A stretch of DNA of 64,000 nucleotides, taken from a virus. The notes beneath the pieces are model-generated. The model was not told the DNA's origin and made no database searches. It saw only the letters and a list, made by a program, of their open reading frames with translations. The translations under genes and the position numbers were made by a program. The DNA is taken from positions 1-64,000 of IMG/VR virus record IMGVR_UViG_3300034101_006340; one strand, 5' to 3'. Positions within the stretch are counted from its first letter, which is position 1. Each line of letters starts with the position of its first letter. Positions 1 through 64,000 of the stretch are shown one piece after another.

Positions 1-33
1 ATGGCTCCAAAAATAATAACCATGGAGAAAAAC

Positions 34-885
34 ATGGCAAAGTTTATTTTTTTAGTTTTATTGTTTATACTTGTTCAATATCCGTCTATGGGAGCGGAAT
101 TTTTTCATAAATTTCATAAAAAATATACCATTAAAAACAATATTAATATGAATACTAGTAGAACAATTTCTGTAGGATTAGTTTTAGTAGACATACCTCA
201 GTATAGAGAACCAAAAACAAATAGACTGTATGATGAAACCCTCTCTTATTCAAAAAGCGTTCCTTTTGGAGACGAACACGGAAGAAGTACAAATGTTCAT
301 GAAACTGTTCATGGAATAAATAATCAATTAAGAAATCAGTACAAAATACAACTTAAAAAAAATATAAATGGTTTTTATGCTGGTCATGGTCGTGGAATTA
401 TTATAGAAAATCCTAAATTAACAATAAGAGATATTATACCATATATTCCAAATAGTGTTAGAGGATATCGATTTAATTTATATTTTGTTCAACAATTAGG
501 CGATTGGAATGATGTTCCAACATATCCAATAGATGAATGGACAGCATATATTGCTGGGGCTGAATGTGCTGTTGATGATATAAGAAATGGTCTAGAAATT
601 CCCAAATCCGATTACGTATCTGGATCATTAGAATTTAGCATTTACTGTACAGTTTTGGCTATGGTGGTATCTAAAAAAGATAGAGAATACTGGAATACTA
701 ATGAGCAGTTTAGGAATGCCATACAATATTTTTTAATAAAAGCAGAAAAAGTTTTTAATGAAGGACAGGACTCATTTCCATCAGATAGACAAGACAAATT
801 GTTATTTAATTTAAGAAATGAAGAATCTACTAAGGAACTGAGAGATTTTTTAATAAAAGAATTTCAAGGAGTATTTGTAGACTGA
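34..885 (+). CDS. Exported zincin-like metallopeptidase (putative)
   Basis: Hydrophobic N-terminus (MAKFIFLVLLFILVQ) after GGAG; HETVH (HExxH) plus downstream DEWTAY glutamate. Confidence 0.5.
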   Translation: MAKFIFLVLLFILVQYPSMGAEFFHKFHKKYTIKNNINMNTSRTISVGLVLVDIPQYREPKTNRLYDETLSYSKSVPFGDEHGRSTNVHETVHGINNQLRNQYKIQLKKNINGFYAGHGRGIIIENPKLTIRDIIPYIPNSVRGYRFNLYFVQQLGDWNDVPTYPIDEWTAYIAGAECAVDDIRNGLEIPKSDYVSGSLEFSIYCTVLAMVVSKKDREYWNTNEQFRNAIQYFLIKAEKVFNEGQDSFPSDRQDKLLFNLRNEESTKELRDFLIKEFQGVFVD

Positions 886-928
886 ATATTTGTGTATCAA
901 AGCATTCAAAAAAAATCAAGTTCGACTG

Positions 929-957
929 TTGACAACGCCGATACAGGTATGTATAAT
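929..957 (+). promoter_or_regulatory. Perfect consensus sigma70 promoter
   Basis: TTGACA (929-934), 17 nt, TATAAT (952-957), intergenic upstream of ATG 1036. Confidence 0.9.
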
Positions 958-1035
958 CAAAGTACGAGGCAAGTTAAAATTGGTCGAGTGACTAAGGCTT
1001 GTTTCGGTTGGTTAGGATTATTTGGAGGATTTATC

Positions 1036-1320
1036 ATGGCTGAAGTTACTACGGTTGAGAAGCAGACTAGAGTTCGTTGCTCTGATGAGCAGTTTCTTGA
1101 GGCAGTTTTTTCGTCTAAGACATATGCAGAAATTGCTGATAAGACTGGTCAGAAGGTTGCAAGCACAATGGCTCGATACGCAAGAACCAAGAAGGCTCTT
1201 GCTGAAAAGAACATTACTCTTCCAGAAATGGAGAGGAAGAAGCCCGTTAAGACTGTTGATAGTGTTGACAACATGGCTCAGATTGTTCAGCGTTTAAAGA
1301 GCCATCACACTAATCAGTAA
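1036..1320 (+). CDS. Small basic putative HTH DNA-binding protein
   Basis: GGAGG 7-8 nt before ATG 1036; SSKTYAEIADKTGQKVASTMARY is HTH-like. Confidence 0.6.
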   Translation: MAEVTTVEKQTRVRCSDEQFLEAVFSSKTYAEIADKTGQKVASTMARYARTKKALAEKNITLPEMERKKPVKTVDSVDNMAQIVQRLKSHHTNQ

Positions 1321-1333
1321 TCCTATAAAGGAA

Positions 1334-1418
1334 ACAATAACCCGCACACCACCATATTGGACACAGGCTCAACCTCCAAAAAATCCTGTGGTTCATATGT
1401 GTGGTTGTGGGTTGTTGT
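1334..1418 (+). ncRNA. Long imperfect RNA hairpin (about 32 bp stem, 17 nt loop)
   Basis: 1334-1367 pairs with 1385-1418 using several G-U pairs. Confidence 0.6.
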
Positions 1419-1427
1419 ATTTTTACT

Positions 1428-1646
1428 ATGAACGCATATTTTAATATAGCTAGAGCTAGAAACAATAGCGAACATATTCCCAGACTTGGTGAAGTATTTC
1501 TATATGAAATAAAACATGAAGTATGGGATACTCGTATTGGAGACGGTAAAACGATGGCAAAAGATTTGCCTAGTTACTATGATATCTATAGTAGAATTCA
1601 AAAAATAGAACAAGAGATAAAAAATATAAAGAATAATATATGCTAA
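1428..1646 (+). CDS. Hypothetical protein
   Basis: ORF in tightly packed run; start trimmed to ATG 1428 past the hairpin. Confidence 0.55.
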   Translation: MNAYFNIARARNNSEHIPRLGEVFLYEIKHEVWDTRIGDGKTMAKDLPSYYDIYSRIQKIEQEIKNIKNNIC

Positions 1647-1894
1647 ATAAAGTTGCTAACCCTATAGACGCTATCATAGACTTCGCTATATCTGCTGGTG
1701 CAGATACTTTTTGGATTAATAATGCCAAAGACGAACTTAAAAAACTTAGAGAAATAAAACAGATAGAAATATTACCAGTTGCTTATGCAAAAATAAACGA
1801 CAGAGGAGACTTATACGATTTAAGACTACAAAACAATCCATATAATGATCAAACAAAAATTGTTCCACTTTATAGGATAAATACTAATGACTAA
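1640..1894 (+). CDS. Hypothetical protein
   Basis: Overlap-coupled ORF. Confidence 0.65.
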   Translation: MLNKVANPIDAIIDFAISAGADTFWINNAKDELKKLREIKQIEILPVAYAKINDRGDLYDLRLQNNPYNDQTKIVPLYRINTND

Positions 1895-2204
1895 TACTTT
1901 ATGTAATGGACGAGTAAAGAATAATAATCCAAAGTCTCCCATAGAATACTTTGAACTTGTTACTGTTAGAGAATTTAGTGATTATGAAGGTGGAACATTT
2001 ATTGATGAGATTACTAGTGCAGAGCAATTTCTTGACACAGAGGATGAGGCTTTAGATGATCCATTCTATCAAATATATGGTATTAGATATAAGAACGATC
2101 CAAAAACCGATACTATATTTTTGGGAGAGTTTTACTCTTTAGATAAAGCCAGAAACTTTCTTTTTAATCTGACCGGAGAAATTTCTCAGATTATTTCTTA
2201 CTAA
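1887..2204 (+). CDS. Hypothetical acidic protein
   Basis: Overlap-coupled ORF. Confidence 0.65.
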   Translation: MTNTLCNGRVKNNNPKSPIEYFELVTVREFSDYEGGTFIDEITSAEQFLDTEDEALDDPFYQIYGIRYKNDPKTDTIFLGEFYSLDKARNFLFNLTGEISQIISY

Positions 2205-2205
2205 A

Positions 2206-2736
2206 ATGATCAATACCGACTATCTAATAGACTATTCTGGATGGTTCGACGAGGGAGGATACTGTCAAGTGTATCCCATTAAAAACCAAGATGGTTGGGT
2301 TTTCAAAGAATTTAAGAACAAAAAGAAAGCACAGCAATCATATAAATATCAGAAACGATTATCAAAGTTTGATCTTGCTCCCCAGATTTATAGTAAAATT
2401 TGTAGATTAGAATTTGCTGAAGACGATGGATTATTTTTTACAGAACCTAGTTATTGGGGATATATTACAGAAAAAGCATATCCTGTAAAACATAATTCTT
2501 TTTCCATGAGACAGATACAAAATCTAGTAGATAATATCTATATAAAAACTGGTCTAAAATTTTGGGACTGCCATTGGTATAATGTTGGGTCTGTGATTAG
2601 GCTATCAAAAAAAACAATAGTTTGTATCGATACTGGCGCAGAAAGTTTTGATGGTTATAGTAATGCATGGGGTAATCCTGATCCCGGTCCAAAATGTTCG
2701 TATTGTCTTAAATATGCTTGTAATTGCGAGGAATAA
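2206..2736 (+). CDS. Minimal protein-kinase-like (ePK/APH/RIO fold) protein
   Basis: DEGGYCQVY Gly loop, VFKEF lysine, DCHWYN catalytic loop, CIDTG (DFG equivalent), C-terminal Cys cluster. Confidence 0.65.
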   Translation: MINTDYLIDYSGWFDEGGYCQVYPIKNQDGWVFKEFKNKKKAQQSYKYQKRLSKFDLAPQIYSKICRLEFAEDDGLFFTEPSYWGYITEKAYPVKHNSFSMRQIQNLVDNIYIKTGLKFWDCHWYNVGSVIRLSKKTIVCIDTGAESFDGYSNAWGNPDPGPKCSYCLKYACNCEE

Positions 2737-2741
2737 TATTT

Positions 2742-3047
2742 ATGCCATATATCAAAGAAGAAGATCGCACCAATTTAGACGATTGTATCAATGAAATGAT
2801 AAGATGTATTGGAGATAATAAATCTCTTGATGATAATGATTTTTTACTAACTGCTGGAAAGATTAACTATTCTTTCAGTCGTATTGTGGCTGGTATTATG
2901 GGTTCTACATCATACGCCAAAATAGCAATCATAACTGGTGTATTAGAGAATATTAAGCAAGAATTTTATCGAAGGATAGCCTCTCCTTATGAGGATTTGA
3001 AAATTGTACAAAATGGTGATATAAAGGAGTATAAGAGGTTAAGCTAA
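2742..3047 (+). CDS. Conserved phage protein (DUF6899-like)
   Basis: MPYIKEEDR...INY...EFYRRIASPYED.KI..NGD pattern. Confidence 0.6.
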   Translation: MPYIKEEDRTNLDDCINEMIRCIGDNKSLDDNDFLLTAGKINYSFSRIVAGIMGSTSYAKIAIITGVLENIKQEFYRRIASPYEDLKIVQNGDIKEYKRLS

Positions 3048-3048
3048 G

Positions 3049-3366
3049 ATGCCAAAAAATATTGATGATATATTCAAAGAAATTTCTAAGCTACAAAAAG
3101 AAGTAGCTTCTATAGAAAATAAATTAACAAAACTAATATCTGATCAATTTATTGACTTAAAAAGATCGTTAAAATTCATGGATAGAAAAATATCCGATAT
3201 ATCAAATAAAGTACAAGAATTTGAAATCATAATGGACGCTGCTGAAATTATAGAAGATCATATGGAAGAAGAAGAAAATAAATATAATTCAGAATGGGAT
3301 CCTTATGACGATGATAACTACGAATCAGAGCCATATGAAGAATATAATGATGAGGAAGATGATTGA
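3049..3366 (+). CDS. Coiled-coil protein with acidic tail
   Basis: Heptad-like N-terminal half, D/E/Y-rich C-terminus. Confidence 0.65.
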   Translation: MPKNIDDIFKEISKLQKEVASIENKLTKLISDQFIDLKRSLKFMDRKISDISNKVQEFEIIMDAAEIIEDHMEEEENKYNSEWDPYDDDNYESEPYEEYNDEEDD

Positions 3367-3611
3367 TGGCTAGCCTAGCTTTAGTGGCGACGGTTATTAT
3401 GTTGTTTACGTTGTTAGTTGGACCGATTACTTATTTACTAGCAAGAATAGGTTGTCCAAAAATCATAGTTTATCTTTTATCCTTATTGTGTTTTTTTACT
3501 GGAATAAATATGTGCTTATTAGCAATTCCTATATGGTATATAGGATTAATACCAATCTACTTTGGATATATTAGCATAACACGGGTCAGCAAAAAAGAAA
3601 CTCAAGCTTGA
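3366..3611 (+). CDS. Small membrane protein
   Basis: About three hydrophobic segments; TGATG coupling to previous gene. Confidence 0.65.
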   Translation: MASLALVATVIMLFTLLVGPITYLLARIGCPKIIVYLLSLLCFFTGINMCLLAIPIWYIGLIPIYFGYISITRVSKKETQA

Positions 3612-3636
3612 CAAGCACGATTGCCGATAGTATACT
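3608..3636 (+). promoter_or_regulatory. Sigma70 promoter for the rIIA-rIIB operon
   Basis: TTGACA (3608-3613), 17 nt, TATACT (3631-3636). Confidence 0.85.
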
Positions 3637-3676
3637 TGGGAGATCACAGGAAACTTGAACCTTTTGGAGACTTTCG

Positions 3677-6331
3677 ATGAAACTTGCAGATAGAACAGTT
3701 GAAATTCATAGCAGGGGTCTTGAGAGCAGTAATCAATTTACTATCGCTCAGACCAGCAAAATGTTTAAAATCCTTTCGGATTCTCTGTATTCCGATAAGG
3801 TTATGGCAGTTATTCGTGAGCTTTCTACAAATGGTTATGATGCTCATATCGCTGCTGGCAACAAAAATCCTTTTAAGGTAACTTTGCCAACACAAGCTAA
3901 TCCTAATTTTATTGTTCGTGACTTTGGTACTGGTCTTAGTCAAAAAGATATGGAAGAACTGTATACAACATACGGAGCTTCTAATAAAAACGATAGTAAT
4001 GATTTTGTGGGCTGCCTTGGTCTTGGTAGTAAGAGTCCATTTGCTTATACAAAGAGCTTCAGTACAACTTCTTATTACAATGGCAAGAGATATGCATATA
4101 TTGCAGCTATGGATGAGAGCGGGGTTCCTAGTCTAAATCTTTTTGGAATCACAGACACTACTGAACCAAATGGTCTTGAGATTAGTTTTGCTGTTAAGCA
4201 GCATGACTTTCATGAGTTTGCCAATAAATCCAAGAGGATTTTCCACTACTTCAAGATGAAGCCCATTATTGAAGGTGGTACGGATACTTCTATGACAGAT
4301 CATTCGTATTCTCATTATAATATTGTAATTGAGGGTAACGGATGGAAGATCGGGCGCATTTCCAATAATAATAATCAATATCCTAGTGCATACAATAATG
4401 CAGGAAGTGGCATCATTGCTATTATGGGTAATATTGCATACCCTGTTGATACCAATAAGATTATTGGTGAAGAAAAAGAAATTGAAAATGACGCTATTCA
4501 GAAGTGGAATAGAACTTTCAAGAAAGCTGACGTTGATAATTGGAAGAATCTAGTCAAAGAGGTTCTTGGAGCTGGTCTATATCTTGAAATCCAATTTAAC
4601 ATTGGCGAATTGGAGATGGACGTTAGTAGAGAAGGTCTACAGTATACCAAGCAGGTTATTAAGAACTTGCGTGATAAGACTCAGCAAATTTATCTTTCTC
4701 TGAAGGAAGATATGAGTAAGAAGCTTGAACAGTGTACAAATCTTGTAGATGCTTATACTACATACTATAATCTGAGTGATCTTGCTGGTGGTTGGACTGC
4801 TGGTGCATCTTGGACTGATCCAGATGGTAAAGTTCACGAACTTAGCAGTGGCAAAGACCTTGAGTATAAATTCAAGAAAAGCAAGCAACTCTATATTTTT
4901 AATTGGAGAAGTGCTGGATATCGATCCCGTCGCTTGATTTATCTTACCGATAAGGTTCATCACGAAACCTTGCAGGGCAAGCCCGCATATTATTGGAGTA
5001 ATGAGAAGAAGTCTGGAAAGATGGTATTTTTCCGCTCCGACGTTAGGGGTGCTGAAACTGCTAAAAAGATTGTAACTAAGTATTGCAATCAAAATGATTG
5101 TTTTGCTTATCTTATGATCGATAGTGATACTCCAGAAGATTCCACTGAGGGTTTTGATGATCTAATTAAGCACATTGGTGGAGAAACTAATGTGGTCAAT
5201 GTGTCTGATTATCGTAGTCTATTGGCTACTGGAACCCGTCAGAGTAGAGGTTCTACTGGCACCATTAGTAAGGACGAGATTTTTGCTATCAACCATTTGG
5301 GTGCAGATAAGGGCTGTAAATCATTGGGTGGCAATGATCTTAATCATTCAAGCTATCTCAAGGAATTGTCTGAGGATCTTGTAGAGTATCTGGAAGATGA
5401 AGACAATGAGATTGTTTATATCCCAATTATGAGATACGCATCTGTATCAGGATATCCTGCTATTAATAAAATTGTCGAACTGGCTCAGGATGATCATTCT
5501 GTGATCGGAAAGAAGTTATTTGATAATCAGAAGATTTTTGCAATCAAGCAAAGCTCTGTTGAAAAGATCAAGAAGGACGGAATAAATCTAGTATCTTTTA
5601 ATGAGTGGTTTAAGAAGTGGGTTCAAAAGATTGCTAATAAGCTATCTGATAGTGTGTCGGTATACAATAATGTCATCGACTACTGCAAGAAAGAGTTTGA
5701 AAGCAATGATCCTACTTTTAGTAGTAATGGATATTATTATGGATGTAAGCAATCAGATAGGCAGATAATGTACCATATCTTTAATATCTTTGGTCTTGAT
5801 TATGCCAAGCATATTAAGAACAATAATATGATTAGTCTTATCGACCAGTGGTTGCTTATAGAATTTTTTGCTGATACTATCAATCATGATGAGTTTAATA
5901 TCAAACGATTCGATAAGAATGAATACTTTACTAAGATGACAACTATTTTAGCTCAATATGGTATGAACGGACTTGATCCGTCTAAGATTAGAAGTAACTA
6001 TATCGCTCTAAAGCATCTTAATCATCGATTGACTAGTATTTATGGTGAAGAACACAATCCTATTAGTAATAGTCTCTCAAATAAGACTGAATCCAAGATA
6101 GTGTCTCAACTACCAAAAATGAGCGAGTTGAGAAAAAATCTTAAAGACGAGGTTGACAGAGTGCCGATGTTCAAGTATATTGTAGGAGCGAACGAGAACA
6201 ATGGAAACATCAGAAGTATCACTAGTCAGAATCCCATAAGGGCTTTTGACAACGGATACAGAGGCAAGCCAGAATGGACGAATAAGATTGATACTGACGG
6301 TCTTAGAACAAGTTTGGGTGGTTTGATTTAA
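3677..6331 (+). CDS. rIIA: RIIA-like protein (N-terminal GHKL ATPase)
   Basis: LYSDK..AVIRELSTNGYDAH, DFGTGLS, GCLGLGSKSPFAY; immediately upstream of rIIB. Confidence 0.85.
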   Translation: MKLADRTVEIHSRGLESSNQFTIAQTSKMFKILSDSLYSDKVMAVIRELSTNGYDAHIAAGNKNPFKVTLPTQANPNFIVRDFGTGLSQKDMEELYTTYGASNKNDSNDFVGCLGLGSKSPFAYTKSFSTTSYYNGKRYAYIAAMDESGVPSLNLFGITDTTEPNGLEISFAVKQHDFHEFANKSKRIFHYFKMKPIIEGGTDTSMTDHSYSHYNIVIEGNGWKIGRISNNNNQYPSAYNNAGSGIIAIMGNIAYPVDTNKIIGEEKEIENDAIQKWNRTFKKADVDNWKNLVKEVLGAGLYLEIQFNIGELEMDVSREGLQYTKQVIKNLRDKTQQIYLSLKEDMSKKLEQCTNLVDAYTTYYNLSDLAGGWTAGASWTDPDGKVHELSSGKDLEYKFKKSKQLYIFNWRSAGYRSRRLIYLTDKVHHETLQGKPAYYWSNEKKSGKMVFFRSDVRGAETAKKIVTKYCNQNDCFAYLMIDSDTPEDSTEGFDDLIKHIGGETNVVNVSDYRSLLATGTRQSRGSTGTISKDEIFAINHLGADKGCKSLGGNDLNHSSYLKELSEDLVEYLEDEDNEIVYIPIMRYASVSGYPAINKIVELAQDDHSVIGKKLFDNQKIFAIKQSSVEKIKKDGINLVSFNEWFKKWVQKIANKLSDSVSVYNNVIDYCKKEFESNDPTFSSNGYYYGCKQSDRQIMYHIFNIFGLDYAKHIKNNNMISLIDQWLLIEFFADTINHDEFNIKRFDKNEYFTKMTTILAQYGMNGLDPSKIRSNYIALKHLNHRLTSIYGEEHNPISNSLSNKTESKIVSQLPKMSELRKNLKDEVDRVPMFKYIVGANENNGNIRSITSQNPIRAFDNGYRGKPEWTNKIDTDGLRTSLGGLI

Positions 6332-6356
6332 TTTCACAGGAAACAGGAGAAAAATT

Positions 6357-7214
6357 ATGAGTGTTCCTTTTATGTGGGTTGATGGTAATTTGACGCTGAT
6401 CCTTAACAATAAGGCTCATCAAGTTCTTCCAGATCATATTAATTATCGATTGATTCTGGAGGTTCTTCCAACTGCTACCAATGATGAGTTGGCAGAGTTG
6501 GTTGACATTGAAAAGGCTGTCGCTAATTTTAGTCAGGGATTGGTTGAGGTCAAGAATGGTAAGGTGTTTTATCAGGGTGAGGAAGTCCATGGTAGCATCA
6601 GCAAGCGTATTCTGGAGTTTATGAGCAAAGGTCTGCCTTTTCAGCCCCTTGTTAATTTTCTGAATAATCTCATGGAAAATCCCAGTATGCAGAGTCAAAA
6701 GGAACTGTATGATTTCTTGGAGCATGAACTACTGCCGATTACTGAGGATGGTCATTTCTTGGCCTATAAGGCAGTTCGTAGTGATTTTATGGATAAGTAT
6801 CGTGGCACTTTTGATAATCACGTTGGCAAGGTTTGTGAAATGCAACGAGCGAAGGTTGATGATAATCGATCTGTTGGTTGTTCGCAAGGGCTTCATGCTG
6901 GTGCATTAAACTACGTTGCTAATTATGGCAGCGTTGATTCTGGGGATAAGATTGTGATTGTTAAGATTAATCCAAAAGATGTAGTCAGTGTTCCTAGTGA
7001 TTGTAATTGTGAGAAACTTCGTACCTGCCGATATGAAGTAGTCGGTGAGTATCAGGGCGAACTTCTCAAGCCTCTTTATAAGAGTGACTTTAGTGAAGAT
7101 GAATACTATGATGAGGATGAAGATCTTCATGACGAGTATGATGATACTTACTGGGATCAGTTTGATGAGGACGATGAGGATGAAGAAGATTATGATCCTG
7201 ACCAGGATTATTGA
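6357..7214 (+). CDS. rIIB: RIIB-like protein with acidic tail
   Basis: LPITEDGHFLAYKAV, CSQGLHAG, VKINPKDVVSVPSD, RTCRYEVV. Confidence 0.9.
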   Translation: MSVPFMWVDGNLTLILNNKAHQVLPDHINYRLILEVLPTATNDELAELVDIEKAVANFSQGLVEVKNGKVFYQGEEVHGSISKRILEFMSKGLPFQPLVNFLNNLMENPSMQSQKELYDFLEHELLPITEDGHFLAYKAVRSDFMDKYRGTFDNHVGKVCEMQRAKVDDNRSVGCSQGLHAGALNYVANYGSVDSGDKIVIVKINPKDVVSVPSDCNCEKLRTCRYEVVGEYQGELLKPLYKSDFSEDEYYDEDEDLHDEYDDTYWDQFDEDDEDEEDYDPDQDY

Positions 7215-7218
7215 TCGA

Positions 7219-7313
7219 TAGTGGATTTGGTCGCCGTAAAAAGCGACAGGAAGAAGATGGGCCGCTGGGCGGATACTAGTTAAAGAGTGGTTCGATTCCA
7301 CTACCATCTTTTT
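7219..7313 (+). ncRNA. tRNA-like structured RNA lacking an anticodon arm, possibly also a terminator
   Basis: T-arm AGTGG-TTCGATT-CCACT (7286-7302), stem AAGATGG/CCATCTT, hairpins GTCGC/GCGAC and CCGC/GCGG, T-run. Confidence 0.5.
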
Positions 7314-7401
7314 AAATAGGATGTTGATACTGATAAGTCATGTGATTTATCCCGGCATCTCTATAAAGTTGGTAGATAGAGGTATAGGAAAAGGAAATAA
7401 T

Positions 7402-8529
7402 ATGTTTAGCGACGAACTGGGTTTTAATCCGTTTGATAAGAACAATCACGTTAATTCATGGCCAACTAAACAGCAAGATAGTTTTCTTGCTTCGTTTAAG
7501 CAAAATAATATTTTTGTTTACAATGGCAATCCTCGCAAGAAGATTAGTAGCATGAATCACACTAACAATCTAAACGAGGCTCTTCAAGCAAATGTAAACA
7601 ACCACTCAGACGTTTACTTCTATGTTAATGGCGGTCGCAAACTTTATGCAATCAAGCAATTTACTTGTTGCTTCTGTGATATGGATGCTGGTCGTGATAC
7701 TGATGGCAAGTATTTCAAGCCAAGTATTGTTGTCACAAAGAAGAAAGCCTTCCTAAAGAAGATCAACGAGTTTCCTGTTAAACCTAGTTGGGTTGTAGAT
7801 ACTCGTAACGGATATCAGTGTTACTGGATTTTTGATGATGCTTCTCGTAAGATTGTGGGTCATAACAAGACTTTTTGGAATGGTCTTCAGAAAAAGCTTG
7901 TGAATTACTTTGATGGTGATCCAAGAGCGATCAAACCTAACCAGATTTATCGTGTTCCTTATACTTGGTGGCGTAAGGAGTGGGAAAAGAAGGCTCCATA
8001 CTTTACCAGTTTGCTTCCCGGTTCAACTGGTCTGCCAATTAATGTTGCTGACTTAAAGACTGCTCTAACGGGCCAGCCTGCTACCCTCCAGATTATTCCT
8101 GAGAAGTGTAGTGATGAATGGTATAAGGGATATGCACAGGCTTATAAGAAGTCTGACGTTACAGGAGTACCAGTATCAGTAAATGTTGCTACTGATATTC
8201 TAAACCAGATGAGAAATGAGGAATCATATGGTACAAAAACAATTTATGGGTATGAACGTGCCTATGGAGATGCTATGCTTGCCGTACCTAGTTATGGAGA
8301 TTTGGACGGGGACGTTGATGGTGATGATACAGACACTCTTGAACCGCTCTCTTTGGGTGTGGCTGGCAAGGATTTAGAACTGGATGGTTCACAGACCAAG
8401 CTTTTAAAGACGGTTGTTGAGTTCCTTAATCAAGTATCTACTCCTCTTTACTTTAGCAATAATCGATTTCTTAGTAGTGCGGCAAAGGACTTGGCTAATC
8501 AACTTAGTGATAAATTTTGTATAGGATAA
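7402..8529 (+). CDS. RepB-like (AEP superfamily) primase domain protein
   Basis: FCDMDAGRD, PSWVVDTRNGYQCYWIF, DGDP...IYRVP; AGGA before ATG 7402. Confidence 0.65.
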   Translation: MFSDELGFNPFDKNNHVNSWPTKQQDSFLASFKQNNIFVYNGNPRKKISSMNHTNNLNEALQANVNNHSDVYFYVNGGRKLYAIKQFTCCFCDMDAGRDTDGKYFKPSIVVTKKKAFLKKINEFPVKPSWVVDTRNGYQCYWIFDDASRKIVGHNKTFWNGLQKKLVNYFDGDPRAIKPNQIYRVPYTWWRKEWEKKAPYFTSLLPGSTGLPINVADLKTALTGQPATLQIIPEKCSDEWYKGYAQAYKKSDVTGVPVSVNVATDILNQMRNEESYGTKTIYGYERAYGDAMLAVPSYGDLDGDVDGDDTDTLEPLSLGVAGKDLELDGSQTKLLKTVVEFLNQVSTPLYFSNNRFLSSAAKDLANQLSDKFCIG

Positions 8530-8540
8530 TCTGCATTAGA

Positions 8541-8550
8541 GGTGTAGAAT
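8541..8550 (+). promoter_or_regulatory. Candidate phage late/middle promoter motif GGTGTA
   Basis: Intergenic GGTGTAGAAT; same core recurs before several genes. Confidence 0.4.
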
Positions 8551-8580
8551 ATTCTTGCCTTTCTAACAGGAGGAGACACA

Positions 8581-9000
8581 ATGCATCAAGAAGATGATAG
8601 TTTTGAAGATGACTATGACTATGACTATGATGATAGTCAAAATAATCTTGATAGTCAGTATAAACACTACTTCAAATTTGATCCAGACGCATGGGACGCT
8701 TGGGGTAAAATGTTATACGATGCATTAAATGATATAGTAGAGGTGTCTCCTCAAACTTGGTATGTTTATGGTTTTCCTGCAAAGTCGTTTCCTGTGAATA
8801 GTTCTTCTCCCAGCACTGGTAAGGGTAAAAAACCCCTCCAGTGTTTGGGGGTTAACTATCAAAATCAACCGATATGGAAAAGTAAGTATTTTATTAATGA
8901 TCCACTATCTATCAAATACTTGAATCATATTAAAAGCCATGCCGTACATTTTGTACTACAACCACATTACTACAAGGGTATGTTCGATATACTGAACTAA
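8581..9000 (+). CDS. Hypothetical protein, acidic N-terminus
   Basis: Strong AGGAGG SD. Confidence 0.7.
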   Translation: MHQEDDSFEDDYDYDYDDSQNNLDSQYKHYFKFDPDAWDAWGKMLYDALNDIVEVSPQTWYVYGFPAKSFPVNSSSPSTGKGKKPLQCLGVNYQNQPIWKSKYFINDPLSIKYLNHIKSHAVHFVLQPHYYKGMFDILN

Positions 9001-9008
9001 ATATTATT

Positions 9009-9437
9009 ATGAAAAAAGAATGGTATGATATAACTAATGTAGATTTATTTGTTGAAGCTAGCAGAGTTTTGGTTTATGATGCTTTTGGAGAAAAAGATCA
9101 AAAAGAAGATATAAAAGATATCAAAATGAGCTTAGATGAATTAGACGATGATGAAAAAGAAGAAATTAATAGGTGCTTACCTCAACAAGAATGTTTAGCA
9201 ATAGCCGAGCAACATCTTAAGAAATATAAAAACAAAAAGAACCAAATTCTATATCGTATTTCAGATAAGGCATATATGGCATTTATAGAATCATTAAACT
9301 CAAGATTAGTTAGTAATATGCTTCATAAATTATCTATGGAGGGATTCTTGGAAAGCGCTTTTGATAGTAATTTAAATGACTTTGTATTTTGGGTTAAAGA
9401 AGATGAAGAAAACGAAAACACTGATAAAAAATCTTAA
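9009..9437 (+). CDS. Hypothetical protein
   Basis: ORF in operon. Confidence 0.7.
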   Translation: MKKEWYDITNVDLFVEASRVLVYDAFGEKDQKEDIKDIKMSLDELDDDEKEEINRCLPQQECLAIAEQHLKKYKNKKNQILYRISDKAYMAFIESLNSRLVSNMLHKLSMEGFLESAFDSNLNDFVFWVKEDEENENTDKKS

Positions 9438-9804
9438 ACCAGATGATTATGATATTAGCTTTAAATATTCTTGTCCAGAATGTCGTAACGATCATTGGAT
9501 ATTCTTAAGAGAAGCTAAAGTTAAAAACTTTAAGATCGTATGTGAATGCGGTAGTATTATTGTTCCAAAAAGGATACGTACTATCAATATAGAATTCTTA
9601 TCGGAAGAATCAAAACCAGTAGTCAAGGAAAACTCCGTGCCACTTGACATACTAGGCGAGTGTGTTAAAATACTCTCTGGGTACGGGTATACATCTGAGG
9701 AAAGTAGTCAAATGATTAAAGAGTCATTTGAATTAACTAATTCAACGGATATTAAAAATCTTATTGCTTGCTCACTTACACACTTTGGAGATAAATATGT
9801 CTAA
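9403..9804 (+). CDS. Zinc-ribbon protein with RuvA domain III-like C-terminus
   Basis: CPEC...CEC; C-terminal ECVKILSGYGYTSEESSQMIK...DIKNLIACSL; overlaps ruvB start. Confidence 0.6.
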   Translation: MKKTKTLIKNLKPDDYDISFKYSCPECRNDHWIFLREAKVKNFKIVCECGSIIVPKRIRTINIEFLSEESKPVVKENSVPLDILGECVKILSGYGYTSEESSQMIKESFELTNSTDIKNLIACSLTHFGDKYV

Positions 9805-10696
9805 CGGTATGAGACCATCTTGTTTTAATGATATTATTGGACAGGAATCGGTTGTTAATCGTTTGAAAATCATGGTCGAGGGCTGTAAAAGCTCTGGTCA
9901 GGTTATGCCCCATACTTTAATAGACGGACCTCCGGGTCTTGGTAAAACAACTATTGCTACATCAATAGCAAATGAAATGGGTGTTAATATTTACACTGTC
10001 AATGCTGCAACTGTTCGCAGTCCAAAAAATATTATTCCTTATCTAATGGGTATTGATCCTAGATCAGTTCTATTTATTGATGAAATCCATCGTCTACCAA
10101 AGCTTGTTGAAGAATTTTTATATCCTGTTATGGAAGACTATAGGCTTGATATTTTGATTGAAAACAAGCCGGAGTCGATTGATCTTCCAGTATTCACACT
10201 TATTGGTGCGACAACGAGCGGAGGTAGTCTTAGTCAGCCATTCTATGATCGATTTACAATCAAGGAGCATTTGACTTTTTATAGTCCAGATGAACTAGCT
10301 AAACTTGCAGGATCGAATGCTGACAAGCTAAGTTTAAATCTTTCGGACGCAGATATGATAGAGATTGCTAAGAGAAGCAAAGGAACTCCTAGGATTCTTA
10401 ATGCTAGATTGCAGTGGTATAAGCACTATGTTGCTTTCCATAAGGATACAAATATTCCTATTGATGAAATTTTTAAGAGTCAGGGGATAGATGAAAATGG
10501 ATTTGATTGTAATGATCTTAGTTATATTAATGTTCTTAAGAAGAATATCGGAAACCCTCTAGGGTTAAAAAGTATATCTAGTATGACCGGTATTGCTATG
10601 GAGACAATTGAAAATAGCATCGAACCATATATGATCAGAATGGGATATGTTGCAAGAACACAGAAGGGCAGAGTGTTAGGCCGCATCAAAACATGA
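9797..10696 (+). CDS. ruvB: Holliday junction branch migration helicase RuvB
   Basis: IIGQESV, GPPGLGKTT, VLFIDEIHRL, GATT, GTPR, PYMIRMGYVARTQKGRV. Confidence 0.95.
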   Translation: MSNGMRPSCFNDIIGQESVVNRLKIMVEGCKSSGQVMPHTLIDGPPGLGKTTIATSIANEMGVNIYTVNAATVRSPKNIIPYLMGIDPRSVLFIDEIHRLPKLVEEFLYPVMEDYRLDILIENKPESIDLPVFTLIGATTSGGSLSQPFYDRFTIKEHLTFYSPDELAKLAGSNADKLSLNLSDADMIEIAKRSKGTPRILNARLQWYKHYVAFHKDTNIPIDEIFKSQGIDENGFDCNDLSYINVLKKNIGNPLGLKSISSMTGIAMETIENSIEPYMIRMGYVARTQKGRVLGRIKT

Positions 10697-11347
10697 TATA
10701 GATCTACATAGTTTATTTTGTATATGAGATAATAAATAGGCTTTCTCAAAAGAGGCGTCATGATATATTGGATCTATAACAGAATTATATCCGACTAAAG
10801 TTATAATTGACTTAGGATAAAGTCCTCTCAAATATAAATAGATCCAAAAACCAGTACTAGGTGTTTTAGTTTTATCATACAGTTCTTTAACCCTAGAGAG
10901 TTCTGTTGGATCAAATAATGTTAAGTGGCCTATTTTTGATGTATCAATGTTTTTAGAAATTAAATAGTCAATAGTCGGTATAAAAAAATTTTTCGATCTA
11001 TATTTTGGATCAAAAAAATCCGGTATAAAAAAATACCTATCAAAATAAAAACGTTCTAATAATTCTAAGTCTCTAAAGAACGTTCCGTACTTTTCATTTT
11101 TAGCTAAACACCTATAAAATATCCATTTTAATGGATGATCAGCTATAAACTTAGATTGAATAATAGGTTGGGCGGTATTGAAAAATACGCTTATACTATT
11201 ACTATTAAGAAATATCTCATCTTCTTTGAGCTTGTCATCAAAAACACTATTTTTTCTATTAGCAAATAAGAAAAAGTTCTTATTGTTTTCTTTTTGTGTT
11301 TTAAAGATTTTTGTAAAGTTACTGCAAATATTGTGTATTTTAATCAT
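10676..11347 (-). CDS. GT29 (sialyltransferase-like) glycosyltransferase, putative
   Basis: FLFANR/VFFN (L-like), PSTGF...ITLVGY (S-like), HDASFE (HxxxxE, VS-like). Confidence 0.55.
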   Translation of the reverse strand: MIKIHNICSNFTKIFKTQKENNKNFFLFANRKNSVFDDKLKEDEIFLNSNSISVFFNTAQPIIQSKFIADHPLKWIFYRCLAKNEKYGTFFRDLELLERFYFDRYFFIPDFFDPKYRSKNFFIPTIDYLISKNIDTSKIGHLTLFDPTELSRVKELYDKTKTPSTGFWIYLYLRGLYPKSIITLVGYNSVIDPIYHDASFEKAYLLSHIQNKLCRSISCFDAA

Positions 11348-11377
11348 ATTGTAGTCAAACTTACGGTGTATTATATT

Positions 11378-11692
11378 ATGAGCTATTCTGATTGGTTTGC
11401 TATATCAATTATTTTATCTTTACAAACTATTGGATCATTATTATCAGTACTAATAGGAATATATTTAGTAAAATATCATAATAATCTTGGTACACCATCA
11501 AATATAAAATTAAACAATACAAATCATAATAGTAATAATCAAAGCAAAAAATTAGATATTGATGAAACAAAAGTAGTATTAAATATTGATACTACAAAAC
11601 TAGAAAAAAAATTTACTAATTTAGCGGAACAAAAAACAGTGGACACGGACATATCAGAATCCGTAAATAGACTGAAACAAATGAAAGGATAG
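11378..11692 (+). CDS. Single-pass membrane protein upstream of actin-like gene
   Basis: N-terminal hydrophobic helix, low-complexity linker, C-terminal ISESVNRLKQMKG. Confidence 0.6.
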   Translation: MSYSDWFAISIILSLQTIGSLLSVLIGIYLVKYHNNLGTPSNIKLNNTNHNSNNQSKKLDIDETKVVLNIDTTKLEKKFTNLAEQKTVDTDISESVNRLKQMKG

Positions 11693-11700
11693 GTTATTAT

Positions 11701-12705
11701 ATGGCAAAAGGATTAGATGTAGGCACATCGTTTATTGTATTATCTCAGCAATCAGGAAAAAGTATTACATATACTGATTTTAGAGATGCGTTTTATATTA
11801 TTAAACCATCCACTCCTGTAGCTAATAAGATGATAGAAAAAGGATTAAAAGGCAAAGTTTTTATTAAAGATAGTGACGGATCTTTTGTTCTTCTAGGTAA
11901 AGACGCTATAGAAAAAGCCATAGAAAGAAATGAGACTGCTCGTAGGCCAATGTATAGAGGCGTAGTGTCTGTTAAAGAAAAAGACGCAAAAAGAATATTG
12001 GCATATATTTTAAAAGAAGTTGCCGGTCAAGCATCTGAACCAAATGAAAAACTGATTTTTTGTATACCAGCACAACCAGTTGATCAAGAAGATGATGATT
12101 TTGATGTTGGATATCATGAAGATGTAGTAAAGACTATACTAGCAGAATGTGGATATGTGGCTAAATCAATTAATGAAGCTGAAGCATTATGTTATGCTGA
12201 ACTAGAAAAAGATGATTACACAGGTATCGGGATAAGTTGCGGTGCTGGTATGACAAACGTGTGCGTTATGTTAAATGGTGAACCAACAGTAGTCTTTAGC
12301 ACAACCAAGTCAGGCGATTGGGTTGATCGTATGGCTTCTGTAGCGACCGGAGAGCCGGATAGTGTAATTCAGGTAGAGAAGGAAGCCGGTGGTTTTAAAG
12401 TAGGTGAACCAAACGACAATCCTGTTTTGGCTGCTGTGTCAGCATATTATGAGCGACTTATAGACTATACAGCAAAACAATTATCTTTTACTTTATCTGA
12501 TCATAAAGCTCTTCCAAAGTTTAAGCATCCTATTAAAATAGTTGTAGCTGGTGGAACATCTAAAGCAGAAGGTTATGTGGATCATTTAAAATTAAAACTA
12601 GTAGAGCATAATTTTCCATTAGAAATTTCGGAAGTAGTACATGCGTCAGACCCTCTGCATTCTGTAGCAAAAGGTTGCCTTATAGCAGCATCTATACTGG
12701 ATTAA
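11701..12705 (+). CDS. Actin-fold ATPase (MreB/ParM/MamK-like)
   Basis: GLDVGTS, NEAEAL, SCGAGMTN, VVAGGTS. Confidence 0.8.
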   Translation: MAKGLDVGTSFIVLSQQSGKSITYTDFRDAFYIIKPSTPVANKMIEKGLKGKVFIKDSDGSFVLLGKDAIEKAIERNETARRPMYRGVVSVKEKDAKRILAYILKEVAGQASEPNEKLIFCIPAQPVDQEDDDFDVGYHEDVVKTILAECGYVAKSINEAEALCYAELEKDDYTGIGISCGAGMTNVCVMLNGEPTVVFSTTKSGDWVDRMASVATGEPDSVIQVEKEAGGFKVGEPNDNPVLAAVSAYYERLIDYTAKQLSFTLSDHKALPKFKHPIKIVVAGGTSKAEGYVDHLKLKLVEHNFPLEISEVVHASDPLHSVAKGCLIAASILD

Positions 12706-12706
12706 T

Positions 12707-13036
12707 ATGTGGATTTTATCAATATTTAAATTTAATATTCTTAAAACTACCAACAGATCTCCAAAATGGAGACAATTAAGAAAAACTCATCTTATCAAAC
12801 AGCCAAATTGTATGGTGTGTGGATCTTCTTATCGTCCTGAAGTGCATCATATTATTCCTGTACATCTTGATCCGTCAAAGGAATTAGATCCAAATAATTT
12901 AATTACTTTGTGTGATAAATACTGTCATTTTATATTTGGACACTTAATGAACTGGTGGTCTCATAATCCAGATATAATTGAAGACGCTAATATTTTTAGT
13001 TCTAAAATTTTAAAAGCAAAAGGTCAAATAAAATGA
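12707..13036 (+). CDS. HNH endonuclease
   Basis: CMVC, EVHHIIP, NNLITLC...CH. Confidence 0.85.
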   Translation: MWILSIFKFNILKTTNRSPKWRQLRKTHLIKQPNCMVCGSSYRPEVHHIIPVHLDPSKELDPNNLITLCDKYCHFIFGHLMNWWSHNPDIIEDANIFSSKILKAKGQIK

Positions 13037-13953
13037 GAAGAAGAGAGTGTAAACTATTACCACATATTAAACAACCAATATATGGATTTGACCCTAGGTC
13101 CGCACAAATTCTACCATGGGCGATTAATGATTTTCATGTTCAAAAAATATGGCATAAATCAAATGGAGATAATGTAATAGTCGCTGTTATCGATACTGGT
13201 TGCGATAGTAATCATATTGATATTAAAGAAAATATTATTAATGGATATAATGTAATATCGCAGTCTAATAATTTTTCGGATGGTAATGGTCATGGAACTC
13301 ATGTTGCTGGAACCATAGCTGCTATAAATAATAATTTAGGAGTTGTTGGAATTGCGCCAAAAACAAAAATTATGCCAATAAAAGCATTGTCTGATAATGG
13401 ATCAGGATCAAATAATGATGTAGCATCAGCAATAGATTATGCAGTAGAAAATGGGGCTGATATTATTACAATGTCATTAGGTTCTGATTTTCCTTCGGTT
13501 AGAATAGAAAAATCACTAATAAAAGCTCATGAAAAACTAGTAGCAGTTTTTTGTGCTGCTGGTAATAGTGGATTAAAACATGAAATTAATTTTCCAGCAA
13601 GGTATGAGCAAACAATATGTATAGGAGCAATAAATAGAGAATTAATGCTATGCGAATTTAGTTGCTCAGGAGAATCTCTAGATTTTTTAGCTCCGGGTTC
13701 AGATATAATGAGTTGTGTACCAGGAAATAATTATGCGACCATGAGCGGGACTAGCATGGCTACACCATTTGCTGTAGGGTGCATGTCTCTATATCTTTCT
13801 TATCTTAGAAGAAATAATAATGATAATAAACTAAGAATCAACCAGAAGGATATTATAGAGCATTTTAAACAACATACTAGAAAATTAAATGATCAAGAAT
13901 ACACTGGAGTTAGAAGATACGAGGGATATGGAATAATAACACCAGAGATATAA
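13033..13953 (+). CDS. Subtilisin-like S8 serine protease
   Basis: VIDTG, HGTHVAGT, AAGN, SGTSMATP. Confidence 0.95.
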   Translation: MRRRECKLLPHIKQPIYGFDPRSAQILPWAINDFHVQKIWHKSNGDNVIVAVIDTGCDSNHIDIKENIINGYNVISQSNNFSDGNGHGTHVAGTIAAINNNLGVVGIAPKTKIMPIKALSDNGSGSNNDVASAIDYAVENGADIITMSLGSDFPSVRIEKSLIKAHEKLVAVFCAAGNSGLKHEINFPARYEQTICIGAINRELMLCEFSCSGESLDFLAPGSDIMSCVPGNNYATMSGTSMATPFAVGCMSLYLSYLRRNNNDNKLRINQKDIIEHFKQHTRKLNDQEYTGVRRYEGYGIITPEI

Positions 13954-14015
13954 CTTCACCCCGCTGCATAATATATATGCTGTTTTTACAAAAAGTCAAG
14001 TTCCAAATTTTACGC

Positions 14016-14043
14016 TTGACATCTCGTAACTGTATGGTATCAT
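14016..14043 (+). promoter_or_regulatory. Sigma70 promoter with extended -10
   Basis: TTGACA (14016-14021), 16 nt, TATCAT preceded by TGN; AGGAG SD follows. Confidence 0.7.
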
Positions 14044-14061
14044 ACTCACAGGAGACAAAAA

Positions 14062-14259
14062 ATGTCTTTTACACAAGACAATTCAGACGATAGAAAAAAA
14101 TACGGAAGAAACAAAATAAAATACAAGTTCCTAGATAAAAATAGGGGCCAAGACTCAGAGTCTAGAGACAAAAGCAGAATTAAAAAACAAATTAGATCAA
14201 AATTGGAAGAGATTCGTCAAGAAGAAATATGGGAGGATTGGGAGGATGAAGTATCTTGA
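14062..14259 (+). CDS. Small charged hypothetical protein
   Basis: AGGAG SD; first gene after promoter. Confidence 0.65.
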   Translation: MSFTQDNSDDRKKYGRNKIKYKFLDKNRGQDSESRDKSRIKKQIRSKLEEIRQEEIWEDWEDEVS

Positions 14260-14509
14260 AGAGATATCGCCAGGATCCTTATTCTCATGTTTTAATGATA
14301 AATTTATTTTAACATCAGATTATAGAATAAAAAAAGATTTAAAACAGTATAGTTGTATATCTGTAACTAATGGATCAAGTAGATGGATTGAAGAAAATAC
14401 TGTTGTTAACTTATTGCAGATGTATTATCAAGATGATGAGAAAAATTTAGTTCTAGTTAAGGAATATGAACACAATGAAGACTTTGACAAAAATAAAAAC
14501 ATTCTTTAA
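14246..14509 (+). CDS. Hypothetical protein
   Basis: GGAGG SD, coupled ORF. Confidence 0.65.
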   Translation: MKYLEEISPGSLFSCFNDKFILTSDYRIKKDLKQYSCISVTNGSSRWIEENTVVNLLQMYYQDDEKNLVLVKEYEHNEDFDKNKNIL

Positions 14510-14729
14510 GTCTTTATGGTTTCATATTTGGCTTGGATTCCCAAAATGCACATTAGAACAAATCCAGAAAAGATTCAAGATTTGCTCCGAATCGTGCGAT
14601 ATGTATAATACAAAGGACTCCACATGTATGATGTGTGGATGCAATTTGAGTACAAAAAAAATTTTTTTGAATAAACTTGCTTGGGCTGATCAAGAATGCC
14701 CATTGGGTAAATGGAGGAAAGAAATATGA
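14466..14729 (+). CDS. Cys-rich small protein (DUF6171-like)
   Basis: C...C...CMMCGC...K...CPLGKW. Confidence 0.6.
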   Translation: MNTMKTLTKIKTFFKSLWFHIWLGFPKCTLEQIQKRFKICSESCDMYNTKDSTCMMCGCNLSTKKIFLNKLAWADQECPLGKWRKEI

Positions 14730-15295
14730 CAACTAAATATTCTAATACTAACAAGTCACTCAATAATATCAATATTATTAGAAATGGACAAGATATTTTT
14801 ACTCAAGCATTTGCTTGCATTGAGGGCCAACATAACGGAAACAGTGTTATTATCCCGCATGTGTGCAATAATACAAATCTTTTCTCAGCAGGATTTGCCG
14901 CACAAATAGCAGAAAGATTCCCGTCTGTGAAAGAGAATTTTCATCTTCTAGGCAAGAAAGCAAGTTTAGGAAATGTACAACATATATTAGTAGCGCATAA
15001 TAAAGCCTACGGCCATAAGTTATACATATCCAATATGATAGCCCAAAATGGTATTAGGTCACCAAAAAATCTTAGACCTATTAATTATGGTTCTTTATCT
15101 CGTTGTATGGAAGATATTAAAAACTTTGCATCACAGTTAGTAAAACAGGACGATATTACCAAAGTGCAAATCCATGCACCCAAATTTGGGAGTGGATTAG
15201 CTGGTGGCGACTGGAATTTTATTGAAAATTTGATCGAAGATATTTGGACCCCTATGGAAGTTTATATTTATTTACCAAACCATAATCAAAAATAA
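14726..15295 (+). CDS. Macro domain protein (OARD1/DarG/Poa1p-like)
   Basis: IIPHVCNN, AGFAAQIA, NMIAQ, APKFGSGLAGGDW. Confidence 0.85.
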   Translation: MTTKYSNTNKSLNNINIIRNGQDIFTQAFACIEGQHNGNSVIIPHVCNNTNLFSAGFAAQIAERFPSVKENFHLLGKKASLGNVQHILVAHNKAYGHKLYISNMIAQNGIRSPKNLRPINYGSLSRCMEDIKNFASQLVKQDDITKVQIHAPKFGSGLAGGDWNFIENLIEDIWTPMEVYIYLPNHNQK

Positions 15296-15296
15296 T

Positions 15297-15422
15297 ATGT
15301 TAGAATTACTATTTTCGCTGGCTATAATCTGTGGTCTGATAGACGGATTAAGCCAATTGCATAACCCATCAAAAAAACAATACAGAGAATCTAAGAATTT
15401 ATTAGACTGTTTATTTAGATAA
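15297..15422 (+). CDS. 41-aa hydrophobic peptide missed by the ORF track
   Basis: ATG 15297 to TAA 15422 fills the gap exactly; MLELLFSLAIICGLIDGLSQ. Confidence 0.5.
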   Translation: MLELLFSLAIICGLIDGLSQLHNPSKKQYRESKNLLDCLFR

Positions 15423-15423
15423 A

Positions 15424-15972
15424 ATGACTACCTGTAGATTAAAGCATCAAAGATGTTATTTAGCTGGAGCTATTGATAGAGTTCCAGACAGAGGCACACA
15501 ATGGAGAGACTATATTACTCCATTTTTAGAAAGTTTAGGGGTCGAGGTATTTAATCCTCTTAAAAAACCAACTAATTTAGGTGCTGAAGACGAATCAATA
15601 GCGTCGTATAAAAAAAGACTGAAAGAAAAAAAAGACTACGACACTCTATCAGAATTAATGAAAACAATTAGATCCGTAGACCTAAGAATGGTAGACGTTA
15701 GTGATTTTTTAATTGTAAATCTAGATATAGACACCCATCCATGCGGAACTCTGGAAGAAATTTTTTGGGCAAACAGACAAAAGAAACCAATATTAATTCA
15801 TATGGTACAGGGAAAAATATCAGCACCCGATTGGCTATTCGGAACTATACCGCATCAACTAATATTTAATGACTGGAAAGAAATGATGTCATATCTTTTA
15901 GATATCAATAATAATTACAATACTCAGAACATAACCAATAATAGATGGGTGTTTTTTAACCATAAAGGATAA
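15424..15972 (+). CDS. Nucleoside 2-deoxyribosyltransferase-like protein
   Basis: CYLAGAID, WR, FNP, DLRMVDVSDFLIV, GTLEE. Confidence 0.8.
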   Translation: MTTCRLKHQRCYLAGAIDRVPDRGTQWRDYITPFLESLGVEVFNPLKKPTNLGAEDESIASYKKRLKEKKDYDTLSELMKTIRSVDLRMVDVSDFLIVNLDIDTHPCGTLEEIFWANRQKKPILIHMVQGKISAPDWLFGTIPHQLIFNDWKEMMSYLLDINNNYNTQNITNNRWVFFNHKG

Positions 15973-15976
15973 TATA

Positions 15977-16447
15977 ATGTCAGAACATCAAAAGTTTACC
16001 CCATCTGTAACATCAGTTAGTCAAGCAGAAAAAAAAGATATTCTTTTTTCTTCAAAAAATTTATCGGTTAGGCCATCTCAGATTCATGGAATAGGTGTTT
16101 TTGCAGACAAGGATTTTTATCCAGAAGAAACTGTTGAAGTTTTTCCTATAATACCATTATCTTTTCGTACGCATTACCAAGGAGACGCCAGGGTATTAGA
16201 TTACTCTGCTGTAAAATATTGTGAGTGTGAAGAATGCAAAAAACATGGCTATGTTATATTTATGAGATTCGGATATGGTGGGATATATAATCATCAAGAT
16301 AAACCAAATGCTAAATTATTTATCGATTACGGTGATTATTATGGAAAGTGCATAGCTGATAGTCATATTAAAGCTGGTGATGAGATTTTTATAGACTATG
16401 GGCCCAACTATATATTTAGAGAAGGAAAGAATTCTATTAGAGAATAA
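15977..16447 (+). CDS. SET domain methyltransferase
   Basis: SQIHGIGVFA, YNHQDKPNA, IKAGDEIFIDYG. Confidence 0.85.
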   Translation: MSEHQKFTPSVTSVSQAEKKDILFSSKNLSVRPSQIHGIGVFADKDFYPEETVEVFPIIPLSFRTHYQGDARVLDYSAVKYCECEECKKHGYVIFMRFGYGGIYNHQDKPNAKLFIDYGDYYGKCIADSHIKAGDEIFIDYGPNYIFREGKNSIRE

Positions 16448-16452
16448 GAATT

Positions 16453-17589
16453 ATGCAAAAAATTATTAATGACACAAAATTAAATTTTGATGATGTTCTT
16501 ATTAGACCTAAAAGATCCAGACTAGGAAGCAGAGCAGAAGTTTCTTTAACCAGAACATTTAAGTTTTTACACTCTAATAGGTCATTATCTTGCGTTCCTT
16601 TATTCGCAGCGAATATGGACACAACTGGCACATTTGCTATGGCAAACGAGTTAAATAAATACGAATGTTTAACCTGTTTACATAAGCACTATACAGTAGA
16701 AAATTTTGTAGAGTTTTATAATGCATTACAATATACCAATCATATTTTTTATTCTACGGGTATCAATAAAAATGACATAGACAAACTTAATCAAGTATGT
16801 TTTGGGCTACAAAATCTGGGATCTAGATTCCCGAATATATGTATTGATGTTGCTAACGGATACAGTGAAAAATTTGTTAAAGCAGTTAGACACATTAGAG
16901 ATTTGTATCCAGAAGTAATTATTATGGCAGGAAATGTTGTCACACCAGAAATGGTTGAAGAATTATTGCTTCATGGTGGTGTGGATATAGTCAAAGTTGG
17001 TATAGGATCAGGCAGTGTTTGCACCACAAGATTAAAAACCGGCATAGGATATCCTCAACTAAGTGCTGTAATGGAATGCGCCGATGCTGCACACGGATTA
17101 GGGGGTCATATTTGTAGCGACGGTGGATGTAAAATTGTTGCAGATATCTGCAAAGCTTTTGGCGGAAATAGTGACTTTGTTATGCTTGGTGGAATGTTAG
17201 CCGGAACAGATTGCTGCGAAGGAGAATGGGAATATGAATATCGTAGAGCCATAGTCGATAATAACGGCAAAGTTCTACAAGAACAATGGGGACTTGCTGA
17301 TAATGGATACAATACATCAACAGATAAAAGAAAAAGATCACTCAAGTTTTACGGCATGAGTAGTAAGGAAGCCATGAATAAACATAATGGCGGAGTTGCT
17401 GAATATAGAACTAGTGAAGGCAAATGTGTGTCAATCCCCTACAAAGGAACAACAGAGGATACAATAAAAGATATTTTAGGAGGACTAAGAAGTTCTTGCA
17501 CATATATAGGAGCAGAAAATATAAAAGATTTTGGTAAAAAAACAACTTTTATAATAGTTAATGATACTCATAATAGGATTTTCATATAA
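16453..17589 (+). CDS. guaC: GMP reductase
   Basis: LNFDDVLIRPKRS, AANMDTTG, KVGIGSGSVCTTR, FYGMSS, RTSEGK, GGLRSSCTY. Confidence 0.95.
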   Translation: MQKIINDTKLNFDDVLIRPKRSRLGSRAEVSLTRTFKFLHSNRSLSCVPLFAANMDTTGTFAMANELNKYECLTCLHKHYTVENFVEFYNALQYTNHIFYSTGINKNDIDKLNQVCFGLQNLGSRFPNICIDVANGYSEKFVKAVRHIRDLYPEVIIMAGNVVTPEMVEELLLHGGVDIVKVGIGSGSVCTTRLKTGIGYPQLSAVMECADAAHGLGGHICSDGGCKIVADICKAFGGNSDFVMLGGMLAGTDCCEGEWEYEYRRAIVDNNGKVLQEQWGLADNGYNTSTDKRKRSLKFYGMSSKEAMNKHNGGVAEYRTSEGKCVSIPYKGTTEDTIKDILGGLRSSCTYIGAENIKDFGKKTTFIIVNDTHNRIFI

Positions 17590-18659
17590 TGTTACAAATA
17601 TTTGCTCCAATAGGTTATACTGGTTACGGATATGCTAGTATCAATATACTAAAGTCCTTTCTGAAAAAGGCCACCTCAGATAAACAAATATCTCTGTTGC
17701 CTATAGGTCAACCACATATAGATAATCAATTAGACGTAGATCTAATAAAATTATGTTTAGCTAATCAAGTATCTATGCCATATAATACTCCAGTATTAAA
17801 AATTTGGCATCAGTTCCAACTATTAGAAAGAATAGGCAGTGGTAAATATACTGCTTTTCCATTTTTTGAACTTGATAAATTTTCTACAAATGATATTTAT
17901 CATCTTAATTTTCCTGATCATCTTATTGTTTCTTGTGAGTGGGCAAAGAATGTATTACTAAATAATCAAATTAAAAAACCAATATCTGTTGCGCCTCTTG
18001 GTGTTGATACTACCATCTTTCATCCAGTAGATGCGAAACAGACAAACAATTATGTTTTTTGCACGATTGGAAAATGGGAAAAGAGAAAAGCCCATGATAC
18101 AATTATTGATTGTTTTAATAAAGCTTTTAGTCCTAATGATAACGTAGAACTATGGCTATTAACTCATAATGGATTTTTAAACCAACAAGAAGAACAAGTA
18201 TGGCTGAATCTTGTACAACAATCAAAACTAAGCAATAAAATTAAAGTATTCCCTAGGCTTCCATCTCATAAAGATGTCGCAGAGATTATATCTTACTCTA
18301 ATTGCGGTATTTATATTTCTCGTGGAGAGGGATGGAATATGGAATTATTGGAAACTATGGCTATGAATAAACCAGTGATAGTCTCAAATTATTCTGCTCA
18401 CACAGAATATTGTACTAATGACAATAGTTATTTAATAGACATTGAAGAAACAGAACTAGCAATAGATAACAAATGGTTCTTTGGAAACAATGATGCCCAT
18501 TGGGCAAAACTTGAAAAAAAACAAATAGACCAAACAATAGACTACATGAGACACGTCTATTCTAATGAAATTAATAATAATCTAAATGGGGTAAAAACTG
18601 CTGAAAAATACTCCTGGGATAATACTGTTGATCAAATTTCTAAAGTTGTCCTAGAATAG
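17589..18659 (+). CDS. GT4-family glycosyltransferase
   Basis: IGKWEKRK, SRGEGWNMELLETMAMNKPVIVS, YSWD. Confidence 0.85.
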   Translation: MLQIFAPIGYTGYGYASINILKSFLKKATSDKQISLLPIGQPHIDNQLDVDLIKLCLANQVSMPYNTPVLKIWHQFQLLERIGSGKYTAFPFFELDKFSTNDIYHLNFPDHLIVSCEWAKNVLLNNQIKKPISVAPLGVDTTIFHPVDAKQTNNYVFCTIGKWEKRKAHDTIIDCFNKAFSPNDNVELWLLTHNGFLNQQEEQVWLNLVQQSKLSNKIKVFPRLPSHKDVAEIISYSNCGIYISRGEGWNMELLETMAMNKPVIVSNYSAHTEYCTNDNSYLIDIEETELAIDNKWFFGNNDAHWAKLEKKQIDQTIDYMRHVYSNEINNNLNGVKTAEKYSWDNTVDQISKVVLE

Positions 18660-18691
18660 TAGCCACATCTCTGAAATAGGGCTAATTTTTT

Positions 18692-18701
18692 GGTGTAAAA
18701 A
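18692..18701 (+). promoter_or_regulatory. Candidate GGTGTA promoter motif
   Basis: Intergenic GGTGTAAAAA about 30 nt before ATG 18728. Confidence 0.4.
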
Positions 18702-18727
18702 TAGTATATCTTATTAAGGAGAAATAT

Positions 18728-19243
18728 ATGCCCATACCATCCCCAGAAACAAATGAAGATAGTCAGAAATTTATTGCTCGCTGTATGGGCAACGAAACTA
18801 TGAAGAAAGACTATCCAAGTACACAACAAAGAGTGGCTATATGTATTAGTCAAACTAAGAAAAAGGGTCAAAATTGTCTTATCCAAGATGTTCATAATCA
18901 ATTATTAGCAAATAATTGTGAATGGGATGATGAATGGGATGAGTTTACATGGGAAGTAGAGTGCGGAACAATATATGACGAAGACAATAATGTTATAGCT
19001 TCGGAATATCAAGGTAAAAAAGTTACACTAAACAAACCATTTAGAACTCCAGATGGTCCTAAAAAATTTAGCGTATACGTAAAAAATGAAAAAGGAAATG
19101 TTGTTAAAGTAAATTTTGGCGATCCGAATATGAAAATTAAAAAGAATATTCCAGAGCGTCGAAGAAGCTTTAGAGCAAGGCACAACTGTGATAATCCTGG
19201 CCCAAAATGGAAAGCAAGATATTGGTCTTGCAAGGCATGGTGA
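18728..19243 (+). CDS. Conserved phage protein of unknown function
   Basis: FIARCM...QRVAIC motif and KVNFGDP...SFRARHNC...RYWSC motif typical of large phages. Confidence 0.7.
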   Translation: MPIPSPETNEDSQKFIARCMGNETMKKDYPSTQQRVAICISQTKKKGQNCLIQDVHNQLLANNCEWDDEWDEFTWEVECGTIYDEDNNVIASEYQGKKVTLNKPFRTPDGPKKFSVYVKNEKGNVVKVNFGDPNMKIKKNIPERRRSFRARHNCDNPGPKWKARYWSCKAW

Positions 19244-19247
19244 TACT

Positions 19248-19790
19248 ATGGATATAGAGAATCTACTGAATAAATACGAGGTTTCTAAAATGAACGACAA
19301 ATCAATTTCACAAGAAGTTACTGGGTATTCTAGTGACACCGTTATAGAATTATTAAAACAATCCCTAAATATTCACTGGCAGCAGACCACATCATTAACA
19401 GCACAAGCTGTACATCTAGAACGCTGGGGATATAAAAAACTAGCAGCAGTTTTGTTGGCCGATGCCATAGAAGAACAACAACACGCTGCTGTTAATCTTA
19501 AAAGACTTGAGTTTTTTGATATTGATTATCAACCTCTATCTGTAAATCCTCCATCATGGACTCGCCATGATATGGTAGCTATGATTAGATATAATCTTAA
19601 TTCAGTTAGACAAGCCGCTGCTACTGAAAGAGAAACTATTACAGCTGCTCGTGCAGTAGGAGATGAGTTAACAGCCAATACTATGATTCCATTGCTGCAA
19701 GGTAGCGAGAAAGGTATTGAATTATATGAGAGCTATTTGAAGCTTATTGAACAACTGGGATTAGAAAATTTCTTAACTTTACAGGTATAA
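19248..19790 (+). CDS. Ferritin-like (bacterioferritin-related) protein
   Basis: HLERWGYKKLA, EEQQHA...KRLEFF, GDELTA; start may be 19290. Confidence 0.75.
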   Translation: MDIENLLNKYEVSKMNDKSISQEVTGYSSDTVIELLKQSLNIHWQQTTSLTAQAVHLERWGYKKLAAVLLADAIEEQQHAAVNLKRLEFFDIDYQPLSVNPPSWTRHDMVAMIRYNLNSVRQAAATERETITAARAVGDELTANTMIPLLQGSEKGIELYESYLKLIEQLGLENFLTLQV

Positions 19791-19792
19791 CT

Positions 19793-20476
19793 GTGTTTCA
19801 TATAATTTCAATTATTCAAGATATACTATTATCCAACAAAAAAAAGAAATTACACGATCTTACATATAAAGATCTCAGATACCGTGATAGACCAACACAA
19901 TTAGAAGAAAAAATTCCTTTTGACTATTTTGTTATTAATACTCCACCAGAAAACGATAGTCTTTCTACAAAAAAGGAACTTGATCAAGTAATAGAAACCA
20001 CAAGCACCCGCAACAATGAAACAGATAAAACTATCTTAGCTATAGATAAAGACCCGTTAGTTTTGTATAAGGCGTTTTTACAAAATAAGAATTTAGAATT
20101 TCCACAAAAAGAATTCGATATTATGTATCATATATTATATGATATAGTACTAGATCTTAAATTCTATCATAATAGACCAAGACCAAATCAAATAGCAGAA
20201 CTCTATAATAAAGATATTAACATATTGAATACCGGAACACATTCAACACCATCATACCCTTCCGGTCATGTGGCTTATGCTAAATTAGCAGAACTTTTGA
20301 TAAAAGATATCTATCCTAATTTGGATGGTGAATTAGAAAAATTAACCGAAAAAGTTGGTTATGCTAGAATAAAACAAGGGGTTCATTTTCCCAGCGACAA
20401 TGCCGCATCTTACTTATTAGTATCTTCTATCTACAAAGAATTAAAAAATTATTATGAAAGGGAATCAAATGTTTAA
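19793..20476 (+). CDS. PAP2/haloperoxidase-superfamily phosphatase
   Basis: KFYHNRPRP, PSYPSGH, RIKQGVHFPSD. Confidence 0.85.
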   Translation: MFHIISIIQDILLSNKKKKLHDLTYKDLRYRDRPTQLEEKIPFDYFVINTPPENDSLSTKKELDQVIETTSTRNNETDKTILAIDKDPLVLYKAFLQNKNLEFPQKEFDIMYHILYDIVLDLKFYHNRPRPNQIAELYNKDINILNTGTHSTPSYPSGHVAYAKLAELLIKDIYPNLDGELEKLTEKVGYARIKQGVHFPSDNAASYLLVSSIYKELKNYYERESNV

Positions 20477-21002
20477 TCGTAAAAACGAAATTTTATCAGA
20501 ACTTAACGCTGCATACCAAAAAAAAGGCGAGTTAAAAGATAAACAAAAACTAAATATCAAGAAATCGAAAGCAGAAGAAGAAATGGATTTTACAGAAATA
20601 GAAGATATGGAAGATGAAAGTCCAGAAATGGAAATGATGGAGTATAAAAAAGACTTTTATGAAATGAGTCTTGGTTCTTTGAGAGCCATAGCTACTCACG
20701 CCAACGAAATTTTAAACTCCCTTGAGATGCCCCATGTAAAAGAAAACTTGACAGAAAGCTGGCTACAGGGTAAAATTGCAATCACAGAGGACTACATGAG
20801 AACAATCCATGATTTCATCATGTATGTCAGCGAGGCTGCCGATAATGTATCAGCAGCGGATCGTCCTGGTTTATGGGAAAATATTCGACGAAAAAGACAA
20901 AGAGAAGGAGATGATTATAGACCAGCAAAACCGGGAGATAAAGACAGACCCAATAAAGAACAATGGAAAAAACTTACCGACTCACAATGCAATTGCAAGT
21001 GA
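20469..21002 (+). CDS. Hypothetical phage protein
   Basis: Acidic centre; C-terminal PGLWENIRRKR...PAKPGDKDRP motif. Confidence 0.65.
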   Translation: MFNRKNEILSELNAAYQKKGELKDKQKLNIKKSKAEEEMDFTEIEDMEDESPEMEMMEYKKDFYEMSLGSLRAIATHANEILNSLEMPHVKENLTESWLQGKIAITEDYMRTIHDFIMYVSEAADNVSAADRPGLWENIRRKRQREGDDYRPAKPGDKDRPNKEQWKKLTDSQCNCK

Positions 21003-21065
21003 TAAAGTAATAAAATTCTTTTAGATAGTATCAAATTTAGACAAGACTTTAAGGAAGGAATAATT

Positions 21066-21644
21066 ATGGACTTATATTACGAGACTCTAGATACATATAC
21101 TTTATTAGCTAAGAAAGTTATTTCAAAATTTTCTTCATCTTTTTATAGTGGATTGCGCAATGAACTACTGAATAATGAGGAAGCAATATCAGAAATAGCA
21201 GAAGCACTAATGATAGCGGACTGGAGATGGGATGCTGACCGTAAGGGACATAACGGCCAGTCAAAAACAAGATATTCTTATCGTAATCAATGTGGATTAT
21301 GGGCCATGAAGACATATGTGAGTAAAAAATATAAAAAGAAAAATAGACAAATTTCTATTGATCATGCTGCTGGCGAAGATAAAAGCTATTTACACAATGT
21401 GCCAGATTATAATTCTGATCCTTCAGAAATCGTCTCAGAAAAAGAAGAAAAAGACTTACTACAAAAAAATATTCATGATTTATTAAATTCGGATATTCTA
21501 ACTAGTAAACAAAAAGATCAAATACATCAATATTATTTTGAAGATAAAACTTTATTAGAAATTGGAAAACAATATGGTGTCACAAGAGAAGCGATCAGAC
21601 AAAATATTCAAAAGGGACTAGCGAGTATAAGACACTATGCTTAG
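21066..21644 (+). CDS. Phage sigma70-family factor
   Basis: Region-4 HTH KTLLEIGKQYGVTREAIRQ; degenerate region 2 (WRWDADR...YSY). Confidence 0.8.
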   Translation: MDLYYETLDTYTLLAKKVISKFSSSFYSGLRNELLNNEEAISEIAEALMIADWRWDADRKGHNGQSKTRYSYRNQCGLWAMKTYVSKKYKKKNRQISIDHAAGEDKSYLHNVPDYNSDPSEIVSEKEEKDLLQKNIHDLLNSDILTSKQKDQIHQYYFEDKTLLEIGKQYGVTREAIRQNIQKGLASIRHYA

Positions 21645-21993
21645 TACAGTTTTCAGTATTATACCAATTATTATAGATACTAAAAAATTAGAAAGACTAT
21701 TCATATCGTCACAAGAAAAATTTTATTATCCGATAATTATTGATTGTACAGAATGTGTGGATTGTGACACAGTTACAAACTGTATTAGCTTGTGTCTCAA
21801 AAAATATATAACAAATATAGAAACCCAACTTTTACAGTATAGGATATTATCATGTACAAAAACAGATTCCGTAATTAGCATAAATTATGCTGTTGTTGTT
21901 CCAGATTCTATAGAACTCAAAAATTGCTATATTAAAAACTATAATATTTCGGTATTACATCCTTTAGTCAGAAAAGCTTTAGCCTATGCTTAG
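21637..21993 (+). CDS. Hypothetical protein
   Basis: Coupled ORF. Confidence 0.6.
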   Translation: MLSTVFSIIPIIIDTKKLERLFISSQEKFYYPIIIDCTECVDCDTVTNCISLCLKKYITNIETQLLQYRILSCTKTDSVISINYAVVVPDSIELKNCYIKNYNISVLHPLVRKALAYA

Positions 21994-22423
21994 TTTACTT
22001 AGATATCTATTGACTAATTATGGATCTAAAAAATTAGACACAAATAATCAACCAATCAAAACTAACACACTTGGTTCTGATGGAGACAGTCAATCTCCTT
22101 GTTCGCTTGAAATTCAAATGAATCTTGATGGAACAGTAAATATTATTTGTAGTTGGCCAGAATTTAATGATGATAATAAAAAAATTATGAGTCATCTAGC
22201 CAACCACTATGCTATGATGATAGACGCTTTGAACTCAGGTTTTCTTTCTAAAGACATTATTGACACATTAAAAAATCACGAGACAGAGAACCCTATGGAT
22301 ACGCTTTTTGCTCAAAATGTATTCTATAAAATTGCTGAAATTAATTTTCTTAAAAATCATCAAAATCATGATAATCATGATGCTTTAGTTAAGCCCTCTC
22401 AGGTATTCCATAAACCCTCTTGA
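21986..22423 (+). CDS. Hypothetical protein
   Basis: Coupled ORF. Confidence 0.65.
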   Translation: MLSLLRYLLTNYGSKKLDTNNQPIKTNTLGSDGDSQSPCSLEIQMNLDGTVNIICSWPEFNDDNKKIMSHLANHYAMMIDALNSGFLSKDIIDTLKNHETENPMDTLFAQNVFYKIAEINFLKNHQNHDNHDALVKPSQVFHKPS

Positions 22424-22452
22424 GATGACGGGTGTTTTGCCTATCATATAGT

Positions 22453-22923
22453 ATGACATATTTAAGCAAACCATCTGTGGTATGGCAAAAATGGAAGGAT
22501 CCTTTTATGGGATCCGATGACAATGATTTGCACGAAACCTTGGAAGATCTTTTGGAAGAACCTAGCTTTGTTGATGATATTAATGATGATAAAAATGATT
22601 CTAATTTAGAAGATAGCGATTTAGATAATAATGAACAAATTATTCATAAACAACAAGTCAAAGCTATTATTACTCCTATGGGCATAGTGCCATATGATGA
22701 ATATAATTCTGCTAGTAAAATTTTTAATTTTTGGATAGGTCATACTAACTTTAATATTTCCAAACCAGTTTCTCAAATTATTGAAAACATAGAAGGAGTA
22801 GAAACTTTAGATATTTTTACTCGATATCGTTTTCGTATTGGTATTGCTAAATTATTTAAACCCTCAGAAGTTATGTCTTCTATTACCAATAGCATATATG
22901 GATATCTAGATGAGCATGGTTAA
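22453..22923 (+). CDS. Hypothetical protein
   Basis: Acidic linker; conserved-looking FWIGHTNF and RYRFRIGI. Confidence 0.65.
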   Translation: MTYLSKPSVVWQKWKDPFMGSDDNDLHETLEDLLEEPSFVDDINDDKNDSNLEDSDLDNNEQIIHKQQVKAIITPMGIVPYDEYNSASKIFNFWIGHTNFNISKPVSQIIENIEGVETLDIFTRYRFRIGIAKLFKPSEVMSSITNSIYGYLDEHG

Positions 22924-23578
22924 TACATTAGAATCTGAATTATATAATATCCATACGTATCAAATAGATACTCGTAATAGAGAAATTTACTTACATTCAT
23001 CTTTTGATTATGATGAAGAAGGCGGGGTTGAATATAAATGTGCTGTAAATTTTGCTAAGAATGTTAGATATCTTAATTCTGTATCCTCAGATCCTATTCT
23101 AGTACATATGCATTTGCCGGGAGGCGTTTGGGAGGACGGTCTCGGGATTTATGATACTATCGAATATTCTAAATCTAAAATCATTATCCTAGCCTATGCA
23201 AAAGTAGAATCTGCTAGCAGCTTAATTTTCCAAGCTGCTTTTAAAAGAATATTAATGCCAAATACCCATGTGCTTATACATTATGGCTCTTTAATGATTG
23301 ATAATGAACATAAAGCAGCAATGAGTAGTTTGCAATGGAGTGAAAAAGAATCTACTAAAATGATAGATATTTTCACAGAGAGATGTTGTACAAGTCCAAT
23401 AGCTAAAGAAAAAAATTGGAATAAATTTATTATTAAAAAACATATCGTATCTCAGTTGGCCAATAAAAGTGACTGGATACTAAACGCAGAGGAAGCTGTT
23501 CATTATGGATTTGCTGATGGTGTATTAGGGAGTAGAAAATTTCCTAATATCGATAGTATAAAAGCAAAAATCAAATGA
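22910..23578 (+). CDS. ClpP-like protease
   Basis: REIYL, HLPGG, GIYDTI, ESAS (Ser), LIHYG (His), DWILNAEEA (Asp). Confidence 0.85.
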   Translation: MSMVNTLESELYNIHTYQIDTRNREIYLHSSFDYDEEGGVEYKCAVNFAKNVRYLNSVSSDPILVHMHLPGGVWEDGLGIYDTIEYSKSKIIILAYAKVESASSLIFQAAFKRILMPNTHVLIHYGSLMIDNEHKAAMSSLQWSEKESTKMIDIFTERCCTSPIAKEKNWNKFIIKKHIVSQLANKSDWILNAEEAVHYGFADGVLGSRKFPNIDSIKAKIK

Positions 23579-24237
23579 AAATTCTAGAATACGGATACTA
23601 TGATCTTGCTACGAATGAAACTGAAACCAAAGAGCTTATAAAAAAAGCCTTAAGTTTCCAGCCTCATTCTGTTTCTGTGCTGCCTTATTATGTTCGAACT
23701 ATTAGACCAATTGTTTTTGGTAGAACTGAACTAAGTTGTGTTATTGATTATCCTTTTGGTTTGACAGAAAGCGCTTCAAGAATATTATCAATAGAACAAG
23801 CTATAAAAGACGGTGCTGATATAATCGAACTAGTTATGGCTAGTCCTTTATTATGTAATCGTAAATATGATAAATTACGCAAAGAACTTGAAATTTATGT
23901 GAGTTTATGCACACAAAATAATGTTAGAGCTAGGTGTGTTCTAGAATATAAAATATTTGCTCCTGAATTGCTTTATAAAGCAGCATCAATATTAAATGAG
24001 TTCGATATTAGTGTAATATATCCATCAGCTAATTTTTTAATTGACAATATTAGCGACAATATCTTGGCTGGTATGCTTGTTCATCAAAAAAATCCTAAAA
24101 CTAATATTATTTTTAGTGGTAGTGCTTGGACAGATGAGCAGATCGATATGGTATTAAATAATCAACAAATATATGGGTATAAAACTACTAATATTTATAC
24201 TCTTGAAAAGATATATCAAAAAATCAACAAAATATAG
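23575..24237 (+). CDS. DeoC-like TIM barrel lacking catalytic lysines
   Basis: CVIDYPFG, AIKDGADIIELV, CVLE; KTSTG replaced by YPSAN. Confidence 0.7.
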   Translation: MKILEYGYYDLATNETETKELIKKALSFQPHSVSVLPYYVRTIRPIVFGRTELSCVIDYPFGLTESASRILSIEQAIKDGADIIELVMASPLLCNRKYDKLRKELEIYVSLCTQNNVRARCVLEYKIFAPELLYKAASILNEFDISVIYPSANFLIDNISDNILAGMLVHQKNPKTNIIFSGSAWTDEQIDMVLNNQQIYGYKTTNIYTLEKIYQKINKI

Positions 24238-24293
24238 ACTTTTGGGGTAAAATATACCGTATATACAAATCACCCCATAATACGGAGACTAAA

Positions 24294-24869
24294 ATGGCAA
24301 CAGTACAAACAGACGGTTCAACAGCCGTAACAAGAACCAGCACCGTTAATAATGGCGGAACGGCTATTAACGTTGGCTCGTCCTCCACAGTATTAGATAA
24401 CAGATCATTAGGCAGAGACAACCAGGGTGTGTTCGGCTCTACTGTCGTTTCAAATGCCAGCAAAGATTACGCTGATCTTGCTCTCGCTAGTGGCACTTTC
24501 GCATATAATAATGCTGAACCAATCGGTGTTAAATTAACAGATACACTAGCTGGTTCTGTAAGTAATACATTCTTACGTAGTGGTGGTTCCGACCTAGGTT
24601 CTCGCAGAAGTATTCATCGTCAAGAAAAGGTCAGAACAACCAGAACAACAACAGCAATTAGAGCTGGTTACTGGAATATCTATAGTGGCACATGGAACAC
24701 AACTCCGACAACAGCTGTTGATAATTTCTGGGATATTGCTAATGACACTACATCAGCAACATCAACAGACGAAGCCGCAACACCAACCAGAGGAACCCCC
24801 GGTGAACTTACCTACAAATTAGGTCAGGAAACACCAGTTTCTGTAGATTATTCTGCGAAAAATACCTAA
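24294..24869 (+). CDS. Thr/Ser-rich putative virion structural protein
   Basis: GGAG SD; composition typical of structural proteins. Confidence 0.6.
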   Translation: MATVQTDGSTAVTRTSTVNNGGTAINVGSSSTVLDNRSLGRDNQGVFGSTVVSNASKDYADLALASGTFAYNNAEPIGVKLTDTLAGSVSNTFLRSGGSDLGSRRSIHRQEKVRTTRTTTAIRAGYWNIYSGTWNTTPTTAVDNFWDIANDTTSATSTDEAATPTRGTPGELTYKLGQETPVSVDYSAKNT

Positions 24870-24879
24870 TCTTATTTTA

Positions 24880-24889
24880 GGTGTATAAT
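24880..24889 (+). promoter_or_regulatory. Candidate GGTGTA promoter motif
   Basis: Intergenic GGTGTATAAT. Confidence 0.45.
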
Positions 24890-24899
24890 TAAATACGAG

Positions 24900-24933
24900 A
24901 AGCCAGGGATGTGCAGGCATCTCTGGCTTTTTT
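24900..24933 (+). terminator. Rho-independent terminator
   Basis: AAGCCAGGGATG/CATCTCTGGCTT stem, TGCAGG loop, T-tract. Confidence 0.7.
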
Positions 24934-24957
24934 ATTTTGACAAAGAAAGGTAGATCT

Positions 24958-25281
24958 ATGTCTGATCCTAATACTGTCGGATCTTTCTTCGAAAATCTTA
25001 CTACTTCCATGGTTAGCATAATCATAGCATTAATTGGTTTTTGGACGACCTTCATACGTAATTTAGCAACTAAAAAAGAAGTAGAAGAAATGATTATGAA
25101 TCAAAGTCAATATGTTAAAGATCGTCAATACATTATGGAACGATTAAATGATAGTAAAGAAGCTAATACAACAATTTTTAGAGCACTAGAAAAAAATACC
25201 GAAGTTATGAATGAACTCAAAATTCAAATTGCTACTCTTGGTAAAACTTTAGAAGCACTAGAAGACAGAATAGAAAGGTAA
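24958..25281 (+). CDS. Membrane-anchored coiled-coil protein
   Basis: N-terminal hydrophobic segment then heptad-like region. Confidence 0.65.
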   Translation: MSDPNTVGSFFENLTTSMVSIIIALIGFWTTFIRNLATKKEVEEMIMNQSQYVKDRQYIMERLNDSKEANTTIFRALEKNTEVMNELKIQIATLGKTLEALEDRIER

Positions 25282-25290
25282 TAATTAATT

Positions 25291-25485
25291 ATGGCTAATG
25301 ATATACAAGCAGCAATTAGTGGAATAGCTGTTAAAAACGGAACATCAGTAGTTCTTGTTTCTCCAACAGGAATTCAGACTATTGATACTTATGTTAAAAA
25401 CTATCCCACAATAAGTAGTATTGAAAATAAATATGATACTAGGCTTGATGATCCTAGATACTATACTGGAGATACTGCTAACTAA
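25291..25485 (+). CDS. Small hypothetical protein
   Basis: ORF in operon. Confidence 0.55.
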   Translation: MANDIQAAISGIAVKNGTSVVLVSPTGIQTIDTYVKNYPTISSIENKYDTRLDDPRYYTGDTAN

Positions 25486-25524
25486 TTTAATTTGGTAATA
25501 CCCTATAAAATGGAGAATTGAAAT

Positions 25525-25974
25525 ATGAGAAAACCGGGATATAGAACTACTGAATTTTGGTTTACTTTTGTTAGTTTTATATTTAGTGGTTTATATTTGA
25601 TGGGAATATTGAATGATCATAGTCAAAAAGAAGAATTAATATCTAATGTTAGTCATGCTGTAGAAAGTTGTATTCTTATCGGTGGACAATTTGCTATATT
25701 ATATAAATATATTACTAGCAGAAAACAAACTAAAATAGAATATGAAAAAACTAAACAATTAGAAGAGGAAAATAAAAAAAGTAATGACCCTAGCCCACGA
25801 GAAGGAGAAGATGATGAACAGCAAAGAACTGATAACCAACGAAGTAGAAAAACTAATAATAAGAGCAAAAGAAAGCCTACTAAACGTAAAACGACTAGCG
25901 GTAAGCGAAGCGTGGAAAATTCTACAAGTAGCAACAGCAAGCGTAATACAAATAATAGAAAAGCTGGGAACTGA
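25525..25974 (+). CDS. Holin-like membrane protein with basic tail
   Basis: KPGYRTTEFW then two hydrophobic segments; GGAG SD. Confidence 0.55.
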   Translation: MRKPGYRTTEFWFTFVSFIFSGLYLMGILNDHSQKEELISNVSHAVESCILIGGQFAILYKYITSRKQTKIEYEKTKQLEEENKKSNDPSPREGEDDEQQRTDNQRSRKTNNKSKRKPTKRKTTSGKRSVENSTSSNSKRNTNNRKAGN

Positions 25975-26245
25975 TCTAAAAAGTCCAGAGAAAAAAGAAT
26001 TGGCCATGACTCTACTATCTAGTTTTTATGATAAAATATTCCTAGTAGTAGATATTCCTGTTGTACCAAATCTTTTAGAGCCTATTATACATAAGTATGT
26101 CAAGGCATTCTTAATGATTTTGGTTAGTGCTAGCATAGATGCTTTGGTAACTACATTTAGGCAAACAGGGGTGTTTTTACAGAAAAAAGTTTTGGATAGT
26201 CCAACAGATCAAGCCTTAAATGCGTTAAACATTAATCATCTATAA
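25811..26245 (+). CDS. Helical hypothetical protein overlapping the holin-like gene
   Basis: GAAGGAG SD before ATGATG at 25811. Confidence 0.65.
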   Translation: MMNSKELITNEVEKLIIRAKESLLNVKRLAVSEAWKILQVATASVIQIIEKLGTDLKSPEKKELAMTLLSSFYDKIFLVVDIPVVPNLLEPIIHKYVKAFLMILVSASIDALVTTFRQTGVFLQKKVLDSPTDQALNALNINHL

Positions 26246-26260
26246 GCAAGAGAGGATAAT

Positions 26261-26638
26261 ATGAACTTTACAGAATCATTTAGTGAATTTAGCAGCAAAC
26301 TTCGCCCACAGGATCTTGCATTATATGCTGGAGTAGGCATTGTTCTTTGGGTGTTATTTAAAGATAAACTAAGTCCAGTACAAAAATTGGTGAGTGAATT
26401 TATAAATAAATTTGTAAACAATAAAAACAGTTCTGTTGTGACCAAGCCTGTAGAAGTAGAAGCCGTTAACTCTACAACAAACAAAGATTTGTTTTTTGAT
26501 CTAGTTGTATCATGGAAACAGACAAGAGATCTTGCAGCAAAAAGCAATTGCACAAAAGCCGTTGAAGTAGCTGATCAAATGTTCCCATACTTGAGCCCTA
26601 TGGTTTGTATTGATCCAACTAAAGAAGAAAAGAAATAG
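26261..26638 (+). CDS. Membrane protein
   Basis: LALYAGVGIVLWVLF segment; GAGGA SD. Confidence 0.7.
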   Translation: MNFTESFSEFSSKLRPQDLALYAGVGIVLWVLFKDKLSPVQKLVSEFINKFVNNKNSSVVTKPVEVEAVNSTTNKDLFFDLVVSWKQTRDLAAKSNCTKAVEVADQMFPYLSPMVCIDPTKEEKK

Positions 26639-26642
26639 CATC

Positions 26643-27140
26643 ATGCAAAATAAATATTTATTTTTTATTGCTATAGTTTTAATAGGTATTGGTTTGTTAC
26701 AACCAAGTCTTATAAGTAATATTAATATGTCGAATACAAATTCGACTATTAGTATGCCAGTTACAGATGCTCCTACTGATACAGAATTGTTTGCAAAAAC
26801 CAAAGCGATTGTAGATATATTACAAAGTTCTAATGCTGAAAATAAAAAAGGTGATTTTTTTAGATTATCTTGTTTATATGCGGACATGTCTACTCTGATA
26901 GCAGTAAACGATGATACTATTATCAAAGACACTGTTTCTATAAGAGAAGCTAATATTCTTTGTGGAAAAATGCTAAAATTAAATTTACAAGATAAGTATC
27001 CGGGTTTAGCAGAAAAAGTTGAGGAGTTAGTATTATATAGTATTGGTGATGATGATGTTGTTTTAGATTCTCTTTTAAGACAAAAAGCTGTTGATGCTTT
27101 TAAAGCTTTGAGTTGGGCATTCTATAAAGGATCTCAATAA
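26643..27140 (+). CDS. Signal- or membrane-anchored protein
   Basis: YLFFIAIVLIGIGLL N-terminus; TAATG coupling to protease. Confidence 0.65.
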   Translation: MQNKYLFFIAIVLIGIGLLQPSLISNINMSNTNSTISMPVTDAPTDTELFAKTKAIVDILQSSNAENKKGDFFRLSCLYADMSTLIAVNDDTIIKDTVSIREANILCGKMLKLNLQDKYPGLAEKVEELVLYSIGDDDVVLDSLLRQKAVDAFKALSWAFYKGSQ

Positions 27141-28066
27141 TGCCTAGATTTTCTTCTAAACAATTATATGAAATGTATGCTAATGGATTTAATGGTTGCA
27201 TTGATGAACCGGACCACTATGAAAAATTAATGCATGAATTAAAATATCCATATTTTGGAGATGCTAGTCGATCTATTAAAAATAGTGGCAAAGGCAAACT
27301 CAGCACACCATTTAGATCTGTATTGAGATTTGATCAATTAGCTTATGAAGAAAGACAAACTACTGGAGATTGTGTTAGTCATGGAACACGAAATGCTGTA
27401 GACCTAACTAGAGCTGTAGAAATTCATGTTGAAAAAGAAAAGGAAGCATGGATAGCAAGAGGTGCTACAGAAGCAATCTATGGCAGCAGAGGTCATGGTG
27501 GTCAAGGCATGAGTTGCTCTAGAGCCGCAGAATTTGTAAATAAAATTGGTGGTGTGCTAGTACGTAAAAATTATGAAGGTATAATAGATCTCACTAAATA
27601 TAATAGTACTATCGGTAGTCGTTGGGGAAGTAGCGGTGTCCCAGAATCTGTTAAAAAATTAGCACAAAAACATCAAATACAAACCGTTAGTAATATTCAG
27701 AGCGTCGAAGAAGCTAGAGATGCTCTTGCTAATGGTTATGGTTTATCTGTTTGTTCTAGTTATGGTTTTTCTAATAAAAGAAATGACAAAGGTATATCAA
27801 ATGTAAGTGGAAGCTGGGCTCATTGTATGGCATGGATAGCCTGTGATGATACAGGAAGTGAGCCACTTTTTCTAGTACAAAATAGTTGGGGTAAATGGAA
27901 TGGCGGTGGACATCCAGATTGGGGTAAAATTCCAGACGGATCTTTTTTGATAACCGCTGATGTTGCCGCAGGAATGATAAGAGGTGGTGGGGCTTTTGCT
28001 TTTAGTGCTTTTGACGGCTTTCCTCCGCAAAAGCTACCTAATTACGGATTCTCCACATATCTTTAA
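27140..28066 (+). CDS. Papain-like (C1) cysteine protease
   Basis: QTTGDCVSH (Cys), WAHCM (His), QNSWG (Asn). Confidence 0.8.
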   Translation: MPRFSSKQLYEMYANGFNGCIDEPDHYEKLMHELKYPYFGDASRSIKNSGKGKLSTPFRSVLRFDQLAYEERQTTGDCVSHGTRNAVDLTRAVEIHVEKEKEAWIARGATEAIYGSRGHGGQGMSCSRAAEFVNKIGGVLVRKNYEGIIDLTKYNSTIGSRWGSSGVPESVKKLAQKHQIQTVSNIQSVEEARDALANGYGLSVCSSYGFSNKRNDKGISNVSGSWAHCMAWIACDDTGSEPLFLVQNSWGKWNGGGHPDWGKIPDGSFLITADVAAGMIRGGGAFAFSAFDGFPPQKLPNYGFSTYL

Positions 28067-28069
28067 AAA

Positions 28070-28079
28070 GGTGTATAGA
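28070..28079 (+). promoter_or_regulatory. Candidate GGTGTA promoter motif
   Basis: Intergenic GGTGTATAGA before ATG 28120. Confidence 0.45.
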
Positions 28080-28119
28080 AACACAACAATACTAGTTTAA
28101 AATCAGAAAGGGTCTAAAT

Positions 28120-28908
28120 ATGGCTGATCGTAAAATATCGGAATTAAGTACAGCATCCAGAGTTTTTGATGCCGACTTTATGGTGGTTGTAACTGGTGTT
28201 AACCAGTTAGTACCAGGACAATCAGACGTTTATGTTGAGAAAGTTACCACAAAATTCCCTTTATCTGGTTTGTCAACATGGGTTTTTAGAGTTAACGAAG
28301 TTGTTAGTGGCTGCACAGGCATTCAAATTGTTCCACAAATCAATACTGGCGTTGGTAACGGCAGACCCAATACTATCAGTATTTGTACAACTGGCGTTTC
28401 TTATGTTGGACACACCCATACTGCTAGCAATATTACCGATTTTAATAGTACAGTAAGTGGCCTTGTGCAACAACAACTTAAGCTATTAAGCACTGAAACA
28501 GCTAATAGTGTTGCTGGTTCCTATCAAACTCTTAGCGGGTTATCTATTAATTTAGCTAATAATAGTCAATATGTCTGTGAGCTTGGATTAATTACAAGTG
28601 GAATTAACACTACACAAGTTACTGGTCTAGTATCCAGCACAGGAATAGCTGCTTCTAATGGTAATCTTTTGACAGTTTATGGAACATGGAACTATGTCTC
28701 AGACTCCGGACTGTATAATAGTTCAACTTCTGTTACCGGATCTCGTACTATTGCTAATAATCTAACAAGTACACAAACCGTTGTAACAAAATTCACAGCA
28801 AGCACACACGCAACAGAAAGCGATCAGCTAAATATTAGATTTACAGCCAATGACACCAATGGTAAGATTTTACCCGGTAGTTGGTTTAAGGTCGAAAAAG
28901 TAATATGA
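28120..28908 (+). CDS. Putative virion fiber/structural protein
   Basis: ADRKISEL N-terminal motif; S/T/G-rich beta composition. Confidence 0.6.
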   Translation: MADRKISELSTASRVFDADFMVVVTGVNQLVPGQSDVYVEKVTTKFPLSGLSTWVFRVNEVVSGCTGIQIVPQINTGVGNGRPNTISICTTGVSYVGHTHTASNITDFNSTVSGLVQQQLKLLSTETANSVAGSYQTLSGLSINLANNSQYVCELGLITSGINTTQVTGLVSSTGIAASNGNLLTVYGTWNYVSDSGLYNSSTSVTGSRTIANNLTSTQTVVTKFTASTHATESDQLNIRFTANDTNGKILPGSWFKVEKVI

Positions 28909-28909
28909 T

Positions 28910-30133
28910 ATGGATTCTAAAATATCTCAGTTACCATCAGCACCAAAAATCTATGATCACGATCTGCTGATTGCTGTTACTGGATATGATATAGCTGGTG
29001 CTTATCCAGATAATGTAAAGGTTAGTTTTGATCGTATCAGAAATGATATTATTAGACTAAATGAGATGATTTTCTTATTGTCTGGTTTTTCTGGTTATTA
29101 TAATAGTGGTAATAATACTATTACTATTACCACACACCAGAGAGAAGGAAATCTTATAGATTTAACGTATGATAATGATTACCCCTATATACAAAATATT
29201 GCTACAACCGGTATTAATTTAAAAACAGAAAATTTGTTGGTAAAAGAATACGAAACAACATGGCCATATACAGGAATACTGTATAATACTGGTCTGAATG
29301 CCATAGCTGGTAACCATATCGAAATACAATTTTCTACAAATAGTCCAGCTAATTCGGGCTATGGCGGAGCTGGCGGAAAATATTTTACCGGAATAATATC
29401 TACAACAGGACTTAATGCTACTATAGGAACAGGTTTATATTTTAAGGCCAATCCTAATTGGCCGCATTCATATGAGATCGGCATATTAGAAAAAGTATAT
29501 GAAATATCCAATACCTATAATGTTCCAATAGGAACAACATCACTAGATGAACATCTGCTTTTCCCGTTAATATTCCCACAATCTATCCAAAGCTTAAATT
29601 ATACAAAATGGAAGTGTGAAGGATATTATAAGAATATTTCTATGACCACCTTTCTTCCTGCAACGCAACCAAACACAACTGGTCCAACTGGCCAGCCAGT
29701 TTCTTGGTCCTCATATACTGTTGGAGCTATTACTCAAGGAAAACTTATACCTGCTTTATTTAGTTTTTCATATTTATTAAGTAATCCTAATACTAAAGTA
29801 TATAATGCTCCATTATATGAGTATACAGATCTCAAAATTGATACTACTCATAATAATATAGGATCAAAATCTCATAGTCATGACAATTTATTCTTTCTTT
29901 CTTTTTTTAATACATTATCAAGTCCAACAGCCGGATACAGCGATCCTTCTGGGGGCTTAGCCTTTTTATTGACAGAACCATGGTTCACACCACCATATGC
30001 TATTTTATATTGGTCTGGTACATACAATAATAGTGGTACCCCAATCAGCATAGGTGGAGAAGCTATAGCAACAGGTTATGTGACCAATATTACCGTCAAT
30101 GGACACAGGTTTTTGGAGATTAAAGCCGTATAG
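28910..30133 (+). CDS. Putative virion fiber/structural protein
   Basis: DSKISQL N-terminal motif shared with previous gene. Confidence 0.6.
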   Translation: MDSKISQLPSAPKIYDHDLLIAVTGYDIAGAYPDNVKVSFDRIRNDIIRLNEMIFLLSGFSGYYNSGNNTITITTHQREGNLIDLTYDNDYPYIQNIATTGINLKTENLLVKEYETTWPYTGILYNTGLNAIAGNHIEIQFSTNSPANSGYGGAGGKYFTGIISTTGLNATIGTGLYFKANPNWPHSYEIGILEKVYEISNTYNVPIGTTSLDEHLLFPLIFPQSIQSLNYTKWKCEGYYKNISMTTFLPATQPNTTGPTGQPVSWSSYTVGAITQGKLIPALFSFSYLLSNPNTKVYNAPLYEYTDLKIDTTHNNIGSKSHSHDNLFFLSFFNTLSSPTAGYSDPSGGLAFLLTEPWFTPPYAILYWSGTYNNSGTPISIGGEAIATGYVTNITVNGHRFLEIKAV

Positions 30134-30157
30134 TGTATACAATACCGGAGAAAAACT

Positions 30158-30355
30158 ATGAATTTTTTAGATAAAATAGCATTAAATAGACTAATTAAAA
30201 TTATAACAAATTTTATAATCACCATACTAAAAATTTTTGCTCCTAAAGATACTATAGATATAGTACCACCAGTTAACCCACCATCTAAACCCCTTTTTCC
30301 TCGTTTAAGAAAAAAAATTGATAATGTATTTCATGACACAAATGAGGAAAGTTAA
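30158..30355 (+). CDS. Small hydrophobic protein
   Basis: GGAG SD; amphipathic N-terminus, Pro-rich centre. Confidence 0.55.
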   Translation: MNFLDKIALNRLIKIITNFIITILKIFAPKDTIDIVPPVNPPSKPLFPRLRKKIDNVFHDTNEES

Positions 30356-30357
30356 TT

Positions 30358-30597
30358 ATGTACAAAACAATATTAGTAATATCTACTATTTTTTCTAGCT
30401 GTTTTTTGATAAATAATCCTGTTTCAAATGTTTCTACAACGTCTGTAGTTTGTTTAGTGGGTGCTAGCATAAAAGCAAAAGAAACACCAATAGTTACTAA
30501 ATACAAAAGAAAAGATTGTCCAGTTTGTAAGGGTAAGGGCTGGTATATTAGCGGAGACGGAATAAAAAAAGTTGACTGTGGATATTGCGAAGAATAA
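30358..30597 (+). CDS. Small protein with DnaJ-type zinc-finger half
   Basis: Signal-like N-terminus; CPVCKGKG...CGYC. Confidence 0.6.
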   Translation: MYKTILVISTIFSSCFLINNPVSNVSTTSVVCLVGASIKAKETPIVTKYKRKDCPVCKGKGWYISGDGIKKVDCGYCEE

Positions 30598-30629
30598 TTT
30601 TTCAACAATAATTATAGGAGTTAAATATA

Positions 30630-31025
30630 ATGGATATTGATCCCAGACTAGAAGCTATCGCCATGAAAGTCATTAAAAAAATCAACGTCTCTAATAATCA
30701 AGATAAATATGGCAATGTTATAATTGTAATTATGATTATTGGAATGATATTAACTCTTATTAGGATTATTCAAGAATGTAACAAAAATAAATTATTTAAT
30801 TTTAATAAAACCGAAACAACAAAATTTATGCACAACGAGGTTCAAAACATTTGTTTGAAAAGAACACTTTTAAATAAATGGAGACTTAAAAAGATTATTA
30901 AAGAAAAGTTGTCATCTGAAGACTATAAAATTTATGGATCCCAGTTACCAAATGCTATTTTTAGTGCTGGCGCAGAACTCACGGAGGAAGAATCATTTAC
31001 TTTAGTGGAGGCTGCAAATGTTTAG
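30630..31025 (+). CDS. Membrane-anchored hypothetical protein
   Basis: VIIVIMIIGMILTLIRII; AGGAG SD. Confidence 0.65.
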   Translation: MDIDPRLEAIAMKVIKKINVSNNQDKYGNVIIVIMIIGMILTLIRIIQECNKNKLFNFNKTETTKFMHNEVQNICLKRTLLNKWRLKKIIKEKLSSEDYKIYGSQLPNAIFSAGAELTEEESFTLVEAANV

Positions 31026-31272
31026 TATATTAGTATGGTGTGTTTATGGTATTTTTGTGGGTTCAATAGCCAAAAGTATTGTTCCTGGAGAAGAGAATTT
31101 CAGCTTTTTAAAAACTGTGGCTCTCGGGATAGCGGGTTCTTATATCGGTGGCGCCATATTGTATCTAATTGGATCCTATGAGAACCTAGAGCCATCAGGT
31201 ATCTTTATGGGAACCGCTGGTTCAACACTGGCTTTGGTTCTTTATAATAAATTAATAGAGAATACAAAATAG
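31018..31272 (+). CDS. GlsB/YeaQ/YmgE-family membrane protein
   Basis: GIFVGSIAK...PG...LGIAGSYIGG...GS three-helix pattern. Confidence 0.75.
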   Translation: MFSILVWCVYGIFVGSIAKSIVPGEENFSFLKTVALGIAGSYIGGAILYLIGSYENLEPSGIFMGTAGSTLALVLYNKLIENTK

Positions 31273-31320
31273 CCTTATTATTGAACATAATAAATTAGGA
31301 CAAATTGTTTAGGAAAATGT

Positions 31321-33153
31321 ATGCTTACGCCCAAAGAACTATACGAGACATATTCTGCTTCTCCCTGCAAAGAGGATAATAGCTTTTATCCCAATCCATT
31401 TTATGGAAATGGTTCATACGGAGCTGGTACTCCTCATTATATGAGAAGAGTTGTTCAATTTATGAAGCATCTAAAGTATCCATGTATTAAAGATGCTCCT
31501 GGATATAAAAATGGCACAAATAATAATATTCGAAATACCGGAGCCGGTAAAATAGGTCTGCCTTTTAAAATTTTACAATCATTAGATTCAGAATGTTTTA
31601 CCGAAATACAACCAACAATAGACAGTGGCACTTCTCATTCTATTAGAAATGCTTGCGATATTTCTCGTGCATGTACTTTTGTATCTAGTGGACTAATTAA
31701 TCAATGGAAACACAGAATGGCTACGGAATATATGCAATATTTTGGCTCTAATTCATTATCGGATTGTTTAATGACATTGGGGCCGGATCTAGTACCAGAA
31801 GAAGTAGCATATTTTGGTAGAGCCCCGAATATCGAGCAAAGCATCCCAGACACTTATGCTGGTATGGCTTGTTTGCCAACAGAATTGGATAACGCAGGAG
31901 CTACAGGAGCAAATTGGTCATGCATGACACCCCCTAATGCTGGTGAGACTCCTCCAAAATGTAGAAGCTGTGATTATTGTCCGGATCCTCCAGACCCAGC
32001 AAATCCTTGTTGCAGATATGGACAAGGTTCTGTAGACTACCAGAACTATTGCTGTAAAGCACCACTAACAACCAGACCAGATTTTGGATATTTAATATCT
32101 AATTCTGCTGATACTAATACGCAAAATGTTAGACCTCGTAATATATATCCATTATCTAAGGTAGATAATTTTAATATAATAACTAATTGGTCTGCAAACT
32201 CTATTACATTAACACAATCAGAAATATCTACATATACAAATATTATAGCTAATCTTAGGTTAAACGAGAGCATAGTATTTAAAAATAATGAAGTATATGT
32301 TTATACTAATCCCTCATATAATGATAAATATGATATTAGATCATATACAAATTATATGTATAAAATGAGATATGTTGGTCTTTTACCTAGAGATATTTAT
32401 GGTGGCTATGCTAACTTATTGAATAATAGCGGAAGTAATTTTTATAGTATTATAGATGATATATTTTTAGATTATGTTCAAAACAGAAATGGTTTTATTA
32501 ATACTTTAACTCCTAATATTTATAGAGCACGAACAATTTCTATGTTAAGTGCCGATGTGAATGAAGCGGCAGCCAGCATAAAAGATTTGTTATGGAATGG
32601 ATATGGTATAGTTTTATTTTCTAATGTTGGATTTCCTAATAGCAGAGATAGTAGAGGATTAAGTTATCCAGATAGGATGTGGTATACGACATACTCTATT
32701 ATAGGGTATGATGATACAAAAATAGATTATAATGAATGCGTCTATGTTTTATCGTGTCCGTGGGGCAAATGGAATAATGGAGGAGAACCAATATGGGGAC
32801 CGTTGCCAGACGGTTGTTTTTTGGTTACTGAAACACACCTAAAATGTATGCTTAAGGTATATGCCGATAGGGACTACTATGGCTGTAGAAGTAAACTGCC
32901 ATGCAATCCAGTATTATATGATTGCGATAGTCCTACCGTGCTCAGAGAATTAGCGGGGTGTGGAAATCATGGACCAGCTGAAAAATGCGAACCATATTTT
33001 TGCGCCTCCCAACAAAAAGCTATGGGATTAGCCTTTGCTGTTTCTTTAAATGAGGGTTTTCCAAAACAAACCTTAGATCATTATTCTTATTTGCCAATTA
33101 GAAAAATAAAAGAAAAATTTAAAGAACAACCCTTATACTATAAGTATTCATAA
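31321..33153 (+). CDS. Catalytically dead papain-like paralog with Cys-rich insertions
   Basis: Aligns by eye with 27140-28066; Cys, His and Asn all replaced. Confidence 0.7.
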   Translation: MLTPKELYETYSASPCKEDNSFYPNPFYGNGSYGAGTPHYMRRVVQFMKHLKYPCIKDAPGYKNGTNNNIRNTGAGKIGLPFKILQSLDSECFTEIQPTIDSGTSHSIRNACDISRACTFVSSGLINQWKHRMATEYMQYFGSNSLSDCLMTLGPDLVPEEVAYFGRAPNIEQSIPDTYAGMACLPTELDNAGATGANWSCMTPPNAGETPPKCRSCDYCPDPPDPANPCCRYGQGSVDYQNYCCKAPLTTRPDFGYLISNSADTNTQNVRPRNIYPLSKVDNFNIITNWSANSITLTQSEISTYTNIIANLRLNESIVFKNNEVYVYTNPSYNDKYDIRSYTNYMYKMRYVGLLPRDIYGGYANLLNNSGSNFYSIIDDIFLDYVQNRNGFINTLTPNIYRARTISMLSADVNEAAASIKDLLWNGYGIVLFSNVGFPNSRDSRGLSYPDRMWYTTYSIIGYDDTKIDYNECVYVLSCPWGKWNNGGEPIWGPLPDGCFLVTETHLKCMLKVYADRDYYGCRSKLPCNPVLYDCDSPTVLRELAGCGNHGPAEKCEPYFCASQQKAMGLAFAVSLNEGFPKQTLDHYSYLPIRKIKEKFKEQPLYYKYS

Positions 33154-33160
33154 AAATATA

Positions 33161-35749
33161 ATGATTAATTTATGCGACAGTGATAAATATTTTACAGATT
33201 CTGTTTTAACCGGTCCAGCAAATAGAATTCCTAGATCCGTCGAAGACATAGAAATTATTGGAAATATATTAAATAATGAAACTATTGTTTTTCCTACTAT
33301 ATCAGGCCAATGTGGTATAAACGAGATAGCATCACTAAAAATTAATTTTTATAATAGATCATATCAATTAGAAATAATTGGTAATGGTGCCAATAGTGCA
33401 GTAAATACTAGACAACCAACTGGTATAGATCTTACGCAGATCCAAGAGAGAGACCCTCTAAGATTTAATCATGGTTGGTATACAATTAATCCGGCTTTTA
33501 CTGTTGGAACAATTTTAACTAATGGAAATATCAAATTAAATAATTTAGGTTTTAATAATTCAAGAACAGATTGTTTTAATCTTTTATCTCAAAATAGTAT
33601 AATAGCTAATAATACATTGTCTTTAAATCAGATTGCGTTAAGCAGCAATAGTAGAGCATATGATTCTCAATTTACTAGTAATATATTTTTAGCAGACTCT
33701 AGCATAAAAATGGATAATATATTAGTTGAAGCTTCAACAGGTGATTATACTGGTGGCTCTTATTATAGCTGTCAATTATTTCATGATAACATATATATGT
33801 CTAATGCTATATTATTAGATTCTTCATTGAATATTGTTACAGGTAGCATTAATTCTTGTCAAATATATCGTTCAAAGGTTGAGTCTAGTGATAGTAGTTC
33901 ATTGATTATGGGTGGTCCAACTATCAGTGGGAGCACTATTGTTCTAGATAAACTATACTTAGAAGGAGGTAGCAGTATAGATTCTTCTATACAAGCAAAT
34001 ATATTATATACTTCTGATCAAGTTCATCAGATAAGAAATGGTTCTATAATAGCAACATTAGTTGATAATAGTAGTTTTGTAAATTCTGGAATCATATCTT
34101 GTAATGAAGCAAAAAAACTTAATCTAACTAATTATGCACAAGTCCAGATTGTTTCTTTATATCAAAACGCTGGATCAAATATAACTAATAATCCCAATAG
34201 TTTAATCAACATTAGTACTAGTGGGTATTTATCAAACGGCAGCAATAATGGTACTATACTAGGCGGAAGAGTAGATATTGATACCGCTTTTACAAATAAT
34301 ATATCTGGTATTATTTTTACAAAAGAATGCAATTTATATAATTCTGCTGTTAATAATGGTACCATAGCCAATTGTAATTTATATAATACATCTAATAATG
34401 CCATCGCGTCTGGAAGAATTAGTAACGCTAATTTTTATAACGAGTCAACAAATAACGGTGTTGTTAATATTGGAAATTTTTATGACACTTCCCAAAACCT
34501 CAATACCGGTATACAACAAGCAACTTTTTATTCTGGCTCCATAAATAATGCTAATTTTTCTAATGATTTTATAGGTTCTCTAACTTTTAAAAATTTTAGT
34601 CAGAATACAAGCACTGTATATAATGCTAGCTTTTATGATTCAGGACTCAATAATGGAGGCGTTTGCTATAATACTAAATTCTATAATTTTTCGCAATCAA
34701 ATAGTGGCCCATTAATTAATACTAGTTTTTATAATAGTAGTGAAACTATCAATGTCATTAATGTCAGCGGGGTCGATTTCTATGATAACTCTAGGTTTTC
34801 TGCTCTAACAGTGATTGGTACTTCTGGCTCCTTAAATTTATATGATAATTCTAGTGGTAATATTATTGATATTGCTGTTTCTACTGGTTTAAAATGTACT
34901 ATTAACAATAATTCTATAGTATCTAATATAATGGGCTCTGTTTCTGATGGTTCAGAAATTATTGTCAATGACAAGTCTACTGTGTTATTTAGTCAAGGGA
35001 ATATTGTTGTTTCTTTTAAAGATCAGTCTACTTGTGGATCTAGTAGCGCATATATCAAGCTATATAATTCAGCTTTAGCTACTGGATCAACCTATGCTAG
35101 TATAACTGGATATGATAATTCACAAATTATTAATAATTCTGTCACGATATCGTCTTTGGTTTTAAAAAATAATAGTAAATGCCTATCAAGATCCACAACC
35201 ATTGAGAGAGCTGAACTATATGATCAAAGTTTATTTTATGGTAATAATATTACAAACGGTTTTATATACGGCGGGTCTAAACTTATGTTTTCTGGAGGCT
35301 TAACATCAACAAATCTTGTTTTTGCAAACGGATCACAGAACAGTATAACAATTAATACAACCACAGTAATATTTTCTGGTAATAGCAGTAATGCTCCCAG
35401 TGGATTTATAACAGCTACTCAAGCTACTTTTGATCAGTCTTCTAATTATGGTCAGTTAAATTCAATTACATTTTTTCGAAATAATTCTACTAACTATTAT
35501 AGAAAAGTACCATCATCAACAAATCCATATTATTTCTTAGAAAGCTTTAATTTTGGTAGTGGTAATAATGATATGCATTTTGGTTCTGGCTCTATCAATT
35601 ATGGATATGTAGAAAATGGATTATTTTATGAGAACTCTGTCAACGCCGGAGTGGTAAAAAACGGCACCTTTCATTCTAGTGTATCTCAAACTGGCACAGT
35701 ATTAGGAAACGGTATTATTAGCGATATATCCTGGTCTAATCCTTTTTAA
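33161..35749 (+). CDS. Asn/Ser-rich repeat protein, predicted beta-helix (fiber/adhesin-like)
   Basis: Many (F/L)Y(N/D)xSxNxG-type repeats. Confidence 0.65.
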   Translation: MINLCDSDKYFTDSVLTGPANRIPRSVEDIEIIGNILNNETIVFPTISGQCGINEIASLKINFYNRSYQLEIIGNGANSAVNTRQPTGIDLTQIQERDPLRFNHGWYTINPAFTVGTILTNGNIKLNNLGFNNSRTDCFNLLSQNSIIANNTLSLNQIALSSNSRAYDSQFTSNIFLADSSIKMDNILVEASTGDYTGGSYYSCQLFHDNIYMSNAILLDSSLNIVTGSINSCQIYRSKVESSDSSSLIMGGPTISGSTIVLDKLYLEGGSSIDSSIQANILYTSDQVHQIRNGSIIATLVDNSSFVNSGIISCNEAKKLNLTNYAQVQIVSLYQNAGSNITNNPNSLINISTSGYLSNGSNNGTILGGRVDIDTAFTNNISGIIFTKECNLYNSAVNNGTIANCNLYNTSNNAIASGRISNANFYNESTNNGVVNIGNFYDTSQNLNTGIQQATFYSGSINNANFSNDFIGSLTFKNFSQNTSTVYNASFYDSGLNNGGVCYNTKFYNFSQSNSGPLINTSFYNSSETINVINVSGVDFYDNSRFSALTVIGTSGSLNLYDNSSGNIIDIAVSTGLKCTINNNSIVSNIMGSVSDGSEIIVNDKSTVLFSQGNIVVSFKDQSTCGSSSAYIKLYNSALATGSTYASITGYDNSQIINNSVTISSLVLKNNSKCLSRSTTIERAELYDQSLFYGNNITNGFIYGGSKLMFSGGLTSTNLVFANGSQNSITINTTTVIFSGNSSNAPSGFITATQATFDQSSNYGQLNSITFFRNNSTNYYRKVPSSTNPYYFLESFNFGSGNNDMHFGSGSINYGYVENGLFYENSVNAGVVKNGTFHSSVSQTGTVLGNGIISDISWSNPF

Positions 35750-35750
35750 A

Positions 35751-36521
35751 CTATCTAAGATCGTTTGGATTATTTTCTGCCACTAGTCGGCCAACCTCTG
35801 GAACAAATTTAATATTATCAGATCCAATATGATTGCTAAGACATAAAAAAGATATTTTTTCAGCATCACCAAAAATTCCTTGGTCAAAAATTTGCGATAC
35901 TCTTAAATAAGAATTTGCATATTTATTCATTATTTTAGAACCACCAAAAGCAAATCTTATTAAATCTCCCATCTCGCCCTTTTCCCAATAATGAGATGTA
36001 TATATTTTACTACAATCTGTAAACTGATGTAAATTCAGTAAATTATTTAGATTATATTGCATATCCGGGCGTAGTCTAAAAACAAAATCATACAGTAAAT
36101 TTGATGAGTACTCAACTTCCTTTTTTAAGATATTACAATAATAAATTAATCCAAATTGTTTAAAACAGTGCAAAACATCATTTTGTATAGCCCTGTCATC
36201 AAAGTTATACTCTTGATCGGTCATGTCTGTATAATTAAAAGGACTATATGTTGAAGAAAAAAAATCGTCTTTAAGTATTCTTACGTGATTTGTTTCGTAG
36301 TCTTTTTTTATTTGATTCGAAGATACTATCATATCAGATGACCCTGTCGCATTAAGATTATGTGCTGCTGACCAAGATTTGTTTGTGTTTAATTTATCCC
36401 ATGTGCATACAAATGTGTCGATGATACCAAATTGACTATAGTGTTGTTTAAACATATAATAATTATCTAATAATTTTTGATAATTTCTCATGTGACCAGA
36501 GATACAAAAAGCAATTCTCAT
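35751..36521 (-). CDS. Putative glycosyltransferase (DUF7796-like)
   Basis: MRIAFCISGHMR, FVCTW, YDFVFRLRPD. Confidence 0.6.
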   Translation of the reverse strand: MRIAFCISGHMRNYQKLLDNYYMFKQHYSQFGIIDTFVCTWDKLNTNKSWSAAHNLNATGSSDMIVSSNQIKKDYETNHVRILKDDFFSSTYSPFNYTDMTDQEYNFDDRAIQNDVLHCFKQFGLIYYCNILKKEVEYSSNLLYDFVFRLRPDMQYNLNNLLNLHQFTDCSKIYTSHYWEKGEMGDLIRFAFGGSKIMNKYANSYLRVSQIFDQGIFGDAEKISFLCLSNHIGSDNIKFVPEVGRLVAENNPNDLR

Positions 36522-36964
36522 AATAAATAATCTCTATAAGACTGAATATAATCGCTACATATACCAGCACAACTATAATATAATTTATTTTTAGACCATG
36601 GCTGTTGATCTAGGCATATCGAATACTCTTGTAGCTCATGCATAGGATATGTCCATATATAATTATTACTAGTTAATGTGTAATAATCATTTTGATGCCA
36701 AAAGCAAGCCATGTCTAATTTAAGCAATAGAGTTAATGCTGTAATATTTTTTGCATGACACCATAATCTATTTTTATTATCGATTAAAAAACTTTCATTT
36801 ATCCGATAATCACAAGAGTCATGTCCCAAGTACCATTGATTATTCTCAACTGTTAAATCTATTTCAACATCAAAATCTTTGTTTATAGCTTCTAAAATAT
36901 AAGAGGGAGAATTTTCGTATTTATTAACACCATCAGTATTGCCTCTATGCGAAATAAAAAACAT
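36518..36964 (-). CDS. GDPD/PLC-like phosphodiesterase, short
   Basis: ISHRGN, ENSP, DVEIDL, LGHD. Confidence 0.75.
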   Translation of the reverse strand: MFFISHRGNTDGVNKYENSPSYILEAINKDFDVEIDLTVENNQWYLGHDSCDYRINESFLIDNKNRLWCHAKNITALTLLLKLDMACFWHQNDYYTLTSNNYIWTYPMHELQEYSICLDQQPWSKNKLYYSCAGICSDYIQSYRDYLL

Positions 36965-36971
36965 ATTATTT

Positions 36972-37292
36972 TTATATGATATATTTATCTGATGGTACAG
37001 ACGGCCATTTAATCACAATAAGATCGACATCCTCTAAAACAGTAACATCAGCTATGTCATAAGGTTCATACAAGAACATGTCGCCCCTAGACAATATGCG
37101 ACCAGATACTAATAGTTTACCAGAAATAATATACGTCAATTCTTGAGATATTTTATGCGTATGTGGTTGAGCCTCATGACCGGCTTTATGAGAATGGTGA
37201 GCAACTTCAAAAGAACTATTTCTAAAAACGGAAGGATAGAAATCTCCTATAAACCATCCATTTTTCATTTCACTAATGTTATATGTTTTCAT
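36972..37292 (-). CDS. Cupin
   Basis: GWFIGDF, HTHKISQELTYIISG. Confidence 0.75.
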   Translation of the reverse strand: MKTYNISEMKNGWFIGDFYPSVFRNSSFEVAHHSHKAGHEAQPHTHKISQELTYIISGKLLVSGRILSRGDMFLYEPYDIADVTVLEDVDLIVIKWPSVPSDKYII

Positions 37293-38458
37293 ATATCTGA
37301 TAACTCTTGAACTCGCACTTGATGTCTTCCTCCATCAAAAGTATTATTTATTAAAATTTTAATAACGCTTTCTGCTTTACTAGTATCAGCAAAAATTTTA
37401 CTTGGGAAAGAAAAATAATTTGCACAACTATGCCTGATAGACATTTCAGCAGAATATTCGTCATAAATTAATGCTCCTCGAATACCATTAAATTTATTAC
37501 CACATATATTTACGCCCTGTCCGGTTCTACAAAAAGCGAAAATAAAATCACAAACTCCGTCTTGCTTAGAAACAATAGCTTGATTTATATAATATTTATA
37601 ATCACAATCGTTGTGAGTGTGTGTGCCAAAGTCTATATATTCTATACCCAATTTAGATAATATATCCGCAAATATTTGTTTTGTTTCATACCCAGAATGA
37701 TCAGCACATAATGCTATTGGTTTTACGCCTATGTGTTTAACAACATTATTTTTATAAAACATAAATTCTTTTGGCGTCCCAAAAATATGTATTTTATCTA
37801 CTAGTCTATCTATTATATTTTTATTATCTTTTATCAATAGATTATATAAAGGAGTGATATAAAACTCTCCATTAGTAGTAATATTATTTTTAATCATTGT
37901 ATCGGCATATTCACAAAACATAGATCCTTTAGCAAAATAATAAATACCTACACACGCCCTGTCACTAATAACTTTTTTTTCTGCCGTTAAAGTAATATAC
38001 TTATTATTATCATCTAATTTTACATAACTATAATTTGGAGAATTAGATTTAAAAGTTAATAGCGTACCATCAATACCATCGTCCGCCAAAGAAGATGGAT
38101 CTAAGACCGGGAAAAACTCTATATCTAATGTATGAATAATTAGAGGCATATCATTATTGATTACTTCTTTTGCCAATAAACAACTACACACTGAGCCTTT
38201 TGTTAAGCCATCAGTAATAAAAATTTTAATATCATCTCCAAATTTATTGCGTAAAATTGTGTCAGCATTATAGTTATAAACCTGATCATCTCTAACAATA
38301 AAAATTAAATTACACTCTGAATAGTCAATACAACTTAATGATATATCGATAAGTTGTTTATTTTCTACATAAATAAATTGTTTTGGCACCTCGTATCCCG
38401 CTTCCTTAAAACGACTACCTAATCCCGCCATAGGAACAATAAGATTATATTTTTTCAT
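37289..38458 (-). CDS. Sugar-phosphate nucleotidyltransferase fused to RpiB/LacAB isomerase
   Basis: LIVPMAGLGSRF...PK...EFYITPLYN; C-terminal ADHSG, FCRTGQG, GGRH..R. Confidence 0.85.
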   Translation of the reverse strand: MKKYNLIVPMAGLGSRFKEAGYEVPKQFIYVENKQLIDISLSCIDYSECNLIFIVRDDQVYNYNADTILRNKFGDDIKIFITDGLTKGSVCSCLLAKEVINNDMPLIIHTLDIEFFPVLDPSSLADDGIDGTLLTFKSNSPNYSYVKLDDNNKYITLTAEKKVISDRACVGIYYFAKGSMFCEYADTMIKNNITTNGEFYITPLYNLLIKDNKNIIDRLVDKIHIFGTPKEFMFYKNNVVKHIGVKPIALCADHSGYETKQIFADILSKLGIEYIDFGTHTHNDCDYKYYINQAIVSKQDGVCDFIFAFCRTGQGVNICGNKFNGIRGALIYDEYSAEMSIRHSCANYFSFPSKIFADTSKAESVIKILINNTFDGGRHQVRVQELSDI

Positions 38459-39173
38459 GGTTATTTCTATTTATTAATTTATTTTTTGTTTTTAATATTG
38501 CATTAACTAAATTATCTTTGATATACATATATCCCCATTGATCTATAATAAAACCAGCCAAAATATCTCCTGCTCCATTAACATTCAATCCTTCTATAGG
38601 AATATTTTCTACGCAGCAAACACTATTTCCGTCAACAACAATTTCTACTCCAAAAGGATCATGAAATATAATAGGAGTTTTTGTTCTAATAGAACAGTAC
38701 ATATTCTTTCTTTCTCTGGAATCAAAAATAATTTTAGCTTGATTTATTAATTGTATAAATTTAGTCCTGTCAGCCGAACTAGTACAAAAGTCTAAGCTAA
38801 AATTGGACACAATGTTTTGTACGGATAAATAATCTTCAAAATCATCAATATATGCAAAATGAACCCAGCTGGCTGTATTTAAATATTCGATATCTTTTTT
38901 ACTAATGATCGAAGCTTCTGTGTTTTTAACAAAAGACATTCTTGTACTATTAGCAATATCGCAAATAATATACGCTTTTTTTAACCCTATCCTATGACAA
39001 TGAAGAGTATAATTTAAAAAATTAACCTCATTAAAGTTGTTGTATCCTCCAATAATTTTTTGAAGATTAGTGTAGTAATTAGTTTCATTGAGTTGTATAT
39101 TCTGTGTTTCTATAATTGTGTCGAAATATTTTTTACCACAAACAATTAAGCTATGGTTTTTTCGTTGTATCAT
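38445..39173 (-). CDS. PfkB-family carbohydrate kinase (divergent)
   Basis: NVNGAGDILAGF signature. Confidence 0.7.
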   Translation of the reverse strand: MIQRKNHSLIVCGKKYFDTIIETQNIQLNETNYYTNLQKIIGGYNNFNEVNFLNYTLHCHRIGLKKAYIICDIANSTRMSFVKNTEASIISKKDIEYLNTASWVHFAYIDDFEDYLSVQNIVSNFSLDFCTSSADRTKFIQLINQAKIIFDSRERKNMYCSIRTKTPIIFHDPFGVEIVVDGNSVCCVENIPIEGLNVNGAGDILAGFIIDQWGYMYIKDNLVNAILKTKNKLINRNNHEKI

Positions 39174-39174
39174 C

Positions 39175-39699
39175 TTAAAAAGTTTCTTGTTTATCTAGCT
39201 CTTCTATATCGGATAGACCAACATATTTTACCATTTGACGTTCAATAAGAACATTATAAAGATCACAAATAACATTATTTCCGCCTTTAGAAGATAATGT
39301 ATTTTTTATGCCACACAAACTTTTTATGTCTTCACAAGCATCTTGTGGACAAAAACAATATCCAACGCTTTTCATTATATTAATATCGAATAAGTCGTCT
39401 CCTACATAAACCATATCTTTTTTATGAATACGATACTTTTCTTCCAATATTGGCAACAATGATACCTTATCAATTCCTCTTGAACTAAAAAAGTCTATGT
39501 TTCTATTCTTGGCCATATTTTCATTAACTTTGATATCTCCAGAAATAAAACAAACAACTATATCAGAAGCTTTAAATCTTTTAATAGCTGTAAAATCTTT
39601 ATCACAGTATTTTTTAGCATATGGCATCCCATCGAGTCCATAAATTTTTGTACCATCCGTCATAACTCCATCGACATCTAGGGCTATTAATTTAATCAT
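39175..39699 (-). CDS. KdsC-like HAD phosphatase
   Basis: ALDVDGVMTDG, ISG, YVGDDLFD. Confidence 0.85.
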   Translation of the reverse strand: MIKLIALDVDGVMTDGTKIYGLDGMPYAKKYCDKDFTAIKRFKASDIVVCFISGDIKVNENMAKNRNIDFFSSRGIDKVSLLPILEEKYRIHKKDMVYVGDDLFDINIMKSVGYCFCPQDACEDIKSLCGIKNTLSSKGGNNVICDLYNVLIERQMVKYVGLSDIEELDKQETF

Positions 39700-40463
39700 A
39701 TTTTTAACAGATGCTCCTTTGGTTCATCATCAAATTGTTCGATAGACTCGTGAACCATATGAGGAGGTGGAACGCCCCCGGATTCTGTAAGCCAGTGTTG
39801 ACTCCAAAAATTTTTATTTCTGATTAATCTGGCTTCCAAGTCCACATATCCAGTATGAATAACATAGGGTGTTTTTCCTTGCCTTAACGCTTCAATCGAA
39901 TTGTCAAACATACGAGACTTAACTAAATTACCATTTTTATCAATTAGCTCACAAGTATCGCTTTTGGTTGTATCAACTGTTCCATTCGATTTTCTCGCAA
40001 AGTTTACTGGACCTCTGAAAAGACCGCTTTTATGTAAATACCATTTGTGTCCTATAGAATAATAATGATTAAAATCTTTGTAAAGATTTAATGAAGCAAT
40101 CATATAACACATATATGTATCACACAATAAATTATCTGCTAAATCTAACCATAATGATTTTTGATACAATGGAATATATTCATCCATATCTAATCCAATT
40201 TTAAGTAATTGAGTAGTATTTTGTAGGGCGCAGTTTTTTATTTTTCCATCCATCCAAGGGTCTTCGTAGGAAAAATCACAAGACACCACCTTTAGATTAT
40301 CGAGTTCATGCGAAAGTTTTTGGATTTCTATTAAAGTATCATCTGAGCTAGAATTTATAGCAATAACAACTTCATCGGCAAAATCAGAAAATTTTTGTAA
40401 AGTATTTTTGTAATCAAATTTGTTTTTGATAAGATTAAAAGCAGATGTATAGATAGAAATCAT
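39696..40463 (-). CDS. GT2-like glycosyltransferase
   Basis: FADEVVIA...S.DDT, GLDMDE (DxD). Confidence 0.7.
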   Translation of the reverse strand: MISIYTSAFNLIKNKFDYKNTLQKFSDFADEVVIAINSSSDDTLIEIQKLSHELDNLKVVSCDFSYEDPWMDGKIKNCALQNTTQLLKIGLDMDEYIPLYQKSLWLDLADNLLCDTYMCYMIASLNLYKDFNHYYSIGHKWYLHKSGLFRGPVNFARKSNGTVDTTKSDTCELIDKNGNLVKSRMFDNSIEALRQGKTPYVIHTGYVDLEARLIRNKNFWSQHWLTESGGVPPPHMVHESIEQFDDEPKEHLLKI

Positions 40464-41026
40464 ATTATGTCAATCCCCAAAAGATCAAATACAGCATTTG
40501 CTATTTGACTTGGTTCAATGGTTTGAATAAGGCCATAAGGATCATTGTAATGGAAAGTTGGCTTAGTGCTAGAGAAATCTGGTTCAAATATTCTAATATT
40601 ATTTTCATTAGAAAAGTATGGCCTAGACATGTTTGCGTAATATCCGTATAAAGCGACTATCTTTATATCATAATACGAAGCTAAATGCACGGGCAAACTA
40701 TCAAAACCAAGATGTAATTGAGCGTTTTTGATCAAAAAAGCTAAACTACCATAAGATGTTTTACCCAGATAATCATGATTAGCTCCCTGGCATTTAGGAT
40801 CTAATAACCCTCCAGTTTGAACGATTTCATAAGTAAAATTAGGATTATTTTTGAGAATACTAATAACATTTTCCCATTTGTTATATAATCTTGCTGTTCC
40901 TTTGGGGTCATAAGAATGAAGAGTTATGTATTTCGTAGAGGGCAAGACTATCGAGGAGTCTTCTTTTATAAACGGCTTAGCAATAGGACACCCGCAGGTC
41001 AGTGCATAAGTTTCTAATATGTGCAT
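40460..41026 (-). CDS. GT9 (heptosyltransferase-like) C-terminal half
   Basis: YITLH, HLGFDSLPVHLAS, IVALYG. Confidence 0.75.
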   Translation of the reverse strand: MHILETYALTCGCPIAKPFIKEDSSIVLPSTKYITLHSYDPKGTARLYNKWENVISILKNNPNFTYEIVQTGGLLDPKCQGANHDYLGKTSYGSLAFLIKNAQLHLGFDSLPVHLASYYDIKIVALYGYYANMSRPYFSNENNIRIFEPDFSSTKPTFHYNDPYGLIQTIEPSQIANAVFDLLGIDII

Positions 41027-41028
41027 AA

Positions 41029-41427
41029 TTATATTGTTTCTTTCATTTGAAGTCCTATTCTGGTTTGTCCATTATGAATATAATTTAGATATCTTTGAGT
41101 AAACACAGTAATCATGAAGCTAATGTCAAATAGTCCTTGCCATTTACCGTGTCCTTCCATAATGAGTTGGTTTTCCATAATTGGCATATAATTAATCACT
41201 TTAGCGATATTTGGATTATCTAACAACAATGAATGATATTGTTCCTTACAAGCAAAATATATATCATATTCCGGATATAGCTTTTTCATAGATGGTAATA
41301 AACTAGTAGATAAAAAAATATCTCCAGCACTTTCAGGAACTATCATTAGAATCTTTTTATTATCTGATTGAATTAGTTGTTGTGCTATAATAGCTAATTG
41401 AGAATCATAGTCTTGTTTTGTATCCAT
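41029..41427 (-). CDS. GT9 (heptosyltransferase-like) N-terminal half
   Basis: KILMI...SAGDIFLSTSLL...LYP...NPNIAKV. Confidence 0.7.
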   Translation of the reverse strand: MDTKQDYDSQLAIIAQQLIQSDNKKILMIVPESAGDIFLSTSLLPSMKKLYPEYDIYFACKEQYHSLLLDNPNIAKVINYMPIMENQLIMEGHGKWQGLFDISFMITVFTQRYLNYIHNGQTRIGLQMKETI

Positions 41428-41450
41428 ATAATTCCTTAATATACTGATTT

Positions 41451-41478
41451 ATCATAGATATTTGTCTGTACCGGTCAA
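41451..41478 (-). promoter_or_regulatory. Leftward sigma70 promoter of sugar island
   Basis: Minus strand TTGACC, 16 nt, TATGAT; AAGGAA SD before ATG 41427. Confidence 0.75.
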
Positions 41479-41483
41479 GAATC

Positions 41484-41511
41484 TTGACCATAGACATTGT
41501 TAACTTATAAT
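41484..41511 (+). promoter_or_regulatory. Rightward sigma70 promoter of sugar island
   Basis: TTGACC (41484-41489), 16 nt, TATAAT (41506-41511). Confidence 0.8.
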
Positions 41512-41535
41512 AGTTTGTTTCCACAGAGACTGAAA

Positions 41536-42402
41536 ATGATTATAGCCATAGCTTCGGATCATAATGGGATTGCTCTCAAACAATCCATTAAAACTTTTCT
41601 GATAAATAAATCTTATAAAGTTATTGATCTCGGACCATACTCGAATGAAACTGTTAATTATACAGATTATGCTGATCAACTTGCGCATATTGTTTCCAAC
41701 ACAGAAGTAGATAGAGGAATTTTGATATGTGGTACTGGCGTTGGTATGAGCATTGTAGCAAATAGACACAAAAATGTTAGAGCTGTTTTGGCACACAACA
41801 TGATAACGGCAACCAAGTCGAGAGAGCATAATAATGCCAATGTTTTATGTTTGGGGTCTTGGGTAAATAATGAGCCAGATAATCTGGACATTCTTGATGC
41901 TTGGCTATCGGAATCGTGGGGAGAAGGCAGACACGTTAAAAGAGTAGAAGTAATAGACCAAAAAGACACAGGCATTGTATTAACAAACGGTGTGTTCGAC
42001 ATCATGCATAAAGGTCATCTTGAGCTTTTAAAGTTTGCAAAAAAACAAGGCACCAAATTAGTTGTAGCGATTGATTCCGATGCTAGAGTTAAACTGCTCA
42101 AAGGTCCAAGCCGACCAATTAACAATGAAATAGATAGAAAAAGCTTACTGGAATCTAATATCTATGTTGATGAAGTGATTATTTTTAATACACAGGAAGA
42201 ACTGATTAATTTATATGCCTCAGTTAGGCCGTCTGTTGTGGTTAAAGGCTCGGAATGGACCGCTGATCAAGTACGAGAGCAAGATCATATACCAGATAAT
42301 ATTCAAATTAAATTATATCCATTATTTAAAGATTATTCTACAACCAGCACAATAAAAAACATAAAAGACATTCCAACATGGCAGAAAATAAAAAACTACT
42401 AA
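41536..42402 (+). CDS. RpiB isomerase fused to HldE/RfaE domain II-type nucleotidyltransferase
   Basis: ASDHNG, ICGTGVG, REHNNAN, GRH; then TNGVFDIMHKGH, KGPSRP. Confidence 0.9.
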   Translation: MIIAIASDHNGIALKQSIKTFLINKSYKVIDLGPYSNETVNYTDYADQLAHIVSNTEVDRGILICGTGVGMSIVANRHKNVRAVLAHNMITATKSREHNNANVLCLGSWVNNEPDNLDILDAWLSESWGEGRHVKRVEVIDQKDTGIVLTNGVFDIMHKGHLELLKFAKKQGTKLVVAIDSDARVKLLKGPSRPINNEIDRKSLLESNIYVDEVIIFNTQEELINLYASVRPSVVVKGSEWTADQVREQDHIPDNIQIKLYPLFKDYSTTSTIKNIKDIPTWQKIKNY

Positions 42403-43142
42403 TTATAGGCGACACTATTGTAGACCAATATATTTTTACTCAGGCTTTAGGGCTGAGTCTAGAATCACCATGCATAAAAACCAAATTTATAAATTCTCAA
42501 AGCATGTATGGTGGTGCTGCTAATGTTGCTAGGATAGCCTCCTATCTTGGAGCAGAAGTATCTTTTATTACTTCTGTTAGTAAAATTACCGAGTACCAGC
42601 TTTCTACTCAGTATCAAATTAAAGTTATTAATATAAAAGAACCCAAAGATAATATTAAAAGCAGATACTTTATACAAAAACAAAACACTATTTATCAGTA
42701 TCTACAAATTAATGATTGTATGGAAAATCAACAAGAAGCTAATCTTGTATTAGATCAAGATTATGACACTATTGCTTTTTCTGATTATAGACTCGGATTA
42801 ATAGATCAAAATATTTTAAACATAATCAAAGACAAAAATACCACTACCTATGCAGCATCACAGGTTTCTTCAAACAATCCCAATTTTGAATTATACAATT
42901 GGGTGAATCATATTGTTTGCAACGAAGAAGAATCTCAATACTTGCCTACCTTAGAAAATATTTTCGTTACTAAGGGACACAGAGGGTGTTCGTACAACGG
43001 CAAAGACTACCCTGCATACCCGGTTTCTTCTGTAAAACAGATTATTGGTGCTGGCGACTGCTTTTATGCTGCATTATTAGTATTTAATGATCCAGACAAG
43101 GCTAATGAGATAGCGGCTAAATATGTGGCCAAAGAATTATAA
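42378..43142 (+). CDS. HldE/RfaE domain I-type PfkB kinase
   Basis: IIGDTIVDQY, GGAANVA, FSDY, IGAGDCF. Confidence 0.85.
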   Translation: MAENKKLLIIGDTIVDQYIFTQALGLSLESPCIKTKFINSQSMYGGAANVARIASYLGAEVSFITSVSKITEYQLSTQYQIKVINIKEPKDNIKSRYFIQKQNTIYQYLQINDCMENQQEANLVLDQDYDTIAFSDYRLGLIDQNILNIIKDKNTTTYAASQVSSNNPNFELYNWVNHIVCNEEESQYLPTLENIFVTKGHRGCSYNGKDYPAYPVSSVKQIIGAGDCFYAALLVFNDPDKANEIAAKYVAKEL

Positions 43143-43822
43143 TGAATACATCAGAACTTTGCGTCAGGCTTAATAAGCAATTGTATGATCACAAAATAAC
43201 ATTGCATACCTGGGGTAATGTAAGTGTATACGACAGCAAGACTGGAAATATTTATATAAAGCCTTCCGGTGTTTCATTTGATGATCTAACTGTTGATCAA
43301 ATTTCTATTATAGATCATAATGGAAAACAACATAGTGGTTTAAAACCGTCCGTAGACACCCCCATACACAACGCAATATATAAAGCATTTCCACAAATTA
43401 GATCTATTCTTCATACGCACTCAAAATATACTACAATATGGTGTCAGTGTCGTAAGAATATTCCTATATTAGGTACCACACATGCAGATTATTTTCCTGG
43501 CCCGATCCCTGTTCTTGATCTTCCTAATAATTTTGATTTTGATGCTTACGAAACAAATTTAGGTAATCTAATTGTTAATTATTTTATAGAGCAAAAAGCA
43601 CAACCAGAACGCACTGGGGCTGTTCTTCTGGCCAATCATGGAGTTTTTGTATTTAGCGACAAACCTGAAACTATTATAGAAAAAACTATAACCCTAGAAT
43701 TTATTGCTGAACTAGCAATGTGTTGTGAGATCCTAGGTATTAATCATAAAGATAATACGAGTCTTTTTAATAAACATTTTGAAAGAAAACATGGAGTTAA
43801 TAAATATTATGGACAGTCCTAA
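43142..43822 (+). CDS. araD: L-ribulose-5-phosphate 4-epimerase-like class II aldolase
   Basis: WGNVS, IKPSGV, PSVDTPIH, HTHS, GTTHADYF, NHG. Confidence 0.85.
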   Translation: MNTSELCVRLNKQLYDHKITLHTWGNVSVYDSKTGNIYIKPSGVSFDDLTVDQISIIDHNGKQHSGLKPSVDTPIHNAIYKAFPQIRSILHTHSKYTTIWCQCRKNIPILGTTHADYFPGPIPVLDLPNNFDFDAYETNLGNLIVNYFIEQKAQPERTGAVLLANHGVFVFSDKPETIIEKTITLEFIAELAMCCEILGINHKDNTSLFNKHFERKHGVNKYYGQS

Positions 43823-44219
43823 ATATGGCAAGCAAACTATTGACGAGCCATTTCGTCCTCCAGAGTCGCTCGAAAAATACTGGGGAAATATACAAAATAT
43901 TTTTAATAATGAATCACTAGTATTAAAAATCATAACTATGAATAAAAATACTCAAAGCAGTCTAGAGTACCATGTAACAAAAGATGAATACTATTATCTT
44001 ATTAAAGGCACACTAAAAGTAGGCATGAGGATTGGTAGAGCTAAAAATATTTCTAGAACATTAAATCAAGGAGAAATATTTTATATACCAAGAGGCTTGA
44101 TGCACATGAGGATTGCTTTGGAGGATTGTGTCATTCTAGAGTGGTCTAATGTTGACAACGACGAAGATTCGAATATAGTAGAAGATGGACGCACATACAC
44201 ACACCAGGAGTCTATATGA
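43809..44219 (+). CDS. Cupin
   Basis: SLEYH..KDEYYY, PRGLMH. Confidence 0.75.
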   Translation: MDSPKYGKQTIDEPFRPPESLEKYWGNIQNIFNNESLVLKIITMNKNTQSSLEYHVTKDEYYYLIKGTLKVGMRIGRAKNISRTLNQGEIFYIPRGLMHMRIALEDCVILEWSNVDNDEDSNIVEDGRTYTHQESI

Positions 44220-44896
44220 GACAGCTTTTTTTAGATACCGCTAATCTGGAAACAATCAGGACATATCACGCTAAGGGTATAATAAATGGAGTGACAACTA
44301 ATCCGTCTCTAATATCCAAAGAACCCAAACAGAATTTCGATCAACTGATAGAACAGATATGGATTTATTGTGCATCCAATAGTTTATCGTTTAGCGTAGA
44401 AGTATTTGCTGTTGAACCAAAAGCTATTGTAGAACAAGTATTTTCTTTAACTAGTAAACTACTTAGTGTTTTTCACAACAGAAATCTTCTGTACATCAAA
44501 ATACCTGTCGGACTAGAAGAACTAGACTGTATTAGATACTTATCTGAAATTGGTATTAATGTTAATTGCACATGTGGATACACTACAACACAGATGGAGT
44601 TAGCAGCATTGGCTGGAGCAAAATATGTTTCTGTATTTTATAATAGAGCTAAAGATCTAGGTATTGATTCTTTAGAATCTATAAGGCAGATCAGAGCTTT
44701 TATAGACACAAATAATTTAGATACACAAATTATTGCTGGTAGTATACGTAATCCTTCTGATATTTCCGATACTTGGAATGCTGGTGCAGACATTGTTACG
44801 TGTGGACCAAAAATTATAGACTCAGCTATTTTCCATGAAGGTACCAAAAAGTCTGTTGAAGGATTTATGAAAGATTTTAATGATTGGATACAATGA
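44216..44896 (+). CDS. tal: Transaldolase (TalC/FSA family)
   Basis: FLDTAN, GVTTNPS, SVEV, YIKIP, IIAGSIR. Confidence 0.9.
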   Translation: MRQLFLDTANLETIRTYHAKGIINGVTTNPSLISKEPKQNFDQLIEQIWIYCASNSLSFSVEVFAVEPKAIVEQVFSLTSKLLSVFHNRNLLYIKIPVGLEELDCIRYLSEIGINVNCTCGYTTTQMELAALAGAKYVSVFYNRAKDLGIDSLESIRQIRAFIDTNNLDTQIIAGSIRNPSDISDTWNAGADIVTCGPKIIDSAIFHEGTKKSVEGFMKDFNDWIQ

Positions 44897-45636
44897 TTTA
44901 TTCTCAAATTAGAAAAAATTTAGTACATCGTTTAATAGATATATCTTATAAGAATAAAGAAGGCCATATAGGTAGCTCATTATCTATTTTAGACTTATTA
45001 TATGGGATTTATCATAGCTACAATTTATTTGATCAGTTTGTTTTATCAAAGGGTCATGCCTCATTAGGGCTGTATGTTATACTAGAACATTTTGATTTGC
45101 TTCATGATTCTTTAGATAATTTTTGTAAGTTTGATTCTCGTCTAGGGGGACATCCATACTGTTATTCAGATTCTAGTATTCAGTGCGCTACTGGATCTTT
45201 GGGACACGGATTTCCTTTTGCTTTAGGACTATCAATGGCAAAAAAAATACAGAAAGACATCGGCAGAGTCTATTGTATAATAGGAGACGGAGAAGCTAAT
45301 GAAGGGACCATATGGGAAACAGCTTTATTGGCTTCTCATATGAAAATAAACAATCTATATTGCATAATGGATTATAACCATTCTGGAGACAGAGCACTGG
45401 GTCTTGGTAATATAATTGAAAAATTTGAGGCTTTTGGCTGGGATTCGACAGAGATTGATGGACACAACATGTCTGAAATTTTAAATGCACTAAAGTATCG
45501 ATCCTCCAAACCATTTTTTATTCTTGCTCATACCATCAAAGGATATGGGATACCGAGTATACATAATAATCCTGAATGGCATCATAAGTCTCCTAATGAA
45601 TCTGAATACCAATTTCTAGTATCTCAATTACAATAA
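44893..45636 (+). CDS. Transketolase N-terminal (TPP-binding) subunit
   Basis: GHIGSSLS, SKGHA, TGSLGHG, GDGEANEG, HTIKG. Confidence 0.92.
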   Translation: MIYSQIRKNLVHRLIDISYKNKEGHIGSSLSILDLLYGIYHSYNLFDQFVLSKGHASLGLYVILEHFDLLHDSLDNFCKFDSRLGGHPYCYSDSSIQCATGSLGHGFPFALGLSMAKKIQKDIGRVYCIIGDGEANEGTIWETALLASHMKINNLYCIMDYNHSGDRALGLGNIIEKFEAFGWDSTEIDGHNMSEILNALKYRSSKPFFILAHTIKGYGIPSIHNNPEWHHKSPNESEYQFLVSQLQ

Positions 45637-45654
45637 ATAAGCGAAGAAAAATAA

Positions 45655-46338
45655 ATGAAACACGATAAACCAATATGTGGTAGTAATATTGCTAAAGTTA
45701 ATAGATATATTAGTAATGCTAATATAGTATTCGAAATAGGGGCTTATGATGGCGTCGATATCGAAGAAATTAACCAGCTTTGGAATAACCCCATCATTCA
45801 TTGTTTTGAACCAGATCCAGAACCATTTGAGATATTGAATACATATGCTTCAGAAAAAATAATATGTAATAATATTGGACTTTTCGATAAAGAAGATAAA
45901 ACCATACTATATAAAGTACTTAATAAAAATCTTGGCGAAGCAGAACAAAAAAATAGAAGTCTGTGGTATAAAACTGCTCAATCTTTATATCCAATAAATA
46001 CAAACTATTATGGATATCCAAGAGATATTGGCCTACAGGAAGTAGAAATTAATGTATCTACTATAGATAACTACTGTAAAAAATACAACATTATGCCAAA
46101 TATTATTCTGATGGATACACAAGGTAGTGAATATGATATTTTAATCGGAGCACAAAACACATTAAAAAACAATAATTTAAAAGGTATTATGCTGGAATGG
46201 TCTACAGACACACTGTATACTGGTCAAAAAAAATTAAATGATATCACAACACTACTTGAAACAACCGGTTTTGTATTGGCAGAAAAAATTAATTTATGGA
46301 ATGCAATTCATGGTGATGCTATCTTTATAAGAAAATAA
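45655..46338 (+). CDS. FkbM-family methyltransferase
   Basis: FEIGAYDG, HCFEP, TIDNY, MDTQGSE, YTGQ. Confidence 0.85.
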   Translation: MKHDKPICGSNIAKVNRYISNANIVFEIGAYDGVDIEEINQLWNNPIIHCFEPDPEPFEILNTYASEKIICNNIGLFDKEDKTILYKVLNKNLGEAEQKNRSLWYKTAQSLYPINTNYYGYPRDIGLQEVEINVSTIDNYCKKYNIMPNIILMDTQGSEYDILIGAQNTLKNNNLKGIMLEWSTDTLYTGQKKLNDITTLLETTGFVLAEKINLWNAIHGDAIFIRK

Positions 46339-47217
46339 ATGCGTAAACAATTTGCTAAAACACTCCAGAATATTCTATATAAAGACTCCAATTCCGTATT
46401 GTTATTAGGAGATATAGGCGTATTTGCTTTTAGAAAAGAAATAGAAGAATTATCAGACAGAGTATATAATATAGGAATTTTAGAACAATCCACTGTTAGT
46501 TTAGCCGCTGGGCTATCTAAAAATGGTATAATTCCTTTTGTTCATACAATAGCTCCCTTTATGGTAGAAAGAGCTTTTGAACAAATCAAAATAGATTTTG
46601 GCTATCAGAATTTAAATGGCAATTTCATTAGCGTCGGCTCTTCTTACGATTATGCTGGGCTTGGTTGTACTCATCATTGTCCTGGCGATGTGTCTTTGAT
46701 GCTAACTGTGGAAAATATGCACATATTTTTACCTGGCAATAGTAAAGAATTAGACGATTTAGTTAATCAATCGTATGTTTTAAAGCATCCAAAATATTAT
46801 AGATTAAGTGAATATGAGCACAGCTTATCTCTAGAATTAGAGTATGGTAAAGCCAAGCTTATTAAGCGAGGTCAAAAAGCAACCATAATATGTTATGGTC
46901 CGATGCTTCAACAGGTATATGAAGCAACAGAAGATTTGGATGTGACAGTTCTTTATTACAATACCGTATACCCGTTCGACTGCAAAACTTTGCTGGACAA
47001 CTTGAGTCAAAACATTATTATATGTGAGCCATTCTATATTGGTACAACTAATTATCTTATTACAAACGCTATAAAAAACACATATTATAAAATACATAAT
47101 ATTGGTGTGCCAAGAAAATTTTTGAAAAATTATGGCAATAAACAAGACCATGATCAATTTTTAAGTTTGGACACAACCGGTATAAAAAATCAAATAGAAT
47201 CATGCTTGATATCATAA
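46339..47217 (+). CDS. Transketolase C-terminal subunit
   Basis: NIGILEQ, HTIAPF, GCTHH. Confidence 0.9.
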   Translation: MRKQFAKTLQNILYKDSNSVLLLGDIGVFAFRKEIEELSDRVYNIGILEQSTVSLAAGLSKNGIIPFVHTIAPFMVERAFEQIKIDFGYQNLNGNFISVGSSYDYAGLGCTHHCPGDVSLMLTVENMHIFLPGNSKELDDLVNQSYVLKHPKYYRLSEYEHSLSLELEYGKAKLIKRGQKATIICYGPMLQQVYEATEDLDVTVLYYNTVYPFDCKTLLDNLSQNIIICEPFYIGTTNYLITNAIKNTYYKIHNIGVPRKFLKNYGNKQDHDQFLSLDTTGIKNQIESCLIS

Positions 47218-48227
47218 CTGATGATTGCCAGAATATAGCCGATAAAATTAATAGCACCAAATTAGCTAACAAAAAAATCTTAATAACGGGTGCCACAGGA
47301 TTGATAGGTCTACATTTGGCTAAATCAATAATATCTATTAAACAAAATAATAAACTTGTTTGTCTATTTAATTCAGAGATAGATCCTAAAATAAGACCCC
47401 TATTCGATGACAACAATTTGTCTTGTGTTGCCTATGATCTTACTGATTTGAATTGGAAGTATTTAAATGAATTTGTTGCTGAGTTTGATATTATCATTCA
47501 TGCTGCTGGATATGGTCAACCAAATAGATTTACTGCTAATAAAATAAAAACAATATCACTAAATACAGAAATTACACATAGATTATTTAACCATTTAAAG
47601 CCGGGGGGAACTTTTTTATTTTGCAGTACTAGCGAAATATATAGTGGTTTAGAAAAAAATAATATTTCTGAGGATGATATTGGTGCAACTCAGCCAGATC
47701 ATCCAAGATCATGTTATATAGAAGGCAAAAGATGTGGGGAAGCCATATGCCACGCTATTAAAGATCAATATCCCGATAAGCAATATAATATTAAAATAGC
47801 GAGAATTAGCTTAGCATATGGTCCCGGAACTAGAATCAATGATGCTAGAGTATTAAATAATCTTATTCAAAAGGCTATACAAAACAATAAGATAGAATTA
47901 TTAGATAATGGTAGTGCTATTAGAACTTATGGTTATATTACAGATATTACTGAAATGCTATTGAATATTATGTTGCACGGTCAACACTCAACATATAATA
48001 TAGCTGGTCAATCTCGATTATCTATACTAGAATTAGCCTCAAAAGTAGCATCTCTGACCGATAGTCCTTTAATAGTGCCTGAAAGCACTAATGGTTTGGC
48101 GGGTAATCCTAAAAATGTTAACTTATGTTTAGATAGATATGCTAAAGAATTTCATAAATCAGACTTTATAGACATAGATACTGGATTACAAAAAACAATT
48201 CAATGGCAAAGGTTTTTATATGCATAG
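47202..48227 (+). CDS. NAD-dependent epimerase/dehydratase (UDP-glucuronate decarboxylase-like)
   Basis: ITGATGLIG, STSEIY, RSCYIEGKR, YGPG. Confidence 0.85.
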   Translation: MLDIITDDCQNIADKINSTKLANKKILITGATGLIGLHLAKSIISIKQNNKLVCLFNSEIDPKIRPLFDDNNLSCVAYDLTDLNWKYLNEFVAEFDIIIHAAGYGQPNRFTANKIKTISLNTEITHRLFNHLKPGGTFLFCSTSEIYSGLEKNNISEDDIGATQPDHPRSCYIEGKRCGEAICHAIKDQYPDKQYNIKIARISLAYGPGTRINDARVLNNLIQKAIQNNKIELLDNGSAIRTYGYITDITEMLLNIMLHGQHSTYNIAGQSRLSILELASKVASLTDSPLIVPESTNGLAGNPKNVNLCLDRYAKEFHKSDFIDIDTGLQKTIQWQRFLYA

Positions 48228-49146
48228 AATATTAAGTCAAGATATTGAAAAAATATTATCATTACCAGTACCAAAACATATTGCAAATAAATTAGATTCT
48301 ATAGATGAATCTTTAATATATACAGACTTATCACCAGTAGACTATGAACAATATCTTATACATGTTATAAATGTACTAACAACACCCATAACTCAAAGTG
48401 GACCACATAGACTACAAGACTGGGAAAAGGGCTGGAAAGAAAACTTAGTAGAATTTGCTAAAACTCAAAATACTAATTTATTAATACCTAAATATCATGG
48501 TAAACACCGATATGTAAGATGGCAAGGTAGAATAGTTAATCCTGTAACGAAATATTTTGACTATAAAATTCATACATATATTATAGATACTATAATCGAT
48601 CACTATGTAAAAAATATTAATAATATTTATGAATTTGGCTGTGGCCCAGCGTACCACCTACTAAGATTATCTTCTTACTATAACGATAAACAATTCTTTG
48701 GATTAGATTGGACAAGTACATCGCAAGAAATTATTCAGTTGATTAATGAAATAAATAATACGTCTATTATTGGTAATAGATTTGATTTTTTTAGTCCAGA
48801 CTATAATGTAATTATACATCCAAATAGTTTAGTATATACCATAGCGGCGCTCGAACAAGTTGGTAAAAATTTTGTTAATTTTATTGATTATTTACTAAAA
48901 AACAAACCACAAATTTGTATACATCTTGAGCCCATGTCTGAAACATTAAATAAAGATAGTTTGGTTGATTTATTATCTATTAAATATTTTGAAAAACGTA
49001 ATTATTTATCTGGATTCCTAGAATATCTATCGGCTCTTGAAAAACAAAAAAGAATAGAAATCATAGATGTTCGTAGAACATATGCTGGCAGCTATTTTAT
49101 AGAAGGACACTCGCTGGTTGTTTGGAGACCATTAACTAATGATTAG
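48220..49146 (+). CDS. Class I SAM-dependent methyltransferase
   Basis: YEFGCG, GLDW, FDFF, ALEQ. Confidence 0.75.
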   Translation: MHRILSQDIEKILSLPVPKHIANKLDSIDESLIYTDLSPVDYEQYLIHVINVLTTPITQSGPHRLQDWEKGWKENLVEFAKTQNTNLLIPKYHGKHRYVRWQGRIVNPVTKYFDYKIHTYIIDTIIDHYVKNINNIYEFGCGPAYHLLRLSSYYNDKQFFGLDWTSTSQEIIQLINEINNTSIIGNRFDFFSPDYNVIIHPNSLVYTIAALEQVGKNFVNFIDYLLKNKPQICIHLEPMSETLNKDSLVDLLSIKYFEKRNYLSGFLEYLSALEKQKRIEIIDVRRTYAGSYFIEGHSLVVWRPLTND

Positions 49147-49819
49147 TCTACTAATACCCACAAGAAAAAGATTTCATTTTATCAAAAAATCTCTTTCTAG
49201 TGTTGTGCGTCAAGCAGATGACATCAATCAATACGAGGTGTTGTTTGCTATCGATGATGATGATTTAGAAACGAGAGACTTAATAGAACAATATTGTATA
49301 GGACTAAAAATTAACTATAAAATTATTATCTTTAAAAGACTATACTATAAAAATTTTCATATATATGTCTACGAGCTTTTTCAACATGCTTCTGGTCAAT
49401 TATTATGGGCTGCCTATCCTGATGATATGGAAATACTAACACCTCATTGGGATACAATTTTAAATCAAAAATATATAGATAAGCTTTATTTGAAAACTAG
49501 ATTTAAATGCAATGAATATAAAAATAATTATGCTTGTGAATTTGATAGCTGGAAATACTCTGTTGCTCCCATTTTAAACAGAAGATGGTTGGATGCCACT
49601 AAAAGAATCGGATGTAATTCTCAAACTGATGTTTGGTTGGGCACAATAGCGAGCGAGCTTGATATTGTAACTATTGTTGATGAAATTACTTGCGATATTT
49701 TTAACCACGCAGACGGTTCTCAGCACAACACAAGAGATATAGAATTACCTGATATAAAAAAAGAATGGCTTCTAGACAAAACTAATATACAAGAACTTCT
49801 CAATAAGGATCTAAGATGA
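49139..49819 (+). CDS. GT2-like glycosyltransferase
   Basis: ISLLIPTRKR, FAIDDDD, PDD. Confidence 0.7.
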   Translation: MISLLIPTRKRFHFIKKSLSSVVRQADDINQYEVLFAIDDDDLETRDLIEQYCIGLKINYKIIIFKRLYYKNFHIYVYELFQHASGQLLWAAYPDDMEILTPHWDTILNQKYIDKLYLKTRFKCNEYKNNYACEFDSWKYSVAPILNRRWLDATKRIGCNSQTDVWLGTIASELDIVTIVDEITCDIFNHADGSQHNTRDIELPDIKKEWLLDKTNIQELLNKDLR

Positions 49820-50724
49820 ATACTTTAGTGACTGGAGGAAAAGGATTAGTTGGCTCCTTTATACCCTTCGGATTAAAGCCAACAAAAGATATATTAAATT
49901 TATTAGACTATCAGGCTTTGGAAAGATATATAGAAAACAATAATATTTCAAGTATCATACATACAGCAGCCAAGGTTGGAGGTGTTCATAGTAATACAAA
50001 GTATGTGTTTGATTTTTTTGTAGACAATCTAAATATTAATACAAACATCCTCAAAGTCTGCCAAAAATATTCTATTAATAAGTCTTTATTTATGATCTCT
50101 ACCTGTGCATTTCCTAAAAATGCTCAACTACCACTACAAACAGAGTCATTGCACAATGGAGAGCCACATGAGACTAACTATGGCTATGCTTATGCAAAAA
50201 GAATGATAGAGGTTGGGATTAGATCATTAAAACAGCAATATAATCTAATGGCGAATTCTATTATTCCATGCAATCTTTATGGAGAGTATGATAATTACCA
50301 TTTAGAGAATGGCCATGTTATTCCTGGTTTAATTCATAAATGCTATCTAGCTAAAAAAAACAATACTACACTAGAAATTTGGGGGTCTGGCAATGCTGAG
50401 AGAGAGTTTATTTATGCAAAAGATATAGCTGATATAATTGATAGTATTCATAAGAATAATCTCTATATAGATGGGCCAATGATAGTATCTCCCGATTCTA
50501 TTATTACTATTAAAGAAATAGTTCATAATATAGTTAAAATTATGAAATTCAATGGTGAAGTATATTTTAATACTACAAAACCAGAGGGTATTCTCAAAAA
50601 AAATTCTTCTAACGCAAAGTTTAGAACACATTTTCCGGATTTTCAATTTACTGCTCTAGAAGAAGGTCTTGGTAAAACAATCGAATACTTTTTATCCAAT
50701 TACTCTTCTGTGCGACAACAATGA
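49816..50724 (+). CDS. fcl: GDP-L-fucose synthase-like epimerase/reductase
   Basis: VTGGKGLVG, AAKVGG, STCAFP, YAYAK, PCNLYG, HVIPGLI, WGSG..EREF. Confidence 0.85.
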   Translation: MNTLVTGGKGLVGSFIPFGLKPTKDILNLLDYQALERYIENNNISSIIHTAAKVGGVHSNTKYVFDFFVDNLNINTNILKVCQKYSINKSLFMISTCAFPKNAQLPLQTESLHNGEPHETNYGYAYAKRMIEVGIRSLKQQYNLMANSIIPCNLYGEYDNYHLENGHVIPGLIHKCYLAKKNNTTLEIWGSGNAEREFIYAKDIADIIDSIHKNNLYIDGPMIVSPDSIITIKEIVHNIVKIMKFNGEVYFNTTKPEGILKKNSSNAKFRTHFPDFQFTALEEGLGKTIEYFLSNYSSVRQQ

Positions 50725-51062
50725 TATATTGTTTTGATATCGATGGAACACTGTGTACTCAAACCGATGGTAATTATGATAATGCTATACCTATCCAGCA
50801 CAGAATTGATATAGTTAATAGTCTATACGAAAACGGAAACACCATCTATCTTTTAACCGCAAGAGGAATGACAAGATCAAAAAATAATACTGCTATAGCT
50901 TATGGAGAAATGTATTCCCTTACTAAAGAACAATTATCTAAATGGGGTCTCAAATATCATATGCTGTTTCTAGGAAAGCCTAAAGCAGATTATTACATAG
51001 ATGACAAAGCGATGATCGATACAAAGTTTTTCCATGATGGATCGAGCGAAGCAGGCTCTTGA
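50721..51062 (+). CDS. Small HAD phosphatase (capsule-locus type)
   Basis: FDIDGT, TARG, GKP..DYYIDDK. Confidence 0.85.
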   Translation: MIYCFDIDGTLCTQTDGNYDNAIPIQHRIDIVNSLYENGNTIYLLTARGMTRSKNNTAIAYGEMYSLTKEQLSKWGLKYHMLFLGKPKADYYIDDKAMIDTKFFHDGSSEAGS

Positions 51063-51561
51063 CAACCCAAACAAAGAACACTATAATAGAGCCATGAGAC
51101 CAAACTGGCAAAATTATTTTCTGGGACTGGCTAAGGTTGTATCACAACGAAGTCATGATATACACACCCAACATGGTTGTATAATCACAGATGCTCAAAA
51201 TAGAATCTTGGGCGTGGGGTATAATGGTTTTCCAAAAGGAATGAATGACACCACACTGCCCTTGACAAGACCAGAAAAATATCACTGGATGATACATGCA
51301 GAAAGAAATGCTTTATCTAATTGTGTTATTAGACCAGACAACGGTATAGCATACGTAACCGGCCAAAGTTGTAATGACTGCATTATGGCTTTATGGCAAG
51401 AAGGAATAGTCAAAGTTGTTATGGCTAAGTCTCATGGAACAAAATTATTTGATGAAGAAGCCCAAAAAAGATTCGATTTATTTGTTGAACAAAGCGGTAT
51501 TGTTATTGAAAAAATAGATACAGACTTTTCTTGGATCAAAAATTTATGTGGTGTATTATAA
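51034..51561 (+). CDS. dCMP deaminase
   Basis: GYNG, HAERNA, CNDC. Confidence 0.9.
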   Translation: MMDRAKQALDNPNKEHYNRAMRPNWQNYFLGLAKVVSQRSHDIHTQHGCIITDAQNRILGVGYNGFPKGMNDTTLPLTRPEKYHWMIHAERNALSNCVIRPDNGIAYVTGQSCNDCIMALWQEGIVKVVMAKSHGTKLFDEEAQKRFDLFVEQSGIVIEKIDTDFSWIKNLCGVL

Positions 51562-51675
51562 AAATAATTTCATATATTATTGTTTCTGAAGCCCATTTTT
51601 CATTTGTCAATTATGATAAATAAATTATTCTCGTTATTTATGGGCATTATTAATTAAGATTTCTAAGGAGATAGT

Positions 51676-53874
51676 ATGTCTGCATTGAACGAATTACAAA
51701 ATTATACATTTGTTAGTAAGTATGCGAGATGGATCGAAGACAAAAAAAGAAGAGAAACTTGGAAAGAAGCCGTTGATCGCGTCAAAAATATGATGCACAC
51801 ATATTATGCCGATAAAAATATCAGCCAAGATATTGATTGGGCTTATGATCTAATGTTCAAAAAGAAAGTACTAGGCTCACAAAGAGCGCTTCAATTCGGT
51901 GGAGAGCCGATTCTAAAAAGACATGCTAAGATTTATAACTGCACAAGTTCGTATTGTGATAGACTACGCTTTTTTTCCGAGTGTTTTTGGCTGCTTTTAT
52001 GTGGTAGTGGCACAGGATTTAGCGTACAAAAGCACCATGTTGCGAAGCTTCCAGCCCTATCGAATAAAACAAAAGACTCCGATCAAGGTCTAAAATATAC
52101 AATAGATGATAGCATAGAAGGCTGGGCAGATGCCCTAGGAGTTTTATTAAGCTCGTATTTCGTAAAACCATCCGAACCTAAATTTAAAATGTATCAAGAT
52201 ACATATATAGTTTTTGATTATTCAAATATCCGTGAGAAGGGTTCTGCATTATCGTCTGGTGTTGGTAAAGCCCCCGGTTTCGAGCCTCTTCAGAACGGCC
52301 TAGAAAAAATCAGAAAACTATTAGATAGTTGTGTTGCTAATGGTCAGAAAAAACTTAGACCAATCGACGCATACGATATTATTATGCATAGCAGCGATGC
52401 CGTTTTATCTGGTGGTGTTCGTAGAAGTGCTTCTTTGGCCCTATTTAGTCCAGACGATGAGGAAATGGCTAAAGCCAAAACCGGCAACTGGTATATGGAT
52501 AATCCACAGAGAGCAAGAAGCAATAATTCTGCTCTTTTACTCAAGAATGATACTACCTTTGAACAATTTGCTAAATTGATGGAAAGCGTTAAAGAGTTTG
52601 GAGAACCAGGATTTATTTGGAGTGATTCCACCGAAATGACATTTAATCCATGTGTTGAGGTTGGCATGTGGCCGGTAGATGAAAAAAGTGGTGAGTCTGG
52701 TTGGCAAGGATGTAATTTATCAACTATTAATTGCTCCTCAGTAACAGACGAAGATGATTTCTATGAAAGATGTAAGGCGGCAGCCATTATTGGAACTCTA
52801 CAAGCCGGTTTTACAAATCTAGAATACCTTGGACAAACCAGTCAAAGAATTTTTGATCGTGAAGCTTTACTTGGCGTGTCATTAACAGGTATTATGGAAA
52901 AACACGATATTGTACTTACCGAAAAAGTATTAAAACAAGGTGCAAAAATTGCCGTAGACACTAATAAGATTATGTCTCAAAAAATTGGTATTAATCAAGC
53001 TGCTCGTGTTACTTGTTTGAAACCCGAAGGCACTAGCAGTAGTATGCTTGGAACAAGTTCAGGTATTCATCCTCACCATGCCAAGCGATATATAAGACAT
53101 GTACAAGCCAATATTTTAGAAGCGCCATACCAACATTTTAAAAAATTAAACCCGCAAGCTTGTGAAAAATCTTCTTGGTCGGCCAATAATACTGATGAGG
53201 TAATAAAATTTCCAATAGAAGTACCAGATGGAGCTAAACTAAAAAATCAATTACCGGCAACAGAAATGCTAACAGTAGTAAAAGAAACACAAAAAAACTG
53301 GGTGTATTCTGGTAAAAACAGATCATTATGTACTCAAGACTATTTAAGTCATAATGTTAGCAATACTGTTACCGTCAAGCCAGATGAATGGCAAGATGTT
53401 ACAAAGTATATCTATACTAATCGTAAATATTTTGCTGGTATTAGTCTAATTCCTCAAAGCGGAGACAAAGACTATCCTCAAGCGCCATTTACCACCGTAT
53501 ATACAAGTAGAGAAATTGTTAAGGAATATGGGGATGCCGCTTTATGGTGCTCCGGTCTTATAGAACTAGCACTAAATTCTTTTAATCACAACTTATGGGC
53601 AGCTTGTGATTATGTGAATATGAATCAAGCTAAAGAGAATGATAGCGATGATAAGTTGAAGTTTATAACAAAAATGAAAAACTTTGCTGGAAAATATTTT
53701 AATGGAGACGTTAAACGTTTAACCTATTGCATGAAGGACGTGTATAACTGGAAATTATACTGTGATCTATATAATAGTTTCACTAAAGTTGATTATACGC
53801 AACTATCAGAAGTAGAGGATAATACTACTGGTATAGAGGAAATTAGTTGTGCTGGCGGCGCTTGTTTAATTTAA
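51676..53874 (+). CDS. nrdJ: Class II (B12-dependent) ribonucleotide reductase
   Basis: GGVRRSA, NPCVE, CNLSTIN, KPEGT, C-terminal CAGGAC. Confidence 0.92.
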   Translation: MSALNELQNYTFVSKYARWIEDKKRRETWKEAVDRVKNMMHTYYADKNISQDIDWAYDLMFKKKVLGSQRALQFGGEPILKRHAKIYNCTSSYCDRLRFFSECFWLLLCGSGTGFSVQKHHVAKLPALSNKTKDSDQGLKYTIDDSIEGWADALGVLLSSYFVKPSEPKFKMYQDTYIVFDYSNIREKGSALSSGVGKAPGFEPLQNGLEKIRKLLDSCVANGQKKLRPIDAYDIIMHSSDAVLSGGVRRSASLALFSPDDEEMAKAKTGNWYMDNPQRARSNNSALLLKNDTTFEQFAKLMESVKEFGEPGFIWSDSTEMTFNPCVEVGMWPVDEKSGESGWQGCNLSTINCSSVTDEDDFYERCKAAAIIGTLQAGFTNLEYLGQTSQRIFDREALLGVSLTGIMEKHDIVLTEKVLKQGAKIAVDTNKIMSQKIGINQAARVTCLKPEGTSSSMLGTSSGIHPHHAKRYIRHVQANILEAPYQHFKKLNPQACEKSSWSANNTDEVIKFPIEVPDGAKLKNQLPATEMLTVVKETQKNWVYSGKNRSLCTQDYLSHNVSNTVTVKPDEWQDVTKYIYTNRKYFAGISLIPQSGDKDYPQAPFTTVYTSREIVKEYGDAALWCSGLIELALNSFNHNLWAACDYVNMNQAKENDSDDKLKFITKMKNFAGKYFNGDVKRLTYCMKDVYNWKLYCDLYNSFTKVDYTQLSEVEDNTTGIEEISCAGGACLI

Positions 53875-53895
53875 TTCTATACGAGAGGCACTACA

Positions 53896-54618
53896 TTGAG
53901 AAAAAAAACAAGAAAGAACAAAGAAAATATTCTAGACCTTACTAATAAGATTGTTCAAGATGAAATTGTCTGCAATTTTAAAAATAAACTAAAACCAAGA
54001 AGTAAAAATCAAGCAGAGTATGTGAGAACTGCTGCTGAGAATATTATTACTTTTTGCCAAGGAGTAGCTGGCAGTGGTAAAACCCATATTGCTATAGGAA
54101 TGGCCTTAGAATATTTATTAGATCATAAAGTAGAACGCATAATTATTACCAGGCCTGTTGTAGAAGCAGGAGAAAAGATAGGATATTTACCCGGAACAGC
54201 AGAAGAAAAAATTCATCCGTATTTATTACCTATACTAGATGAAATTAATCATTTTATATCAATACAGACTTATACAAAATTAAAAATTACAAACAGAATA
54301 GAAGTTGTGCCTCTTGGACTAATGAGAGGAAGAAGTTTTCACAAGTGTTTTATAGTTGCCGATGAGTGTCAAAATGCATCTTACGACCAGCTAAAAATGC
54401 TATTGACACGAATTGGGATAGACAGTAAAATGATATTGACCGGAGACACAGCACAATCCGATTTACAAAAACACCAAAGGGGTGGATTTGCAGATATGAT
54501 TAGGGTTCTTGGCGATCTTAATCATTTAGGTTTTGTAAAATTATCTACATCAGACATTGTTAGAAATCCAATTATCGGTGATATTATTAATCGCTTAGAT
54601 TCGTATGAGCAAACATAA
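53896..54618 (+). CDS. phoH: PhoH-like ATPase
   Basis: GVAGSGKT, GYLPG, MRGRSF, DECQN, GDTAQSDL; TTG start. Confidence 0.92.
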   Translation: MRKKTRKNKENILDLTNKIVQDEIVCNFKNKLKPRSKNQAEYVRTAAENIITFCQGVAGSGKTHIAIGMALEYLLDHKVERIIITRPVVEAGEKIGYLPGTAEEKIHPYLLPILDEINHFISIQTYTKLKITNRIEVVPLGLMRGRSFHKCFIVADECQNASYDQLKMLLTRIGIDSKMILTGDTAQSDLQKHQRGGFADMIRVLGDLNHLGFVKLSTSDIVRNPIIGDIINRLDSYEQT

Positions 54619-55165
54619 GTCTTGTTTAGTATTAAATGCTGATTATTCACCCATTGGAATCATAGACTGGCAAAGAGCTATGATTTGGTATTATCGATAT
54701 TATAATAATACTAAGCCCAGTATTGATATTGTAGAGTATCATGATAATGACTATGTAATAGGTATTGATCAAAAATTTAGTTTGCCGGCCGTTATCAAAA
54801 CTACTCGTTATTTTAGAATAAATAATTCATCAGTAAATTTTTCTCGAAAAAATCTTTTTATCAGAGATAATCATACTTGTCAATATTGTGGATGTTCGTA
54901 TAGTATTAATCAATTAACATATGATCATATAATACCAAAATCACAATGGACAAAAGATAGCTCGCCCACAACATGGACTAATATAGTAACGGCATGTAGA
55001 AAATGCAATGCTAAAAAAGGAAATAAAACACCTTCTCAAGCAAATATGCCACTCATTAATAAGCCCTATGTTCCACAAAAAGCACCCAAATACTTGCCAC
55101 TGTACAGCGAACTGCTTACTATATCACATGATATTCCAAAACCGTGGCTGATATATATCCAATAA
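54605..55165 (+). CDS. HNH endonuclease
   Basis: RDNHTCQYCG, TYDHIIP, NIVTACRKCN..K. Confidence 0.9.
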   Translation: MSKHKSCLVLNADYSPIGIIDWQRAMIWYYRYYNNTKPSIDIVEYHDNDYVIGIDQKFSLPAVIKTTRYFRINNSSVNFSRKNLFIRDNHTCQYCGCSYSINQLTYDHIIPKSQWTKDSSPTTWTNIVTACRKCNAKKGNKTPSQANMPLINKPYVPQKAPKYLPLYSELLTISHDIPKPWLIYIQ

Positions 55166-55166
55166 T

Positions 55167-55520
55167 ATGCCTGTTTATAGCTATAAATGTGATAAGTGTG
55201 ATGGTAGTTTTGAATTGTTTTTTTCTATTAGGGAATATCAGGAATCCCCTAGGTGTGCTCTGTGTTCCTCCAAAAACACCACCAGACAATACATAGCAGA
55301 TGCAGCTACCATAAACACATCTGTTAAAAAATCCGATTCAGAACTCAAAACTATTGGCGATTTGGCAAATAGAAATAGAGATAAACTATCACAGGATGAA
55401 AAAGAAGCCTTGTTTAAAAAACACAACGATTATAAACTACAAGAATCAACCAAAGAACTACCAAAAGGAATGTCTAGAATAAAGAAGCCAACACAAAAAA
55501 CAAAATGGAGAAATAAATAA
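55167..55520 (+). CDS. FmdB-family zinc ribbon protein
   Basis: MPVYSYKCDKC...F...CALC. Confidence 0.8.
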   Translation: MPVYSYKCDKCDGSFELFFSIREYQESPRCALCSSKNTTRQYIADAATINTSVKKSDSELKTIGDLANRNRDKLSQDEKEALFKKHNDYKLQESTKELPKGMSRIKKPTQKTKWRNK

Positions 55521-55910
55521 ATGTCTATATTTAGTAATAATAATGTTTTTGGAACAAAAAATACTAGAGAAAATGTTGAGCTATATACTATGGCTGGAGA
55601 AGAGGATGATATCAATCATGGCATCCCTACTAGGAATAATGACGATGACAAAGTATATGCTAAAAAAATTCAACGTTCTGATGCTTCCTTAAAGTATCTT
55701 ATACGATTAGATCCATCGGCTAAATTATTTAATCCTTTATCTATTTATGATCAAACAGACAAAAGACCCGTCACAGAATTTTTGAACTCTGTTTGTCGCA
55801 CCAATAAAAAATTCAAAGAAGTAAATAGTAAAACCTTCGAACTATATTTAAAATTTTTATCAACTAAAAATATTTCATGGCTACATAACGCTGAAAGAGA
55901 GATATTATAA
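55521..55910 (+). CDS. Hypothetical protein
   Basis: Coupled ORF. Confidence 0.65.
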   Translation: MSIFSNNNVFGTKNTRENVELYTMAGEEDDINHGIPTRNNDDDKVYAKKIQRSDASLKYLIRLDPSAKLFNPLSIYDQTDKRPVTEFLNSVCRTNKKFKEVNSKTFELYLKFLSTKNISWLHNAEREIL

Positions 55911-56236
55911 TGAATAAAATAACTAATTTGCATAAATATGCAATATTATGGTTAAACAGTCAAAATTTATCGGTGGAAGCTATAGGTGAGGAGCTAAAAT
56001 TAACAGATAAACAAATTCAGAATGTTTTAAATAAACATATCACCAGTTCTACTATCAATAACAAAACAGAGACTGTGAAATCAAAAATAAAAGATCTAAT
56101 GATAACCGACAGCGCCTCTGCTAAACACAAGGTTACTATTATGACCAAGGCGGCTTCGGAAGTTGCCGATGAAAGTAAAAAAAGTAATATACCCACGCCT
56201 TCAAATAAACCATATATTTTTAAGCCATCTAATTAA
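55910..56236 (+). CDS. Hypothetical protein with N-terminal HTH-like segment
   Basis: LSVEAIGEELKLTDKQIQNVL. Confidence 0.55.
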   Translation: MNKITNLHKYAILWLNSQNLSVEAIGEELKLTDKQIQNVLNKHITSSTINNKTETVKSKIKDLMITDSASAKHKVTIMTKAASEVADESKKSNIPTPSNKPYIFKPSN

Positions 56237-56238
56237 TT

Positions 56239-56661
56239 ATGACAAACAAAGATATTTTTAAAGATATTTTATCTGAATCCGAAATCGAAACACTTATAAC
56301 TCTTCAAGAAAAAATTCAATCCAAGTTATCTGAAAAAGTAACAGAAAACACAGAATCTAATCTTTTAGAAAATTTCGATTCATCTTCTCCTTACGCATTT
56401 GATGAAATAAATAAACCAAACCATCTTTCAAATGAAAATCGTGAGTTGATTTTTTATGTTAGAGCAGAAGTTAGTTCCATAGATTATGAAAACCATAAAT
56501 ATTTATCACTAGATCAATGTTTAGATGAATCTTTTCATATTCCCATACCGTCTGGTACTAATTTAGATAATAAGATTAATGAATTCATGAATATTATTGA
56601 AAATAGTCTAAATGATTTGGCAAAAAAAATACATAAACCACAAGATGGAAAAAACAAATAA
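56239..56661 (+). CDS. Hypothetical protein
   Basis: ORF in operon. Confidence 0.6.
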   Translation: MTNKDIFKDILSESEIETLITLQEKIQSKLSEKVTENTESNLLENFDSSSPYAFDEINKPNHLSNENRELIFYVRAEVSSIDYENHKYLSLDQCLDESFHIPIPSGTNLDNKINEFMNIIENSLNDLAKKIHKPQDGKNK

Positions 56662-57073
56662 ATATATATCAAGATACTCTAATAATAAATCAGTATCTGA
56701 AGCTCAGTACATTACTGAGTTAATTTGTGAAAAAAAAGCCAAGTTAGAAAAAACAGATCTTCATTTTCGTTTTTGGTTATCAAAAAAATGGAGTGCTTTT
56801 TTTCGTAATCAAATTGCTTCCGCCAATAAGCTACTGTCTCAATATAGTGCTAAAGCTATTGTATCAGCGCTGTTAGATAGCAGAGCAGATAAAATTTTTT
56901 CATTGCGAGCGCCGCACCTCAAACCTATCATAGAAGAGAAAGAAGATATTCTACAGTCTACTAACAACCAATTAACAAAGGATATTTCTCGTAAATCAGA
57001 TGTTTCTTTTGGGCGTATAAATAAATCTAACAATATACTTTCTAGACTAGAGGACATAGACAATGACAGTTAA
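56645..57073 (+). CDS. Hypothetical protein upstream of recombinase
   Basis: Coupled to recA-like gene. Confidence 0.65.
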   Translation: MEKTNKYISRYSNNKSVSEAQYITELICEKKAKLEKTDLHFRFWLSKKWSAFFRNQIASANKLLSQYSAKAIVSALLDSRADKIFSLRAPHLKPIIEEKEDILQSTNNQLTKDISRKSDVSFGRINKSNNILSRLEDIDNDS

Positions 57074-58082
57074 AGAGGATGTTAAGAAAAATTTTGGTGC
57101 CGACATCATATTGTCTGCTACGTCAATAGTAGATAAAGATTTAATTACTATACCGGTTAGTCCATCATTAGATATTGTTCTCAATGGTGGTATTCCAGAA
57201 GGCAGTTTCGTAATCTTTACTGGACAACCAAAATGCGGAAAAACCACAACCTCATTAGACTTCGCTGCTACGGCACAAAAACCAGAATATCAAGGAGATC
57301 TTAAAAAACCAAGGCATGTGTATTACCTAAATATCGAAGGTAGATTGAAAAAAAGAGATCTTGAAGGCATACCTGGATTAGATCTTAATAGATTTGATGT
57401 TATAGGATCTCAACAAGGCAAAATTTTACACGCAGAAGAATATCTTCAAATAGCAGAAAGATTGATTAACGAAGAACCTGGGTGTGTTCTTATCATCGAC
57501 TCATATTCTGCTTTATGTACTGAAGCAGAAATTACTAGCGATATGGATAAAATGCAAAGAGCTGATGGCGCAAAATTATTAGCTAAGTTTTGTAGAAAAG
57601 TAGCTAACGTTATTCCTGTTAATAAAAATATTGTTATTGGTATCACTCATCTTATGGGTAATCCTGGATACGGTAATGTTGAGTGGAAAGAAAAGAGTGG
57701 TCAGGCCATAGCATATCAAACAGACGTAAAACTAAAAGCAAAAATGTTCACCGCTTGGAGAGCAACTGCTGAAGGTCCGCAAATTGGGCAAGAAGTAGAT
57801 TGGCAAGTGTTGTGTTCTGCATTGGGGCCTCCGGGTGGAACCATAAAAAGCTATATACGATATGGTTTTGGAATAGATAAAGCCATGGAACTGGCTATGC
57901 TTTGTATAGATTTTGGACTTATAAATAAAAGCGGGGCTTGGTATACTTTAACATCAGTAGAAGACAAACCCAAATTTCAAGGCACCGAAAAAATAAGACA
58001 ATATATCTATGATAATCCAGAGGTATTTAAAAGCTTATCAGAAGCACTATATGAAACTATGGGCATCAAATGCAGCAAGTAA
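57063..58082 (+). CDS. recA: RecA/UvsX-like recombinase
   Basis: LNGGIPEG, GQPKCGKTT, IIDS, GGxxI, GAWY. Confidence 0.88.
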   Translation: MTVKEDVKKNFGADIILSATSIVDKDLITIPVSPSLDIVLNGGIPEGSFVIFTGQPKCGKTTTSLDFAATAQKPEYQGDLKKPRHVYYLNIEGRLKKRDLEGIPGLDLNRFDVIGSQQGKILHAEEYLQIAERLINEEPGCVLIIDSYSALCTEAEITSDMDKMQRADGAKLLAKFCRKVANVIPVNKNIVIGITHLMGNPGYGNVEWKEKSGQAIAYQTDVKLKAKMFTAWRATAEGPQIGQEVDWQVLCSALGPPGGTIKSYIRYGFGIDKAMELAMLCIDFGLINKSGAWYTLTSVEDKPKFQGTEKIRQYIYDNPEVFKSLSEALYETMGIKCSK

Positions 58083-58492
58083 TTGATCTAGATGGTAATA
58101 CTCAAAATTGGAGCTTGACAGGAGGCATAGCCCATGGTAAAATGAATAATAAGTCCGATCTGCATTTAAAAGCTCGTGGACTATTAAAAGAATGTTTTCC
58201 AACTTTTCAGATTTTGGAAGAACTTCCAATACCGCTCAGAAAATCGGAAACATTATATCTAGATTTTTATTTACCTCTACTTAAAAAATGCATAGAAGTA
58301 CATGGATCTCAACACTATAAATTTACGGCATTTTACCATGTTAATATGATGGGATTTGCTAAACATAAAAAAAGAGACAAAGAAAAACAGGAGTGGTGTG
58401 AAATAAATAATATTGAATACATAGAACTGCCTTTTGACAAAACTATTGAAGAATGGAAAGAAATAATAACAAATGAATACAAAAACCAGTAA
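58070..58492 (+). CDS. PD-(D/E)XK/Vsr-like endonuclease
   Basis: YLDFYLP, IEVHGSQH, RDKEK..WC..N. Confidence 0.75.
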   Translation: MQQVIDLDGNTQNWSLTGGIAHGKMNNKSDLHLKARGLLKECFPTFQILEELPIPLRKSETLYLDFYLPLLKKCIEVHGSQHYKFTAFYHVNMMGFAKHKKRDKEKQEWCEINNIEYIELPFDKTIEEWKEIITNEYKNQ

Positions 58493-58964
58493 AGAAGAAG
58501 TATCAGAATGGGATAAAATTCTGGACGAATACGAAACCTCTGTCGGTATGCCAAAATATGTATCAGATTCTATGCCGGAATCCGAGCTTAATGACTATCT
58601 TACGATGTCACGAGACTCTTTAGAAAAATTAACTGTTGAAGACTGCGGACAAATAGCGTATCGATTGGGCCAATTTGCTTTCCATATACAGCGTACTATT
58701 AATAGAGAAACGGCAAGATTTAATTGGGCAGAGGAAACAATTAAAGAAATTATTGCTGACGATATTAATAACTATAAGGGATATGGTTATGTGGAAAAAT
58801 CTTCACAGGCTATCAAACACAATGACAAAGCAGCTTCTTTGCAAAAAATAAAGAAATATGCTAAACAAAGATCCGACAGGTTAACATATATAGCTTCGTC
58901 AGTTAAAAACTTATCAGATATTTTACTTTCTATTATAAGACTTAAGGGTATGAAACATGGATAA
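58473..58964 (+). CDS. Helical coiled-coil protein (possible recombination mediator)
   Basis: Helical composition; position between recA-like and dnaB genes. Confidence 0.5.
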   Translation: MNTKTSKEEVSEWDKILDEYETSVGMPKYVSDSMPESELNDYLTMSRDSLEKLTVEDCGQIAYRLGQFAFHIQRTINRETARFNWAEETIKEIIADDINNYKGYGYVEKSSQAIKHNDKAASLQKIKKYAKQRSDRLTYIASSVKNLSDILLSIIRLKGMKHG

Positions 58965-59352
58965 TTTATCTCCAGATCAGATCAAACAGATGATTAGTAT
59001 GTTGCAGGCTATGCTTACAAAGGATACTATATCTGAGCCAAATGATGAGCCCGCACAATCCACTCAACAACAAACGAATATAATTAAAACTGTTTCTCCA
59101 AGACAAGTTAATAAAACTGGAAACCTCGTCAATAGATTCGATGAGATGATGGAGTCTAAACTACATCAAGAAGATAGGGCTATAGATCAAGCATTATCTG
59201 TACATTCTCCAACCCCAAGAAACAGAAGATCTTTTGATCCAATAAATGTAGTATGTAGAGTATGTGGAAGAAAAGATTCTGTTAATCCGTCTATGTTGTC
59301 GGATTCTCCAAGTAGATATAAGTGTAATAGTTGCGCTAGGAGCCCAGGATGA
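58957..59352 (+). CDS. Hypothetical protein with C-terminal zinc finger
   Basis: CRVC...CNSC. Confidence 0.65.
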   Translation: MDNLSPDQIKQMISMLQAMLTKDTISEPNDEPAQSTQQQTNIIKTVSPRQVNKTGNLVNRFDEMMESKLHQEDRAIDQALSVHSPTPRNRRSFDPINVVCRVCGRKDSVNPSMLSDSPSRYKCNSCARSPG

Positions 59353-60815
59353 TTTTATCTGATACCGCAGCAGAACGAGCAGTATTAGCCGGTGTCTGCA
59401 AATATGGGGACACTGCATATTTAGAAATAACAGATCTGATTCAAGAATCTACATTTACCATAGATAGTAATAAGATTATATATAAATGCTTAAAAAGAAT
59501 ATTTGAGCAAGAACAAACGCAGTCCATCGATGTTGCTATTATTTTTTCCACGGCAGAAGAACTTGGATTAGCTAACGTATTTGCAAAAAAAGAAGAAACA
59601 CAACACCTAAGAGCGGTTTTAGAATTTCCTGTACATTTAGAAAATGTAAGAAAATTTGCAGCAAGAATACGTAAGTTAGAAATAGCGAGACTATTAAGAC
59701 AACAACTAGATAAAGCACAAGATAAATTATTGGAAGTTACAGGATCAGAGACTATCGGTTCTATTCTGGGTATAGCAGAAGAGGCTATTTTCGACTTCTC
59801 CTCTTTGTTAAATGACACAGACAATAACCCAGCAACCATTGGAGACAAACTAGAGGAATATATAGATCAACTTATTAATAGTCCAATTGATCAAGTTGGC
59901 ATACCTACAGGATTTCCAGTTTACGACCAAGCTATTGGTGGAGGCTTAAGAAAAAGCACAATTAATGTTATAGCGGCTCGACCCAAAACCGGAAAAACTC
60001 TTTTATCCGATAATATGGGATTTCACATAGCAAATAAACTCAAAATTCCTGTATTAAATATGGATACAGAAATGACCAAGGAAGATCATATTAATCGAGT
60101 AATAGCTATGATGACAGAGATCGAAATTAATGACATCGAAACAGGAAAATTTCAAGATTCGCCAAGCAAGGTGTCGAAAGTAAAGGATGCGGTAGCGTCG
60201 TTAAAAGAAACACCGCTTTATTATAAATCTATTGCTGGTAAACCATTTGAAGATCAGTTGTCTATTATGAGAAGATGGATAGTAAAAGAAGTAGGACTAA
60301 ATGCAGACGGCACAGCAAAGGACTGTGTTATATTCTATGACTACCTAAAGCTAATGGATACGCAGGGTATGACCCAAGATCTTAAAGAATATCAAGTTCT
60401 TGGGTTTATGATGACTGCTCTTCATAATTTTGCTTCCAAGTATAAAGTTCCTGTGGTAGCTTTTGTTCAGCTTAATAGAGACGGCATAACAAAAGAAAGC
60501 ACAGATACAGCGAGTGGTTCTGATAGAATTATATGGCTATGTAGTAATTTCAGTATTTTTAAGCGTAAAACACCAGAAGAAATATCAGAAGATGGACCAG
60601 AAAACGGTAATAGAAAATTGGTGCCATTAGTTAGCAGACATGGCGGAGGATTAGACGATAATGATTATATTAATTGTTATATGCAAGGCTGGTGTGCTAA
60701 GATTGTAGAAGGAAAAACTAGACTAGAATTGGTTAACAACACATCTAAACATTCAGATGGATTTATTATCGATGAAAACAATGAAGAAATCAATCAAGAC
60801 ATCCCGTTCAATTGA
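59349..60815 (+). CDS. dnaB: Replicative DNA helicase
   Basis: AERAVL, GIPTGF, AARPKTGKT, DYLKLM, QLNR, GSDRI. Confidence 0.93.
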   Translation: MILSDTAAERAVLAGVCKYGDTAYLEITDLIQESTFTIDSNKIIYKCLKRIFEQEQTQSIDVAIIFSTAEELGLANVFAKKEETQHLRAVLEFPVHLENVRKFAARIRKLEIARLLRQQLDKAQDKLLEVTGSETIGSILGIAEEAIFDFSSLLNDTDNNPATIGDKLEEYIDQLINSPIDQVGIPTGFPVYDQAIGGGLRKSTINVIAARPKTGKTLLSDNMGFHIANKLKIPVLNMDTEMTKEDHINRVIAMMTEIEINDIETGKFQDSPSKVSKVKDAVASLKETPLYYKSIAGKPFEDQLSIMRRWIVKEVGLNADGTAKDCVIFYDYLKLMDTQGMTQDLKEYQVLGFMMTALHNFASKYKVPVVAFVQLNRDGITKESTDTASGSDRIIWLCSNFSIFKRKTPEEISEDGPENGNRKLVPLVSRHGGGLDDNDYINCYMQGWCAKIVEGKTRLELVNNTSKHSDGFIIDENNEEINQDIPFN

Positions 60816-61935
60816 TCAGTCAAAATTAAAGGTTCTATGCGATGACTTATGTGATCATATAGAAGAGCTATTAGACTATTTTCACTTAGAATATAGATCT
60901 AATGAAAAAATGATCTCTATGTGTTGTCCTATACACGGAGGAGATAATACTGGCGCTATTAATTTATATGTGCAAGGAGATTCTTATAGAGGCAACTGGA
61001 AATGCAGAACCCATAATTGTGAAAAAACATTCAAAGGTTCTATTATAGGATTTATAAGAGGCATTTTATCTCACCATGAACACGGATGGTCCAAAGACGG
61101 AGATGATGTGGTTTCGTTCAATGAGACCATAGATTTTGTCACGGGTTTTCTCAAGAAAAATCTTAAAGATATACATATTTCTAAAACAGAAAAAGATAAA
61201 CAAAAATTTTCGACAACTATAAACAATCTAAAAAACAATGAATCCCCAATACAAAATTTAGTGACTAGACCAACTATAAGATCTAATCTGGTAATACCGG
61301 CTAAATATTACTTAGACAGAGGATACTCTAAAGAAATACTCGACAAGTATGATGTGGGGTTGTGTGATAAGCCCAATAAAGAAATGTCTAATAGGATTGT
61401 TGTTCCAATATATGATCAAAATCATCAACATATGATTGGATGTACAGGTAGAAGCCTATATTCTAAGTGTGATGCCTGTCAGTCTTTTCACAGCTCTGAA
61501 CGCTCTTGTCCGGCTCCACACGAACGATATTTATATTCTAAGTGGAAGCATAGCCTAAACTTTAAAAGCCAGAATGCCCTATATAATATTTGGTATGCTA
61601 GGGATCATATTGAAAAATCTGGTTGTGTTATTTTAGTAGAAAGTCCAGGCAATGTGTGGAGACTAGAAGAAGCAGGAATTCATAGCAGTGTCGCTATGTT
61701 TGGCTGTACTCTAAGCGATAGACAAAAAATTATTCTTGATTCTTCTGGAGCAATGTCTATAGTTATATTGACCGATAATGACGAAGCTGGCCAAAAAGCG
61801 GCTGAACAAATAGATCAAAAATGTAAAAACACCTATAGGATAATCAGGCCATCTATATCAAAAAATGATATTGGCGAAATGTCTATAGAAGAGATTCATA
61901 AAGAAATTAAACCTATACTGGATAAAATACTATGA
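60781..61935 (+). CDS. dnaG: DnaG-type primase
   Basis: CPIH...C..C zinc finger, YYLDRG, LVES, TDNDEAG. Confidence 0.88.
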   Translation: MKKSIKTSRSIDQSKLKVLCDDLCDHIEELLDYFHLEYRSNEKMISMCCPIHGGDNTGAINLYVQGDSYRGNWKCRTHNCEKTFKGSIIGFIRGILSHHEHGWSKDGDDVVSFNETIDFVTGFLKKNLKDIHISKTEKDKQKFSTTINNLKNNESPIQNLVTRPTIRSNLVIPAKYYLDRGYSKEILDKYDVGLCDKPNKEMSNRIVVPIYDQNHQHMIGCTGRSLYSKCDACQSFHSSERSCPAPHERYLYSKWKHSLNFKSQNALYNIWYARDHIEKSGCVILVESPGNVWRLEEAGIHSSVAMFGCTLSDRQKIILDSSGAMSIVILTDNDEAGQKAAEQIDQKCKNTYRIIRPSISKNDIGEMSIEEIHKEIKPILDKIL

Positions 61936-62522
61936 TTATAGCTTTTGCTGGAAGAAAACAATCTGGAAAAACAACTTCGTGTGAATTTATACAAAATTAT
62001 GCTAATGGTATACTAAAGCCTTTTAATTCTGTAAAGATTTACAATTTTGCCGACCCTTTGAAACAAGATGTTTGTATGAACATATTAGGTTTGACCAAAG
62101 AACAGTGCTATGGTACAGATGACCAGAAGAATGAATTAGTTAATTGTTATTGGGATAATAAACAATTGTCTGCCAGAGAAGTTATGCAAATGGTTGGTAC
62201 CGATATGTTCAGGAACATGCAAAAAAATGTTTGGTCAGAGGCAACGATCAGAAAAATATTACGTGATAAACCAACGCTCGCTTTGATTGCTGACTGTCGA
62301 TTTCCTAATGAAGTTGATGCTGTGAAAGCGTGTGATGGTGTCGTAATTAAGCTAAATAGAAATCCATATAATTCCGATCATGCTAGTGAAGTAGCTCTTG
62401 ATGAAAACTTATACGACCAATCAAATTTTGATCTTGTTATAAATAATCAAACACTATCGGTCAATGAACAAAATAAATTAATTTATGAATTTCTTACAAA
62501 CAAAGGAATACTACCATTATAA
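61932..62522 (+). CDS. Deoxynucleoside monophosphate kinase
   Basis: GRKQSGKTT, FADPLK, REVMQMVGT, DCRFPNE, HASE. Confidence 0.85.
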   Translation: MIIAFAGRKQSGKTTSCEFIQNYANGILKPFNSVKIYNFADPLKQDVCMNILGLTKEQCYGTDDQKNELVNCYWDNKQLSAREVMQMVGTDMFRNMQKNVWSEATIRKILRDKPTLALIADCRFPNEVDAVKACDGVVIKLNRNPYNSDHASEVALDENLYDQSNFDLVINNQTLSVNEQNKLIYEFLTNKGILPL

Positions 62523-63556
62523 TTACATATCTTCGCAGTAGTTCGTATGGTACACATTCTATGTGTCCAATGCAATACTTTATTGAATATAATTTAGGAC
62601 ATAAATCACCGTCCAATAAAAAAGCAGATAAAGGAACAATATGTCACAAAGTTTTCGAAATACTTGCAGAAATTAAATTAAATACTCAATTTGGTAGGCC
62701 ATATTTTTATGACGATATAATGAACCAAGTAAGTATTGCTGACTATGATTTAGAAAAAATCATTGATCAAGTTTATGATTACTATACATCTCGTTTTACT
62801 CATCATGAGTGGACGAGCCTAGATCTTAGAGATTGTAGAAAGTGGGTTTATAAAGCCTTAGAATATAACGATGGAATGTTTGATCCTAGAAATAGAGAAA
62901 TAGTTAGTTCTGAACAACATTTTGATATAGAGATAAAAAAAGATTGGGCTGCTTATAATTATAAAACAACAGATGGTTTTATTGCTGGAAACTTAGCGAT
63001 CAAAGGAACCATAGACTTAATGACTAAAGTAAACGATAACACTATTGAAATAATAGACTGGAAAACCGGAAGAAGATTAGATTGGGCCACTGGAGAAGAA
63101 AAGACTCTCAGTAAACTACATAGAGATGCTCAATTAATGATATATTTTTATGCTACGCACCACTTATATCCTGATATAGAACACATTATTATTTCTATTA
63201 ATTTTATTAACGACGGCGGAGTATTCTCTGTGTGTTTTGACAGACCCCAAATATATGATGTTGAAATGATGCTACGACATAAATTTGAAACCATAAAAAA
63301 CACATATAATCCAGAACAAAATAAATCATGGAAATGTGGTAAATTATGTCACTTTGGAAAAACAACTTTTGAGAATACCGAATATTTACCGATTATAGAA
63401 TATAGAGATCATCAAGTTACTCAAAAGGGTCGCTTCATGACAAAATGTGAACAAATACATCATGATATTGATGTTAAAGGTTTTAATACGGTGGTTGACG
63501 AATATACAAAAGCAGGATATAGTGTAGGACAATACAAAGCACCAGGAAGCGCATGA
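62516..63556 (+). CDS. Cas4/AddB-like PD-(D/E)XK exonuclease
   Basis: GTIDL...IIDWKTG, QLMIY, N- and C-terminal Cys; probable ATT start at 62516 (first ATG 62561). Confidence 0.85.
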   Translation: MIITYLRSSSYGTHSMCPMQYFIEYNLGHKSPSNKKADKGTICHKVFEILAEIKLNTQFGRPYFYDDIMNQVSIADYDLEKIIDQVYDYYTSRFTHHEWTSLDLRDCRKWVYKALEYNDGMFDPRNREIVSSEQHFDIEIKKDWAAYNYKTTDGFIAGNLAIKGTIDLMTKVNDNTIEIIDWKTGRRLDWATGEEKTLSKLHRDAQLMIYFYATHHLYPDIEHIIISINFINDGGVFSVCFDRPQIYDVEMMLRHKFETIKNTYNPEQNKSWKCGKLCHFGKTTFENTEYLPIIEYRDHQVTQKGRFMTKCEQIHHDIDVKGFNTVVDEYTKAGYSVGQYKAPGSA

Positions 63557-64000
63557 CCATGCCATCATATATACCATTACATGTTCACTCAATGTATTCT
63601 CTTTTGGACGGTCTATCAAAGCCCAGTCAAATCGCAGATCGATGTAAAGAAATTAATGTTAAATCTTGTGCTTTAACAGATCATGGTAATATCGCTGGAT
63701 CTATCAAGTTTTATACCGAAATGAAAAAAAATGGTATTAAACCCATTCTGGGTTGTGAACTATATATATGTAATGAAGACGCAAGTATTCAAGAAAAAAC
63801 CAATAAGTCTCTTAGTCATCTTTTGGTATTAGCAAAAAATCTTAAGGGGTGGAAAAATCTAATACAAATAGTTTCCGAATCAAATCGTCCTGAGTTTTAT
63901 TATCATAAGCCTAGACTTGATCTTAAAAGACTTAAAAATCTTATTGACGGTAATATTATTGGCATATGTGGTCATTTAGGATCTACTCTAGCAGATAAAT
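63553..64000 (+). CDS. dnaE: DNA polymerase III alpha subunit, PHP domain (partial, runs off window)
   Basis: Read by hand: LHVHSMYSLLDG...ALTDHGN...KPILGCELY; absent from the ORF track. Confidence 0.92.
   Translation, partial: MTMPSYIPLHVHSMYSLLDGLSKPSQIADRCKEINVKSCALTDHGNIAGSIKFYTEMKKNGIKPILGCELYICNEDASIQEKTNKSLSHLLVLAKNLKGWKNLIQIVSESNRPEFYYHKPRLDLKRLKNLIDGNIIGICGHLGSTLADK

Follow-up and report, generated by a model that had tools for sequence, protein, structure and literature searches.

In the lincosamide octose route, LmbR, LmbN, LmbP, LmbK and LmbO convert ribose-5-phosphate into GDP-octose by way of a transaldolase, an isomerase, a kinase, a phosphatase and a nucleotidyltransferase (PMC5854111, PMC12945683). 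A phage route to UDP-arabinofuranose, the Afh pathway, applies a four-step logic to a pentose and employs a MurU/RmlA-like nucleotidyltransferase and a GmhB-like HAD protein, and in RB69 and DLP3 sugar-nucleotide cassettes serve DNA arabinosylation (PMC13326640). Viruses are also known to encode NDP-heptose enzymes (PMC11573728). Neither glycan islands in phages nor heptose enzymes in viruses are new as such. The transaldolase-built carbon chain of the lincosamide route is a precedent for the logic of the right arm of the phage island described here.

Layout of the two-armed island

The window is the whole stretch of viral DNA that was analysed, 64,000 nucleotides in length. The carrier is a large uncultured tailed phage; the longest contig with a gene identical to one found here measures about 234 kb. 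A T4-like cyanophage as identity of the carrier was rejected. As described in an earlier note, 22 genes at 35751-51062 form two divergent operons. The ORF layout gives nine overlapping or tightly packed minus-strand ORFs (L1-L9, 35751-41427) and 13 plus-strand ORFs (R1-R13, 41497-51062). The two back-to-back operons diverge from one promoter-like region (41451-41511), a divergent pair that shares an inverted repeat and contains two TTGACC boxes. The plus-strand match (41484-41511) reaches 11/12 and the minus-strand match (41478-41451) 10/12; both are consensus matches only, and such matches are region-wide no commoner than chance.

Family assignments and intact catalytic motifs were obtained across all 22 genes, and profile, structure and motif searches verified each family named in the earlier note. 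It was also right that the cluster holds neither a SIS (GmhA) nor a GHMP (HddA) protein, and that Campylobacter-type tailoring genes are present, namely an Fcl-like SDR, a cupin and methyltransferases. The cluster is part of a phage genome and not a characterised bacterial locus. A simple hydropathy scan detects no membrane-span-type hydrophobic segment in any of the 22 products, all of which are predicted from it to be soluble.

Each arm carries a fusion of an RpiB-type isomerase with a nucleotidyltransferase, a minimal PfkB kinase, a small HAD phosphatase, a cupin and glycosyltransferases. The proposal that the arms mirror each other holds for these parallel functions, but not for paralogy. 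In the two fusions the domain order is opposite and the nucleotidyltransferase folds are unrelated, the RpiB domains share 25% identity, gene order differs, and beyond the RpiB domains no paralogous pair is detectable between the arms except, weakly, the cupins (L3 against R4, BLAST E 2.6e-4). By this comparison the arms are alike in function without being paralogues; they are independent modules.

The right-arm core as a conserved cassette

All right-arm genes lie on the plus strand. R1 (41497-42402; likely true start the ATG at 41536, giving 288 aa, not the TTG at 41497) joins an N-terminal RpiB-type isomerase to a C-terminal HldC/HldE-II-like adenylyltransferase, which Pfam assigns to CTP_transf_like. 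The RpiB domain exceeds the NCBI equivalog cut-off for ribose-5-phosphate isomerase (TIGR01120, 156.7 bits, cut-off 138.65), matches PDB RpiB 3ph3 and retains Cys66, Thr68, His99, Asn100, Arg133 and Arg137. The nucleotidyltransferase domain matches TIGR02199 (E 2.5e-35) and HldC 5x9q (E 3e-19) and carries HxGH and STT motifs. The latter is of the [FL]xx[GD]xSTT-like form that is a hallmark of the family of heptose-1-phosphate adenylyltransferase (PMC11573728). R2 (42378-43142, 254 aa) is a short PfkB kinase with a GAGD motif (PF00294 E 8.5e-13; TIGR02198 E 1.5e-18, 67 bits). The R1 nucleotidyltransferase and the R2 kinase are nearest to HldE domains II and I, respectively, with scores far under the curated HldE cut-offs.

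R3 (43142-43822, 226 aa) is an AraD-type ketose-phosphate 4-epimerase of the Aldolase_II family (NF006047, 217 bits, cut-off 257; E. coli AraD 1jdi, E 6.7e-47). It keeps all AraD catalytic residues and most phosphate-binding residues, with equivalents of Asn28, Lys42, Asp76, His95/97/171, Asp120 and Tyr229, while Ser75 is replaced by Val. R4 (43779-44219, 136-146 aa) is a metal-binding cupin that resembles the type II phosphomannose isomerase domain (Cupin_1 E 2e-11; PF01050 E 1.3e-5); its ExH(x)4E(x)6G, G(x)5PxG(x)2H and KYWG motifs are conserved in nine orthologues. R5 (44216-44896, 226 aa; TAL_FSA E 1.9e-37) is a short transaldolase. Aligned to T. acidophilum TAL 3s0c it retains the equivalents of Asp6, Glu60, Lys86 and Phe132; Glu and Phe are the transaldolase signature, and an FSA-type identity was rejected. 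R13 (50721-51062, 113 aa) is a small HAD-IIIA phosphatase of the EcbF/BcbF capsule-phosphatase type with a DxDGT motif (TIGR01689 E 6e-8), and its orthologues adjoin the cassette in contigs L002, L003 and L009-L012 at 42-56% identity.

Between R5 and R13 lie the N-terminal, ThDP-binding transketolase subunit R6 (44884-45636, 250 aa; PF00456 E 5e-30) and the pyrimidine-binding and C-terminal subunit R8 (46339-47217, 292 aa; PF02779 E 2.3e-16, PF02780 E 1.6e-6). These halves are separated by the FkbM-family methyltransferase R7 (45655-46338, 227 aa; PF05050 E 2.8e-12, TIGR01444), which is nearly all deleted in relative L004, where a 29-aa remnant is left. R9 (47202-48227, 341 aa) is an extended SDR of the NDP-sugar dehydratase/epimerase type with a YxxxK motif (PF01370 E 1.7e-35; best NCBIfam dTDP-glucose 4,6-dehydratase, E 2.3e-20). 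R10 (48220-49146, 308 aa) has no Pfam match; its Atlas structure is that of a class I SAM-dependent methyltransferase (TM 0.71-0.79 to Methyltransf_11/25 clusters). R11 (49139-49819, 226 aa) is a GT2 glycosyltransferase (PF00535 E 7e-7). R12 (49816-50724, 302 aa) is an Fcl-like SDR epimerase/reductase of the GDP-fucose-synthase type (NF047922 E 2e-59, 201 bits, under the cut-off of 500).

The synteny check shows that the right-arm core recurs in phage contigs, bacteria and archaea. Synteny of R1-R5 and R13 extends to Woesearchaeota, Parcubacteria, Saccharibacteria and Acidobacteria, to the NCBI MAG assembly L006 and to T4-like phage contigs, at 25-64% identity, and the set is carried by very abundant marine phage contigs. 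The right-arm core is thus a conserved six-gene cassette. The idea that transaldolase and AraD were additions by the phage did not survive, as both belong to the cassette across bacteria and archaea. Their place in a cross-domain cassette points to a dedicated carbon-chain-building step rather than simple pentose-phosphate supply.

A stand-alone RpiB and further TAL copies are each additionally present in four of five cassette genomes. The fused RpiB and the cassette TAL are extra paralogues there, and the cassette enzymes are therefore dedicated, not housekeeping. GmhA-like SIS proteins also occur in some cassette-bearing genomes, so the cassette is not a clean GmhA replacement. Arg113 clamps the phosphate in RpiB of M. 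tuberculosis, and its absence goes along with LacAB's longer pocket for hexose phosphates (PMC3755991). At this position all 11 aligned RpiB/HldC-type fusions, R1 included, have Trp, and most of them show an extra Lys/Arg before the Arg137 equivalent. Two of four stand-alone paralogues have Arg there, and the other two Asp or Gln.

The left arm and its split GT9

All left-arm genes lie on the minus strand. L9 (41029-41427, 132 aa) and L8 (40460-41026, 188 aa) are the N- and C-terminal halves of a GT9 enzyme, the heptosyltransferase family. L9 covers GT9 profile positions 22-97 and matches the heptosyltransferase III/II/RfaF N-terminus (E 1e-4 to 1e-3); L8 covers positions 261-313 (PF01075 E 8.7e-7; RfaQ E 1.6e-7). 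The junction reads stop, TT, ATG, with L8 in another frame, and the split is retained in three relatives. The L8/L9 complex model scores 0.92 against 0.30 for the best of three controls, a mark that 58 of 80 solved complexes attain, as do 2 of 110 mismatched pairs; contacts agree between runs to at least 80%, and the partner has a pLDDT of no less than 91. The modelling supports binding of the two halves to each other. Since structures of intact GT9 enzymes are available, the high score may reflect no more than likeness to the single-chain fold.

A GT9 gene lies within 4 kb of the cassette in all four Pfam-annotated cellular loci (L006, L087, L088 and L089), in glycan contexts that include GT2, GT4 and methyltransferases. 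In the phage lineage the neighbour is the split form, and in T4-like phage contigs the cassette is paired with GT10, GT11 and GT2, not GT9. L7 (39696-40463, 255 aa), a GT2-like (GT-A) glycosyltransferase (Atlas features 0.98 to GT2 clusters; structure TM 0.85), adjoins the split GT9 in every close relative and is kept in L004 and L005.

L6 (39175-39699, 174 aa) is a HAD-IIIA phosphatase of the KdsC/KDN-9-phosphate phosphatase type with a DxDG motif (TIGR01670 E 5.5e-23; NF058599 E 1.1e-20). L5 (38445-39173, 242 aa) is a minimal PfkB/ribokinase-fold sugar kinase with GG..N and GAGD motifs (AF2 pLDDT 93.7; Foldseek matches to KHK, ribokinase, KDG kinase and HldA, E 2e-11 to 2e-9, TMq about 0.7). 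In L4 (37289-38458, 389 aa) Pfam and NCBIfam place an RmlA/MurU-like sugar-1-phosphate nucleotidyltransferase (PDB 4evw, E 1.5e-15) before a C-terminal RpiB-type isomerase (3ph3, E 4e-23), which retains Cys/Thr/His and Arg133/Arg137. L3 (36972-37292, 106 aa) is a small cupin with an HxH(x)4E(x)6G motif (phrog_24762 E 6e-43). L4 is 60% identical to Bellamy gp206 and to SynMITS9220M01, and L3 57% identical to Bellamy gp207. L2 (36518-36964, 148 aa; phrog_34507) is a truncated GDPD-like domain with N-terminal HRG, EN, ExD and HD motifs; the profile of its 2210 relatives matches GDPD 7e0v (E 2.9e-4), and the domain is elsewhere fused to methyltransferases, GT61, WavE and DUF7796. L1 (35751-36521, 256 aa) resembles GT-A-fold glycosyltransferases (GT6/GT8-like). 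It has no Pfam match, has an RPD motif as in DUF7796/WavE-type proteins and matches P0236 weakly in its DUF7796 part (AF2 pLDDT 78; Foldseek BoGT6a/GTA/LgtC, E 1e-6, TM 0.45-0.50).

Bellamy and the relatives L004 and L005 display this modularity: L005 combines the right-arm core with L7-L9 as sole left-arm part, and the distal left module recurs alone in the Synechococcus phages Bellamy and SynMITS9220M01.

A proposed higher-carbon sugar pathway and its alternatives

The heptose logic proposed earlier stands as far as isomerase, kinase, phosphatase, nucleotidyltransferase and GT9 are present and R1 and R2 lie nearest HldE; the sequence is compatible with a pentose, a heptose or an octose, and with virion, host surface or DNA as acceptor. 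We consider it an evenly balanced proposition that the cassette transaldolase builds an ADP-activated higher-carbon sugar, heptose-like or possibly octose-like, which the two-subunit GT9 transfers, while the left arm supplies a second NDP-sugar. We infer substrates, step order and acceptor alike. R5 would form a ketose phosphate longer than a pentose, either sedoheptulose-7-phosphate from erythrose-4-phosphate or octulose-8-phosphate from ribose-5-phosphate, as LmbR does. R3 would then invert C4 of the C3-C4 bond formed by the transaldolase. The RpiB-type domain, the PMI-like cupin or both would convert ketose to aldose, R2 as an HldA-like kinase would phosphorylate C1, R13 would remove the terminal phosphate, and the HldC-like domain of R1 would form the ADP-sugar for transfer by the two-subunit GT9 and the GT2 enzymes. 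That RpiB stands in for GmhA is plausible, and the metal cupin R4 is an equally plausible isomerase; with two candidate isomerases and one epimerase, several step orders fit. Transketolase, the two SDRs and the two methyltransferases would serve precursor supply and tailoring. The distal left module L6-L1, with KdsC-like HAD, minimal PfkB kinase, RpiB-type isomerase and RmlA-like nucleotidyltransferase, would be another, independent cassette that follows this logic and makes a second NDP-sugar, possibly a pentofuranose. The island lacks a flippase, a polymerase and an initiating transferase, and the acceptor is therefore probably reached in the cytoplasm: either the lipid A-core of the host or a structural protein of the phage, for which the neighbouring Ser/Asn-rich protein of 862 aa is an example.

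Since the R1 RpiB domain lies above its equivalog cut-off and R3 keeps the AraD residues, the substrates of both may be ordinary pentose phosphates, in keeping with a pentose product or with a role in precursor supply alone. One or both arms could then make an NDP-pentofuranose (ribo-, arabino- or L-pentose via an AraD-type step) from pentulose-5-phosphate by isomerase, 1-kinase, 5-phosphatase and nucleotidyltransferase, exactly as in the phage precedent Afh (PMC13326640), with transaldolase and transketolase only feeding pentose phosphates. The left arm, lacking a transaldolase and having an RmlA-like nucleotidyltransferase, agrees with this. However, right-arm kinase, nucleotidyltransferase and GT9 are all nearest to heptose enzymes, the dedicated transaldolase is kept even where genomes hold other TALs, and the fused RpiB family has lost the pentose phosphate clamp (PMC3755991), which leaves a pentofuranose rather improbable.

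We regard decoration of phage DNA, as a glycosylated modified base in place of protein or envelope, as unlikely. A dCMP deaminase and an RNR flank the island, the window contains a T4 gp1-like dNMP kinase and a nucleoside deoxyribosyltransferase-like gene, and the RB69 and DLP3 cassettes set an example (PMC13326640). Against it, the scanned subset of window ORFs contained no thymidylate-synthase-like hydroxylase/hydroxymethylase, and the GT9-linked cellular cassettes stand in glycan contexts. No known DNA glycosyltransferase is of the GT9, GT2 or GT6-like type.

Classic auxiliary metabolic genes include talC, zwf and gnd of cyanophages. That RpiB, transaldolase, transketolase and the AraD-like enzyme likewise step up the pentose phosphate pathway to serve nucleotide synthesis, and merely lie beside unrelated glycan genes, is very unlikely: gnd and zwf do lie about 5 kb from the cassette in L002 and L003, and rpi is at least mentioned among viral metabolic genes in metagenomic surveys, but in both arms RpiB and a nucleotidyltransferase form one polypeptide, the cupin is fused to HAD in one cassette orthologue, R5 shares just 35% identity with cyanophage TalC, and RpiB, TAL, kinase, HAD and nucleotidyltransferase stay together as extra paralogues in non-photosynthetic bacteria and archaea.

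We return to the higher-carbon sugar as the preferred product of the right arm. What is new here is the recognition of its core as a conserved, uncharacterised cassette common to phages, tiny symbiotic bacteria and archaea. This cassette is ancient and widely shared.

Phage setting and layout of the island

The window is phage DNA, with RIIA-like, UvsX/RecA-like, DnaB-type helicase and primase genes, genes for PhoH, a class II RNR, a dCMP deaminase and a T4 gp1-like dNMP kinase, an HNH gene and a gene for a PD-(D/E)XK nuclease. The initial assumption of a T4-like cyanomyovirus was ruled out. The DnaB helicase shares only about 26% identity with those of isolates and PhoH is at best 40% identical to those of deposited phages, so the lineage is separate from the T4-like cyanomyoviruses. 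The longest of the contigs that carry a protein identical to L1, the first gene of the left arm, measures 233,716 bases. Among 50,697 phage records, megablast found no match to the island, and the nearest virus record, a fragment of 20 kb, lacks it.

The two divergent arms proposed in an earlier note hold: nine minus-strand (L1 to L9) and 13 plus-strand ORFs (R1 to R13) fill 35751-51062 nearly without gaps. GC is level across the island at about 0.29-0.33. The island is genuine, with an orderly layout. Its sole real gap, 41428-41535, contains two outward-facing promoter-like sites with a common inverted repeat; the pair can be taken as suggestive only, since promoter-like matches over the whole region occur at chance level. 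At the right border, 51059-51087 matches the sigma-70 consensus in 12 of 12 positions (TTGACA, 17 nt, TATAAT) and falls where the small HAD gene ends, inside the start annotated for the dCMP deaminase ORF. The true start of the deaminase probably lies further downstream, with a new transcription unit beginning at this site.

Several genes elsewhere in the window deserve mention. A 334-aa protein encoded at 11701-12705 matches the actin-like Pfam family Volactin (E 6e-64), and its neighbours encode a RuvB-like ATPase (9764-10696) and a subtilase (13033-13953). Nucleoside 2-deoxyribosyltransferase-like, SET-domain, IMPDH/GMP-reductase-like and GT4 glycosyltransferase genes stand in a row at 15424-18659, and beyond the island this run may form a second module for sugars or nucleotides. 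A PAP2 phosphatase is encoded at 19793-20476, a phage-encoded sigma-70 region 4-like protein at 21066-21644 and a ClpP-like protease at 22910-23578.

The right-arm cassette

The gene-family calls of the earlier note were all borne out by Pfam, NCBIfam, structure matches, profiles and motifs. Pfam and NCBIfam confirmed the right-arm families, with R10 (308 aa) recognized as a class I methyltransferase by an Atlas structure match. A phmmer search against the PDB gave no match for R10 or for the left-arm products L5 and L2. The core of this arm, referred to here as the cassette, consists of the RpiB/HldC-like fusion R1, the PfkB kinase R2, the AraD-like R3, the cupin R4, the transaldolase R5 and the small HAD phosphatase R13. 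All six are predicted to be small, soluble enzymes.

The RpiB domain of R1 clears the TIGR01120 equivalog cut-off and keeps Cys66/Thr68, His99/Asn100 and Arg133/Arg137 (E. coli numbering); in L4, the fusion of the left arm, Asn100 is replaced by Ser. The position of M. tuberculosis Arg113 is occupied by Trp in all 11 aligned RpiB/HldC-type fusions and by Lys in L4, and among four stand-alone RpiB paralogues it is Arg in two and Asp or Gln in the other two. In most of the aligned fusions, the Arg137 equivalent follows an additional basic residue. Arg113 binds the phosphate and closes the RpiB pocket at pentose size; LacAB, whose pocket is longer and takes hexose phosphates, lacks it (PMC3755991). 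The Trp at this position weakens the case for R1 as necessarily an ordinary ribose-5-P isomerase.

The nucleotidyltransferase domain of R1 is nearest to heptose-1-P adenylyltransferase and scores 121 bits with TIGR02199 against a cut-off of 181.5; it keeps the HxGH and STT motifs without the Arg of the STTR5 motif (PMC11573728). For the R2 kinase, in which GAGD is present, the best model is TIGR02198 (HldE domain I), a weak match that reaches 67 bits where the cut-off lies at 345. R13 and the left-arm phosphatase L6 are both HAD-IIIA proteins of the EcbF/BcbF and KdsC types, respectively, and not GmhB. SIS or GmhA models match none of the 22 products, and no HldD orthologue above cut-off was found. 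The heptose logic seen in the earlier note is retained in part: the set of activities fits the ADP-heptose pathway, but kinase and nucleotidyltransferase fall below the curated HldE cut-offs and a GmhA-type SIS protein is missing.

In R3, the metal ligands Asp76/His95/His97/His171 and the acid/base pair Asp120/Tyr229 align with 1jdi, and Ser75 is Val. Every catalytic residue of E. coli AraD is kept in the sequence alignment, with scores below both curated AraD cut-offs (217 against 257 and 195.5 against 389 bits). R4 has a complete metal-binding cupin motif and a KYWG box reminiscent of the RPWG motif seen in type II phosphomannose isomerases. Methionine salvage by MtnB, an ARD cupin and a HAD was rejected, as MtnB reaches 67 bits where the AraD models reach 217 and 195.5, and an ARD match is absent. 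R5 carries the Schiff-base Lys and the equivalents of Glu60/Phe132 (T. acidophilum TAL numbering), the pair of a true transaldolase. FSA has Gln and Tyr at these two positions, which distinguishes it from TAL, and the Glu/Phe pair rules out an FSA-type aldolase. With 35% identity, R5 is also not the ordinary cyanophage talC.

Relatives of the RpiB/HldC-like fusion number 1391 in the protein collection. None of the 50,697 deposited phage records contains the fusion, and R1 found no match in a single-protein scan across viral contigs. One R1 orthologue (64% identical) is present on 347 contigs, including one of 207 kb with PTOX, gnd and zwf, and another cassette contig bears Gp23, UvsW and UvsY. 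Besides phage contigs, the cassette is hosted by MAGs of Woesearchaeota, Parcubacteria, Saccharibacteria and Acidobacteria and by an NCBI MAG assembly (L006). In these loci, the fusion is followed by PfkB kinase, cupin, transaldolase and usually the AraD-like gene, with either a small HAD as in R13 or a different HAD nearby. A GT9 gene lies within 4 kb of the cassette in all four cellular loci with Pfam annotation. Four of five carrier genomes have a stand-alone RpiB and four of five have additional transaldolases; the fused RpiB and the cassette transaldolase are extra copies. As a test of whether the cassette replaces GmhA, GmhA-like matches were sought and found in four of the five genomes, all below cut-off. 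No paper on an RpiB-nucleotidyltransferase fusion was found in the literature searched. Neither two such fusions of opposite domain order nor a cassette that unites transaldolase, AraD-like enzyme and cupin across domains of life has been described.

The relatives show further domain arrangements. Two MAG fusions, P0005 (L006 7623-9017) and P0006, combine RpiB with two tandem HldC-like nucleotidyltransferase domains; in L006, a 627-aa GT9-GT2 fusion protein precedes this arrangement. A Parcubacteria MAG joins cassette cupin and small HAD phosphatase in a single ORF (L009 10100-11341). Cellular cassette cupins are two-domain proteins of 240-277 aa, of which phages retain the C-terminal cupin only. 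In a Woesearchaeota genome, a 542-aa open frame (G006:C75:4280-5740) contains a transaldolase match and a GmhA-like SIS match, a possible transaldolase/sugar-phosphate-isomerase fusion. T4-like phage contigs (L002 13366-15341) continue after the cassette with PP-loop (NAD synthase/QueC-like), UDP-glucose/GDP-mannose dehydrogenase, GT10, GT11 and GT25 genes, a downstream tailoring set different from that of the window.

The left arm and its split GT9

In the left arm, an NTP_transferase/RpiB fusion (L4), a KdsC-like HAD (L6) and two GT9 halves (L8 and L9) were confirmed. Pfam gave no match at E up to 5 for L1, L3, L5 and L7, which were assigned by structure, profile or motifs. L1 (256 aa) has a GT-A fold, L3 (106 aa) is a cupin and L7 (255 aa) is GT2-like. 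L5 (242 aa) is a PfkB kinase with GG and GAGD motifs, whose confident model matches ketohexokinase, ribokinase and HldA. L2 (148 aa) corresponds to a shortened GDPD-like domain, whose family occurs in other organisms as fusions with methyltransferases, GT61, WavE and DUF7796.

The two arms are parallel in function but are not mirror copies. Relatedness between them is detectable only for the RpiB domains (25% identity) and for the cupins L3 and R4 (E 2.6e-4), and the modules move independently. Pieces of the island do so even among close relatives: in one contig (L005) and a third one, the right-arm core is accompanied on the left side by L7-L9 only and by another module after the transaldolase. 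The 92%-related contig L004 keeps the entire island with the FkbM gene almost wholly lost, a recent deletion within an otherwise collinear island. There, at 14101-14251 against 45655-46338 of the window, the FkbM methyltransferase between the transketolase genes is cut to a 29-aa remnant. The distal left module (HAD, kinase position, nucleotidyltransferase/RpiB fusion, cupin) also occurs in Synechococcus phages Bellamy and SynMITS9220M01 with 42-60% identity, annotated merely as phosphatases and hypothetical proteins. In Bellamy, gp204-gp207 show 42-60% identity to L6, L4 and L3. Our literature search found no paper characterizing the sugar genes of either phage.

L9 fits the N-terminus and L8 the C-terminal half of GT9/PF01075 heptosyltransferase models. 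The two are separate genes whose junction consists of a stop, two bases and an ATG, and the split is retained in three relatives, in which the neighbouring R1 gene is 73-92% identical. A model of the L8-L9 complex scored 0.92, compared with 0.30 for the best of three controls. Of 80 solved complexes, 58 attain this mark, and of 110 mismatched pairs, 2 do so, figures that apply only roughly here because our own three-row alignments were used. Contact agreement among runs is at least 80% and partner pLDDT at least 91. The model supports binding of L8 and L9 to each other; since intact GT9 structures have been solved, its pass may merely mirror likeness to the single-chain fold.

Relation to known pathways and proposed products

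The ADP-glycero-manno-heptose pathway (GmhA, HldE or HldA/HldC, GmhB, HldD) shares with the predicted activities of the cassette an isomerase, an anomeric PfkB kinase, a HAD-IIIA phosphatase and a cytidylyltransferase-fold adenylyltransferase, followed by GT9. Its kinase and nucleotidyltransferase are the closest sequence relatives of those of the right arm. In contrast to this pathway, an RpiB-type domain and a phosphomannose isomerase-like cupin stand in place of SIS-type GmhA, the cassette further contains its own transaldolase and AraD-type epimerase, and GT9 is encoded in two genes. The isomerase/nucleotidyltransferase fusion also differs from the published architectures, which are mono-domain, kinase/nucleotidyltransferase and isomerase/kinase/nucleotidyltransferase.

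In the lincosamide GDP-octose pathway, the transaldolase LmbR moves a C3 unit onto ribose-5-P, followed by isomerase LmbN, kinase LmbP, phosphatase LmbK and nucleotidyltransferase LmbO (PMC5854111, PMC12945683). Common to both systems is a pathway-dedicated transaldolase, which in the cassette, too, would lengthen the chain from pentose phosphate pathway intermediates, a match at the level of the activity set only. An octose-type route takes ribose-5-P as acceptor and would thereby explain the presence of both RpiB and transaldolase in the cassette. The enzyme families of its other steps differ from those of the cassette, LmbN, LmbP and LmbO belonging to the SIS, GHMP and RmlA-type families, and it serves Streptomyces antibiotic biosynthesis and not a GT9-linked glycan.

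Nearest in logic to the left arm is the Afh UDP-arabinofuranose pathway of phages RB69, DLP3 and HY126, in which isomerase, 1-kinase, terminal HAD phosphatase and RmlA/MurU-like nucleotidyltransferase act on a sugar phosphate derived from the pentose phosphate pathway, with fused bifunctional enzymes (PMC13326640). Afh differs in its SIS-type isomerase, its APH-like kinase fused to the nucleotidyltransferase, its target 5-hydroxycytosine in DNA and its GT-B arabinosyltransferases. Among the window ORFs scanned, there is no ThyA-like 5-hydroxy-dCMP synthase, SIS arabinose-5-P isomerase or GT-B DNA arabinosyltransferase. A pentofuranose is a fair guess for the product of the left arm, because this arm has no transaldolase, an RmlA-like nucleotidyltransferase and a logic as in the phage UDP-arabinofuranose route (PMC13326640).

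The general theme is already known, both for phage glycan islands (PMC7029224) and for viral NDP-heptose enzymes (PMC11573728). Islands of marine T4-like cyano- and pelagimyophages are hypervariable, with many glycosyltransferases and rfaE-like and sugar-nucleotide genes (PMC7029224). These and the Bellamy/SynMITS9220M01 islands are known from annotation alone, contain no RpiB/HldC fusion and belong to another lineage than the present phage.

For the right arm, we favour synthesis of a higher-carbon, ADP-activated sugar that would be transferred by GT9, because the activity set and the dedicated transaldolase fit the ADP-heptose and GDP-octose pathways. The AraD-type step would act on the C3-C4 bond, the same one that the transaldolase would form. 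We infer that the ketose-aldose isomerase is the RpiB domain or the cupin, and that the sugar has 7 or 8 carbons.

The acceptor is probably cytoplasmic, since none of the 22 products contains a membrane-span-like segment and the island encodes no flippase, polymerase or initiating transferase. Ending 1 base before the island, 33161-35749 encodes an 862-aa protein with 15% Ser, 14% Asn and many FYN-S/T-S..NNG-type repeats, which has no Pfam or PHROG match. It co-occurs with the GT9 genes in close relatives, all from one lineage. The adjoining 610-aa protein (31321-33153) is Cys-rich.

A bolder proposal, which we consider unlikely, is that the cassette leads by a hitherto undescribed route to an ADP-activated higher sugar other than glycero-manno-heptose and that GT9 modifies this neighbouring Ser/Asn-rich protein. 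The transaldolase would form the C3-C4 bond on erythrose-4-P, or on ribose-5-P like LmbR, and the AraD-type enzyme would invert C4. The LacAB-like RpiB domain, having lost the pentose clamp, would then give a galacto-configured heptose or octose phosphate, and the two-subunit GT9 would load the sugar on the fibre-like protein. Such a transfer would resemble the heptosylation of bacterial autotransporters.

If the cassette makes a new ADP-heptose or ADP-octose, it would represent a GmhA-independent branch of sugar-nucleotide biochemistry. This branch would be common to Acidobacteria, CPR bacteria and DPANN archaea as well as to marine phage contigs that rank among the most abundant. New NDP-heptose analogues would be of interest, given that NDP-heptoses are innate immune agonists (PMC11573728). 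The auxiliary genes annotated as 'transaldolase' or 'rpi' in viral metagenomes would, in these phages, serve glycan synthesis and not nucleotide supply.
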